Shown: positions 1 through 63,967, numbered from the whole stretch's first letter. The stretch: 63,967 nucleotides of DNA, filler included, from Octopus bimaculoides (GCF_001194135.2; 7 parts of 7 records of this genome joined end to end with filler, not necessarily neighbours in it); one strand, 5' to 3'. Made by a program: numbers and translations. Notes: a model not told the origin generated them from the sequence alone.

Positions 1-36
1 ATCTTCGTTGAGCCCTGTGTGGCTAATAAAAGAAAT

Positions 37-312
<276 letters not shown>

Positions 313-1241
313 ATATATTTATGCACAGTCATACATTCTTCTATATTGATACAGCAGCCAGCTATAGACATAACAGATGTTTATAAGTCAACGTTTGTGT
401 TTTTGCTTAAAATTTCCGGCAAACAAATGGTTTAGCAAATCAAATTATGGGACATGAAAAGATTACGTATTCAGATTATATACACATTAATTTATGTAGT
501 TGATTTATATATTTGCAATTTTAGAGTCAGAAGAAATAAAAAAAAAAGATAGCATAAGAGTTAAGTTTGTCCAGTACTTCATATATTCATACATATTTCA
601 TTCGTTATGTTTATTCAGGAATATATTTGACAAAAAAATTTTAAATAAAATATCAAAATACCAGAAGGAAAAGACCAGAAATATGGCTATATAAAGCAAG
701 AGAAAATCTGTACAAGAATTCAGTAAAAAAAAAAAAAGAGAGAAAGATATGAAACTAAATCAAGTATAAATATGAAATTCTTAGCTTACTATCTCATGTT
801 TCAAGTGCAAAAAAAAAAAGAAAAGATAATGTTAAAAGAAGCCCAAAACAAACAGAGAAACAAATAAATATAAAAGAAATATGATCGATAATTTTGAAAG
901 AGAATGAAATATGGCGGATAAAAGACGAAAAGATTTCGCAGTAGATGTTCAAACAGAAATGCAGACGGAGGCATGCTGTAGAGAATTTTGGAGACGCTGT
1001 TAAAGGTGCAACAGCTATTTAAATGCTGCGAGTTGAATATAGAGAAAGTAAAAGAAAGGTGCGTAGTGTGAGAATTGTAAAGATTTGTGTTAAGAAAAGC
1101 AATTCTTCGACACATAACGTCAATTGAATGATTCATGGCGGTTTGTATTATTGTTCGTGTAGTCACTGACATTCTACTCCAGAGCGAGTTTCTGTGTAAC
1201 CTTGCCTGTTAACATTGTAGCCTTGCACCTGTATAGATTGG

Positions 1242-1278
<37 letters not shown>

Positions 1279-1426
1279 ACATATATATATATATACGTAT
1301 GTATTTACTTTTTCAAATTGACAAAGCCACTGATAAAAAAAAACGAGAGATATTCAGTAACAGTTCTTTAAAGTAAATGCTATTTGCCAACATAATGTAG
1401 TTGTCTCGAAATGGACGATGTTATTA

Positions 1427-1730
1427 TTGTTTTAGCCCTCAAAACACCATTTCTACCTAGCTATACGACATACTATCTGTATCTTTATATTTTCGAACAG
1501 CAACGCCATCTGGCCTTGGCAACTAGTCTGTGTTGATACAGAGCAATAAATCAGGAACTAGTCCACAAATGTTGTTTTGCGTTAGATGGGATTGCCTGCT
1601 GAGCTCTCCGTTTGAAAACATAAGGACACAGTGTGTCGTATAGCTAGCTAGAAATTATGTTTCTTGGCCTAAAACAACAGTAACATCGTCCCTCTCAGGA
1701 CAGCCACATTATGTTGACAAATAGCCTCTA
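1427..1730 (+). mobile_element. Old Penelope-like/retrozyme-like element with degenerate HHR and an inverted segment
   Basis: 1427-1474 is an inverted copy of 1630-1677. 1529-1567 reads tgtg-TTGATAC-agagcaataaatca-GGAA-CTAG-TC-caca. It shares 'aaacataaggacaca' and the downstream block with the 340-nt HHR family. Confidence 0.55.
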
Positions 1731-2887
1731 CTTTAAACAACTGTTACTGAATGTCTTTCTTGAATGTTCAAGGACTACATAGATGGCGGTGTAAATAGAG
1801 GGATCGTGAGCTAAACAATTGAGTTTATTTCTAGCTGTACAAGAGGAGACAAGTTTGGGGTAAGCTAAGTTTGAAGGAAACAACCATTTTTCATAATTCC
1901 TAGGGGTAAACAAATAAGAAATAACAGTTGGTAGCTAATGACAAAACATTATGTTACACATTGTTATTTAATGTATCTGCATTTTATAAGATGGTAATTT
2001 ATGAGAAAAGAAGCAGAATTTTTTTGTGAAGTACAAAATATATTTAATACATCCTTAATTTCATAAGATGTTAAGGTGAACAACAGAAAACAGAATTTTT
2101 TATGAAACAGTAGAGTAGAATATTTAATATATCGATCATTTTTATTAGATACTAAGATGAAATTTGAAAGAGATTTCTAAAAGGTGAGACAATCACGTAG
2201 ATATTTTTTCTTCAGGTCGAAAAATAGTGTCTGGTTTAATGATAAGTGGCGGTTTATCAAATATTTCTTGTCTTGTGTAGAAGCGACCTCGTATCAGAAA
2301 AATATATCACCTCGAAGATGAATATGTCAGTATTGAAGAAACCATCGTATTTGAAATGTCTCGAGAGAAATTTAAGCTACTTAAAAGAGATCTATTGGAT
2401 TACCATTGACGACGTGTTATGAGAGAAGGCTTTTTGTTTATACGTCCAAAATGACGCTTGCGAGAAGGCATTTAACCCCTGTAGCTGAGACCCACTTCTG
2501 TATAAGGAGGTCTGTGACTGAGAGCCCCTCCTGTATATGTAGGCCTGTATCCCCGGCTAATGTTTGACATACATCTTTTTTCCGTCTCGTTACTTCCTTT
2601 CGTTTTCCTTTATTTTTACAATTATATAATTTAAATTATAAACGAAGCAACCTTTATGTGAGTTCTATTTGTAATGTTTCCTTCATCGGAACTACATTTG
2701 GAGCTCATCTTCGCCTGCCATCATTTTGGGGTCGATAAAGAAAGGACTACTCTACTACTGGGCACGGCTTAACCGACTTAACTCTTTACCTCAAAATTAT
2801 TGTACTTGGTCAAAATTAGAAAAAAAATGTGAGGATTATTGATATTGTTAATATTATAAGTATTGTTGTTTTCAGTGTTATTGCGGT

Positions 2888-3785
2888 TATTATTATTATT
2901 ATTGTTATTATTATGATTATTATTCAGTAGTTTTATTTTTATAACACGCTTTCACTTCACTACCGAGCGCAGCTCTGTGTGCCTTGGGCATGTGCTGTGG
3001 TTTGCTGTGATGCTCTTATGGTTACTGTATTGAAAGTGTTTTGCGTAGGATGTGTGCAATGCCCAGTAATGCAATTTTCTGTATGTTATATATATTTGTA
3101 AGTCCTGGTGTTTTTGTTATGTATTTGTCTGAATATTTTTTTTATTATACCTAAGGCACTTTCTATGATAAGAATTCTTTCTGTTTTTAGATTCTACATT
3201 CGAGTTACCTCTATTTCCAGGTCTTTGTATTTTGAAAGTTTCTCCAAGCCTGACCTTCTAATAATAGCGGTTCTGTGGCATTTTTTACATACCATACTAT
3301 ATTCATTTCTTCTGCTCTAATGCAGAGTTCGCATCCAATAGGTCCTCTTCCCCCTCTTTTTCTGTGTACGTACAGTCTGTTCGGGTCACGTTTTGGGTGG
3401 AGTGTCCCGTATGTAGTTGGCAACTTCCTTGTCTTTCTAAGCTGTTTAGCTCGTCTACTGTCCATGAGATTACTCCTGCTCCATATCTAAGGAGTGAAAC
3501 CGTCCAGGTGTTGATAGATTCAATCTTATTCCGTCCGTGTAATTTCGACTTAAGGGTCAGTCTCAATCTGCGCAAGTACTCCACCTTAAATTTTTCTGTT
3601 ATTTCTTTCTCCATCAATTTATCCATTTCCAAAATCCCCAAGTACCTATAGCCCGTCTCTTCTATCTGCTTCATAACCTCCCCCGACGGTATCGTTAGCC
3701 AGTCCATACATTTGATTATGCCTCTCTTCAGTCTAACACACCACACTTTCTCAGTCTGAATTCCCTTCTGATATCAGCACTGAAA
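2888..3785 (-). mobile_element. R4/Dong-type non-LTR retrotransposon remnant (RT C-terminus fused to RLE endonuclease C-terminus, 3' UTR and TAA tail)
   Basis: Minus-strand peptides GYRYLGILE...EYLRRLRLTLKSKLHGRNKIESINTW, TYGTLHPKRDPNRLYVHRKRGGRG and KLSKYKDLEIEVTRM...IQKIALLGIAHILRKTLSIQ*; frameshifts and stops; TAA-repeat flanks. Confidence 0.85.
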
Positions 3786-3877
3786 GTATTTATTATTATT
3801 ATTACTATTATTATTATTATAAACATTTATGTTGTCTTCCATGTTTCAAGCCCTTGTGGCCAATAAAAGAAAACACC

Positions 3878-3965
3878 CTCCTCCTCCTCCTCCTCCTCCT
3901 CATCATCATCATCATCATCATCATTATTATCATCATCATCATCATCATCATCATTATTATTATTA
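3878..3965. repeat. (CCT)n-(CAT)n trinucleotide microsatellite
   Basis: Direct reading. Confidence 0.95.
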
Positions 3966-4359
3966 GCATTATCGTTATTATTTCTTGTGTTGGTAGACGT
4001 CTTTATTTGTGCTGCGGGCTACGGATTATATATTGTCAAATTTCTTAACAATTGGATTAATATATTTGTGTGTGTGTGGAATTTTTACTCAAGTTTGTGA
4101 TGAGTTTCATTCGACCATTTTTTTTTTTTTTTTTTACTTATTAAAAAAAAACAACTCATTTTGGAAATATAGTCTTTTCTAGACGACATTCAATACAAAT
4201 TATCGATTAGACACATCTCCTCGTGAAACAAACGAGAGAAAACATAACATAAGAAGGAAAAAATATACACCGTCGCTACAGATAAACACGGAAAAACATT
4301 AAAAGTATGGAAATGTTAACGTAAATGTTTTGAATTTTTATCCTATCTCTTATATACTT

Positions 4360-4810
4360 GTTGCAGTCATTTGGTTCCGGTCATGCTTCAGCACCATCTT
4401 GAAGGGTTTTCAAGGTTCTTAGTCGAACAAACAACCTCACTATTTATTTTATGTCTGGTTGTTATACAATGGGTTACATTTACGGAACCACTACCTTACG
4501 GGGACATAAAGAATATAACATATTCGTAAGTCCTGTTTGGGGATAAACACGAAAAGAAAGATATACACATATATATATACGCATACATACACATACACAC
4601 ACACTCCAACGCGCGCGCACGCATACACACAGGAACACACATGGACATACGACAAGATTGTTTTAGTTTTCGTCTACACAATACTCATAACTCTTCGGAT
4701 GGCTGGGGCCTGGGTAGAAGACGCCTGATCAAGGTGCAGCGTGTAGCAACGTAGTGGGACTCAACACAGAACCATGTGGTTGAGAAGCAAGGCTTTTACC
4801 ACGCACATAC
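4360..4810 (-). mobile_element. Fragmented SINE family A (tail ~4360-4500, head ~4735-4810)
   Basis: Similarity to other family A copies in the window (e.g. 59202-59540). Confidence 0.6.
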
Positions 4811-4864
4811 ATACATGCGAATATATAAATAAATGCATATTTTCATTAAATACCTGAAAATTCC

Positions 4865-5051
4865 CTTGTTTTACGTAAAAGAAAATACAGGAGGATCAGT
4901 TAATTATGATTTTTTTATTCGACATTTTCCCTCTGTTTCACACATTTATTGAAGTTGTCATTCAATTTTTATCTAAGCCCTTTAAAAGAACTCGGAAGTT
5001 TGGATATCCAACGAGGCCATTAAGGCCAGGAACTTTTCAGGACCCCTCGTA
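4865..5051. mobile_element. Mariner-derived MITE fragment with right TIR
   Basis: Ends ccaggaacttttcaggacccctcgTA; internal sequence matches the MITE at 28882-29103. Confidence 0.8.
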
Positions 5052-5073
5052 TGTGTATGTGTACGTGTGTGTG

Positions 5074-5400
5074 TACGAGGGAGTGCTGAAAAGTTCCTGG
5101 TTTTGAGCGAAAGAAAATACTGGACGATCAGTTAATCATAATTTTATTCAACATATTTCCCTCGCAGGTTCACAGACTTATTGCAACAGGTGTCCTGTTT
5201 TTGTGTGCCCTGTAAGACGGAGCAGAACTTTAGAACTCCAAGAAGGCCTTTCGCGATAACTTTATCATCAAGAACTTTCCAACACCTGCTTGTATACCAG
5301 GTCTCTATTGAGTCGGACGGAATTTTCACCATGTTAGTAAATGCTTGGTTAATAAATTTCTCTATCATTGACAACAAATGATTAGCATTTTTCTCTATCA
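5074..5400 (-). mobile_element. Mariner transposon 3'-end remnant
   Basis: TIR TAcgagggagtgctgaaaagttcctgg; minus ORF ends CNKSVNLRGKYVE*, resembling the mariner RWxKC..G.YVE terminus. Confidence 0.75.
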
Positions 5401-6913
5401 GAAACATGAGGCCAGCCGCGAGTACGTGCAGCTGAAAATGATCCTAAAATCGAAAAAGCATCTGGCTTTCTCGATGACCGTAACTGGAACAAATTTTCGC
5501 CTCTCTCCCATATCTATTATGTTCTTAAAACTGTCATTTCATAAGAAGAGTTATATTAAGAGAAATACAAAAGTAATTAGCGTAACAGTGGTGTGTATAC
5601 ATTAAGTAAGATACATAAATGGCCCTTTTGATTAATTACTGCTTCAGTTGTGTTTACCGAGTTCTTGATCAACTAGACTGCTATTCGCATCATCAGTGAA
5701 AATTTAATTCATTTTCTGTTCGTATATCAAAGCCTATCAATTCGCATTCGCGTATGTGGCTAGCTTCCAATAAGCCCCAAAAGCCGAAATGCAGCAGATG
5801 CACTTTTTTTTTCCTAGTCACCCATGGACGAATTTTCGTCCCTCTCTGATATTCTATTTTAACAAAATGCTTTCATATGAGATGCTATAAAATGATACAT
5901 GTGGCAGTAGCATGCCTATGGGCAGTTTGTATATATTAAGTATGATAATTAAATGGTTGTTTTATTATTATTGTGCTTCATATAAAAAGATCAACAATAA
6001 AAACAAAAACAAGACCACAAACGTGCTCCTACATGGCCGAAGAAAATTATGGGGAAAAAAAAACTTAACCAAATCTTATCGTTTTTAAACCAACATTTAA
6101 AGTAAGAAAGATCTAGATATGAAATATTTCACCAGATGGTTTCACAGCGAATTTTCACAAAGCTAGCACCATCTTGCAACATTTTGTCATAGTGTCGCAC
6201 GCGAGGAAAAGACTGACTGCGCCATGCCAATATCATGGTACGTTAACAGATAAAGATATTCCATGTAGTAGGAGTTAAATAAAGTGACAAATGAGATATG
6301 TGGTGAGAGATAGAGCGTCTCTCTCTCTCTCTCTCTATCCGTTACTAATATGGAAATACTTACATTAGCATCTTTATAACGAGAATAGCATACACTACAG
6401 CAAATTTTGGCGCTACTACTACTACGACTACTACAACTACTTTGAACCCGATCTATTAATCATAGCAAGTATTATTCTTCATACATATAATAATAATAAT
6501 AATAATAATAATATACGTCGTATAGAAATACTTTTGCGTTTTAAGTTGGCAAATATCATCCAAAAGTCTTCACCATAATTCATCATCAATTCATACTGTA
6601 ATATCATTGAAGAATTCTTGCTTCTATTACTATGGCTATTATTATGGATACACGTTTCCTTTTATGTTCTACGATTCTTTGCGTAGAGTATTTCGATTTA
6701 GCATATTCGTTTTATTATTAACAAATGGACAGTCGTATAGAAAATGTTTGTGGAACAGTGAAAGAGCTTAGCCGATGACTGCATGTCAGAGATAATAATG
6801 GATGACGAACAGACGACATTGCCAGTTGACTCTTTAATTCTTACCACGTCTTCGTGTATTTGAATATACAAAAGCTTCGACCAAGTGAGGAGAGGACAAA
6901 GATCTCTCTCTCA

Positions 6914-7017
<104 letters not shown>

Positions 7018-7803
7018 TTATATATCTATTTTCTATGAATATGTATCTATAAATGTATGTATGTATTTATGTATGTATGTCTCTTTGTGGAGAAAGAGAG
7101 TAGATTTATACAGCTATAAATGCAGATGCATTATAGGGAAAACTAGACGATAAGACAATGAAATCTGTTTCAAGCATTATATATGCAAGCATACATACAT
7201 ACATACATACATACNNNNNNNNNNNNNNNNNNNNNNNNNNNNNNNNNNNNNNNNNNNNNNNNNNNNNNNNNNNNNNNNNNNNNNNNNNNNNNNNNNNNNN
7301 NNNNNNNNNNNNNNNNNNNNNNNNNNNNNNNNNNNNNNNNNNNNNNNNNNNNNNNNNNNNNNNNNNNNNNNNNNNNNNNNNNNNNNNNNNNNNNNNNNNN
7401 NNNNNNNNNNNNNNNNNNNNNNNNNNNNNNNNNNNNNNNNNNNNNNNNNNNNNNNNNNNNNNNNNNNNNNNNNNNNNNNNNNNNNNNNNNNNNNNNNNNN
7501 NNNNNNNNNNNNNNNNNNNNNNNNNNNNNNNNNNNNNNNNNNNNNNNNNNNNNNNNNNNNNNNNNNNNNNNNNNNNNNNNNNNNNNNNNNNNNNNNNNNN
7601 NNNNNNNNNNNNNNNNNNNNNNNNNNNNNNNNNNNNNNNNNNNNNNNNNNNNNNNNNNNNNNNNNNNNNNNNNNNNNNNNNNNNNNNNNNNNNNNNNNNN
7701 NNNNNNNNNNNNNNNNNNNNNNNNNNNNNNNNNNNNNNNNNNNNNNNNNNNNNNNNNNNNNNNNNNNNNNNNNNNNNNNNNNNNNNNNNNNNNNNNNNNN
7801 NNN

Positions 7804-7836
<33 letters not shown>

Positions 7837-8124
7837 TATGTGTGTGTGCGCGCGTGTGCAAATATATATGTAAAATGTATGTACATATATATATATATAC
7901 ATATGTACAAACATACATACATTCATACATGCACACATACATACATACATTCATACATACAGATAGACAGACAGACATATACTTTGACATGTTCTTAGAC
8001 GTGTCACCAATTTTATATCGTGTTGTGATTCGAAGAATGTGATGATTGGCGGTGGAGTTGTTAATGCGGTTTTGTCTATGGTTAATTTGAGAGAATTGAT
8101 GTATTACATTAATGTTGCTAGATA

Positions 8125-9185
8125 GAAGCAAGTACAAGAGAGAGAGAGAGAGAGAAAATGTAGATAAGTGGGTGAGCGGTGTAGATGGAGGAATGTATAG
8201 TATTGGAAAACAGATAGACAAGAGATAGATAGATAGAGAGAGAGACGGAAAGATAGAGATGGAGAAAGAATGAGAGATCGAGTGAGAGAAGGATAGCGAA
8301 AGTAAGAGACAGTGACGCGAAGAATGAAGAATAATTCGTAGAGAAAGTGATAGACAGATGTACTGGAATGAGGAATTGTAAGAAGAGCAGTGAGAGACAG
8401 AGGGGTAAAGGGAGAGAGAGAGAGAGAGAGACAGACAGATACAGAGAGAGGCGGAGAGAGGCGGAGAGAGAGAGAGATGTAGAAAAAGTGAGGTATAAAA
8501 AAAATTAGGCTTGGGAGCAGTAAGCGCGAGACAGAAAGAGAAAGACAGCGAGTGACATGATTAAGGAGGGAGGAAAGAAGACGTCGATGCAGAGTTATAG
8601 TTAATGGAGAAGGAATGAGATATAAAGTGAGAGAAAATGTAATCAGAGATAGAGAGGAAATTTGAAAGAAATGGAAGAGATGAAACGGAGACAGGAAGAG
8701 AAAATCCAAGTGAGAGAGAGAGAGAGAAAGAGAGATAGGGGGAGCGAGAGAGAGACAGAGAGAAAGAGAGAGAATGCAAAAGAGAGTGGGAAAGACGTGA
8801 GTAGAGGGTGCGAGAACAGAAGTGGTTGCGGGACAGTGGGATATTGCGCATGAGAAAGAGAGAGAGAGAGTGTGTGTGAGAGAGAGAGATGGATAGAGAG
8901 AGAGAGAGAGACAGACAGACAGTGAGAGAGAGAGAGGGAGGGTGATGAAATAAGTAACACACAGATTGAGATAAACAACAGCGCATGAAATGGAAAAAAT
9001 CGAAAAATGATGAGAGTAAGAGAGAGAGATGTTGTGACAGAGGGAGAAAGAGAGAGAGAGAGAAGGAGGGAGACAAAAGGAAGATAGAGATAGATAGATA
9101 GATATATCGATAGATAGAGAGAGAGAAATAAAATAGAAAGAAAGCAACAGAGAGAGAAGGAGAGAGAGAAAAAATAGTGTGTGGA
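8125..9185. repeat. Degenerate (GA)n purine-rich tract
   Basis: Direct reading; source of the Ser/Leu ORFs on the minus strand. Confidence 0.9.
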
Positions 9186-9379
9186 AATATGTTACTATTT
9201 AGGGAGAGCAGAAACGAGTAAATGGTGTGAATAAAGATGGTGGGAAGCAGTGAAAGGGGCGAGTCGGAGGGGCGAGGTACAACTTTATTTGCTCGTTTTT
9301 TTTTCTCCTCCTGTATGGTGCAGCCGTGACTGATGCAGGTGAAAATGATGGAGATGAACATAGAAATAATGGCGATATG

Positions 9380-9985
9380 TGAAGACGACGACGACGAAGT
9401 AAAACGATGGCGACTACGATGGCGGTCATGATGATATTGATGATGATGATGATGATGATGATGGTGTTGATAATGATAATGATGATGACAATGATAATGA
9501 AGGTAGTGGTAGTGGTGGTGATGGCGAAGTTAGAAGGGGTGGATGTGGCATTGGCAAGTAATGAAAAGAAAAACATGATGATGATAACGATGATGATGAT
9601 GATAACGATGATAACGATGATGGTACTGGTGATGATGATGGAAGAGATGGTAGTAGTTTTGCTACCGCTGATGATAATGGCGACGAGGATGATGTTGTTG
9701 ATGATGATGATGATGATGATGAAGAGGAGTGCAGTAGTGCTGGCGATGGTGTTGGTGGCGGCGGTGAAGATGGTACTGATGTTGGTGGTGGCGGCAGTGG
9801 CGTGTGTTGGTGGTGGTTGTGATTACGAGGACGACAATGATAATGAGGAGGACGAGGTGGAGGGGTCGGGAGAGGAGAGACATGATAATGATGGTAGCCA
9901 TACACTCGTGGGTGGCAGAAGAAAAGATGAAGAAGTGATGATGACATTAACGACGACAGCGACAGCAATCACTTCGATGATATTT
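9380..9985. repeat. Degenerate (GAT)n/(GGT)n trinucleotide tract
   Basis: Direct reading; source of the Met-rich ORF 9407..10054. Confidence 0.88.
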
Positions 9986-10175
9986 AGGACCCACAGTGCC
10001 GCTCATTCAGTTTCCGTGGCGTATGAGTCACTAAGATTACAGCATACTTTTTGAACAGAACTCGTTTACGGCCGGGTAGACTAGAGTAACGTGAAATGGA
10101 AAATATTTGCTCAAAAATTCCGATCCAGGAATCGAAACCACGACCTTGCGATTGTGATTGCAACGCCTTAACCAC
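9985..10175 (-). mobile_element. tRNA-derived SINE (C/D-related head)
   Basis: Minus strand gtagtggttaag...ggtttcgattcc, A-box and B-box like. Confidence 0.6.
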
Positions 10176-10284
10176 TACGAAACCATGACGTTGTGATTAT
10201 GAAAACAAAAATCTAACAACTAGTACACCTGCCTTCATTCCCGTGTGATTGTGAAATTGAACTATGTTCACCTTTTTTATTCTC

Positions 10285-10456
10285 CCACTCGTTTCAGTCA
10301 TTTGACTGCGGCCATGCTGGAGCACTGCCCTCAAGGGTTTTAGTTGAACAAATCCACCCCAGGTCTATGTGTTTTTTAAGTCTAGTACTTATTCTAAAGG
10401 TATCTTTTGCCGAACTGCTAAGTTACCTTGTTGCACATTTCATGTGCTTACTCCGG

Positions 10457-10537
<81 letters not shown>

Positions 10538-10690
10538 ATATACCACAGGCTTCTTTCGTTTTCCGTCTGTCAAATCCATCCGAGACTATAGTAGAAAACA
10601 CGAAGTAAGGTGCCACGCAGTGGGACTGAACCCGGATTATGTGGTTAGGAAGCAAGCTTCCTACCACACAACCATGCCTGCGCCTATATG
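10285..10690 (-). mobile_element. SINE family A, near full length with internal (TA)/(TG) microsatellite
   Basis: Head ggttgtgtggtaggaagcttgcttcctaaccac...gggttcagtccc; tail ...ccagcatggccgcagtcaaatgactgaaac. Confidence 0.88.
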
Positions 10691-11656
10691 TGCGTTCTGT
10701 AGCAAAACATGATATAAAATACTAAAATTCCTGCCATGCCTTTCATTAATTATTCGAGCGATATTACAAGAGTGCAGCATTTATGCAAATCAGTTTCTTC
10801 GACTTAATAAAGCCTGTAGGGATATTCACTATAAATGCATTATTAGGTACTAGGTTGTCTGTGATTGATTCCATCTAAGGAAAGAGTGAAACCTTCCAGA
10901 AAATCCCTTTATTCATTTCCTGTGTACTTCCTCTTCGTTGTTCCTGTCAAGCATGTGATTTTATCAGCACAGGCGAAATATTCACGAATGTGTTGTGCAT
11001 TTGATGAAGGTTAACAAAATATAGATTTATTTCCTGAAAATTAGATTTCTTCTGCGCGTGCATACATGCACATTATAGTTACAAGAGAAAAAGTGAAGAG
11101 AGTACGAGAGGTAGGCAGATAAATGCACACGTATTTATATATATGCATATTTACTTATATATATATATATATATACACTCAAACACAATCTTATTCTATC
11201 TACCTTTAAATATTTGTAATCTATCTATCTATCTATCTGTTTCTCTATCTATCTACCTATTCTTGTCTGTCTGTCTCTCTCTCTCTATACACACACACAC
11301 ACACACANNNNNNNNNNNNNNNNNNNNNNNNNNNNNNNNNNNNNNNNNNNNNNNNNNNNNNNNNNNNNNNNNNNNNNNNNNNNNNNNNNNNNNNNNNNNN
11401 NNNNNNNNNNNNNNNNNNNNNNNNNNNNNNNNNNNNNNNNNNNNNNNNNNNNNNNNNNNNNNNNNNNNNNNNNNNNNNNNNNNNNNNNNNNNNNNNNNNN
11501 NNNNNNNNNNNNNNNNNNNNNNNNNNNNNNNNNNNNNNNNNNNNNNNNNNNNNNNNNNNNNNNNNNNNNNNNNNNNNNNNNNNNNNNNNNNNNNNNNNNN
11601 NNNNNNNNNNNNNNNNNNNNNNNNNNNNNNNNNNNNNNNNNNNNNNNNNNNNNNNN

Positions 11657-11706
<50 letters not shown>

Positions 11707-12224
11707 TATATTCACACATTAAGGTCGTATATCGAAATTCATTAATCGAGCGGAAAAAGCTTTAATCTCGTATCGTCACGACTACATTTATCCTTCGTCC
11801 TTCTCTCAAGAATCCAAATTTAAAGAAAACCGAAACTTTGTGTCCCTTCAATAGAATCTCAATGCGAAAATGACTTTAGAATTTTCAATTATTGCATTGG
11901 AAGTAGAGTCGACAGTTATATTGAGTCTAATGAATTTTAATTAAAATCTGCTAATTAATTCTCATTCATATATATTAATATCTTGGAACAACCGACTAAT
12001 ACATTTCCTGCAAATAATTATTCCTTAGTTATCCTGGTTTTAATATACATACCTACCGACATACATGTATAGATGTGTGTGTGTGTATCTGTGTGTGTGT
12101 GTGTGTTTGTGTGTGTGTGGACCTGCATGTATATGTGTACGTACAAATATAAATAGACATTTATACACATACACATATATGTATATATGTATCTCTATAA
12201 GTATGCCTGTGTATGTGCGTATGA

Positions 12225-12262
<38 letters not shown>

Positions 12263-13124
12263 ACAATATGCATATATAAGTACATAAGTCCGTGTATTCA
12301 TATATATATATATGTATATATGTATATGTGTATGCATATATACATGTATATATACACATATATTCATATATATATATATATATATATTCATACACAGATA
12401 CATGTGAGTGTGTGAGTGCTTGTGTATGTATATATATATACATATTTTGTATTCTTCGTTCTAGACACAAATATCTCATTTATAAATAATCACACACCGA
12501 CCACAGTTTTACCCACATATGTCGTCTCAAAAGAATGATCTTTAATTAGTCAGGCAATGCCTTCATCTATACAGATAGACAATCATAGAAGAATGTAGTG
12601 CGATAGACATGGCTCGATGCTTGCTTTGTATTACAGAAATATATCTACCTGGTTGTCTGTGTCCGTCTTTGTCACATGAGACGTTAATTAATGCGAGAAA
12701 GGACTGAGGCACGTTAGACATTAATTGCATCGTGTCACACTTTGAACGAAAGCCAAATTGAAGGAAGAACTATACCCGAAAGATAAATCTAGTTTGATCT
12801 CTGAACTTAGTAAGAAAATTCTCGTTAAATTTGTTTGTTTCGAAAGAACGTCAAGAATGTGCAAATCTATAATTTTCAGATATTTTCCTTAATGAGTATC
12901 GCTTTTCATTCAGCAATGCCGGCACACCTGTCTTGTCAGAGCCCCTTGCGTTAATAAATTGTGTGTTAAGAGCATAAGGTTTGTCGTAAAGAAGTTGTTC
13001 TCCGGTAACAAAATGCAACAGCGAATAGCATATTCATGTTCGAATACGGCGAAACATATCATGAATATATATTCTTTTATTTGCTTCAAACATTTGACTG
13101 CGGCCATGCTAGAGCACCACAGTT

Positions 13125-13335
13125 AAGAAAAATCGAAAAATAAAATCAGGAAAGAAACAGCATTTTCTTTCGCCAAGCTTACAAAATAGAGATAGCAGAT
13201 AAAGTACATATAGCGAAGTCCAAAAGGTAAGCGAAGAAAAAAGAAAAGAAAAAAAACCAGTACGGGAGAAGATTTGATAGACTTGAGAAAAATATTCGTA
13301 TACTATGTATGTCTAGTAAAAAGAATAACTGAATA
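13125..13335 (+). repeat. AT-rich ~210-bp repeat, inverted partner of 15200-15410
   Basis: Alignable by eye to the reverse complement of 15200-15410 (e.g. cgtatactatgtatgtctagtaaaaagaa). Confidence 0.85.
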
Positions 13336-13856
13336 AATGTTTAAATAAATTTATCGTGATTCCAGCCGTCACTGTTTGTCTGACGATATTTTATCGGCTG
13401 GCAGATATAACTACTAATCAGCAAATAGATTTTTCGCTGAAACTGTAAACAAGTCACAGGTGGTGCACCAGCATGACCTCAGCTCTGGGCTAAAACCATT
13501 AAAAAAAGTGCACATTCGTATCATCCAGTATTGCAAAGATGCCTCAGGCTGACACTACAATTTAAACATCGATTGCACCAGAGAACCTTTTTGTTAATGA
13601 ATCGAATATGCTACACATGCATCTTCATCGTAAAGGAGAATTTGTTCTGTGATAAAACACAATATTTAGTTATGTTCACATTTGAAGCTGGCAGAATGTA
13701 GGAAGAATAAATATTAAAGTCAACTTTTTGAAAGTTTTTGTTCAACGCGCATTACACGATTTATTACCCATTAAGTATTTTAATTTGTAAGGGACAAGGT
13801 ATGATTTCAAGTAAATACCCTGCTACCTTACTATTCCTGTTAAACGTCTAATCCAG

Positions 13857-14440
13857 AAATTAGAAATGATCAAATTATAAATCTCACAGAGAGACTTAAG
13901 CGGCCGTGTTACGATAAAGCTGTTGTATATTGTCAACTTAATGTAACAATCCCAATAAGGGAATCATACTACTGCTATTTACCCTTAGGAAGCTGGATCG
14001 CTTCGTGTCGGCCTTGGCACATTTCCTGTGTCCTTATCTTTATGAGGGGGAGACAAACACCTCCACCCAGCCTAGCCTGCATTCATAGACATGTTTCTGA
14101 GTCTTTGCTCGTCATCAGTTTGAAGTAGCACGATTAGCTGGCTGAAGATGTCTATCAAGCTCTCACAAACATATTTCTAGTGAAGACACATTCACTGATT
14201 ACAAAAATTAGAAATAATCTAATTATAAATCTCACAGAGAGAATTAAGCAGCAGTGTTACGATAAAGCAGTTGTATACTGTCAACTTAACGTGACAGTTC
14301 CAATAAGGAAATCATACTGCTGCTATTTAGCCATAGGAAGCTAGACCGCTTCCTGTTGGCCTTGACACATTTTCTGTGTCCTTATGTTTATGAGGGGGAG
14401 ACAAGCACCTCCACCCAGCCTAGCCTGCATTCAGGGACAT
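13857..14440 (-). mobile_element. Tandem HHR-containing retrozyme-like element, ~1.7 monomers of 348 bp
   Basis: aattataaatctcacagagaga recurs at 13873 and 14221; HHR at 14082-14124; possible imperfect TSD gtctaatccag (13846-13856) / gtctattcaag (14441-14451). Confidence 0.8.
14082..14124 (-). ncRNA. Minimal type-I hammerhead ribozyme motif
   Basis: ttcaaa-CTGATGA-c.gag.caaaga.ctc.a-GAAA-CATG-TC-tatgaa: full core, helix I 5/6 pairs, helix II 3 bp, palindromic CATG helix III. Confidence 0.78.
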
Positions 14441-14504
14441 GTCTATTCAAGGTGTTCGAGATATTGCAAAACACCGTCAAGATCATTGTCAAAATTTGGA
14501 AAAC

Positions 14505-14760
14505 ATTGACGACGTTTGTCCCCTTATGTTTAGCCCCTTGTGGGCAATAAAGAAATAAGAAACGTTAGCACTCCGGGCGTAATGCTTAGCGGTGTTTCGT
14601 CTGTCTTTACGTTCTGAGTTCAAATTCCACCGATGTCGACTTTGCCTTTTATCCTTTCGGAGTTGGTAAATTATTTACCAAATGCGTACTTGGGTCGATC
14701 TAATCGACTGGCCCCTCTCTCCAAAAATTTCGGACCTTGTGCCTAGAGTGGAAAAGAATT
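14505..14760 (+). mobile_element. SINE family B: tail joined directly to a 5'-clipped second copy
   Basis: gccccttgtgggcaataaagaaataag|aaacgttagcactccgggcg...gagttcaaattcc...ggtcgatctaatcgactgg. Confidence 0.85.
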
Positions 14761-15199
14761 TTGTCTAAATTTTACAGAAACGAGAAAACCTGTGTATGTT
14801 GGGTGTTCTGCAGTGTGAAGGTAACTGAAAACACGTGACTGCGAAGTGAAATTCATAGCATTGAAAGCAAGCTTTCCCAGGTCGGTTCTAAAAACGAATC
14901 CATATAATTCCTCTTCGCATTATACCACCACCTACACCAACACTAGCGCCACCGATGCCGCTGCCATCAACTTCACCATCACCATTCATCCTTGCAGTGC
15001 TGCAGACAATAGAACTCAAATAACTCGTACGTATAAATCAGTTGGTATCTTCCGTACATTCGTCGCAACCATAAGAAAGAGATTGAGCATATCAGAGTGT
15101 GAATAGCCATAACAGAATTTTGGTGCATTACGAAAAATTCTATAGTTTCAAATTAAAAAAACAACTAAAAGAAAGCAAACAAAAATAAAACAAACCACA

Positions 15200-15410
15200 T
15201 ATTCACTGTTTTCTTTTTACTAGACATACATAGTATACGATTATTTTTCTCGAGTCTATCAACTGTTCTCCCGTACTGTTTTTTTCCTTTCTTTTTTCTT
15301 CGTTTATTTTTTTGGACTTCGTTATATGTATTTTATCTGCTATCTCTATTCTGCAAGCTTGAAGAAAGAAAATGCTGTTTCTTTTTCTTCCTTTTTTTTT
15401 TCGATTTTCC
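15200..15410 (-). repeat. AT-rich ~210-bp repeat, inverted partner of 13125-13335
   Basis: Reverse complement aligns with 13125-13335. Confidence 0.85.
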
Positions 15411-16693
15411 TTTTTTTTTTTTTTTACTAATTCTATATTCTTATAACAATCAAATGTTTTATTTATTTTATTTATTTTTGCTATTTTTTTGTTATTTACA
15501 TTCGGGTCAGATTCACGTAATTCATTCTTTTCCTTTATTTATTTATTTTATTTTGAATCTCGTTATTGAATCAAGAAGCAAATCTTTGTATTTGGATTGG
15601 ATAACTGTAAAGGAATAAAAAAATAACCACGAGAAAAAAATGCCAAAAAAAAAAGGAAAAAAAAACTATATAAGAAACAACCAACAGGTAATAAAATACA
15701 AAATGCAACGTATATATATATATACACCCACATAAATATATATATACATCTATGCATACTTGTCTATCCATAATGCATACGTATATATATACATATATAC
15801 ATACGTGTACGTATCTATCTAGATCTATATCAACAGAAATATATTTTGGTAAAACACAATATTCTCTACGTACTATGAGGAGAGAGAACAAAAAAAATAT
15901 ATAAATCTATTAAGTTAATCAGCCAAAAAAAAAAATGTAAGATGAAAAAAATATATATTATATTCATCTAATTCTATGTAATAACTAAGGATTTAATCCT
16001 GTTTCAAAGTATAAAAGGCCCCTTTCAAATATCCTTTATCGTATCATACTATACACTTCAAAGGCTACATTGAAATGTTATTTTCTGTGTTTAATAGCAT
16101 CTAGTAACCACATTTTATTGCCTCTGCTATCGTTTAGTGACAATAAAACCGTATTGTAATGATATATAAAAGACTTGGAAACTTCAGTCATCTCCCAATT
16201 TCACACGTGACATAGATGTACAAAGGAAATTATATTCTTTGAGGAGTAGGGGTAGATTTTTATTCGGACAGAAAAGTAGCTGGGTCCTTGTAGTCGTAAT
16301 AGTTGTTGCCGTTATTATCTTTGTCGTTGTAGCCCTTCTTATCGATTTTGTTTCTAGTTGTGGTTTTTTTAGTCCACAATTGCCAACCTCATATCAACCC
16401 TGATCGAGCATTCTCAACGAAACAGGTATGGTGATTGATCTATTGAGCCTTGGCTGTACGGTTAAGAATTTCGAATTTAGTTTCAAGCAAATATCGCTTC
16501 AGGTTCAATCCGACTGTAGAGCAACGTAATCATATGTGATTGTCTTTTATTCGTTACTCTTGCCGCCAAATAACGTATCCCTTGTGAATGAAACTTGACG
16601 CAAAAACATTTATTGGCAACAGATGGTTCCAATACACAGGTATATATGCACACACACACGTATATATATATATATATATATAATATATATATA

Positions 16694-16734
<41 letters not shown>

Positions 16735-16815
16735 AACATAGTTAAGGGATCAGCAACAGTTGCTTCATCACNNNNNNNNNNNNNNNNNNNNNNNNNNNNN
16801 NNNNNNNNNNNNNNN

Positions 16816-16827
16816 TTAATTAATTAA
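16816..16827. other. Assembly spacer TTAATTAATTAA inside a 100-bp gap; also at 22952, 30695, 51274, 58578 and 62798
   Basis: Identical 12-mer centred in N runs (44 N each side where counted); stop codons in all six frames. Confidence 0.95.
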
Positions 16828-16902
16828 NNNNNNNNNNNNNNNNNNNNNNNNNNNNNNNNNNNNNNNNNNNNTATATATATAGATAGATAGATAGATAGAT
16901 AT

Positions 16903-16969
<67 letters not shown>

Positions 16970-17135
16970 CACGACGGGCTTCCTTCAGTTTCCGTCTACG
17001 AAATCCACTGACAAGGCTTTGGTCGGCTCGATGCTATAGTAGAAGACACTTGCCCAAGTTGCCATGCAGTGGGACTGAAACCGGAACCATGTGATAGGTA
17101 AGCAAGCTATTTAGCACACAGCCACTCTTGCGCCT
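16970..17135 (-). mobile_element. SINE family A head
   Basis: Reverse complement of aggcgcaagagtggctgtgtgc...ggtttcagtccc...gacggaaactgaaggaagcccgtcgt. Confidence 0.88.
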
Positions 17136-17382
17136 ATATATACATGTATATATAGATATAATTATATGTGCGTGTGTGTATTAATATTTAGTTTAAGTAA
17201 CAGAGTGACTCAATTTGCAAGAGTTTCGTGCGTTGTCATTTATCAAACTGGTTTGATAAGTGCCTAAGCACGAATCTCGAGGACATTGAGTCACTCTGTT
17301 ACCGCTGTTAAATATTAATAAAGATATACATTTACTCATAGTTTGACTTCTATTTTTCCTCTTTGCATCAACATGCCTACAT

Positions 17383-17427
<45 letters not shown>

Positions 17428-20400
17428 NNNNNNNNNNNNNNNNNNNNNNNNNNNNNNNNNNNNNNNNNNNNNNNNNNNNNNNNNNNNNNNNNNNNNNNNN
17501 NNNNNNNNNNNNNNNNNNNNNNNNNNNNNNNNNNNNNNNNNNNNNNNNNNNNNNNNNNNNNNNNNNNNNNNNNNNNNNNNNNNNNNNNNNNNNNNNNNNN
17601 NNNNNNNNNNNNNNNNNNNNNNNNNNNNNNNNNNNNNNNNNNNNNNNNNNNNNNNNNNNNNNNNNNNNNNNNNNNNNNNNNNNNNNNNNNNNNNNNNNNN
17701 NNNNNNNNNNNNNNNNNNNNNNNNNNNNNNNNNNNNNNNNNNNNNNNNNNNNNNNNNNNNNNNNNNNNNNNNNNNNNNNNNNNNNNNNNNNNNNNNNNNN
17801 NNNNNNNNNNNNNNNNNNNNNNNNNNNNNNNNNNNNNNNNNNNNNNNNNNNNNNNNNNNNNNNNNNNNNNNNNNNNNNNNNNNNNNNNNNNNNNNNNNNN
17901 NNNNNNNNNNNNNNNNNNNNNNNNNNNNNNNNNNNNNNNNNNNNNNNNNNNNNNNNNNNNNNNNNNNNNNNNNNNNNNNNNNNNNNNNNNNNNNNNNNNN
18001 NNNNNNNNNNNNNNNNNNNNNNNNNNNNNNNNNNNNNNNNNNNNNNNNNNNNNNNNNNNNNNNNNNNNNNNNNNNNNNNNNNNNNNNNNNNNNNNNNNNN
18101 NNNNNNNNNNNNNNNNNNNNNNNNNNNNNNNNNNNNNNNNNNNNNNNNNNNNNNNNNNNNNNNNNNNNNNNNNNNNNNNNNNNNNNNNNNNNNNNNNNNN
18201 NNNNNNNNNNNNNNNNNNNNNNNNNNNNNNNNNNNNNNNNNNNNNNNNNNNNNNNNNNNNNNNNNNNNNNNNNNNNNNNNNNNNNNNTATATATATATAT
18301 ATATATATTATCTTAGTTGAAAAACTTCGCTAAGATAGATATGTTAACAGTTACCAGGGTAGCAAAATTCACAAAGAAACTGGGATATTATACCTGGTTA
18401 AGGGGTAGAAATTATATGTTAAAGTGATGTATTTTGAGTTGATATCATAAAGAATAAATGGAGCAAAACGCATATGATAAATAAGTTCCTTTAATATATA
18501 TATATTCTTTGTCAAAGTAATACATACGACATTTTTAGTGCAAATATTTTCTCCCAACCAAAATTTGAACATCGCGTTTACTCTCTACCAGTATTTTTTT
18601 TTTCAATTATCACCACGAATCATAGAGTAGACATTGCTTTATGTCAGAATTATATGGATATCTTAAAACAGCTTATAAAATTTTACAACTGTCGGTGTCC
18701 TAAAAATGAAAGCACAAAATTCATGAGAATTCGCAGTATTCCTTTCATATGAAACAATAGAACAATGTTTATATTAACATGATCCAAATTAGAATTATTA
18801 CTAAAATATAAACATAAGTTAGTCGCAGTGACTTTTACTTCAGGCAACCGTTGTTTTGTATCCTTTTATAAACTTGTGTACTCTTTCTGTATTTGAATAA
18901 TTATCACTTTATAGACTTTACGCTAGTGACAATGTATTCTATTGGTCTCATCATGATGAAAGGCTAATTATGACTTTTCAACTCTATTATGTATTGCCTT
19001 TTTTATTTCACTATTGTTAATTGAAATATTAATTGCATCTTCTTAAAATGAAATTGATTTTTAATTAACACTGTTCATTATATATTTTCATGAAATACAC
19101 GTACAACTAACGTCTGCTAGCTGTCAAATGATTTGTAATATAAATAAAGGAATAAGTAGCGGTTTCGTTCCGCACTTCACAGTATTCGAATTTCATGAGT
19201 TTGAGGTGGAAACCATATTCAAACTGCAGAGTGACTACACAAGAAAACGTCATATTCTAGATGCTATTATATGGAAATAATGTTACGTGAAGTATCATTA
19301 TAAATTAAGTCACGACAGGTAAATTTCTCAACGTTGCTCATGAATGTTACACGAGAGTTTACGCGTCCCACTCAGACAATACTCTCGAAACATACTGAAT
19401 AAAAATTAAGTAACGAAACATTATATCAGTTATATAAATAGTTAAGGAATTTATAAATGATATTCTACAAAAAATTGATGCCAATTACATTTTTTAATGC
19501 ATTTCAATTTAGCTTAATGTTTACAACGTACAAGGTATGATTTGCACTTTGTGAAACCGCTTGACTCATGAGCCAATTTAGCCACAATTACAACTGGACT
19601 TTTCAATTTTAATATATTTCCACAGCATATAAATAAATTACGGACCTAGCATTTCTTGCCTTAGTATTTGTCAACCTGTGTATTTCATCTATGAGTGTAA
19701 AATAAATCTGCTGGTTATTAACGGGAACAAAATATATATACTTATTTTCTTCAGTTCTATGTAGCGGTCTGTATCATAACGCATATGCATATATGTGTAT
19801 GTATATGCTTATATGTGTGTGTGTGTGTGTGTGTATATTCCTGCCTCAAGGCTTTCACTCCACACACACCAGATCTAATTGATTCATCTCTATTAGTCGA
19901 AAGATACTTGTTACTTTTTGTTTGTAATTGAGTAACATTTTCTCCACTTTTTTCCTTTGTTTTTGTTTTTTTCTGTACTCTCGTACACATTCGCATGCTT
20001 TCTCGCAAAATATTTAATGTTCTTAGCTTAGGTTTTTGGAGCCAGCCAGATTTGAACAGTCTCAAGTGTAACCGGCGGAAACTGAAAGGATAATCTGGAA
20101 ACTTGACTAATGAAAGAAGAGCACGAATGGCCCGTCCATGTTTTGTCCAGTGCGTCTTTTTGCTGTTTCCTCTGTCCGTCTTCGTATCGTTTGTCCGGAT
20201 GTTTCTATTGTCGTCCGTTGCGTTCTTGTTACAGTTTAGTAAACTTATAAAAACGAAAGGGAATAATAGACTACGCGCGTTTCGTGACCACATAATAGTG
20301 GAAAAGATCTGTGCAATCTACAATAAATCGATCTAGAGAAGTTCCGCTCAAAATGAGGACACTCTTCAGGTCTTGTAGATTCAAAAAACGTATCCTAATA

Positions 20401-21133
20401 TTTGAAAATGCAAAAAAGCACTAATATATATATATATATATATTAATTGTGTTGGTGCCCAATGAAATGAGGATAATAAATAAGTATTTTTTCTGACTAC
20501 TCAAAACACCAATATCATAGTTTTGTGTTTAACCGTTCTTAACCATTACAACCTAATAAAACTGTGTTGTTCACAATGATTTTTATAAATACATGAGGTC
20601 TCATAAATATACTAGACCATTGAATGAGTTTCTTTCAGTTATTCAACATGGCAGATGCAGAGCCAAGGCTCCATGAAATCACTTGCCTTATGATTTAAAG
20701 AAGAAGGTCAAACATGTTTATTGTGTTGTATGGCAGAAGAAACCCTGTTATGAATATATAAACTATGATCATACTACTGGAACGGTCTTGACGATAGGTA
20801 CACTCCATCTGAAAACATCGAATATATCATATTAACGAAAGAACTCTTTAATGCTTAGCTCTACTACATTTCGCCTACCATAAATATTGTATTGATTTAG
20901 AAGATACAAATAAAAAAAGTAGACTGACTTTAGACGATAACAAATTTCTTCAAAGATAAAACGTACAATTAAAAAGAAACTTTCCTACAGTCTAAGTTAT
21001 CATTTTCATCCAAATACTTATAACATCAAACAGTACTGTCTTTTTAGAGAAAGAACGTAAAGGATGGGTTAAATACGAACAACAATACTTAGTTTATTTA
21101 GCCATTTAACATTATTATTATTGTTGTTGTTGC

Positions 21134-21191
<58 letters not shown>

Positions 21192-22289
21192 TGTGTTTAT
21201 TTGAAAACATGAAATTTCTAATTCCACAAAACAATCAACACACATCAACGGAAATATATTTCTTTTCTTTTATGTAGAAAATATATTAATTTTAAAAGCA
21301 TATATATGTTGAATGTCATAATCATTTTTTTCTGATGAAACAGAAAATGTATTCATAAAACGACAGATGCCATTGTACGTTGAAAACATTTCTTTATATT
21401 TAAATTTCAGACATTCGATATTCATGCAGAATTTTTTGTTAAAAATTTATAACTTCCATTCCTCACTATATATCTATAAAGTGTCCAAAAAATACTTGAT
21501 ATATGCAAAATTATTCACTAAAATTTCGCAACTACATTTTAAAACAAAAGTGTGTAATCTACTCCTATTACAGCAATAGAAATAGTCTTGTATTCACTGT
21601 GAGCAATAAAAATATGACTATTCTTATTGTGTTCATTTCCATTAGAATACCTCTTACGAGATTATGTGTCTTAGTTACGACGTATTTTCTATTACTAAAT
21701 AAGAAATGGTGACAGCTTAAGTCTATATTCAATACTCTGATAAATGTGAAACATTGCTACAGACAATGCTTTGCACGAGTGCATATATGTTTTGGCAAAC
21801 TACTAGGTAAGTAACCAACTTTACCAAAATGGGATGAAAGTGAAAGTAGATTTTGTGTGTAAAGATATTTTCACAAATGTGTCTGTTTGTGTGTATATAT
21901 ATATATATATNNNNNNNNNNATATATATTATGGTTGATTGATTCTTTGAATCCCCAAATTATATAACCTAATCGTACTATACAGAAATATATAAAAAATA
22001 GTTGATATTTCTATATACAATGTACATCCTACACACGTGCTCTTTCGAATTACGCTGAATATTTTCAGTGAGTAATGAGTTCGTTAAATGTACGCGTGCG
22101 TGCATATGATGGCCGTCCACTCGTGACCGAGGAAGACCATTGCTGGCCTTCAAGAACATTGTGCGTTTTAGGACTAACTTATATTTTGCATTTGCGGCTC
22201 TGTTCGTAGTTTCTAAGCCCTGCTCTTGACAACCATACACGACTGCAAACATGTCAAACCAAGTTTTCTCCATTCCCTACACCAGCAGT

Positions 22290-22625
22290 GCTCTTTCGAG
22301 CAGCGCATAAGTTCTTCATGCAGAATACATGCTCTCTCAAAAGTGTCGACCTCCTCCTTAACCCGCTTCTTCTATCTGTGGCAATAACAGACATTGTTCT
22401 CCCAGTCAGTCTACAGCATATCACAGGCCTTTAATGGGGACTTGAGACAGTCCTTAAATCGCAGCCTTGGTCACTTTCTATTCAGAAGCTCCCCATATAG
22501 CATCTGCTTAGGGATCCTGCTATCCTTCATTGAAAAAAAGTGTCTAGCTCAACATAACCGGTGCTTGTGCACCATCATCTCAATACACAAGATATCAGGT
22601 GTCCTCAGGACCCGTGTGTCTGGAG
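22290..22625 (-). mobile_element. RTE-clade LINE fragment (post-RT C-terminal region)
   Basis: Minus translation MKDSRIPKQMLYGELL...PRLRFKDCLKSPLKAC...DWEN with in-frame stops. Confidence 0.8.
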
Positions 22626-22699
22626 TTTTTAAGGTGCGTGCATATACATGCATACATACATACATTTATTTCACAAGTATATGTATACACACACACACA

Positions 22700-22868
22700 T
22701 ACAATAGGAACTTATGAAAAGTTGCTGGCTTTAAGGATATCTCGAAAGGCCTGGTTGGATTTCCAAACTTCCGAGTTCATTTACAGAAATTAGAAAGATC
22801 ACTGCAACAATGATTCTTCTGCATTACTTACTTTTACCACAAAACAGGAACCTTTCAGCACCCCCCGG
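22700..22868. mobile_element. Degenerate mariner MITE
   Basis: tgaaaagttgctgg ... caggaacctttcagcacccccc TIR-like ends; related to 4865-5051. Confidence 0.65.
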
Positions 22869-23007
22869 ACAAATGTATGAATGTATGAATGTATGAATAT
22901 ATATATANNNNNNNNNNNNNNNNNNNNNNNNNNNNNNNNNNNNNNNNNNNNTTAATTAATTAANNNNNNNNNNNNNNNNNNNNNNNNNNNNNNNNNNNNN
23001 NNNNNNN

Positions 23008-23058
<51 letters not shown>

Positions 23059-23404
23059 AGAGCATTATTATAGAACAATACCTCACGCTAAAGTACCATA
23101 ATAAACACATTTTTACCGAACGCGAGGAAATGCAACTCTCAAAAACTGGCCTCTTAAAAACAGACTGAACTATATATCGAACGATTTCACGATTATTACA
23201 ACAATATGTAACTTTCGATCATCAGTATAGTATGGTCAAAATATATAAAAATAAACAAAAGATTCAACATACGAAAACGAACACCCATGTATCCGGCATC
23301 GTACATAGAAGATTGTTTATCTCTATATATCTATGTAAAAGGCGGGCTTTTTTTGAATTGTACTTCGGTACACGTGTTTATTCAGCACTGAATATATTCC
23401 GGTT

Positions 23405-24250
23405 ATATATTTAATTAATTCAATAATAGGATAAAAAATTTTTACAAGAATTTTATCAAGTAGTTAGCGTGAAAAAACTCATAAGAGAAAAATCTATCAT
23501 TTATTCCCTAGAATATATTTATTTATATTTATATAAGGGCATTACTTTAGAAGAATGCCGCACGATTTCCAAGTAATTTTATCTTAACCTTTTTGATGCG
23601 ACTCTACTCTATGCGGTTTCTCCCCCGTCCTTCTCTAATTCNNNNNNNNNNNNNNNNNNNNNNNNNNNNNNNNNNNNNNNNNNNNNNNNNNNNNNNNNNN
23701 NNNNNNNNNNNNNNNNNNNNNNNNNNNNNNNNNNNNNNNNNNNNNNNNNNNNNNNNNNNNNNNNNNNNNNNNNNNNNNNNATATATATATATATATATAT
23801 ATAAGACTATTGAATTAACGAACATTTTTCCTTTTTTTCCCTTCTTTCCCTCACATTTTCTTTCTGTTTTCCTTCTATTTATCTTTGCCCTTTAATCGTT
23901 CCGATGATGTCTATCAATTGCAACGAGGTAAATGCAAATTTACCCCAGCTTCATATACTGAAACAGCTGTAAACATACTCCCTTCTTAATTAAATAATGA
24001 CTTTATAACACCAACGATCCACTTCTCACTGTTATTTATTGCTCCATTTCTTATCGTCTTTATATATACTAAACCACGGTTTACCTTTTAAATTACCTAC
24101 TACCGTATACCTTATAACAAGGACCATACATACTGAGGTAATACCAGGAGTGCCTATGGATATATCTATCCCTTAGATGGTTACATTACCTTTAACTTAT
24201 ACATATATATATACATATATATTATTTATATTATTTATATTATTATTATA
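23405..24250 (+). mobile_element. Probable Penelope-like terminal region, interrupted by a gap
   Basis: HHR-like motif at 23898-23974; 23461-23507 recurs inverted at ~36365-36412. Confidence 0.5.
23898..23974 (+). ncRNA. HHR-like motif with long helix II and U4C core variant
   Basis: gtt-CCGATGA-(52 nt including hairpin ggtaaat-GCAA-atttacc)-GAAA-CAGCTG-TA-aac; palindromic helix III. Confidence 0.55.
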
Positions 24251-25223
24251 TATATAAAAGAATAAAAAAGTATATATATATGTATCCACACATATATAAA
24301 CATATATGCGCACATACATACACTCACACACACATACACATACACGCACTCATATATATACACGTATATAAGTTTGACTTTGCTTTCGTTTCTTACTCAA
24401 GCGTTGATAGGTTTTCTACATACATGCATACATGCTTGCATGCCTATACAACACCTGTACAACTACATATATATTCGTTAGTATGTGTGTGTATGTATGT
24501 ATGCATGCATGCGTGCATGTATGCATGTATGTATGTATGCATGTATGTATGTATTATGTCATTTATTTCAAGATTTCTTGCCAATACAGAGAGCCGGTTT
24601 CTAATCTAGATCTAAGACTCCATCATTGGAATTTCAACATCAACAGGGTATTTTTGTTTATGTATGTATGTATGTGTGCATGTATGTATCTATCTACATA
24701 TCTATCTATCTATCTATGTACGTATGTATGTATGTATGTATGTATGTATCTATGTATATGTGTATAAATGCAGATTTGTATGTTTTGCTTTATGTATGTA
24801 TTCTCCTGCATATGGTTACATATCTAGATATGCTCATATATATTTAAATGAGAAACTTCTGGAAAGTTTTACAGATTTTTACAGTTCCAGTGATTGAATG
24901 GATTTGTAGTCTTCGAATCAGCTTTCTCCTTTCTGATTTCGAAAAGCCTATTTTTCTCAAGATTGGTGATTAGGCAGTGTGTTACATATCCCAGGGCCCC
25001 AATAATTACAGGTATGTACGTAGGTGTATATGATTATGTATGTATGCATATTTATATGTATGTTTGTATACAAATACCTATGTTTGTGTCTATGCATCTG
25101 AACTTGTATTACGTGTGCAAGCACGCATATATGAATATCTAAGTCATGACTTATGTATGTGCGTACGTTGATATATATATGTGTGTGTGTGTGCGTGTGT
25201 ATGTGTGTGTGTATGTATGTGTG

Positions 25224-25275
<52 letters not shown>

Positions 25276-25304
25276 ACACCTGGGTATATACATTTATTGT
25301 AGAT

Positions 25305-25400
25305 GCGCGTGGTTCAGTGGTTAAGGTGTTGCACGTATGATCGTTGGACTGTGGTTTCGATCCCTGGACTGGGCGACGTGTTGTGTCTGTCTGGGAATAA
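25305..25400 (+). mobile_element. SINE head (family C/D-like)
   Basis: gtggttcagtggttaagg...ggtttcgatccc, A-box and B-box like. Confidence 0.7.
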
Positions 25401-25523
25401 AAGGTGCATAAAGTATGTCCTGTGCGTTTGAGCATGAAATTGCATGTTTATATGCATTTTTATGCTCAAACGTACAGAACAAATTTTCTGCACCTTTGGA
25501 AGAGTGAAGATGTGCATAAGTGA

Positions 25524-25562
<39 letters not shown>

Positions 25563-25611
25563 TTACTTGGAAAAGGACGCGTGGCGTTCGATCATATAAT
25601 AACATAAATAT

Positions 25612-25998
25612 ATAGATATATGCATATATCCATACATATATGTACATACCTACATCTATATGTATACATACATGCATATATGGGTACAGGACATCACAAA
25701 AAAACGTTGAACACAATGAGAAACGAAAACAAAGACGAAAACAGAAAACGAACTTTTTTTCGAACAACGAAAAAACAAACAGAGAAACGAGACATGCAAC
25801 ATAAAGAGTATATCCCTTCGTCAGTTGTCCCTGTCCATCTACTCCGCGTTTCGAAGAAAGTTCGTTTTCTGTTTTCGTTTTTATGTTTTCGTTTTTCGTT
25901 TTTCATTGTGTTTAACGTTTTTTTTATGCCCTGTACCCATATATGCATGTATGTATACATATGTACATATATGTATGGATATATGCATATATCTATAT
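25612..25998. mobile_element. Fold-back (inverted) repeat element, Penelope-like terminal structure
   Basis: Arms ~25612-25764 and ~25850-25998 meeting at ttcgaa; same family as 55425-55590. Confidence 0.7.
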
Positions 25999-26003
25999 AT
26001 TTA

Positions 26004-26040
<37 letters not shown>

Positions 26041-26046
<6 letters not shown>

Positions 26047-26430
26047 CTAGCCTTGAAGCCGCTCTTAGGGCGGCATTCAGGCTAGTTCCTGCGGAGGGCA
26101 CCTTTGAGGCCTTCGGACCCACTATCGGGCCGCTTGGCAATCCTGTACCTTTGTGTAGGGAAATTTATTTCTGTAAATGTGCTAAGTACTGATGCTGATC
26201 ATAGTTTAATCAATAAGCGTAGGAGTGAGGTAAATGCAGTAAAAGTAGTGGGGTCAGTGGGGCCCCAATTAGGCAGCCCTTTAAAAAAAATAGACCCCTT
26301 AGGACATACCCTTGGATTAGGGGAGTTGCTGGTTTGAGTTTCGTTGTCCTTGTGCCAATGGTCTTGGAGGAGTTAACAGACGTAAAAACGTAACGGACAG
26401 AGAAACATCGCTCAAATTTATATTAAGATG
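26041..26430 (+). mobile_element. Possible Helentron/DINE-like non-autonomous element
   Basis: 5' subterminal hairpin ctagcc..gccgc..gcggc..ggctag; 3' end acagacg...ggacaga...tttatattaagat; GC-richer than the flanks. Confidence 0.4.
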
Positions 26431-26444
26431 TGTGTGTGTGCATT

Positions 26445-26492
<48 letters not shown>

Positions 26493-27011
26493 CACACATA
26501 TATGTACATACTTACATCTACATATATATTTGTGTACTGTATATGCAGACGATTGAGTGTATATATATGTATGTGTATGTGAATATATGCGTGAATGTGA
26601 TGTATATGCATATGTGTGTGTGAGTATTTCTGAGTGTGTACTTGCGTGTAATATGCACATCTATGTATTTGTGTATATGGCTGTATCTGCGTGTATGTAT
26701 ATGCGTTTAAGTAAGGCTGGATGTGCATATAATTAGACATACGTGCATGCATATGTGTGCGCATATAGATATGTGGGGATGCATTTATGCATTATGTGCA
26801 TGTATGTGTAAGCTTGTTTATGTGTGTGTATAGTTTTATAGGTGTAAGTGAAGAAAGAGAAAGAAAGAAGCTGTGTGTGAGAGAGAGAGAGAGGGTGGAG
26901 CAGAGATGACAGAATGGTAAACAACCGCCTAAAAGAAAAATGAAGTATTAAATAAACAGCGGTGTTGTGATTGTAAACAGAAATGAGACGCGGATGAAAG
27001 AGGAGCAAGGA

Positions 27012-27101
<90 letters not shown>

Positions 27102-27182
27102 AGGCTTGTTTTAGGAGAGATACAATAGTGGTAGGAGGAAGGGGAGATGGGAGAGAAGAACGAAAGGCACACAGTGTGTGTT

Positions 27183-27214
<32 letters not shown>

Positions 27215-27224
27215 TGTGTGCGTG

Positions 27225-27535
27225 TGTCACACTGAATCTCCCTGAGAATTATGTTAAGGGAGAACGCGCGTTAGTTTCAAGAGCAGGCTGTTGATCGGAT
27301 CAACTGGAACTCTCGTCGTCATAACCGACGGAGTGCCAATATATATATATATATATGCGTGAGCGTGTATTCCTCAATTCATTTAATGCTTTACTGGTTT
27401 CAACCATTGAACTTCGGCCATGCTGGGGCACCGCTTTGAAGGGTTTTAGTCAATCATATTGATCTCAGTATTTCCTACATTCGCTTATTTATTTTATTGA
27501 TCTCTATTTGTTGAACTGCTAGGTAACGGAACCTG
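27225..27535. mobile_element. SINE D tail fragment (+, 27225-27340) and SINE A tail fragment (-, 27380-27535)
   Basis: Similarity to 57465-57845 and to family A tails. Confidence 0.65.
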
Positions 27536-27605
27536 AAGAGATACATGGGCAATCTCAGGTCTTACACCATGAGCGCAGACATAGACACAGATGCATATAA
27601 GAATG

Positions 27606-27690
<85 letters not shown>

Positions 27691-27959
27691 GGTGATTTAA
27701 TTGACCAGTAAAGCTATATGTGCAGAATCTAAGAGAAAATATCACATATTTCAATGATATCTCTTGACGAAACGGTTTATTCATCACATTTAAGTGAATT
27801 ATATCAATAACATAATCATGTAAATGATAGTGTTATAGTCACAACGTTGAAACAGCTGTAGAGCTGAATTAAGTTGTGTGTGTGTGTATCAAGGAGCTGA
27901 AAGGGGATTCAGGAATTCAGGAAGTTACTCCTCAGTCAGCACTGCTCTATGCTTGTAGC

Positions 27960-28470
27960 GGGAGAGTAAGCGTTAATAGATCTCCGCTCAGTTGCGCTTA
28001 TGGGCTACGGTAACGTTTCTTGGTACTCATCTTGCAGACTTTACTGAAGCGAAGATTGTCGTGGATTATTTCGTATGCAGAACCATGGCTAATAAGTAGA
28101 GAACACGCCACCTTATCGATGATCGCCCGTCGATTTGCCAGAAGCATTTCTCGAACTTCTCGAATCTTCAGATCATTGGTGGAGGTTGATAGACATTTTG
28201 GTTCCTCTTCGTGCTTCCTGCTTTTCCAGTCATTTTTAAACTTCGCGATCCACTCATACAAACTTGCAAACGGTAGAGCGCTGTCTTGTATTGGAAGCCT
28301 GCGATGAATTTCGGTCTCTCACACACCTTCAGACCAGCGGATCTGTAGGTTTCCTCTGTAACACAAGAAAGAAAATTGGAGTGATGAAGTTCAAACCTCG
28401 GAGAAGCAGGATTTGTAACGAATATCAATTATCACATCTAACATATATTGGATTTGTTGTTTAGAACACT
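27960..28470 (-). mobile_element. Mariner transposase N-terminal (HTH) remnant
   Basis: YEWIAKFKND...STSTNDLKIREVREMLLANRR...ISHGSAYEIIHDNLRFSKVC. Confidence 0.88.
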
Positions 28471-28519
28471 TTAGGACGCCAGAGGCTGCTTCTGTTGCTA
28501 ATAACAAAGTTATTCACAG

Positions 28520-28790
28520 CCAGTCACCTTTTCGCGGCATCACTGGTTGTTTGGCCACTGCTATACCATACCGGTTTCACTGATTCTCAACCTGGCATTC
28601 AGCACTTGACCACCTACTGCTGATGATCCACAACTTACTGTGAAATCACCTGATGCAGTTGTGCGATCCACTGGTGGTGACGAAAATTTCACCAGCCGAT
28701 AGAGTCTGTGCTTTTTAGCATTTGTCATCAACACAACATGATTTTTCAAGACGTTCGCCGCAGTCTGAGGCGTTCTAAACAACCCATCCA
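28520..28790 (+). mobile_element. Possible decayed DNA-transposase fragment (CACTA-like), tentative
   Basis: GC-richer unique block; broken peptides SPFRGITG..PYRFH and DFSRRSPQS loosely recall EnSpm motifs. Confidence 0.2.
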
Positions 28791-28881
28791 ATTTTGGTTG
28801 GATGTGCGAATTAATGTGTGTGTGCGTGCGTGCGTGCGTGCGTGCGTGCTGTGTGCATGTGTTTGTGTGCTTGCGTTTGCT

Positions 28882-29103
28882 TATGAGAGGATGCTGAAAA
28901 GTTCTTGGCTTTGTGTAAAGGAAAATACAGGAGGATCAGTTAATTATGATTTTATTCAACATATTCCCCTCTCAGATTCACACACTTTTTGCAGCGGTCC
29001 TTCAGTTTTTCTAAGCCTCGTAAAAAGAACTCTGAAGATTGGACCTCCAATCAGGCCTATCACGGTACCCTTAACACCAGGATCTTTTCAGCTCCCCATC
29101 GTA
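28882..29103. mobile_element. Complete 222-bp mariner MITE
   Basis: TIRs TAtgagaggatgctgaaaagttcttgg / ccaggatcttttcagctccccatcgTA with TA ends. Confidence 0.88.
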
Positions 29104-29514
29104 TATATTAATGCTGGGTTTTATGTCATGTTATATAGAATATTAAAAGATAATATATAACATTACAATTTAGTAGAATAAATCTTTTAAAATTTTACAA
29201 GGAAAAGTTTAACAGTAACTTCGAAATTTCAGGTTGTTCGCCTCCGTCAGACAGTGTGTCAGTGTCTCCGAAGTACGAGTAAAACGAATGTATTTACAAG
29301 ATGTAGATCCGTGACCGGAATCAGTTTTTATTGATCTCCGCAGATTAGGTGTTGCCAATCAAGAAGGCAGCTAAATTAAATTATTTGAGTTAGCTTGAGT
29401 TAAGCCATTTTATACGATAAGCATAGGGGAGGCAACTCCGGACCTGTTATGGTCTTATTGGGTTTCTTTAGTAAAACTTAGAGTTTACATTATCTTCCGA
29501 AATACAATAATCCT

Positions 29515-29625
29515 TTCTGTTATGGGCACAAGGCCTGATATTTGGCGGGGGGAGTGGACCAGTCGATTAGATCGACCCCAGTACTCAACTGGTACTTAAT
29601 TTATCGACCACGAAAGGATCTTCCG
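29515..29625 (-). mobile_element. SINE B 3' fragment
   Basis: gtcgattagatcgaccccagtactcaactggtacttaatttatcgac core. Confidence 0.75.
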
Positions 29626-29905
29626 AAGTACAATAATGTTAATACTAACTTCACTGTTGATTTTTCAAGCGGTGAAGCGATGGGTGAAAAGAGAAGAAAT
29701 AGGGAGAGTGGAGGAGAGAGACAAAGAGTAGAGGAGAGAGAGTAGACGAGAGAGAGAGAAGGAGAGAGAGAGAAGGAGAGAGAGAGAAGGAGAGAGAGAA
29801 GGAGAGAGAGAGGAGAGAGAATAGTAAACAGCAAGTTAATAAGAAAGTGAAAGTTTTGTTGTGTTTGAAAACAGATGAGACAATAACGGTGGTGGGGATG
29901 TGTCT

Positions 29906-29937
<32 letters not shown>

Positions 29938-30244
29938 AAATAAAGAGATTGAAAGAGATATTGTCTGAGAGAGAGAGAGAAAGAAAGAAGGAGAGCAGTG
30001 GGAGGTGTGTTGTTTTAGGAGAGACGCAATGGTGGTAGGAGGAAGGGGAGTTGGACAGGGGCGGAATGAGATGGAACATGGACAATGAATATGCATTACG
30101 TATGTATGTGTGCGCGGGTGTTTATGTGTTTGAGTCTATGCGTTTGTGTGCGGTGTGTGTAAACGCGTGTGCTTACGTATGTGTACGTGTGTCATTCTGT
30201 GTGCATTTGTTTTGTATGCGCATATGTATGCGCATGTACTCTTT

Positions 30245-30440
30245 TATTTTTTCTTTCAGTGATTTGACTGCGGCCATGCTGGAGCACCGCTTTTAGTTGA
30301 ACAAATCGACCCCAGGACTTATTCTTTGCAAGCCTAGTATTTATTCTATCGGGATTTTTTGCCGAACCGCTAAGTTACGGAGACGTAAACACACTAACAT
30401 CGGTTGTCAAGCGATGGTGGGGAAACAAACACAGACACAC
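30245..30440 (-). mobile_element. SINE A tail half
   Basis: tttgactgcggccatgctggagcaccgc...gccgaaccgctaagttacgg. Confidence 0.85.
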
Positions 30441-30441
30441 A

Positions 30442-30473
<32 letters not shown>

Positions 30474-30480
30474 CTTCATC

Positions 30481-30650
30481 TAAACGCAGCAGAAATATAA
30501 CAAAAGACTGTTACTCTGAGTTTCACGTTCCCGTTCATCGGATAGTTAAAACTGTCCGATGAACAGGAACGTGAAACTCAGAGTAAGTCTTTTGTCATAT
30601 TTCTGCTGCTTTTAAATAAAGCATATTACCCTACCTCTGGTATTTGAGTA
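30481..30650. mobile_element. Fold-back element: 67-bp inverted repeat, each arm carrying an HHR-like motif
   Basis: Arms 30481-30547 and 30550-30614; arm consensus actgt-CCGATGA-acg.ggaa.cgt-GAAA-ctc.a.gag-TA-acagt. Confidence 0.75.
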
Positions 30651-30750
30651 NNNNNNNNNNNNNNNNNNNNNNNNNNNNNNNNNNNNNNNNNNNNTTAATT
30701 AATTAANNNNNNNNNNNNNNNNNNNNNNNNNNNNNNNNNNNNNNNNNNNN

Positions 30751-30781
<31 letters not shown>

Positions 30782-31452
30782 GCGCCCTTTTAAAGCCTAG
30801 CCAGGCTCATGGGCCCAGTTATATATGTTATTTCATTTTATTTTACTTTACTTTTTCATTCTGCTCCGATCAAGAGAAGTGTGTTACTATTTCATTGTAA
30901 GACTCTAATCCCTCTACCGCTTACGTAGTCCTTTATAAATGTAGTGTTTGCTCTATCGACAATGAACAAATAAAGTTCAAATTTCTCTCCCCGTCCGCTA
31001 GAACTAAGTGAAAATACTTCACAGAAAAAAAAAAAGAGTAAGAAGAAAAAAAAAAAAAAAAAAAAAAGAAGATATCTCTAATTTCTAAATATGTTAAAAC
31101 TTAGCGCAGTAATGAAAATCCACTTTTAACCCCTCGTTGTGAGATATTCAACCGAAAATTGAGAATTATATCTCGGTACTTGTAACTTAAATCAACAGTA
31201 ACAGTTATTAATACTGATGATTTAATTATTATGAGACAGGATTAGTATAAATACACGACATCAAGGTAACAGCGATAGGCGAACAACTTGTACGGTCGTT
31301 ATGTGTGACTACACACACACACTCACACGTATATAAATACATAAAAATAGGAAAAATATATACAGGAAAATAGAACGAAAGTGAATTAGACGTAGATATT
31401 GTATATTTTAGACGTACATACTACACACTCACACGTGTATATATGTATATAT

Positions 31453-31528
<76 letters not shown>

Positions 31529-31574
31529 GCATATATACATATATATGTTGATACACATCATACATATGCATATG

Positions 31575-31955
31575 TACTCTGTGGTATTCGAATGTTCCCG
31601 GACCACTCCTAAAATAGCGGAGAATATTCCAGCACATAACGCATTTCTCATATTACTTCTACTTTCATACAATCTCATTTAAAGCAGCCGTCTTGGGAAT
31701 GCACACACCCATCCCAATGCGTCTTCCAAGTCTCAGAACTATCGCGGAAGTCCACCCAATGCTGCTTCTGATGCGGTTTGTATTTCATCAACTGTCTGGA
31801 AGTCACTTTCCGTTCCGACTTCATTCTGGGAAAACACGGCAAAGTCGCAGAAAGTGTACGAAGGATATGGAACTACTTAACTTGATAGCAACGCAATTCA
31901 TGTTCAGATTTTCAGTGAGAATTTCCTCCCAGACTTTGAAATCGATTCCATTCAT
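31575..31955 (-). mobile_element. Internally deleted mariner remnant
   Basis: ILTENLNMNCVAIK (cf. ILTEDLGMRRVAAK) followed by CDFAVF..DFQTVDEIQTASEA..WDGCVHSQ-like C-terminus. Confidence 0.7.
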
Positions 31956-31960
31956 AGGCA

Positions 31961-32111
31961 CAGGTGTGGTAAGAAACTTGCTTCCCAACCACATGGTTGC
32001 GGGCTCAGTCCCACTGCGTGGATCCTTGTGCAAGTGTCTTCTACTATAACCTCGGGCCCACCAAGACCTTGTGAGTAGATTTGGTAGACGGAAACTGAAA
32101 TAAGACCGTCG

Positions 32112-32113
<2 letters not shown>
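31961..32113 (+). mobile_element. SINE A head
   Basis: gtgtggtaagaaacttgcttcccaaccacatgg...gacggaaactgaaa. Confidence 0.88.
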
Positions 32114-32146
<33 letters not shown>

Positions 32147-32179
32147 TTATCTCTCTATCTATCTAGCTGTGATAGGGCA

Positions 32180-32251
<72 letters not shown>

Positions 32252-32253
32252 TA

Positions 32254-32408
32254 TACGAAGGGCTTCTTTCAGTTTCTGTATGTGAAATTCACATTCGTGA
32301 GTCTTTAGTCAGCTTGAGACTATAATAGAGGACACTTGCCCAAGGTGTCACGCAGTGGGACTGAACCCGAAACGATGTGATTGGAAACCAGCTTATCACA
32401 TAGCCACA
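32254..32408 (-). mobile_element. SINE A head, inverted relative to 31961-32113
   Basis: Reverse-complement match to family A. Confidence 0.85.
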
Positions 32409-32515
32409 ACTTTGTGTAAGCATCTCATATAATACTTGTAATACTTTAAAACGTAACAAAAATCTTAGCCGCCAGTTGGCTAAGCATCTCTTATACTGCT
32501 TATAATAGTTTAAAA

Positions 32516-33043
32516 CAGGGATGGGGAGACCCCTGCCCGCGGGCGCAATTACGCTCGCGAGCACATTTTATTGCGCCCGCAGGCTGATATACTCGTATGT
32601 ACAAAATATAAATTTTTAAATTATAAAATCAATACGACATTCGTATGTCTATTTGTGACACAGGTCGCCTTTCTGCTACGACTTGAAACGGTGAGACTCG
32701 AACAGAAAATCGTCCGGTAATTGCCATTTAAATGGAAATTTGTTTTCACTATAAAACACATATTACTAGGTTTGTACCACCCCCTTGAGACCCAACTACA
32801 CTCTTGCTGGAAAATATAGAATACCTCATAAGTAATATAAACATCCTAAATTAAGTGGCGGCGTTAATGAAGATGTTACGCGTTAGTTTAATGTGTTAAA
32901 CTTATCTTTATTAATGTATATCAAATTATACATAGATATATACAAGATTTACACAGATATAAGAGTTGGAACTTGTGATCCACCCGCAGTCCTTTTTCTT
33001 TGGAAATTTTTGCTCGCCGCACTAAAAAGTTTCCCCACCCCTG
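32516..33043. mobile_element. hAT (Charlie-like) MITE, 528 bp
   Basis: TIRs cagggatggggagac / gtttccccacccctg; 8-bp TSD gtttaaaa / ctttaaaa. Confidence 0.88.
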
Positions 33044-33519
33044 CTTTAAAACATAGCAAAAATCTTATTCGTCATTCGCAAGTGAGAATGATCAGAAGTT
33101 TGTACCATACTTTCGCTAATTGCTAAAGCTGCATATATTGTCGCGAATAGAAACGGACGTTTTTTCAACTGTCTCATCCTTCCCGTGGCAGAACTGCGAA
33201 ACTGTGATAGCTTAAGGGAAAGAACAGCTGTTCCAGCTCTCGGTTGGGGATTTATTTTCCGCTAAAGACGCTGGAGGAATGGGAAATGAGGCGCCCTGCG
33301 AAAGAAAACACATTTCCTCTCAATCCAAGAATTGAACTCGCGATCTTATTGATCGTGTGATAAACGCCCTATTCACATGCTAAAACAAATATAAGATAAA
33401 AATAAAAGGATCCTCTGATGAGGCGATACTCGTACTATGATAGTGTAGGCATCGTGGGAATTTTAACAAAAGCATGCTAACATGTTTTAATTAATAAATA
33501 TGACATTATAAGTCAGTGT

Positions 33520-34050
33520 CAAGCTGGCGGAATCGTCAGCACACCGGGCAAAATGCTTAGCGACATTTTCTCTGTCTTTACGTTCTGGTTTCAAATTTCC
33601 CTGAGGTCCATTTTGTTTTTCGTCCTTTTGGGGTCGATGAAACAATTACCAGTCAAGTATTGGGGTCGATGTCATCGACCTGCTCCTCCGCTGAACTTGC
33701 TGGCTTTGAACCAAAATTTGAAATCTATGAAATATTTCTTCGTCTCACGGTCGTAAGTTCGATCCCTGGCGGCACGATGTGTCATTGAGTAAGATACTTT
33801 ATTTCACATAAAGTACTTTATTTCTCTAATCCACCTCAGTACTTTATTTCACCTCAGCTGGCAAAAATGAGTAGTACCTGTATTGCAAAGAGCCAGCCTT
33901 GTCACACCCTGTGTGACACCGAATCTCCCTGAGAACTACGTTAAGGGTACATGTGTCTAGAGTGCTTAGCCACTTGCACATTAATTTCACGAGCAGGCTG
34001 TTCCGTTGACCGGATCAACTAGAACCCACGTCGTTACCGATGGAGTGCCA
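33520..34050 (+). mobile_element. SINE B (33520-33725) followed by a SINE with D-type tail (33735-34050)
   Basis: gctggcggaatcgtcagcacaccggg...; gttcgatccc head and gccagccttgtcaca...gatggagtgcca tail. Confidence 0.8.
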
Positions 34051-34384
34051 CTTTTTTTTTTAATATAACGTTATTTTGATATACAAAACAATTAAATATA
34101 ATTTTTATGAAATTCCAAAATATCACCTGGGGTAGTTAAATTAACATTTCTAATTAAGTAAATTAATTTGCCAGCCCGTTCCCTAAGTTGCGCTGGAGAA
34201 ACATTTATGGAATTTGTTTGCTTCCGGCTGATCTCAAAATGGTAAATGAAGATACATCCAGAAAAATTACAACGCATAGATCTACGTACGTGGCTTGTCT
34301 AATGTGACTCGGAGTATCAGCAGAGAAAAATGTCACTTTTTCAGTAAGTAAATTTACATCTCAGGGCTGCAAGATGCACACCAC

Positions 34385-34690
34385 TCAGTGGTTGAAGCGT
34401 CGAGCTTACAATCATGAAGTTGTGAGTTCGATTCTCAGACCGAACTGTGTTGTGTTCTTGAGCAAGACACTTTATTTTACGTTACTTCAGTTCACTCATA
34501 TGTAGAAACGAATTGCGACGTCACTGGTTTTCAAGCTGTATCGGCCTTTGCCGTTCTCTTGGATAACATCCGTGGCGTGGAGACGGGAGGCTGGTATGCA
34601 TGGGCGACTGTTGGTCTGCCATAAACAACCTTGCCCAGACTTGTGCAATCCCATGGTCATTCATAACCAAAGGGGGATTTTTGTGAAGGC
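34385..34690 (+). mobile_element. SINE family C, near full length
   Basis: cagtggttgaagcg...gagttcgattctc...ttgagcaagacactttatt...cataaacaaccttgccc. Confidence 0.8.
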
Positions 34691-35064
34691 GCATGACTCA
34701 GGGGTTAGGGCTTGTGTTTGTAGACATGTATGTATGTATGTATGTATGTATGTATGTATGTATGTATGTATGTATGCATGTATTATGTGTCTCTCTCTTG
34801 TTTAAAAATTGGATGATTCTGCAGTGTATCTATGTCTGCATATGACCTCACAGGCACCTACAACAATTAGCAAAAGCATGGTACATGTTACCAAGTTATG
34901 CTCGTTTGCGGGTGACGGCCGGCTCTTACTCTAACGAACTCCATATAAGTTGCTGAAGAGTTTATAATGATGTGCGCAGTCATACGCGCGCGCGCACACA
35001 CCACCTGATATTTATATATTATTTTTCTTTTTTCCTATCTTTTACTTGTTTCAGTCTATATATA

Positions 35065-35181
35065 TGATAGGCTTCTTTCAGTTTCCGTCTACCAAATCCA
35101 CTCACAAGGCTTTGGTCGGGTCGCAGGTGCCACGCAGTACGACTGAACTCGGAACCATGTAGTTGAGAAGCAAATCTCTTA

Positions 35182-35233
<52 letters not shown>

Positions 35234-35505
35234 GTTTACTGCTATATACACATATATACACACACACACATTATTTATATTTTCTTCTATCTTTTACTTG
35301 CTTCGTTCATTAAAGTGCGACCATGCTGGGGCACCGCCTTGAAGAAGTATAAGTATATATGACAGGCTTCTTTCAGTTTCCGTCTACCAAATCCTCTTAT
35401 AAGGCTTTGGTTTGCCCGAGGCTATTGTAGAAGACTCTTGCCCAAGGTTACACGCAGTGGTACCGAACCCGGAACCATGTGGTTGAGAAACCAGCTTCTT
35501 ACCAC
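35065..35505 (-). mobile_element. Two SINE A copies (35065-35185 and 35290-35505)
   Basis: ggcttctttcagtttccgtctaccaaatcc in both. Confidence 0.85.
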
Positions 35506-36568
35506 ACACACACACACACGCGCGCACACAAATTCACATATGCACATATATATATATATATATACATTCTAAGAAGTGTGTTTTTGTTTTATTGGCCAAT
35601 GTCTTTATTGTTGTTATGATGTTTTGATCATCTTTGGTGTGTTTTTTTATTGGGTCTTCCTATCCTCTACCGCATTTTCCCGTTTGGTTCGAGCTTCAAC
35701 CTGATCACTTAACCAGCATGAAAGAGCAGCTCAAATCTCCTTCAAATCCAGCTTTACTAAATGTTGTTATTGGCATACAGAAACATGAGATGCATTTTTG
35801 ATTGTTGGTCTGCTGGGTCAGGACTGATTTCAAGATAAAAAAACAATATCACCAATATCGTAAGAACTTATTGAAAACATTCCTGGCGTAGAACATAATA
35901 TTTTTGGCGTAGATAACAACTGGAATATCAAAGCAACTTCAGAGCAGCTTTCTGAAGATTCTACATCTCATTCATTTCATATCACTCTTGTATCCCATGG
36001 CAGGGTGGGATATTCGGCACGATTAAAAGGACAATTTTAATTCGTTCTGTGAAAATTTTCACTCCACCTACACAAAACTATATCAGTTGTTTCTTAAGGT
36101 TTTATCTATAAGATATAAACATTACATTGTAACATATACGTGTTTCATGAAGCGAGCAATGGTTAACCACAAAAATTTACTTCCTAATTCTAGGAATGGG
36201 TGTAATACATACTATACAGCAATGTTTTTTTTTGTCAGCCACCTCTTCAAAATAAAAATAAAAGCGCGAACACAATAATGTAATAAAGTTTTATTATATA
36301 CTAAATGTTAAAAAATACACATCAGTGAGTGGATTTGGTAAACANNNNNNNNNNTATATTTATATGGAATAAATGATGGATTTTTCCCTTATGAGGTTTT
36401 TTCATGCTAACGACTTCATTCTGTTGAGATAGATATAATAAGTATCAGTTAAGCATGTTGTCCGTCGCAGTAACGATTCTAGCAGCACGCTACCTTTGGC
36501 CTTGACACATTTCTTGTGTCCTTATGTTTACAAGGGGGAGCCAGCACCTCCACTCAGCTAAGCCTGCA

Positions 36569-36611
36569 TCCAGAGAAATGTTTCTGAGTCTTTGCTCGTC
36601 ATCAGTCTGGA
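36569..36611 (-). ncRNA. Minimal type-I HHR motif with helix III mutation
   Basis: tccaga-CTGATGA-cgagcaaagactca-GAAA-catt-TC-tctgga; perfect 6-bp helix I; CATG changed to CATT. Confidence 0.72.
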
Positions 36612-36903
36612 GTAGCATGGCCTGCTGGTCGAAGATGCCTGTCAAGCTCTTGCAAACATGAAATACATTCACTGATTTCAAATTTAGAAATAATACATTT
36701 CTAAATCTCTCAGAGAGATTTACGCAGTAGTTATACGATGAAGTAGTTGTATGCTGTCGACTTAATGTGACAGTCCCATGAAGAGAATAATACTACCGTT
36801 GTTTAAACCTAGGAAGCTACACCGCTTCTTGTCGGCCTTGACGCATTTCCTGTGCCCTTATGTTTACAAGGGGGTGGGGCACCTCCACCCAGCTAAGCCT
36901 GCA

Positions 36904-36937
36904 TCCAGAGACATGTTTCTGAGTTTGCTCGTCATCA
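36904..36937 (-). ncRNA. 5'-truncated HHR motif (second monomer)
   Basis: TGATGA-cgagcaaactca-GAAA-CATG-TC-tctgga; lacks C3 and the 5' strand of helix I. Confidence 0.65.
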
Positions 36938-37099
36938 TCCCAGGTCTAAACAATTTCCTAGTTTCCTAGGTCTAAACAACAGTAGTATTATTCCCTTCAT
37001 GGGACTGTCACATTAAGTTGACAGCATACAATTACTTCAACGTAAATCTGCATAAATCTTTCTGAGAGATGTAGAAATGTATTATTTCTAAACGCTACC

Positions 37100-37540
37100 T
37101 TTGGGTTCAAATTTTGGGACGGGGCCAAGAATTTTAAGAAGAGTGGGCAAGTCAATTACATCAGCTGAACTTTATTTCATCGACCCCAAATGGATGAAGG
37201 GCAAAGTCGACCTCAGCAGGACTTGAACTTAAAACGTAAAATTCGGGAACAAACACCGCTATGCATTCGTTTCTGACGAACTAATAATGCTACCAATTCA
37301 CAGAGTTTAGGGTTTGACATTCAACCACAAGGCCAGCAATTTTCAAAGGAAGGGGTTCGTGAAATCACTGACCCTATTCTTTAACTTATATTGTATTTTC
37401 TCGACCCTGGAAGGATGAAAGGCAAAGATGGCTTCGGCGAAAATTGAAATCGGAATATAAAGAGCCGAATACAATACTGCTTTTTACAGTCTAAGTTCAG
37501 ATCCTGCTGACGTCACCTTTGCCTTTCACCCTTCCGGGGC
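37100..37540. mobile_element. Cluster of decayed SINE B fragments
   Basis: ggcaaagtcgacctc / aaggatgaaaggcaaag / ctttgcctttcaccc cores. Confidence 0.75.
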
Positions 37541-39118
37541 AGTCAACCATGGCAACATGTTTTTATGGTTGTATCTTTTATAATCCTTTTTAATGACGTT
37601 GCAATAATTAGAGGAGAAAGCAGATTTTTTTACTGGTATTTATTGTTCAGTAGGAATTCAACAGAAAATTAGCTGCGTGTACGTACATACATACATACAT
37701 ACATACATGCATGCATACATACATACATACATACATACATACATCATACATACATACATACATACATACATACATACATACATACATACATGCATATATA
37801 CATACATACATACATACATACAAATAGATACATACATGCATATATACATACATATATATANNNNNNNNNNNNNNNNNNNNNNNNNNNNNNNNNNNNNNNN
37901 NNNNNNNNNNNNNNNNNNNNNNNNNNNNNNNNNNNNNNNNNNNNNNNNNNNNNNNNNNNNNNNNNNNNNNNNNNNNNNNNNNNNNNNNNNNNNNNNNNNN
38001 NNNNNNNNNNNNNNNNNNNNNNNNNNNNNNNNNNNNNNNNNNNNNNNNNNNNNNNNNNNNNNNNNTACATATTTTCATGCATGCATACATACACACATAT
38101 ATGTGTGTATATATATATTTACATATATACATATATACGTACATACATAAATTACATATATGTATGAATATATATATTTACATATGTATGTGTATATATA
38201 TACATATATATACACACACATATATATATGTACATATATATATACAATATATGTATATTTATATATATATATGTAATATATATATACACATACATACATA
38301 TATATATGTATTTACATATACATGTAATATATATGTATATATATACACATACATATAAATATATACATATATATATATATATATATACGTATACATATAA
38401 ATAAATAAATAAATATATATATATATATATATATGTATACACACACACACACACACATATATGTATGTATTTAATTTCCCGCTAGTAACGGTATCCCTCT
38501 CACTTTCTTATTATTCTTATGTTCTTTCCTTTTTTTTATTTCTTTGTTTTATTGAAGTGGTTTCTCTTTCTTTCATTAAAAGACTTAGCTTGGAAAGATA
38601 CCATCAACGATAGCCTGTCTATTTGGAAGAATTGACCGCTATTTAGTGAAAAAAAAAGCAGCAAACAAAAACAACAACAACAACAACAACAGCACAAAAC
38701 TATAACAACAAACACGCACATACACCAACAAAAAAAAAAAGCAAACGAAAAAATAAACGGAAAAAATTTCTTTGTTGAATGAAGAAAAATAGCCAATTAT
38801 AACAAACTATTTGTTTATGTATGAAAGATAACTTCTAATATATGTTTTGTTTGCAAAAATGTACAACAGGCATTGTCGCCATCCGTTATGAATAAGATGA
38901 GAAATTAATTTGTGCTATTTTATAGTGGCCCTGGCAGATAAGAAAGAAAATGGCTGCAATCGATATATTTGTTAAATGAACCTGACTGAACTGATACAAT
39001 TTTAGCCGTTGATATAGCTGACATTGTTCCCATAATTCATATAATGTGAGAGTTGTTATTATCTGAGAATGAAGAGATTACTAATTCGGCTGTGTTCTCA
39101 ATGAAGAAGTTAGCCAGT

Positions 39119-39815
39119 TATAACTGTATACATACGCACGTTTGACATAAAGCGAACATGAAAATAAGAGGAAAAACGAATAAGGACAAAAAAAAAAGAA
39201 AAGAAAATAAATAAAAGAAAATGATAAAAATTATAAAAGAAAAACATTAAACAGAAACATAGAACAATCTTAAAAATAAAACGAATCGAAACACAGCATT
39301 TAAAAAGCTATATATGTGTGTGTGTGTATGTGTGTTTGTGCGTTCAATTACATACACATATACATGTATATATAAAAATGTACATACACAAATATATGTA
39401 TATATGCATACATTATATTATANNNNNNNNNNNNNNNNNNNNNNNNNNNNNNNNNNNNNNNNNNNNNNNNNNNNNNNNNNNNNNNNNNNNNNNNNNNNNN
39501 NNNNNNNNNNNNNNNNNNNNNNNNNNTATAACTGTATACATACGCACGTTTGACATAAAGCGAACATGAAAATAAGAGGAAAAACGAATAAGGACAAAAA
39601 AAAAAAGAAAAGAAAATAAATAAAAGAAAATGATAAAAATTATAAAAGAAAAACATTAAACAGAAACATAGAACAATCTTAAAAATAAAACGAATCGAAA
39701 CACAGCATTTAAAAAGCTATATATGTGTGTGTGTGTATGTGTGTTTGTGCGTTCAATTACATACACATATACATGTATATATAAAAATGTACATACACAA
39801 ATATATGTATATATA
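39119..39815. other. ~290-bp identical duplication on both sides of an N gap; likely unmerged contig overlap
   Basis: 39119-~39406 matches 39527-~39815 across 39423-39526 N. Confidence 0.85.
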
Positions 39816-40424
39816 TATAAAACGCACGCCACCCCATTTTCTTTGACAGGTCGATAAAACGATATACAATTCTCAAATGTAAATACTTTCCTCCGCCCTA
39901 TCATTTACTTCTGGTAGCTTAAGAAACAGATTATTATAAGCTAGTAACGAATGCATTCTTGACACTATAAGAAAGAGATTAAACGATATTGCTTCGTACA
40001 AATTGGAAGTAAATAGACATTTCTCGAAATTTTCACTCATTTTTATTTATACATTTATTTCTATTGTTTATTCCATTTCTTTTTGAAGGGGAGTGAGATT
40101 CTGCAGAAGAAAGTAACACAAACTGTCTTAGAAATTGAAGACATATTCAAGTACCAAATTGTTATCTTGAAAAATGGATAATGTAGTTGTGGTTACTGTT
40201 GTTGATCCTCAAAACAGAATTGAAATTAAAGGCGTCCTCGTGAAGATCCCTTATTATTTGTTCCTTCCTTCCTTCCTTCCTTCCTTCCTTCCTTTCTATT
40301 TATCTATTTATATATCTCAATATTTTCCACACACACACATACACATACTCACCCCCACTCTCTCTCTCTCACACGCATGCACACATACACACGCATACAC
40401 ACACAAACTCATACACACAGATGC

Positions 40425-40584
40425 AAGCGTAGCTATGTGGTAGAAAGTTTGCTTCCCAACCACTGGGTTTCGAGTTCAGTTCTACTGCGCGGTACCTTGG
40501 ACAAGTGTCTTCTGCTGTAGCCCCGCGCCGACCAATACATTGTAAGCTGATTCGGCTGACGGAAACTGAAAGACATCCGTCATG

Positions 40585-40615
<31 letters not shown>

Positions 40616-40770
40616 CTTTGTCCCCTGCCACCACCTAACAGAGTGTTGGTTCGTTTGCGTCCCCGTAAATTAGCGGATTGCTAAAAGAGACCTGTAGAGT
40701 AAGTACCAGATTTCAAACAAAATTCTTCAGCATGGCTGCAGTCCAATGACTGAAACAAGTAAGAGATAAA
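40425..40770 (+). mobile_element. SINE family A, full length
   Basis: gctatgtggtagaaagtttgcttcccaacc...gcatggctgcagtccaatgactgaaacaagtaa. Confidence 0.88.
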
Positions 40771-41640
40771 AGCAAGATGACATATGTAATAATAATAATA
40801 ATAATAATAANNNNNNNNNNATATATATATATATATATATATATATGAATGAATAGACAAACGAAGGAAGGGCACTCAATACATTTATTGTATAGTAAGA
40901 TAAGCTCAAGACTCTGGTAGTTGTTGTTGTTGTTCTACCTCAGTATTTGACTGGTACTAATTTTATCGACCTTGAAAGGAAAAGTTAACCGCTGTAAGAT
41001 TTGAACTCAAACTGCAAAGATCTGCAGCAAATATCACATGATAATTTGTCCGACGCACTAACGATTCTGTTAATCCTGCTTATATGTTTAGCTTGTAATG
41101 GAGATAGTTGCAGTGGTTGTTGTTGTCTACCCCCGCATAGCCATGATCTAGCAAAGCTATATAAAAAAAATGCGTTCCAGCCACGATATTCCCATCGATT
41201 ATTTTCCCCATACCTAATATATCTAGGAATACATTATCAATTATACCATTTCGATCTTAAAGCGGTAGAATATAATTTCAAGGAGATTTGGTCGTTATTT
41301 CTAGCAATTTGAGTGATCACATAGCGGTTCCCCCCTTAGCCTCGTTGTATGGCAAGATGTTTCTAATTCTGGCCTGTACAACAATATACCCCAATGGAAA
41401 CAATCAGAGAGCAGATCTCAAACAAAATGGCGTCGTATTGTTTTCTCCCTCGGTGATCCAAAATGGAGTTTAAAAATAATCTCCCAAGTTGTTTTCTGAC
41501 GGCAGAATTGTCTACAAAGGTTAGTTTCCAATATATTGCTTTAAAATAAGCGTATTCTCTGGAAAGAAACCATTGATCTTTTTTTTATATATTTTCATCA
41601 TCATCATCATAAATATATATATATATAATTTTATACATTT

Positions 41641-41699
<59 letters not shown>

Positions 41700-41934
41700 T
41701 ATGTAGTTCTTAATACATCGGTTTCATACTACATGTCCTTCGCAACATAGAAAAATCAAATAATTCTCGCTATACCAAAATTTAGAATAACGTTTTATAA
41801 ATTACTCAGGAATCAATTCTTGTCTGGCCTGCAGGACAACACACAAATGAAAGGATGCCTGAGTACAAGATGGTACAAAGCAACATAGACAGTACAGCTC
41901 TGAAAATGCCAGTCGTATCTCCATTTCTCTCTCC

Positions 41935-41965
<31 letters not shown>

Positions 41966-42637
41966 CCTCTCTCTGGTGCTCTTCCTCTCTCATTCTCTGC
42001 CTGTTTCTCGCCTCCTTCCTCTCTTGTTCTCTATATTGGATATAATTATATTCCACTTAGAAGACAAAATGTCAGTTATAAAGGATCACATAGAATTTCC
42101 CCTTCAAGGAGAAATACTACTCATTCGTCAGTTACATTACGAGTTCTATTTCAGAATACAGATTTAAAACTCACAAGTGGAATCTTTAAAATGAAAATAT
42201 TTCTCGACAGAAATGACAGAATGATGGAAGACTGTGGATTCCTCACAGCAGAAACTGAGAAACCTTGTACTTTCGTATGAGAACATTTTCCAACCTTTGT
42301 GAGTGCAAGCGCCGTGATGTAATAGCATGATCGAGATCATGCTATCATTCCTTCCTTCCTTCGTAAATCTATCTATCCATCTGTCTGTCTGTCTGTCTGT
42401 CTGTTTATCTGCTTGTCTGTCTGTCTGTCTTTCTATCTTTCTTTTTTTGCCTGCTTGTTTGCTTTATTTTTTCGTAATTTTTTTTTCTCTTCCTTTCCTT
42501 TTATGAATGCTCAATTCCTATTAGAGTCGTAGGAGCAACGCAGCTACGCGTGCCGTGTCAGGAGCATGCCACATCTGGAACATTCTAAACCCAGTAGAGC
42601 CTACCCCTTCTTAGGTCTGAATAAAATCTATTTCTTT

Positions 42638-42739
<102 letters not shown>

Positions 42740-43269
42740 AACAGCCAACCCTAGTATTGCAGTGGTACTTTGTTAATCTTGGGAGAATGAATATCACATC
42801 TAGCCTCGGCAGAATTTGATCTCGGAGTATTGACAGTCAGAACGAATACGACAAGACATTGTACCCGGTATTTTAACAATTTTACCAAATTATTACCTTG
42901 TCTCAATAGGAGCAGATATTTCTTCAATTGCACATCGTTAGATTCATTACTCTAGTGTAACCTTGGCTAGGGAGAATCAAAGAGGTCTAAACACCGGATG
43001 TCCCAAAGTCATTTTACACTTATGTATCGAATAGGCTATGAACACACATTCGTCTCAAAGGAGAAGTTATTCCCCAACGACCAAATGCAACGACAGCGAT
43101 TAGCATATCCACATTCGAATCAACCGGAACAAATTAAAATTCATTTTTTGGGTAGTGGTATTAAATTTAATGTTTATTTTAATTTCCTTTGATAAAATAT
43201 TAGGGATTCTTAAAATTATTATCTAGAATATGCAAGTCAACGTTCTGAGTCTTGCTATTTATCGTGCAG

Positions 43270-43700
43270 CAGGCGTGGCTGTGTGGTAAGAAGATTGCTT
43301 CTCAACCACATGGTTCCGGGTTCAGTCCCACTGCGGAGCACCTTGTGCTAGTGTCTACTACTATAGCTATATGTGTATATATATGTATATATATATATAT
43401 ATGTGTGTGTGTATAAATATATTTTTTTATATGTGTGTATATATATATGTGTGTGTGTGTGTATACATATACATGTACGTCTTTGTGTTTGTCCCCACCA
43501 CCGCATGGGTTGTTTACATCCCCATAACTTAGCTGTTCTGCAAAAAAAAAAAAAGAAGGTAGAATAAATAACAGAGAGTTTTTAAAAAATGAAACAAAAG
43601 ACAAAAAGCAAAACGAACCGAAGCGAAATAAGTAGTCGGGGCAGTTTGATCGAAGAAAGACCCTTTAAGGCGGTGCTCCAGTATGGACTGAAACAAGCCA
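43270..43700 (+). mobile_element. SINE family A, with internal deletion and microsatellite
   Basis: ggcgtggctgtgtggtaagaag...gggttcagtccc...ggcggtgctccagtatgg. Confidence 0.85.
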
Positions 43701-45010
43701 GGGAACCAAATGGTGAAAGAAGTGCATTATGTCGACGTGCGTACACCAGAAACTGAAAAACCATGAGGGAACGTCATGGTTGTAATGTCGTTCATCATTG
43801 CTCTGTTTCAAGAATGCAGCTCATGTGGAGGGGGTGGGGTGAAGCGGAAGCGAGGTCGGCAGCGGCGGCGACGTTGTGTTAAGTACCAATCGATGTTTCT
43901 AGTGACTACGATGGAATGTTAGAAAAAAGTTTCATGATTCAATAAATCTCCGTGTTTTTTTTTGTTTTTTTTTTTTGTCTGAAATTCAAGGACCTGTTTA
44001 ATCCATGCCAATACGAAGGAATGTCAAAACTTGGGATTTCCAGTTCTGAGATCACAGTTCTCAAATCTCAAATGAGATCACGAGGTTTCGAGACTTTGCT
44101 GTAGAAGTTGACATCATGATTATTACCACCCCGTCCCCCCTCCTCCCCACACACAAACACACAAAAAGAAAAATATTCACCATCGCCAACGTCAACATTA
44201 ACAATGTAAAACACACACAAAGAAAAAAAAAACCACACAAAAGAAATCAAAAAACAATAACCAACAGCAACAAATAGCAAATGAGGGAGAAAAATCCTTG
44301 GAAAACCCCAAAGAAAATAAAAACAGAAAAACTCTAAAACAATATGTACTGAAGGGGCAAGGTTTGCACTTTCTATTATTGCATTATTGATCCGTAATTA
44401 TCAATATTGAAATGCATAGTAACTTTGCTGAGCCATGCAAAGGCTGCAATATTATTAAAAGACAAACAGTGAAAATTAAATCATTGGTGACTCAGTAAAA
44501 AAACAGTATTTTTTTTTTCATTTCCATTTTCGAGTTTTGTAGTACGCAGTACACACATACACACGCATATATATATATTTATACATACATACACACACAC
44601 AGACATATATATGTGAATGTGTCTATGTATGAACGTGGGTGTATGGTATCTATGTGTGTGTATGTATTATATTTGTAGCTTATTGTGTTATGTTTCTATG
44701 TTTCTGGAGTGGAACAAAACGCGAGAAGTTTTTACGTCGACTTTATCAAGATTCGATCGTTTTCTAATCTCATCAGGAAAAATTAATTTCTTAAGATGGT
44801 TGACATGCATTTGCATTGCGCTATGAAAACAAAAACAACAACAAGAGCTGCAGCAAGACAAAAAACAAACACAAAATGAAAACCGTGTTTATACTTCGAT
44901 GCATGTATTCCATGTATGCATGTATATTATATGGACGTATGTATATTATATATATGCTTATGTATGTATGTACACGTATCTATGTATGTATATCTATCTA
45001 TCTATCTACT

Positions 45011-45054
<44 letters not shown>

Positions 45055-45395
45055 TATATATATATATATATATATATATANNNNNNNNNNNNNNNNNNNN
45101 NNNNNNNNNNNNNNNNNNNNNNNNNNNNNNNNNNNNNNNNNNNNNNNNNNNNNNNNNNNNNNNNNNNNNNNNNNNNNNNNNNNNNNNNNNTATATATGTA
45201 TATATATGTATATATGCATGTATGTATATGTATGAAGATGCAGTGGGAGAAAGGCAGAGAGGAGGAAAAAGAGGAGAGATGGTGCTGGGTGTTTTCGAAC
45301 AAGACTTAATAAAGCACGTAGTACATGAGGGATGTGGTACATTGTGTGTATGTGTGAGTGTATATGAGTCCACAAGAATTCAATGAATAGAATGC

Positions 45396-45430
<35 letters not shown>

Positions 45431-45668
45431 CAGACACACTTACACACGTTATCTATCTCTCAAGATATATATATGTCTATATATATATATGTATATAGAT
45501 GAATGTATATTTTTTGTTTATTTATATATATTTATGCATATATATACGTATAGGTTGTTTGGAGATGTACCACATCCACTATGACATCGTATGTCATTAT
45601 AAACGCACACACACATATATGTATATATATATGTATATATATGTATGTATATATTTCTATATATATAT

Positions 45669-45711
<43 letters not shown>

Positions 45712-46457
45712 NNNNNNNNNNNNNNNNNNNNNNNNNNNNNNNNNNNNNNNNNNNNNNNNNNNNNNNNNNNNNNNNNNNNNNNNNNNNNNNNNNNNNNNNN
45801 NNNNNNNNNNNNNNNNNNNNNNNNNNNNNNNNNNNNNNNNNNNNNNNNNNNNNNNNNNNNNNNNNNNNNNNNNNNNNNNNNNNNNNNNNNNNNNNNNNNN
45901 NNNNNNNNNNNNNNNNNNNNNNNNNNNNNNNNNNNNNNNNNNNNNNNNNNNNNNNNNNNNNNNNNNNNNNNNNNNNNNNNNNNNNNNNNNNNNNNNNNNN
46001 NNNNNNNNNNNNNNNNNNNNNNNNNNNNNNNNNNNNNNNNNNNNNNNNNNNNNNNNNNNNNNNNNNNNNNNNNNNNNNNNNNNNNNNNNNNNNNNNNNNN
46101 NNNNNNNNNNNNNNNNNNNNNNNNNNNNNNNNNNNNNNNNNNNNNNNNNNNNNNNNNNNNNNNNNNNNNNNNNNNNNNNNNNNNNNNNNNNNNNNNNNNN
46201 NNNNNNNNNNNNNNNNNNNNNNNNNNNNNNNNNNNNNNNNNNNNNNNNNNNNNNNNNNNNNNNNNNNNNNNNNNNNNNNNNNNNNNNNNNNNNNNNNNNN
46301 NNNNNNNNNNNNNNNNNNNNNNNNNNNNNNNNNNNNNNNNNNNNNNNNNNNNNNNNNNNNNNNNNNNNNNNNNNNNNNNNNTATATATATGAGTGTAAGT
46401 GTGTGTTTGCTTGTATTTACATATGTATAGATATGCTTCTATTTGTATACACGTATC

Positions 46458-46492
<35 letters not shown>

Positions 46493-46516
46493 CTATCTAT
46501 CATTCTATGCATGTAC

Positions 46517-46549
<33 letters not shown>

Positions 46550-46888
46550 CATATTTAATAACAAATTTTGATTGGATTTTATGGTAAATAAACAGTTATC
46601 TTGATCATTATCTCCTTCTGGATTCACACACACAAACGCACATACACACACGCATAAAGTTTCCCAAATGCACACACTTATATATTTCCAGCTGCATACA
46701 TACACACACACACACACACACCCGGGCTATGTTTAATGTTTTTCATTGGCAACCTCGAGCATTCAATCAGGATATGCTGTGAAGAATATTCAATTCACTT
46801 GATTCTTCATTAAAACTTATTTTTAATTTCTAAAATATCAGACACACTCTCTTCATACATACGTATATATGTATATGCATATATGCAG

Positions 46889-46937
<49 letters not shown>

Positions 46938-46984
46938 CATTCACACACATACACACGCACCTACACACACTTGTATATGTAAGT

Positions 46985-47360
46985 AGCATTCCGTCGGTTA
47001 CGACGTCGAGGTTTCCAGTTGATCTGATCAACAGAACAGCCTGCTCATGAAAAGGTGCAAGTGGTTGAGTACACCACAGATACGCTTCCCCGTAAAGTAG
47101 TTCTCAGGGATCTTCAGCATGACAGGATGTGACAAGGCTGACCCTTTGAATTACAGGCATAACAGAAACAGGAAGAAAGAGTGAGAGAAAGTTGTGGTGG
47201 AAGAGTACAGCAGGGTTCGCCACCATCCCCTGCCGGAGCCTCGTGAGCTTTACGTGTTTTCGCTCAATAAACACTCACAACGCTCGGTCTGGGAATCGAA
47301 ACCGCGATCCTATGACCGCGAGTCTGCTGCCCTAACCACTGGGCCATTGCGCCTCCACTC
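46985..47360 (-). mobile_element. SINE family D, full length
   Basis: Minus head gtggaggcgcaatggcccagtggttagggcag...ggtttcgattccc; colinear with 57465-57845. Confidence 0.9.
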
Positions 47361-48548
47361 ATGTTCAATAAATATCATAGACAATCCACAAAGTCTGGTA
47401 CACGTTCCTGGTACAATGTAATATTTTACAAGAACTTTTGCAGGTACAATGTATTACCATTTTATTTCTTGAGATTTTCAGTTAACTTAGATTGTTTAAT
47501 TCTTGTTCAACATCTTAACCAAAGTAAGTAGATGACTCATCTAGGTACTTTGATCTTAAGATGGGGCCCCCCTCAACCGCGGAGGCCACGTGCCATTGCA
47601 GGAGTTGCAGGGCCTAGCGACGGCTCTGATTGTACCTGTATAGCACTTCGGAAATTGGGTAAAGCTCCGTGAGTGTTAGTCTGAATGACCGTTTTTTTTT
47701 TTTTAAATTTCTGTAGAAGGAATAAAATATCCGGGGTCGAATTTATGGACGACAACCGAGGACGACAATTTGTGAAACGGTGAGAGAAGGGTTATCATGA
47801 ATATGGTTGATAAGGAGAGGTAACAAAGGATCAAAACTGANNNNNNNNNNNNNNNNNNNNNNNNNNNNNNNNNNNNNNNNNNNNNNNNNNNNNNNNNNNN
47901 NNNNNNNNNNNNNNNNNNNNNNNNNNNNNNNNNNNNNNNNNNNNNNNNNNNNNNNNNNNNNNNNNNNNNNNNNNNNNNNNNNNNNNNNNNNNNNNNNNNN
48001 NNNNNNNNNNNNNNNNNNNNNNNNNNNNNNNNNNNNNNNNNNNNNNNNNNNNNNNNNNNNNNNNNNNNNNNNNNNNNNNNNNNNNNNNNNNNNNNNNNNN
48101 NNNNNNNNNNNNNNNNNNNNNNNNNNNNNNNNNNNNNNNNNNNNNNNNNNNNNNNNNNNNNNNNNNNNNNNNNNNNNNNNNNNNNNNNNNNNNNNNNNNN
48201 NNNNNNNNNNNNNNNNNNNNNNNNNNNNNNNNNNNNNNNNNNNNNNNNNNNNNNNNNNNNNNNNNNNNNNNNNNNNNNNNNNNNNNNNNNNNNNNNNNNN
48301 NNNNNNNNNNNNNNNNNNNNNNNNNNNNNNNNNNNNNNNNNNNNNNNNNNNNNNNNNNNNNNNNNNNNNNNNNNNNNNNNNNNNNNNNNNNNNNNNNNNN
48401 NNNNNNNNNNNNNNNNNNNNNNNNNNNNNNNNNNNNNNNNNNNNNNNNNNNNNNNNNNNNNNNNNNNNNNNNNNNNNNNNNNNNNNNNNNNNNNNNNNNN
48501 NNNNNNNNNNNNNNNNNNNNNNNNNNNNNNNNNNNNNNNNNNNNNNNN

Positions 48549-48585
<37 letters not shown>

Positions 48586-48815
48586 TATATGTATATAATT
48601 GTGTATGTATGAATGCATGTATATAATGTCCTAGGTTAAAGGTTACTAGTTACACTAAGAGTGACATTTTAAAGTGAGGAAAGGCTTTGCATAGGACCAA
48701 TCCCAATCTCTAAGCGATTCATACACATTTATGCAAATATTAGAGTATGAACTATCCGGATATCCACCTCGCCTGTTTACTCCTGTATTTTTCCTGCTTC
48801 ATTATATTTATACTG

Positions 48816-49283
48816 GAAGGCGGCGAGCTGGCAGAATCGTTAGCACACCGGGCGAAATGCTTAGCGGTATTTCGTCTTTCCTTACCTTCTGAGTTCAAAT
48901 TCCACCGAGGTCGACTTTGCCTTTCACTCCTTCGGCGTCGATAAATTAAGTACCAGTTGCGTACTGGAGTAGATCTAATCAAATGGCCACCTCCCCTCAA
49001 AATTTCGGGCCTTGTGCCAAGAGTAGAAAAGATTATATTTATACTGAAAAGCGGCGAGCTGACAGAAACGTTAGCACGCCGGGCGAAATGCTTAGCGGCA
49101 TTTCGTCTGCCGCTACGTTCTGAGTTCAAATTCCGCCGAGGTCGACTTTGCCTTTCATCCTTTCGATGTCGATTAAATAAGTACCAGTTACGCACTGGAG
49201 TCGATATAATCGATTTAATCCGTTTGTTTGTCCTTGCTTGTCCCCTCTGTGTGTAGCCCCTTGTGGGCATAAAGAAAGAAGAA
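48816..49283 (+). mobile_element. Two adjacent SINE B copies; the first (48816-49031) has a 15-bp TSD
   Basis: attatatttatactg at 48801-48815 and 49032-49046; the two copies have different 3' tails. Confidence 0.88.
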
Positions 49284-49854
49284 ACATCGTTATGGAGCTC
49301 TTCCGAGTGGACTTTTCCGGCCTCTTGTATACTATTCGGTAACTGCACTGGTTCATCTGCTATTTGTAAACCTTGTGACATATCCGTCCTAGCGGAACTT
49401 GCGCTGTTCTTGGTATTCTGCGATCACGTTCTTGGATTACATCGCAATGATAGTCCTAATATGGAGCTGTCCATGACCGCTTACGTCGTAACCAAATAAG
49501 GTTCTTTCAGCTTTGTAATCGACAACGTAGAAAGCTGTTATTACAAGGGAGATAATAATTTCCTCATAATACTTCACGGAATTTTCAATTTTAAATTAAG
49601 GGATTATAAGGCAAAAAGAAAACAAAAAATGTTTACTTATTACGAAGTCCTTAAAATATCTAGCCAGTGATAACGAAAATATACATTCATACACACATAC
49701 ACATACACAGACAGACTCCACCCACATACATACATACATTTTCTCTTCTTTCTTGTTTTCTTATTTTATCATTCCATTATATGTAAACCCCCACACATTA
49801 TGTCTATCTTTGTATTGTTCCCACCGACCTCCAGCCTTGTGGTAGATAAATGAA

Positions 49855-49970
49855 ATCATCATCATCATCATCATCATCATCCTCATCCTCATCATCATCC
49901 TCATCATCATCATCATCATCCTCATCCTCATCATCATCATCATCATCATCATCATCACTATTATTATTAT
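49855..49970. repeat. (CAT/CCT)n microsatellite
   Basis: Direct reading. Confidence 0.95.
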
Positions 49971-49971
49971 T

Positions 49972-50845
49972 GAGCTCAAATTCCTCCGAGGTCGACTTTA
50001 CCTTTCATCCTTTCGAAGTCGATAAATTAAGTACCAGTTGCGTACTGGGGTCGATCTAATCGACTGGCACCCTCCCCCAAAATTTCCAGCCTTGTGCCTA
50101 TAATTGAAAGGATGGGGTCGATGTAATCGTCTAGTCCCAACTGAGTACCAGTGAAACACTGGGATCAATGTAATGGACTAGTCCCAACTGAGTACCAGTG
50201 AAACACTGGGGTCGATGTAATCGATTAGCCCTCTTTCCACAAATTNNNNNNNNNNCACTGGGATCAATGTAATGGACTAGTCCCAACTGAGTACCAGTGA
50301 AACACTGGGGTCGATGTAATCGATTAGCCCTCTTTCCACAAATTTCAGACATTGTGCCTTTAGTAGAAACGATTATTATTCGTTTTATTAAGGCAGCGAG
50401 CTCATAGAATCGTTCGCAACGCCAGCCAAAATGCTCAGCGATATTTCGTTCGTGTTTACGTTGAGCTCAAATTTCGCGGAGGTCGACTTCGCCTTTCATC
50501 CTTTCGGGCTCGATAAAATAAGTACCAGTGAAACACTGGAGATCGATGTAATCGATTAGCCCTCTTTCCACAAATTTCAGACATTGTGCCTTTAGTAGAA
50601 AGGATTATTATTCGTTTTATTAAGGCAGCGAGCGCATAGAATCGTTCGCAACGCCAGCCAAAATGCTTAGCGATATTTCGTTCGTGTTCACGTTGAGCTC
50701 AAATTTCGCTGACACCGACTTTGCCTTTCATCTTCTCAGGGTCGATAAAATAAATACCAGTTGATCACTGGGGGTCAAAGTAATCGACATAACCCACCTT
50801 CCCCAAACGTACTGGCCCTGCGCCAAAATTTGAAACCAATGTTGT
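49972..50845 (+). mobile_element. Tandem array of SINE B copies with local duplications (47-bp core repeats, 232-bp unit)
   Basis: aggcagcgag at 50391 and 50623 with shared diagnostic changes; 50157-50245 matches 50256-50344 across a 10-N gap. Confidence 0.85.
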
Positions 50846-51144
50846 TTTTTGGTATTTAGTATTTCTATATGTTGATGATGATCCTCAAAGACATGTAAAG
50901 TAAATGGAATGAAAACAATATTCTATTGACGCTTATTTTTGTTGTTGTTGGAAAGCAGTGGGATAAAATACGGAGATGAATCATCTGGGGGGATTTAAAT
51001 TCTGAATTGAGGTTCCGAACTAAATTACCATAAAAGCTTCCAGTTTGACTCTTTGTCGTTTTACATCAAAGAAACAACGGAACAACAATAATTTTACATA
51101 TGTTTATATCCATGTTCTCATGTGTCTATTTCGCGCGTATGCAT

Positions 51145-51229
<85 letters not shown>

Positions 51230-51359
51230 NNNNNNNNNNNNNNNNNNNNNNNNNNNNNNNNNNNNNNNNNNNNTTAATTAATTAANNNNNNNNNNNNNNN
51301 NNNNNNNNNNNNNNNNNNNNNNNNNNNNNACTGCCACCAAAACCACCACCACCACCAAA

Positions 51360-51480
51360 ACCACCAAATGAATGCCAAAGTCGACCTCGGAGGAATTTGA
51401 ACTCAGAACGTAAAGACGGGCGAAATACCGCTAAGAATTTCGCCCGGCGTGCTGACGACTCTGCTAGCACGCCACCTTAA
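51360..51480 (-). mobile_element. SINE B head
   Basis: ggcgtgctagcagagtcgtcagcacgccggg...gagttcaaattcc. Confidence 0.85.
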
Positions 51481-51489
51481 AAGTAATAA

Positions 51490-51960
51490 TAATAAAAGAT
51501 GGGCTACAGCAAATATTCTGCTCAATTCCACAGATTTGTTTGTCAGTTGTTTGACCTTAACCAGTTGAGCATGTCCCTTGGTGGCTGACAATATGTGCAT
51601 CTCTGATCATGAGCATCATAACTATGTATTCAGAGGAATTTTTTGGGGTCTGAATAATTCACCTTTCGAAACAAAACTCTTTCGTTCAACATCCATAAAC
51701 AACCCTTATTTAGGGACATTTTGATTGGAATGGGCGATTTGACCTGAAGAAAATCCTAACTGTGCCCCACGTGCAACGTCATGCGCAATTTAGCTTGATA
51801 TAAGATCACCATGTTGCACACGCATGTTTATGATCCCTGTGCCTGGTGTACCCTTATCAGATGGGTAGTCATGGTGGGTATACTAGGCTTGGCATATTTT
51901 ACGCCAGTGTCACTTTGATGGCATGCACTGCTCTCTCACTCAATAATAATAAGAATAATG
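51490..51960 (+). mobile_element. ~470-bp non-coding element bounded by (TAA)n on both sides; possible Dong/R4-mobilised non-autonomous element
   Basis: taataataataaaagatggg... and ...ctctcactcaataataataag; no ORF. Confidence 0.45.
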
Positions 51961-51974
51961 ATAATTATCCTATG

Positions 51975-52170
51975 TACTAAAGGCACAAGGCCTGACGTTG
52001 TGTGGTAGGTGACTAGTCGATTTCATCGTCCCCAGTGCTCAGTTTGTAATTATATTATCAACCCGGATAGGATGAAAGGCAAAGTCAACCTCGGCGGTAT
52101 TTGCACTCAAGCCGTAAAGCCGTGCGAAATGCTGCTAGGCTCTTTGTCCGGCGTGCTAACAATTCAGCCA
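51975..52170 (-). mobile_element. Decayed SINE B
   Basis: aggatgaaaggcaaagtcaacctcggcgg...ggcgtgctaac. Confidence 0.75.
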
Positions 52171-52339
52171 TCTTAAAGCATTTCTAGACAATATTCCTGA
52201 TATTGCTATGTTTTCCATAGCACTATTGTTATTAAATCCGTTTAATTTAGCATAACGCATTAGATTAAACCCATCGAACAAAGGAGATGTGCATTAGATA
52301 CTTACATACTAAATTCTCAAGGCTAAACAAAGAAAATTA

Positions 52340-52600
52340 TAAGAGGTATTTTTTCCTATGCTCCGCGAATCTTTAGATAAGGAATTTCAAATAATGTTCC
52401 CGTTTCATAGATTTCCTGGACAACGTTGATACCTGCACACAGTATTGGTTTGTTCTCGTGGTCAAAAGCCTTCTTGTCGATATACGGATAACACTTCTCA
52501 AATTGGTAGAAGACGCTACATTCGATAAAGTGGTCCTATGGGAGGTTGTCGAAATTGTTTTGAGCTGGAGCCTCGAGCTGATGCAGGGATTGTCTAAAAG
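52340..52600 (-). mobile_element. Decayed LINE RT fragment, probably L1/Tx1
   Basis: Minus peptide AQNNFDNL...IE...IDKKAFDH resembles the DN-H...DxxKAFD RT motifs. Confidence 0.4.
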
Positions 52601-53965
52601 TAACACGAAAACTATTTTTTGTCAGTGTATTTGTGTATATGTGTGTGCATACATATATGTGAGTGTATGTACTATAATCTGCGTAATGGATTGTAAGAGC
52701 GCACTAGTGATTATGTGGGCGTGTGTGTGTGCGTATGCGTGTATGTATGTATAGCCATGAACATATTTTAGCATGTAATTCATAAAAGATGCCACCCCTA
52801 CAACCCTTGGTACTCTCTTCCCCAGCTTCTATCTCATATACATTCATACGTATAATCACAATGGGGTATATGCATGTGTGAGTATATGTATATATTCATA
52901 TATGTTGACGTGGGTGCATTTGTTCCTGTATATATTTAAATACATATGCATTTTATGGAAAAAGTATATATACATATATACATACATATATAGGGATACG
53001 TATACATATAAATAAATATATAAATTTCTTCACGGACAACTAAATAGTACTTGCTATTATGTATACATAAATGTACATTTGTAATGTATATACACATACG
53101 TAGATACATACATATGCATATATATATATATATANNNNNNNNNNNNNNNNNNNNNNNNNNNNNNNNNNNNNNNNNNNNNNNNNNNNNNNNNNNNNNNNNN
53201 NNNNNNNNNNNNNNNNNNNNNNNNNNNNNNNNNNNNNNNNNNNNNNNNNNNNNNNNNNNNNNNNNNNNNNNNNNNNNNNNNNNNNNNNNNNNNNNNNNNN
53301 NNNNNNNNNNNNNNNNNNNNNNNNNNNNNNNNNNNNNNNNNNNNNNNNNNNNNNNNNNNNNNNNNNNNNNNNNNNNNNNNNNNNNNNNNNNNNNNNNNNN
53401 NNNNNNNNNNNNNNNNNNNNNNNNNNNNNNNNTATGTACACACAGTTTTCTGTATATCTATGTGCGCTTACCTATGTTTTCCACTAAGTTTTCTTCTTGA
53501 ACAACAATAGCCAGTCCCTCTCCTTTGTTATATTTCTACCTCCTACTACCCCCACACTTCCTCCAACATACTCCATTTTCCTCAACATACTCCATTCATT
53601 CGCACATATTTTTTCATTTATTTATCTATGTCTTTATATTTTTATTCCCATATGTTGTTGTTATTTTTTGGTTCTCCTTTTTCCTATATTCCTCCTCATC
53701 ATTCCACTGTTATTGATTTATAATTCTTGAAAGAATAAGGAAAAGAATCAAAGCTGGAAGCACACAGAAATGGCTGCCATCAAATTTATGTCTTCCCGTT
53801 CAATGAACCTCTCTCACACTGTTCATCATCAACTTGCTTACTTGGCCTTCTTCCACCATATATATCATTGATGCCTTTCAATTCAACTGCCTCTGTATCT
53901 ATGGCTCTCTCTGTGTCTCAGTCGCTGTATGTGTGTGTGTGGATATATGCATGTGAATATATATG

Positions 53966-54010
<45 letters not shown>

Positions 54011-54608
54011 NNNNNNNNNNNNNNNNNNNNNNNNNNNNNNNNNNNNNNNNNNNNNNNNNNNNNNNNNNNNNNNNNNNNNNNNNNNNNNNNNNNNNNNNNN
54101 NNNNNNNNNNNNNNNNNNNNNNNNNNNNNNNNNNNNNNNNNNNNNNNNNNNNNNNNNNNNNNNNNNNNNNNNNNNNNNNNNNNNNNNNNNNNNNNNNNNN
54201 NNNNNNNNNNNNNNNNNNNNNNNNNNNNNNNNNNNNNNNNNNNNNNNNNNNNNNNNNNNNNNNNNNNNNNNNNNNNNNNNNNNNNNNNNNNNNNNNNNNN
54301 NNNNNNNNNNNNNNNNNNNNNNNNNNNNNNNNNNNNNNNNNNNNNNNNNNNNNNNNNNNNNNNNNNNNNNNNNNNNNNNNNNNNNNNNNNNNNNNNNNNN
54401 NNNNNNNNNNNNNNNNNNNNNNNNNNNNNNNNNNNNNNNNNNNNNNNNNNNNNNNNNNNNNNNNNNNNNNNNNNNNNNNNNNNNNNNNNNNNNNNNNNNN
54501 NNNNNNNNNNNNNNNNNNNNNNNNNNNNNNNNNNNNNNNNNNNNNNNNNNNNNNNNNNNNNNNNNNNNNNNNNNNNNNNNNNNNNNNNNNNNNNNNNNNN
54601 NNNNNNNN

Positions 54609-54656
<48 letters not shown>

Positions 54657-55424
54657 CTATATGAAATATATGAAATGCACATAAAACGTATTCATATATA
54701 TGTATTTAACCATACATACATATATACATGCATATATATATAGAATGGGAGTGAATGAGAGAAATAGAGAATTATTTGTGTGCTTGTGTATTTGTGAGTG
54801 TGTGTGTGTGTGTTTGTGTGTCTCTGTGTGCGTGTGTTCATAAGATTATGTGTTTCAATGTCTTCGTACGTATAACCGTAGCGTTCGTCAATGCATGTAT
54901 TTTCTTGTTAGATAGTTTTGTAGATGAAGGTTTGCCTGAAAGCGTCACGGTATGTTAATGCGTTACTGGTGTTATACACATGTTCATGTGTCTGTGTCCG
55001 TGCATGCGTGTGTGTCTGCATGTCTATGCACATCTGTGTGTGTCTGCTTGAGTGTTTCTGTGGCCGACTGTATGCGCATGAGTGCATATGAATGCCTGTT
55101 CGTTATGTTAATCCTTGTGATATATTGTTTATGCATATAAATGTGTTTGCCTGGGTTTCTCCCTGTGAATTTCTGCAGATTAGTTCCTAATTATCTTAAT
55201 GTATTTAAATAGGCCTATTTCAAAATATGAAGTAGAGAATTCTCAACGGTCTCCTGCATGGCTAGCATTTATTTTAGCATTTTTTGATTTACTTCCACCA
55301 CCGTAACTCAAGCACACTAATGCTAACTTCAGACGTAAAATTGCTACCGTTCTTCCAAGGACACAGCCATCCTCATCATTGGTGGTCCTCTGGAAAGCCT
55401 ATTCTGCACTATATATATATATAT

Positions 55425-55600
55425 ATATAGTAGATCAAACAGGGGACAACCGATGAAGGGATTTTCTTTATGTTGCTTGTCTCGTTTCTCAATTTGTTTC
55501 TGTCGTTGTTCGAAAAATGTTCGCTTTCCATGTTTTACTTTTTCATTTAATTCCCGTTTTCTTGACGTCCTGTACCCATATATGCATGTGTATATACATA
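55425..55600 (+). mobile_element. Second copy of the 25.6-26.0-kb Penelope-like family
   Basis: ggggacaaccgatgaagggatt...gttgttcgaaaa...cctgtacccatatatgcatg. Confidence 0.7.
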
Positions 55601-56059
55601 TATATGCAGGTATGTGCATATATGTATGTATATATGCATATATATTATATATATATATATATATATNNNNNNNNNNNNNNNNNNNNNNNNNNNNNNNNNN
55701 NNNNNNNNNNNNNNNNNNNNNNNNNNNNNNNNNNNNNNNNNNNNNNNNNNNNNNNNNNNNNNNNNNNNNNNNNNNNNNNNNNNNNNNNNNNNNNNNNNNN
55801 NNNNNNNNNNNNNNNNNNNNNNNNNNNNNNNNNNNNNNNNNNNNNNNNNNNNNNNNNNNNNNNNNNNNNNNNNNNNNNNNNNNNNNNNNNNNNNNNNNNN
55901 NNNNNNNNNNNNNNNNNNNNNNNNNNNNNNNNNNNNNNNNNNNNNNNNNNNNNNNNNNNNNNNNNNNNNNNNNNNNNNNNNNNNNNNNNNNNNNNNNNNN
56001 NNNNNNNNNNNNNNNNNNNNNNNNNNNNNNNNNNNNNNNNNNTATATATATTGTTTATG

Positions 56060-57452
56060 CGAAAAACAAGATATGTATCAACACTGTAGCCGTCCTAGTT
56101 ATACGTTATAGCTACAATATTCTTAACTAGACTTTAAATTAACTAATCAAAATAGACTGGAAAACAAGAAAAATAATGACAGGATTTGGGATGCACCACC
56201 CAAAATCGGACATAGAAGGGCTATATATACAACGTATCAAGGCTGGTAAAGGCCATATACAGCTAGAAATCTATTTCAAAATAACCACCATAGGTCTACA
56301 GCAGCTAGTAACAGTAATGCAAATAGCTACAAAGCACGAACAAAACAAAAATTGTTTTCAATCTTTAAGGAAGATGATAAATACGAAAAACAAGTCACAA
56401 TTGCTAACACCTATGAAGAAAAAGAAAAACAAGAAAAGTTGTAAAACAACTGAAATCCAAACTAAATCTGGAACAGCAACGGATTATGATAAAACGATGG
56501 CAAGAAAAGCCCCTTCGTGGCAAATATTGGGTTGAGCTAAACAGAAAAGAAATAGACAAAGCAAACTCCCAACAATGGCTTAGAAGCTCAGGACTCAAAG
56601 CAGAGACTGAAGGATTTTTGATTGCAGCACAACATCAAAGCCTTCTCAACCGGAATCATGAAAAACACGTAAGGAAAAGAAATACAAGAAAAGTTGTAAA
56701 ACAACTGAAATCCAAACTAAAACTGGAACAGCAACGGATTATGATAAAACGATGGCAAGAAAAGCCCCTTCGTGGCAAATATTGGGTTGAGCTAAACAGA
56801 ACAGAAATAGACAAAGCAAAATCCCAACAATGGCTTAGAAGCTTAGGACTCAAAGCAGAGACTGAAGGATTTTTGATTGCAGCACAAGATCAAAGCCTTC
56901 TCAACCGGAATCATGAAAAACACGTAAGGAAAAGAAATACAAGTAAATGTAGAATATATGGTGATGGAGAAGAAACAATAAATCATATTGTTTCTGTCTG
57001 CCCAGTCCTGGCTAAGAAGGAATATATTCACAGAAACGACACTTTGGAATAACAACAGAAAAAGGTTGGTATAGGCACACGCCAGAAAAGGTCACAGGAA
57101 ATGAGAAAGCAACCATACTTTGGGTTATGCCAATACATGCAAATAGAGATATTAAGGCCAAAGACTGAATATAGTTGTCAGAGATCACCATGAGAAATAA
57201 TGCTTTCCAATCGATATATCAATACTAACAGATGTCAATGTTTCTTTAAAAAAAAAGTAAAATGTTCTTGAAAGAGATGTAACTCGAATGCTGAGTTTAA
57301 AAACAGAAACTTTTCCTCTCATAATGGGCGCATTAGGTATGATATAAAAAAATTCATACAAATACATAGCAAAAACAGGACTTACAAGTATATATAACAT
57401 ACAGAAAATAGCAATACGAGGAACCGCACTCATCCTACGTAAAACAGTTTCA
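56060..57452 (+). mobile_element. R4/Dong-type LINE remnant (RT end, CCHC knuckle, RLE nuclease) with a 255-bp internal tandem duplication
   Basis: MHHPKSDIEGLYIQR; WLRSSGLKAETEGFLIAAQ(H/D)QSL twice; CRIYGDGEETINHIVSVC; decayed RLE region ending IQKIAIRGTALILRK. Confidence 0.9.
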
Positions 57453-57464
57453 GTCTTTGGTTGT

Positions 57465-57845
57465 TGGCACTCCGTCGCTTCCGACGTCAAGGATTCCAGT
57501 TGATCCGATCAACGGAACAGCCTGCTCGTGAAATTAACCTGCGAGTGGCTGAGGACTCCACAGACACGTGTACCCTTAACGTAGTTCTCCGGGATATTCA
57601 GCGGGACACAGTGTGACAAGGCTGACCCTTTGAATTACAGGCACAACAGAAACAGGAAGTAAGAGGGAGAGAAAGTTGTGCTGAAAGAGTAGAGCAGGGT
57701 TCGCCACTATCCTCTGCCGAAACCTCGTGGAGCTTTAGGTGTTTTCGGTCAATAAACACTCACAACGCCCGGTCTGAGAATCGAAACTGTGATCCTATAA
57801 CAGCGAGTCCACTGCCCTAACCACAGGGCCATTGCGCCTCCACAC
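57465..57845 (-). mobile_element. SINE family D, full length
   Basis: Colinear with 46985-47360. Confidence 0.9.
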
Positions 57846-59201
57846 NNNNNNNNNNNNNNNNNNNNNNNNNNNNNNNNNNNNNNNNNNNNNNNNNNNNNNN
57901 NNNNNNNNNNNNNNNNNNNNNNNNNNNNNNNNNNNNNNNNNNNNNNNNNNNNNNNNNNNNNNNNNNNNNNNNNNNNNNNNNNNNNNNNNNNNNNNNNNNN
58001 NNNNNNNNNNNNNNNNNNNNNNNNNNNNNNNNNNNNNNNNNNNNNNNNNNNNNNNNNNNNNNNNNNNNNNNNNNNNNNNNNNNNNNNNNNNNNNNNNNNN
58101 NNNNNNNNNNNNNNNTATATATATATATGTATGTATATATATTTATGTTAGCAAATGTTTCTTATATTTTCTATTCTGGGTTACTTTTACATCACATCAT
58201 TCACCATACGTTAATATTTATTTCTTTATTTCTACGCATCGGACTGTTTCAGATATACTAAATATAGCAACTGCACAATGCATGTTGATTTACTTACCGA
58301 AAAGCAACAACTCGCTTTGCTAATGCTCCAAGATTCACATTTGATAAAGCACATGAGTTGCAAATCCTCCAAGATGTTTCTTCATTTGCCATTGTGAGAT
58401 AAGGGTGACACAAATCAAATCTGTAAACGTTGCCCCAGCGCAACTTAGCTAACAAGATACGTGCTTATATGCATATATATTTATGTCTGTGCATATACAT
58501 ATACATAATACATACATACATACATACATATATNNNNNNNNNNNNNNNNNNNNNNNNNNNNNNNNNNNNNNNNNNNNTTAATTAATTAANNNNNNNNNNN
58601 NNNNNNNNNNNNNNNNNNNNNNNNNNNNNNNNNGTACGCTCAGATGCATGTCGGATTTGCTCTGCGCAACTGTACTAACAATAGGCTTTTAAAAGAAAAG
58701 TCATTGAACGTTTCGAAGAAGCACATGATGGAGTATAAATAGATAATTAAGGAATCTGCTGTGAGTACTTGAGTAGTCTTACATTGCGACTCAATGGAGT
58801 GGTGCCTCCATGACTCGGAACGTTTGATAGCTTGGCAGACAATTTATTCCGCACACGAACATCAACGCATACGCACACACGCGCAAACACATACGTATAC
58901 AGAGAAAGAGAGCAAATAGATTTATATTCAAAGATGCATACAAGCATATGTGTGTGTGTGTGCGTTTTTGTGTGTGTCTGTGTCTGTGTGTGTATGTATA
59001 TGTGTGTACTTGTATGCACATACATATAAATTCAATATACTTATGCATAATCATACACATGTGTGTATTAATATTTGTGTGCTTGTTTCTGTGAGTTGCG
59101 TTTATGATTGTATACGTATTTATAGATAGATAGATATGTATGCATATGTATGAATAAATGTGTGTGTGTGTGTGTGTGTGTATGTGTGTGTGTGTGTGTG
59201 T

Positions 59202-59711
59202 AGGCGCGGGAGTGACTGTGTGATAAGTAGCTTGCTTTCCAACCACATGGTCCCGGGTTCAGTCCTACTGCGTGGCACCTTGGGTTTCTACTATAGCCTC
59301 GGGCAGACCAAAGCCTTGTGAATGTATCTGGTAGACGGAAACTGAAAGAAGTCCGTCGTATATGTATGTGTGTGCATATGTGTGTGTGTGTGTGTTTGTA
59401 CCACCACTATCGCTTAACAACCGATGATGCTGTGCTTACCATCACGTAACTTAACGGTTCGGCAAAAGAGCCCGATATAATAAGTACTAGGCTTACATAG
59501 AATGTCCTGGGATCGATTTGCTCGAACGAATCGACAGCAGAACTTATTCTTTGTAAGCCTTTCAGTTTCCGTCTACCAAATCCACTCACAAGGCTTTGGT
59601 CGGCCCCAGATTACAGTAGAAACACTTGCCCAACGTGCCACGCAGTGGGACTGAACCCGGAACCATGCGGTTGGTAAGCAGGCTACTTACCACACAGCTA
59701 CTCCTGCACGT
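59202..59711. mobile_element. SINE A (+, 59202-59540) and SINE A head (-, 59559-59711) in convergent inverted orientation
   Basis: gtagacggaaactgaaag on the plus strand versus tttcagtttccgtctacc. Confidence 0.88.
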
Positions 59712-60647
59712 ACATATATATNNNNNNNNNNNNNNNNNNNNNNNNNNNNNNNNNNNNNNNNNNNNNNNNNNNNNNNNNNNNNNNNNNNNNNNNNNNNNNN
59801 NNNNNNNNNNNNNNNNNNNNNNNNNNNNNNNNNNNNNNNNNNNNNNNNNNNNNNNNNNNNNNNNNNNNNNNNNNNNNNNNNNNNNNNNNNNNNNNNNNNN
59901 NNNNNNNNNNNNNNNNNNNNNNNNNNNNNNNNNNNNNNNNNNNNNNNNNNNNNNNNNNNNNNNNNNNNNNNNNNNNNNNNNNNNNNNNNNNNNNNNNNNN
60001 NNNNNNNNNNNNNNNNNNNNNNNNNNNNNNNNNNNNNNNNNNNNNNNNNNNNNNNNNNNNNNNNNNNNNNNNNNNNNNNNNNNNNNNNNNNNNNNNNNNN
60101 NNNNNNNNNNNNNNNNNNNNNNNNNNNNNNNNNNNNNNNNNNNNNNNNNNNNNNNNNNNNNNNNNNNNNNNNNNNNNNNNNNNNNNNNNNNNNNNNNNNN
60201 NNNNNNNNNNNNNNNNNNNNNNNNNNNNNNNNNNNNNNNNNNNNNNNNNNNNNNNNNNNNNNNNNNNNNNNNNNNNNNNNNNNNNNNNNNNNNNNNNNNN
60301 NNNNNNNNNNNNNNNNNNNNNNNNNNNNNNNNNNNNNNNNNNNNNNNNNNNNNNNNNNNNNNNNNNNNNNNNNNNNNNNNNNNNNNNNNNNNNNNNNNNN
60401 NNNNNNNNNNNNNNNNNNNNNNNNNNNNNNNNNNNNNNNNNNNNNNNNNNNNNNNNNNNNNNNNNNNNNNNNNNNNNNNNNNNNNNNNNNNNNNNNNNNN
60501 NNNNNNNNNNNNNNNNNNNNNNNNNNNNNNNNNNNNNNNNNNNNNNNNNNNNNNNNNNNNNNNNNNNNNNNNNNNNNNNNNNNNNNNNNNNNTATATATA
60601 TATATATATATATATGAGTGTGCATAGATGTGTGTGTGTATATATGA

Positions 60648-60723
<76 letters not shown>

Positions 60724-60789
60724 TTTAGTTTCATTCGATTATCTATGTTCATGCGTTGACGAGAGAGAATATATTGTTGACAAGACCCA

Positions 60790-61150
60790 CGTGTAATTGT
60801 TGATAACAATCCCAGTTGGAGTGCCCACATCAACAATAAGGTTGATATAGCTCGTAGGATGAGCTCCTGGACCTTAATAACCTTCCGGTCCAGAGAACAA
60901 GGTGTCATCATTCCACTTTTCGCCTCCTTTGGACGGTCACACTTCGAATACTGCTGCCCTTTGTGGTCTCCCCATACAAAACAACATCTCGAAAATTGAA
61001 TCGACCCAGAGGGCACTCACTAAACGAATTGAACGCATGACTGATCTCGATTACTGGGACCCCGTTAAAGCCTTGAAACTCTACTCACTCCTGCGCCGCT
61101 GCGAGCGGTACATCATTTGTACGATGTGGAGAATATACCGCATGCATTGT
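60790..61150 (+). mobile_element. CR1/L2-type LINE RT C-terminal fragment
   Basis: VIVDNNPSWSAHI...RSHFEYCCPLWSPH...KIESTQRALTKRIERMTDLDYW..LKLYSLLRRCERY with frameshifts. Confidence 0.88.
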
Positions 61151-61229
61151 GTGTTTGTGTGTGTCTGTGTGCGCGTAATTGTTTGTGCGTTTGTGCGTGA
61201 CTGTGTGTATGTTTCCGTCTATTAAATTC

Positions 61230-61335
61230 CCGCGCAACACATTGGTCGACCCGGTGCTATAGTAAAAGATACTGAAGGTGCCGTCGCAGTGAGCCTGAAA
61301 CACAAACCACATGGTTCCAAAACAAGCTTCTTAAC
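61230..61335 (-). mobile_element. Decayed SINE A head
   Basis: ggtatggctgtatggttaagaagcttg...accatgtggttt. Confidence 0.65.
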
Positions 61336-61507
61336 CATACAGCCATACCTGCACCATTTTCTTTCTTTCTTTTGTTCTTTTTTGTTTGCTTTTTTTTCTC
61401 TTTTTTCTGTATTTCTTTTTACCACAGACTGGTCTCTTGTTTCCCTTGATTTACTGAACTCTCCTGCAATGAATGACAAATTCGACCAAAGCAATATTTT
61501 GTTGTAG

Positions 61508-61580
61508 GACTTGAGCTCAGAGCATGAGAGAGGGAGCTCAGAGCTTCAAGGAGGGAAGCAACTGCATACAACGCATCATT
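61508..61580 (+). other. Candidate 73-nt exon of an unidentified transcript
   Basis: ttttgttgtAG|GAC...CATT|GTAAGT; one open frame (DLSSEHERGSSELQGGKQLHTTHH); no homology recognised. Confidence 0.25.
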
Positions 61581-62471
61581 GTAAGTGGCGCCCTCTACCG
61601 TTGCTCTCAGCCGCCATCAACCACCGTCATCTTTTTTCGTTTCTGTTTTTCTTCTTTCCTTTTATTTTAACAACAAACTCGTCTCTTGCTTCCCTTGAAG
61701 ATCTGACTTCCTGAACTCGCTGACTCGTACCAAAATATGAAAAGTTACTATAATCTGCGTTGTTTTGTTTTTCTCTTCATTGTTTTCTCGAATCTTCGAT
61801 GTGAAGATGATTGTTGCGAGGTCGAGATCATTCTTCTGTCGGAAGATCAGAATTAAAAACGTTCCACTGAAAATGGTGAGTAAATTTGGGAAACAACCTC
61901 ACTAAATGAAGTCAAAGTTGAAACGGATTTTTTTCTTTCTTCTCCCTCATTTTTTCTTTCCCCTCTTTCTATCTTTCTTTATTAATTATTTTGTTTCCTT
62001 CCTGATTATCAAGTTATATAAAGGATGTTATTAATTAATTAGACAGTTTGGCTACAAATTTTCAGTCTGCTCAAAATGAAAGGCTGGCAGTTTAACGTTT
62101 ATTGTTTTAATTTTTATTTTTATTTCATTTTAATATTTTTTAATCTATTTTCTTTATAGAGGGGGGATAAAAAAAGAAAGTTATTGATTATCATATTGAA
62201 TTTTCTTGCGACACACACCTCCCAAACACTACCCTTAACCTCAAGCAGACACAGACACAAACACACAAGTATTTTTTTTTATGGAAAAGAAATAACATAC
62301 AATTAATTTTGCTTGAATACAATATGGGCGCATGCCTGTGGTTAGAAAATTACTTTTGTCATCAGGTGAGATTGGTCTTCTGTTCGATAATGTTTGTTAA
62401 AACTATGGTAACGGAACAGTCATACGTATACACACACACAAACACAAAGACACACGTACGCAGAAACATAC

Positions 62472-62512
<41 letters not shown>

Positions 62513-62704
62513 GAGAGACAGAGACAGAGACGGACAGACAGACAAACAGACAGATATACAGACAAACAAAGAGAGAGACGCAAAGAGAAACAGACATGAA
62601 GAGAGAGACATATATGTACATAAACATATACATATATGTATATACATGTAAGTATATTTGAATATATAACTGTATATATGTATATATATATACATGTATA
62701 TATG

Positions 62705-62753
<49 letters not shown>

Positions 62754-62853
62754 NNNNNNNNNNNNNNNNNNNNNNNNNNNNNNNNNNNNNNNNNNNNTTA
62801 ATTAATTAANNNNNNNNNNNNNNNNNNNNNNNNNNNNNNNNNNNNNNNNNNNN

Positions 62854-62889
<36 letters not shown>

Positions 62890-62933
62890 TGTGAATGCAT
62901 GTATATATATGTACATGTATGTTTGTGAGTGTG

Positions 62934-62967
<34 letters not shown>

Positions 62968-63117
62968 ATCAAATAACAGCTAAGTCTGATTTTCACTTTC
63001 TATCAATTGCAATTTTTAGTACATTCATGCATTACACAATTATCGGCTTTCTACAGAGACAGTCATCCACCACAGTTGACAACTTTGCTGAAATGGTTAG
63101 GTTTATGCTTTAAATAC

Positions 63118-63266
63118 CTCCCAATGGGCTCCAGCAGGCTGAATCTTATGAACTGTATTTTGACCAATCAGTATGTGGCTTAGACGTCACGGTTTGGTGA
63201 GCGCGCCAACTAAGTTCTAATTGTATTTCAACCAATCAGTATGCGGCTTAGACTTCAAGGTTTGGT
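63118..63266 (+). promoter_or_regulatory. Candidate CCAAT-box cluster in a duplicated 45-bp module
   Basis: gaCCAATcag (63164) and aaCCAATcag (63232) in 40/45-identical repeats; third CCAAT at 63121; gacgtca CRE-like site. Confidence 0.35.
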
Positions 63267-63967
63267 TCGCACATCAAGAATTCTTGACTTTGACTGCACC
63301 TAAAGAAATAATTGTTTTGCTATATTTTGGAATGTAATAAGCAACATTCCCGTTTTCATTGAATTCTATTGTTACTATTTCAGAAATGTTTACATTTCAA
63401 TCAAGTCAATGTTCATATGGCCAGCATTAATTACTACCATCCTCACCATCGTATTTATTATTATTGTTGTGAATGGTGGCTGTGGTAGCAGTAGCAACAG
63501 CAGTAATACTTGTTATATTATTATCAGTATCAACACTATAATTATAACTATTACTATAATCGTCCGTTTAAAACAGGTTTGAATTTATCAAATTCAAACT
63601 CACTGAACTACAATTAGGGGAGATCATAAAGACTTTACCTAATTGGCAAACTAGTAAAAAATGTGTGCTTATGTCAGAGAAGCTATTAAGTAATGAGTTA
63701 TCATGATGGTGAAGTATAGCGACCAATTGTCTGGAAGACAATTTACTGACAGGGTGGTTAGTGCTGTGCAGGGCAGCCCCACAAGGTACGGACCAGGATA
63801 AGGTCTAGGAGATATTCACATATTTCAGGTGGTGTATGAGATGTTGAGAGTTTAGAGGCTACATTTCAGAATAATTTCAGATGAGCCAGGTCGCGGTGCC
63901 TGAAATCAACTGTGCCGCTTGTATGGAAAGAAAGTGTGCGAATATATGTATATGTATATATATATAT

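What the first reader, a model, noticed from the sequence alone, without database searches (positions are those of the whole stretch)
13857..37104. Octopus-type retrozyme candidate: ~340-nt tandem non-coding monomer carrying a minimal hammerhead ribozyme, at two independent loci
Seen: the same non-coding unit is tandemly repeated at 13857-14440 (period 348) and 36500-36937 (period 336). Three HHR copies (14082-14124, 36569-36611, 36904-36937; minus strand) give the consensus tccaga-CUGAUGA-cGAGcaaagaCUCa-GAAA-CAUG-UC-ucugga. This has a complete catalytic core, a 6-bp helix I, a 3-bp helix II and a palindromic CAUG in place of helix III. Known: Penelope-like elements and metazoan non-LTR retrozymes (a few hundred nt, described in e.g. 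corals, mussel and axolotl) carry such minimal type-I HHRs, which cleave as dimers and release monomers that circularise. Inference: this is a cephalopod retrozyme or Penelope-derived family that could yield ~340-nt circular RNAs. I do not know of a description in octopus but cannot search. Each genomic copy here has a lesion, and all share a non-canonical C.A pair closing helix II.
Basis: partly seen in the sequence, partly recalled or inferred. Interest (0 to 1): 0.88.

Follow-up and report, generated by a model that had tools for sequence, protein, structure and literature searches.

The report
Hammerhead retrozyme with Penelope-type insertion scars
These are two decayed insertions of an abundant, non-coding repeat that carries a hammerhead-ribozyme motif and was likely pasted in by Penelope-type retrotransposon enzymes; the class is known from other animals, and this family stands out only because its ribozyme lacks a normally conserved base pair while the rest of its fold is kept.

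Summary
The repeat is real: a 335-348-nt unit with a type I hammerhead, about 1.7 units at each of two loci. Sequencing runs from three organisms show a high-copy family with an intact core. The only four strongly variable ribozyme positions form two compensatory helix I pairs. The C·A at the base of helix II is family-wide. Locus 2 has a perfect 13-bp target duplication and an inverted arm that abuts the direct arm on the template, with target microhomology at the second start. Both loci share one 3' end about 230 nt past the cut. The units within each locus are each other's nearest kin (19 columns against 0). This fits a non-LTR retrozyme copied by a Penelope-type reverse transcriptase. Neither locus holds two complete ribozymes, so neither should release a circle. 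RNA reads show no cut ends. Cleavage, circles, the helper element and the octopus identity are untested. This scan has already reported similar families on other pieces of this genome and in other genomes. Verdict: new member of a known kind.

The parts
13857..14440 (-). Locus 1 insertion: about 1.7 units (584 nt). The RNA-sense 3' end is at 13857 (unit column 231); the 5' end lies 5-7 nt beyond the second cut site.
14088..14435 (-). Locus 1 monomer, cut site to cut site (348 nt, GC 40.5%); predicted circle z = -6.9
14082..14124 (-). Type I hammerhead, intact core, predicted cut between 14088 and 14087; helix I has 5 of 6 pairs (A·A at 1.2/2.2)
14430..14442 (-). 3' half of a second hammerhead (palindrome, cut site, 3' strand of helix I); the 5' half is absent
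13846..13856 (+). Possible eroded target-site duplication, left copy (9 of 11 match to 14441-14451); weak
14441..14451 (+). Possible eroded target-site duplication, right copy; weak
36487..36499 (+). Target-site duplication, left copy (13 of 13). It is host-repeat sequence with microhomology to the unit at the point where the direct arm starts.
36500..36937 (-). Locus 2 direct arm (438 nt): unit column 76 back through one whole unit to 28 nt beyond the second cut site
36575..36909 (-). Locus 2 monomer, cut site to cut site (335 nt); predicted circle z = -3.8, with helix I formed in the minimum-energy fold
36569..36611 (-). Type I hammerhead, 6 of 6 helix I pairs; private lesion G16.2>U at 36577 (the family has G in over 99% of DNA depth)
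36904..36937 (-). 5'-truncated hammerhead: C3 and the 5' strand of helix I lost at the inversion junction; 2-nt deletion in loop 2
36938..36957 (.). Inversion junction filler (20 nt) made of short re-copies of the end of the inverted arm (likely stutter of the reverse transcriptase)
   Evidence: read from the sequence
36958..37091 (+). Locus 2 inverted arm (134 nt), unit columns 92-228; its outer end is the shared 3' terminus
37092..37104 (+). Target-site duplication, right copy (13 of 13)

Best explanation
The two loci are dead-end insertions of a high-copy, non-coding, roughly 340-nt repeat carrying a type I hammerhead motif (a non-LTR retrozyme), likely copied into the genome by the reverse transcriptase and endonuclease of a Penelope-like element. 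Shown: the unit, the family-wide intact core, compensatory changes in helix I, the 13-bp target duplication, the inverted arm, the shared 3' end, and that the units within a locus are each other's nearest kin. Inferred steps: (1) intact tandem source loci elsewhere are transcribed; (2) two ribozymes would pair through the CAUG palindrome and cut after GUC, and the monomer may be ligated into a circle; (3) the helper enzyme would nick the target and start copying at a fixed internal site about 230 nt downstream of the cut, reading through the uncut or re-ligated junction for about 1.7 units; (4) at locus 2 the second target strand likely primed by microhomology just beyond where the first cDNA stalled (twin priming), giving the inverted arm inside one target duplication. 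The family-wide C10.1·A11.1 probably makes cutting slow or dependent on a protein.
For: Unit and coordinates. Family laid in three organisms: 866, 618 and 503 contigs on a 106-nt stretch. Inside the 43-nt ribozyme, apart from the window's private lesion, only four places vary above 15% in DNA, and they are pairs 1.1/2.1 (U-A to C-G) and 1.5/2.5 (G-C to A-U). The chance that four places form two predicted pairs is 3-4 x 10^-4. The 1.5/2.5 switch is seen in phase between locus 1 and locus 2. Two copies of the locus 1 ribozyme are predicted to pair across the palindrome. Monomer circles fold better than shuffles (z -6.9, -3.8) and better than 12 of 13 control windows. The 13-mer duplication occurs only twice in the window and is host-repeat sequence. 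The outer 3' ends fall at unit columns 231 and 228; the inverted arm stops at column 92 and the direct arm starts at column 76. The 13-nt target end scores best at the junction-equivalent site (0 of 559, 2 of 559 and 5 of 418 other positions score as high in the three unit copies). Of 208 comparable columns, 19 group the units by locus and 0 by position in the tandem. Published: a Penelope-like enzyme starts at fixed internal sites without target homology, extends both target strands and prefers uncut RNA (PMC11167929); inverted 5'-truncated copies inside 8-10-bp duplications are typical of these elements.
Against: No helper element was seen: no Penelope-type ORF in the window, no genome held, and four collection scans were empty. 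RNA reads (about 76-78 per million, summed over the family) lie on both strands about equally, 87-88% run on into unlike sequence, and no place collects ends. G10.1-C11.1, called highly conserved in Penelope ribozymes and a metal ligand, is absent. The covariation is read from separate columns, not phased reads, and partner frequencies differ by up to 42 points in run X6. The body of the unit shows no covariation support in the five window pieces (3 of 38 pairs, covariation term +1.86), and the opposite strand folds about as well. The twin-priming reading rests on one locus. The offset between the two outer ends (about 150 nt) is not the 30-40-nt Penelope tail.
Confidence: 0.75

Rival explanations
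1. The units are pseudo-LTR stumps of an autonomous Penelope-like element: 5'-truncated insertions that kept only the ribozyme-bearing end, with no independent retrozyme life cycle.
For: The fixed 3' end, inverted arm and target duplication are Penelope hallmarks. Retrozyme families match pseudo-LTRs in Xenopus (24 of 57 families matched known elements, nearly all Penelope-like). Sequence 5' of the ribozyme is heterogeneous among copies (loose ends at 36616-36626).
Against: Both loci run head-to-tail from one unit into the next with no ORF between. The ribozyme has canonical helix sizes rather than the long helix II and G10.1-C11.1 of Penelope minimal ribozymes. The monomers fold as compact circles.
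Confidence: 0.15
2. The element is mobile, but its hammerhead barely cuts. The fold is kept as a binding or folding signal for the helper enzyme, and the template is a linear, uncut tandem transcript; no circles are made.
For: C10.1·A11.1 is family-wide (A11.1 varies by 1.4% or less in DNA). Both insertions read through the cut site twice. No RNA ends pile up. In the anole element cleavage is not needed for insertion in vitro, and 8 of 9 Xenopus dimers did not cut.
Against: All core positions stay below the 8% listing level in DNA and helix I covaries. An axolotl retrozyme with a U·U mismatch at the same place still cuts and makes circles. Units group by locus, 19 columns to 0, as expected if one unit is copied repeatedly.
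Confidence: 0.3
3. It is a minisatellite spread at the DNA level, or a SINE moved by an ordinary LINE, with an incidental ribozyme-like motif.
For: Twin-priming inversions and 13-bp duplications are also left by L1-type LINEs (recalled, not from a call), and the window holds LINE remnants.
Against: Compensatory changes are confined to ribozyme pairs. There is no poly(A) or simple-repeat tail at the shared 3' end, and no Pol III A or B box matched. The tandem is regenerated per locus.
Confidence: 0.05

Closest known systems
Metazoan non-LTR retrozymes (Cervera and de la Pena 2020, PMC7229834: coral 220-245 nt, mussel 350-390 nt, axolotl 330/350 nt; vertebrate survey bioRxiv 10.64898/2026.07.22.740005)
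   Same: Non-coding unit of a few hundred nt, GC below 50%, one type I hammerhead per unit, head-to-tail copies, long target duplication, self-paired predicted circle. Helix III (one pair plus a palindromic tetraloop) is as in axolotl HHR_Amex1; the mismatch at the base of helix II is as in HHR_Amex2.
   Different: The mismatch is C·A, not U·U. No cephalopod appears in the text read (0 occurrences; supplement unreadable). The two loci are truncated and carry an inverted arm. No circles or cleavage are shown here.
Endonuclease-bearing Penelope-like elements and their pseudo-LTRs (PMC3846280, PMC8557442; mechanism PMC11167929; ribozymes PMC4209133)
   Same: Fixed 3' end downstream of a hammerhead with no target homology, partial tandem, 5'-truncated inverted copy joined head to head, long target duplication, read-through of the cut site.
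   Different: No reverse transcriptase/GIY-YIG ORF. The ribozyme lacks G10.1-C11.1 next to G12 and the long helix II. The two outer ends differ by about 150 nt rather than a 30-40-nt tail, and the second arm starts at a site with target microhomology.
Twin-priming 5' inversions of L1-type retrotransposons (recalled; no paper read)
   Same: Inverted and direct pieces contiguous on the template inside one target duplication, with microhomology at the second priming site.
   Different: The template is an ORF-less ribozyme repeat with no poly(A) tail.

Membership tests
Metazoan non-LTR retrozyme | Type I hammerhead in each unit | tested here: met
   Four full or partial copies in the window; family core intact and helix I covaries. 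Rfam does not detect it, and G10.1-C11.1 is replaced by C·A.
Metazoan non-LTR retrozyme | Head-to-tail non-coding units of 150-450 nt, GC below 50% | tested here: met
   348 and 335 nt; GC 40.5% and about 44%; longest Met-started ORFs 30 and 72 aa; two stop-to-stop frames over the units have no Pfam hit.
Metazoan non-LTR retrozyme | Dispersed, multi-copy, target duplications longer than 4 bp | tested here: met
   13-bp duplication at locus 2, weak 9/11 at locus 1; 5,475 contigs laid in one DNA run; crude bounds about 440-13,700 copies (summed depth is not a true copy number).
Metazoan non-LTR retrozyme | Monomer predicted to fold as a highly self-paired circle | tested here: met
   z -6.9 and -3.8 against shuffles, below 12 of 13 controls; covariation in the body not supported by five pieces.
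Metazoan non-LTR retrozyme | Two consecutive complete hammerheads ('active' criterion of the 2026 preprint) | tested here: not met
   Each locus has one full-length and one truncated ribozyme. This concerns these two loci; other loci of the family could not be read.
Metazoan non-LTR retrozyme | Self-cleavage in vitro, as monomer or dimer | not testable with these tools
   Bench assay needed.
Metazoan non-LTR retrozyme | Abundant linear and circular monomer RNA in tissue | tested here: inconclusive
   Reads are present but on both strands, mostly divergent or partial, with no pile-up of ends; fragmented RNA-seq cannot show circles.
Autonomous Penelope-like element / pseudo-LTR | Reverse transcriptase + GIY-YIG ORF between the repeats | tested here: not met
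   The units abut directly; none of the 8 ORFs scanned against Pfam, out of 162 listed, is of this kind.
Autonomous Penelope-like element / pseudo-LTR | Minimal hammerhead with an unpaired base after A9, G10.1-C11.1 directly before G12, long helix II | tested here: not met
   Even if C is read as the unpaired base, an extra A stands between C and G12; no indel row at 8% or more in the family (published consensus).
Autonomous Penelope-like element / pseudo-LTR | Fixed 3' end at an internal start of reverse transcription without target homology | tested here: met
   Columns 231 and 228 at two loci; RNA reads also stop matching at 36683 (83 and 72 reads, perhaps mostly one locus).
Autonomous Penelope-like element / pseudo-LTR | Adjacent inverted 5'-truncated copy inside one target duplication | tested here: met
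   Locus 2; absent at locus 1.
Autonomous Penelope-like element / pseudo-LTR | 30-40-nt tail offset between the two outer ends | tested here: not met
   The offset is about 150 nt (columns 228 and 76).
Autonomous Penelope-like element / pseudo-LTR | Sequence shared with the terminus of an autonomous family in the same genome | not testable with these tools
   No genome held; no Repbase or Dfam.

The most novel reading that the evidence does not exclude
A cephalopod retrozyme has amplified in two subfamilies across three species with a hammerhead that lacks G10.1-C11.1 yet still cuts, probably with help from the Penelope protein. Its insertions record a Penelope-type enzyme copying a small RNA circle from a fixed internal start and finishing by homology-guided twin priming, a step not found in the Penelope papers searched.
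Probability: 0.2. Interest if true: 0.6.

Novelty: new member of a known kind. Interest (0 to 1): 0.35.

Why it matters
If true, it extends animal retrozymes to (probably) cephalopods. It adds insertion-scar evidence for the proposed but unproven idea that Penelope-like enzymes mobilise them: a fixed start, read-through of the cut site, a tandem regenerated at each insertion and a twin-primed inversion. The family-wide C·A at positions 10.1/11.1, kept while helix I changes in compensatory steps, is a natural test of whether a hammerhead can work without its usual G10.1 metal ligand. The class and the Penelope link are already in print, so the gain is incremental.

Tried and rejected
Whole-genome search: no genome held. 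Rfam: no hammerhead in 36480-37110 at E<=10; in the whole window the 150 best of 330 matches were nearly all microsatellite-like miRNA models, all below their gathering scores, and 180 were not shown. Tandem Repeats Finder shows neither locus among the 150 rows displayed of 151. Ribozyme patterns in metagenome, prokaryote genome (35) and viral (36) collections: 0 matches, so no outside loci and no helper ORF. Taxon identification from a LINE fragment gave no names. Pol III A and B boxes: none matched; a T5 run sits at the 3' terminus in locus 1 only, so a Pol III end was not adopted. A second hammerhead on the plus strand near 36625-36660 was considered and rejected (no GAAA). A conserved hairpin at the 3' terminus was rejected because its register differs between loci. 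RNAalifold on five window pieces gave no covariation support. The idea that 36481-36499 is eroded element sequence was rejected because it aligns with the host repeat. Lunse et al. on small Penelope-associated hammerheads is not held and may list variants at 10.1/11.1. The supplements of PMC7229834, file 1 of PMC4209133 and the preprint's supplements could not be seen and may bear on whether an octopus family is already listed.
Full report
1. Observation. Self-BLAST of the two regions confirms one repeat family at two loci 22 kb apart. Locus 1 (13857-14440) has a 348-nt period with 89.2% identity between the overlapping copies. Locus 2 (36500-36937) has a 336-nt period with 89.7%. The monomers of the two loci are 81.5% identical. 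On the minus strand the unit carries a type I hammerhead: six-pair helix I, CUGAUGA, helix II with a six-base loop, GAAA, the palindrome CAUG, and UC. The predicted cut positions (C17) are 14088, 14436, 36575 and 36910. The core-plus-palindrome pattern occurs once in the window and in 0 of 100 shuffles. Rfam does not detect it.

2. The family. No genome is held, so I used public runs. Twenty of the 24 runs listed hold part of the unit. On 36400-37160, 5,475 contigs of one DNA run were laid. On the 106-nt ribozyme stretch, 866, 618 and 503 contigs were laid from organisms A, B and C. Crude bounds from summed depth are about 440 to 13,700 copies; the tool warns that this is no copy number. The window's G16.2>U is private: the family has G in 99.3-99.7% of DNA depth. 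Setting that position aside, only four of the 43 ribozyme positions vary above 15% in DNA: 1.1 (34/84/45%) with 2.1 (41/70/76%), and 1.5 (26/56/30%) with 2.5 (40/67/72%). In raw RNA reads of run X23 the figures are 96 of 192, 98 of 194, 95 of 191 and 88 of 189. Both are compensatory changes in helix I. The chance that four positions form two predicted pairs is 3-4 x 10^-4. Against over-reading: the columns are not phased, partner frequencies differ by up to 42 points in X6, and two subfamilies can carry linked changes. The 1.5/2.5 switch is, however, seen in phase between locus 1 and locus 2. No core position reaches the 8% listing level in DNA.

3. The odd pair. A11.1 varies by 0.3-1.4% in DNA (15% in RNA reads, 30 of 200) and C10.1 by 5-11%, mostly to U, which would give a U-A pair; there is no indel row. 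So C·A at the base of helix II is a family trait in all three organisms, not decay. Penelope minimal ribozymes have an unpaired base after A9 and a highly conserved G10.1-C11.1 (PMC4209133, parts 1-2 of 4 read; supplement passages). Reading our C as that unpaired base leaves an extra A before G12, so the motif departs from both consensuses. G10.1 N7 binds a metal ion (PMC6961537, passages). A precedent for activity despite a mismatch here is axolotl HHR_Amex2 with U·U. The one-pair helix III with a palindromic tetraloop matches HHR_Amex1, which cuts well only as a dimer (PMC7229834, passages and parts 2-4 of 6). Two copies of the locus 1 ribozyme are predicted to pair across the palindrome. 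By helix sizes the motif is the canonical metazoan type, not the minimal one.

4. Locus 2 is bounded by a perfect 13-bp duplication (36487-36499, 37092-37104) found nowhere else in the window; it is part of a host repeat. Inside lie a direct arm (36500-36937), 20 nt of filler re-copied from the end of the other arm, and an inverted arm (36958-37091). On unit coordinates (column 1 = first base after the cut; alignment A1) the inverted arm spans columns 92-228 and the direct arm starts at column 76. The gap between them is about the length of the duplicated target. That 13-mer matches the unit best there: 0 of 559, 2 of 559 and 5 of 418 other positions score as high in the three unit copies. This is the pattern of twin priming (known from L1; recalled). 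Locus 1 has one arm whose 3' end is at column 231, within 3 nt of locus 2's column 228, and a weak 9-of-11 candidate duplication. RNA reads also stop matching at 36683 (83 and 72 reads), pointing to at least one more copy with this end. Both insertions cover about 590 nt and stop inside the second ribozyme, 5-7 and 28 nt past the cut, so the template was uncut or re-ligated there. Of 208 comparable columns, 19 group the two units by locus, 0 by position in the tandem and 0 crosswise; 33 are singletons, 7 other and 149 invariant. The tandem was therefore regenerated from one unit sequence in each lineage, as copying round a circle or from a homogenised source would give.

5. Folding and expression. 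The monomers fold as circles at -116.3 and -101.0 kcal/mol (z -6.9 and -3.8). Thirteen control windows average z -0.9, and only one, an inverted repeat, is lower. The opposite strand folds about as well, and RNAalifold on the five window pieces gives no covariation support for the body. Raw RNA reads of organism A number 1,006 of 12.9 million and 906 of 12.0 million on the 761-nt stretch. They lie on both strands about equally, 87-88% run on into unlike sequence, and no place collects ends. This looks like passive read-through of scattered copies. It neither shows nor excludes circles, which fragmented and possibly polyA-selected libraries would miss.

6. Mechanism. Best reading (0.75): a non-autonomous retrozyme moved by a Penelope-type enzyme. 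A purified anole Penelope-like protein starts reverse transcription at fixed internal sites downstream of its hammerhead, without target homology. It extends both target strands, uses uncut RNA, needs protein for ribozyme cutting, and leaves no RNA-seq ends at the cut (PMC11167929, parts 1-2 of 4). Inverted 5'-truncated copies inside 8-10-bp duplications are standard for these elements (PMC3846280 and PMC8557442, passages). The fixed end, read-through and two-armed layout here match. The 150-nt offset and the microhomology at the second start do not match the 30-40-nt tail and are better explained by twin priming, on one example. Neither locus has two complete ribozymes, so neither should release a monomer; source loci are inferred elsewhere. 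Rivals: pseudo-LTR stumps of an autonomous element (0.15); a mobile element whose ribozyme barely cuts and makes no circles (0.3, partly overlapping with the best reading); a satellite or LINE-moved SINE (0.05).

7. Known or new. Non-LTR retrozymes are described in coral, mussel and axolotl (PMC7229834). A 2026 preprint (parts 1-3 of 5 read) finds them in 20 of 31 vertebrates, links them to pseudo-LTRs, sampled no mollusc by its text, and saw cutting in 1 of 9 dimers. Searches for 'hammerhead ribozyme' + 'octopus' (5 papers, 4 listed), 'retrozyme' + 'cephalopod' (2, 1 listed) and searches showed no description of a cephalopod retrozyme in the listings. An Octopus vulgaris repeat annotation has 0 occurrences of 'ribozyme' or 'retrozyme' in its main text (PMC13282606). 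Subscription papers, Dfam/Repbase and several supplements were not seen. PMC6765202, PMC544870 and PMC2837043 were seen as passages only. Earlier notes of this scan report octopus retrozymes with Penelope-type ends in other genomes and hammerhead repeats on other pieces of this genome, including a roughly 340-base family and an abundant family with a changed core. They are unchecked, and the sequence look-ups found no look-alike stretch.

8. Verdict. A real, structure-conserving ribozyme repeat; new member of a known kind; interest 0.35. The items worth a specialist's time are the family-wide C·A at 10.1/11.1 and the twin-primed insertion.

Noticed in passing
window 36597-36598 (ribozyme positions 10.2 and 10.1): At this CpG the change that makes a U10.1-A11.1 pair is commoner in DNA (10.6, 5.0, 5.2%) than its partner change that breaks a G-C pair (0.9, 1.8, 0.5%); not so in RNA reads (9.8 vs 13.6%). 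Perhaps a subfamily with a repaired pair.
   Followed up: partly
window 36612-36616 and 36566-36568: Bases flanking helix I show no variant rows, and many copies diverge just beyond 36616; this fits an internal loop 1 and a short extension of helix I under selection.
   Followed up: partly
window about 5010-5110: Near-perfect inverted repeat around a short TG/TA run (z -9.5; fold); looks like the ends of a mariner-type or miniature DNA transposon (recalled, not tested).
   Followed up: no
window 56416-57052 (+) and 3214-3773 (-): LINE-like reverse-transcriptase fragments; the first holds a 255-bp, 97%-identical tandem duplication and a weak zf-RVT match (E 0.003; atlas).
   Followed up: partly
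window 27998-28318 (-): Open frame resembling a mariner transposase remnant by eye (recalled); no Pfam hit.
   Followed up: no
window 14558-14663, 33530-33645, 37105-37260, 48817-49285, 49979-50839, 51368-51478, 52050-52118: Many copies of a SINE-like host repeat; locus 2 is inserted into such sequence.
   Followed up: partly
window 14084-14087 and 14119-14120 versus 14434-14435: The two locus 1 copies differ at helix I positions 1.1 and 1.2, and the internal copy mixes the two family helix I types; a mild hint that the template units were not identical, against a single circle.
   Followed up: partly
whole window: 6,715 N bases and dense microsatellites; the Rfam miRNA matches shown are microsatellite artefacts below gathering scores.
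   Followed up: yes
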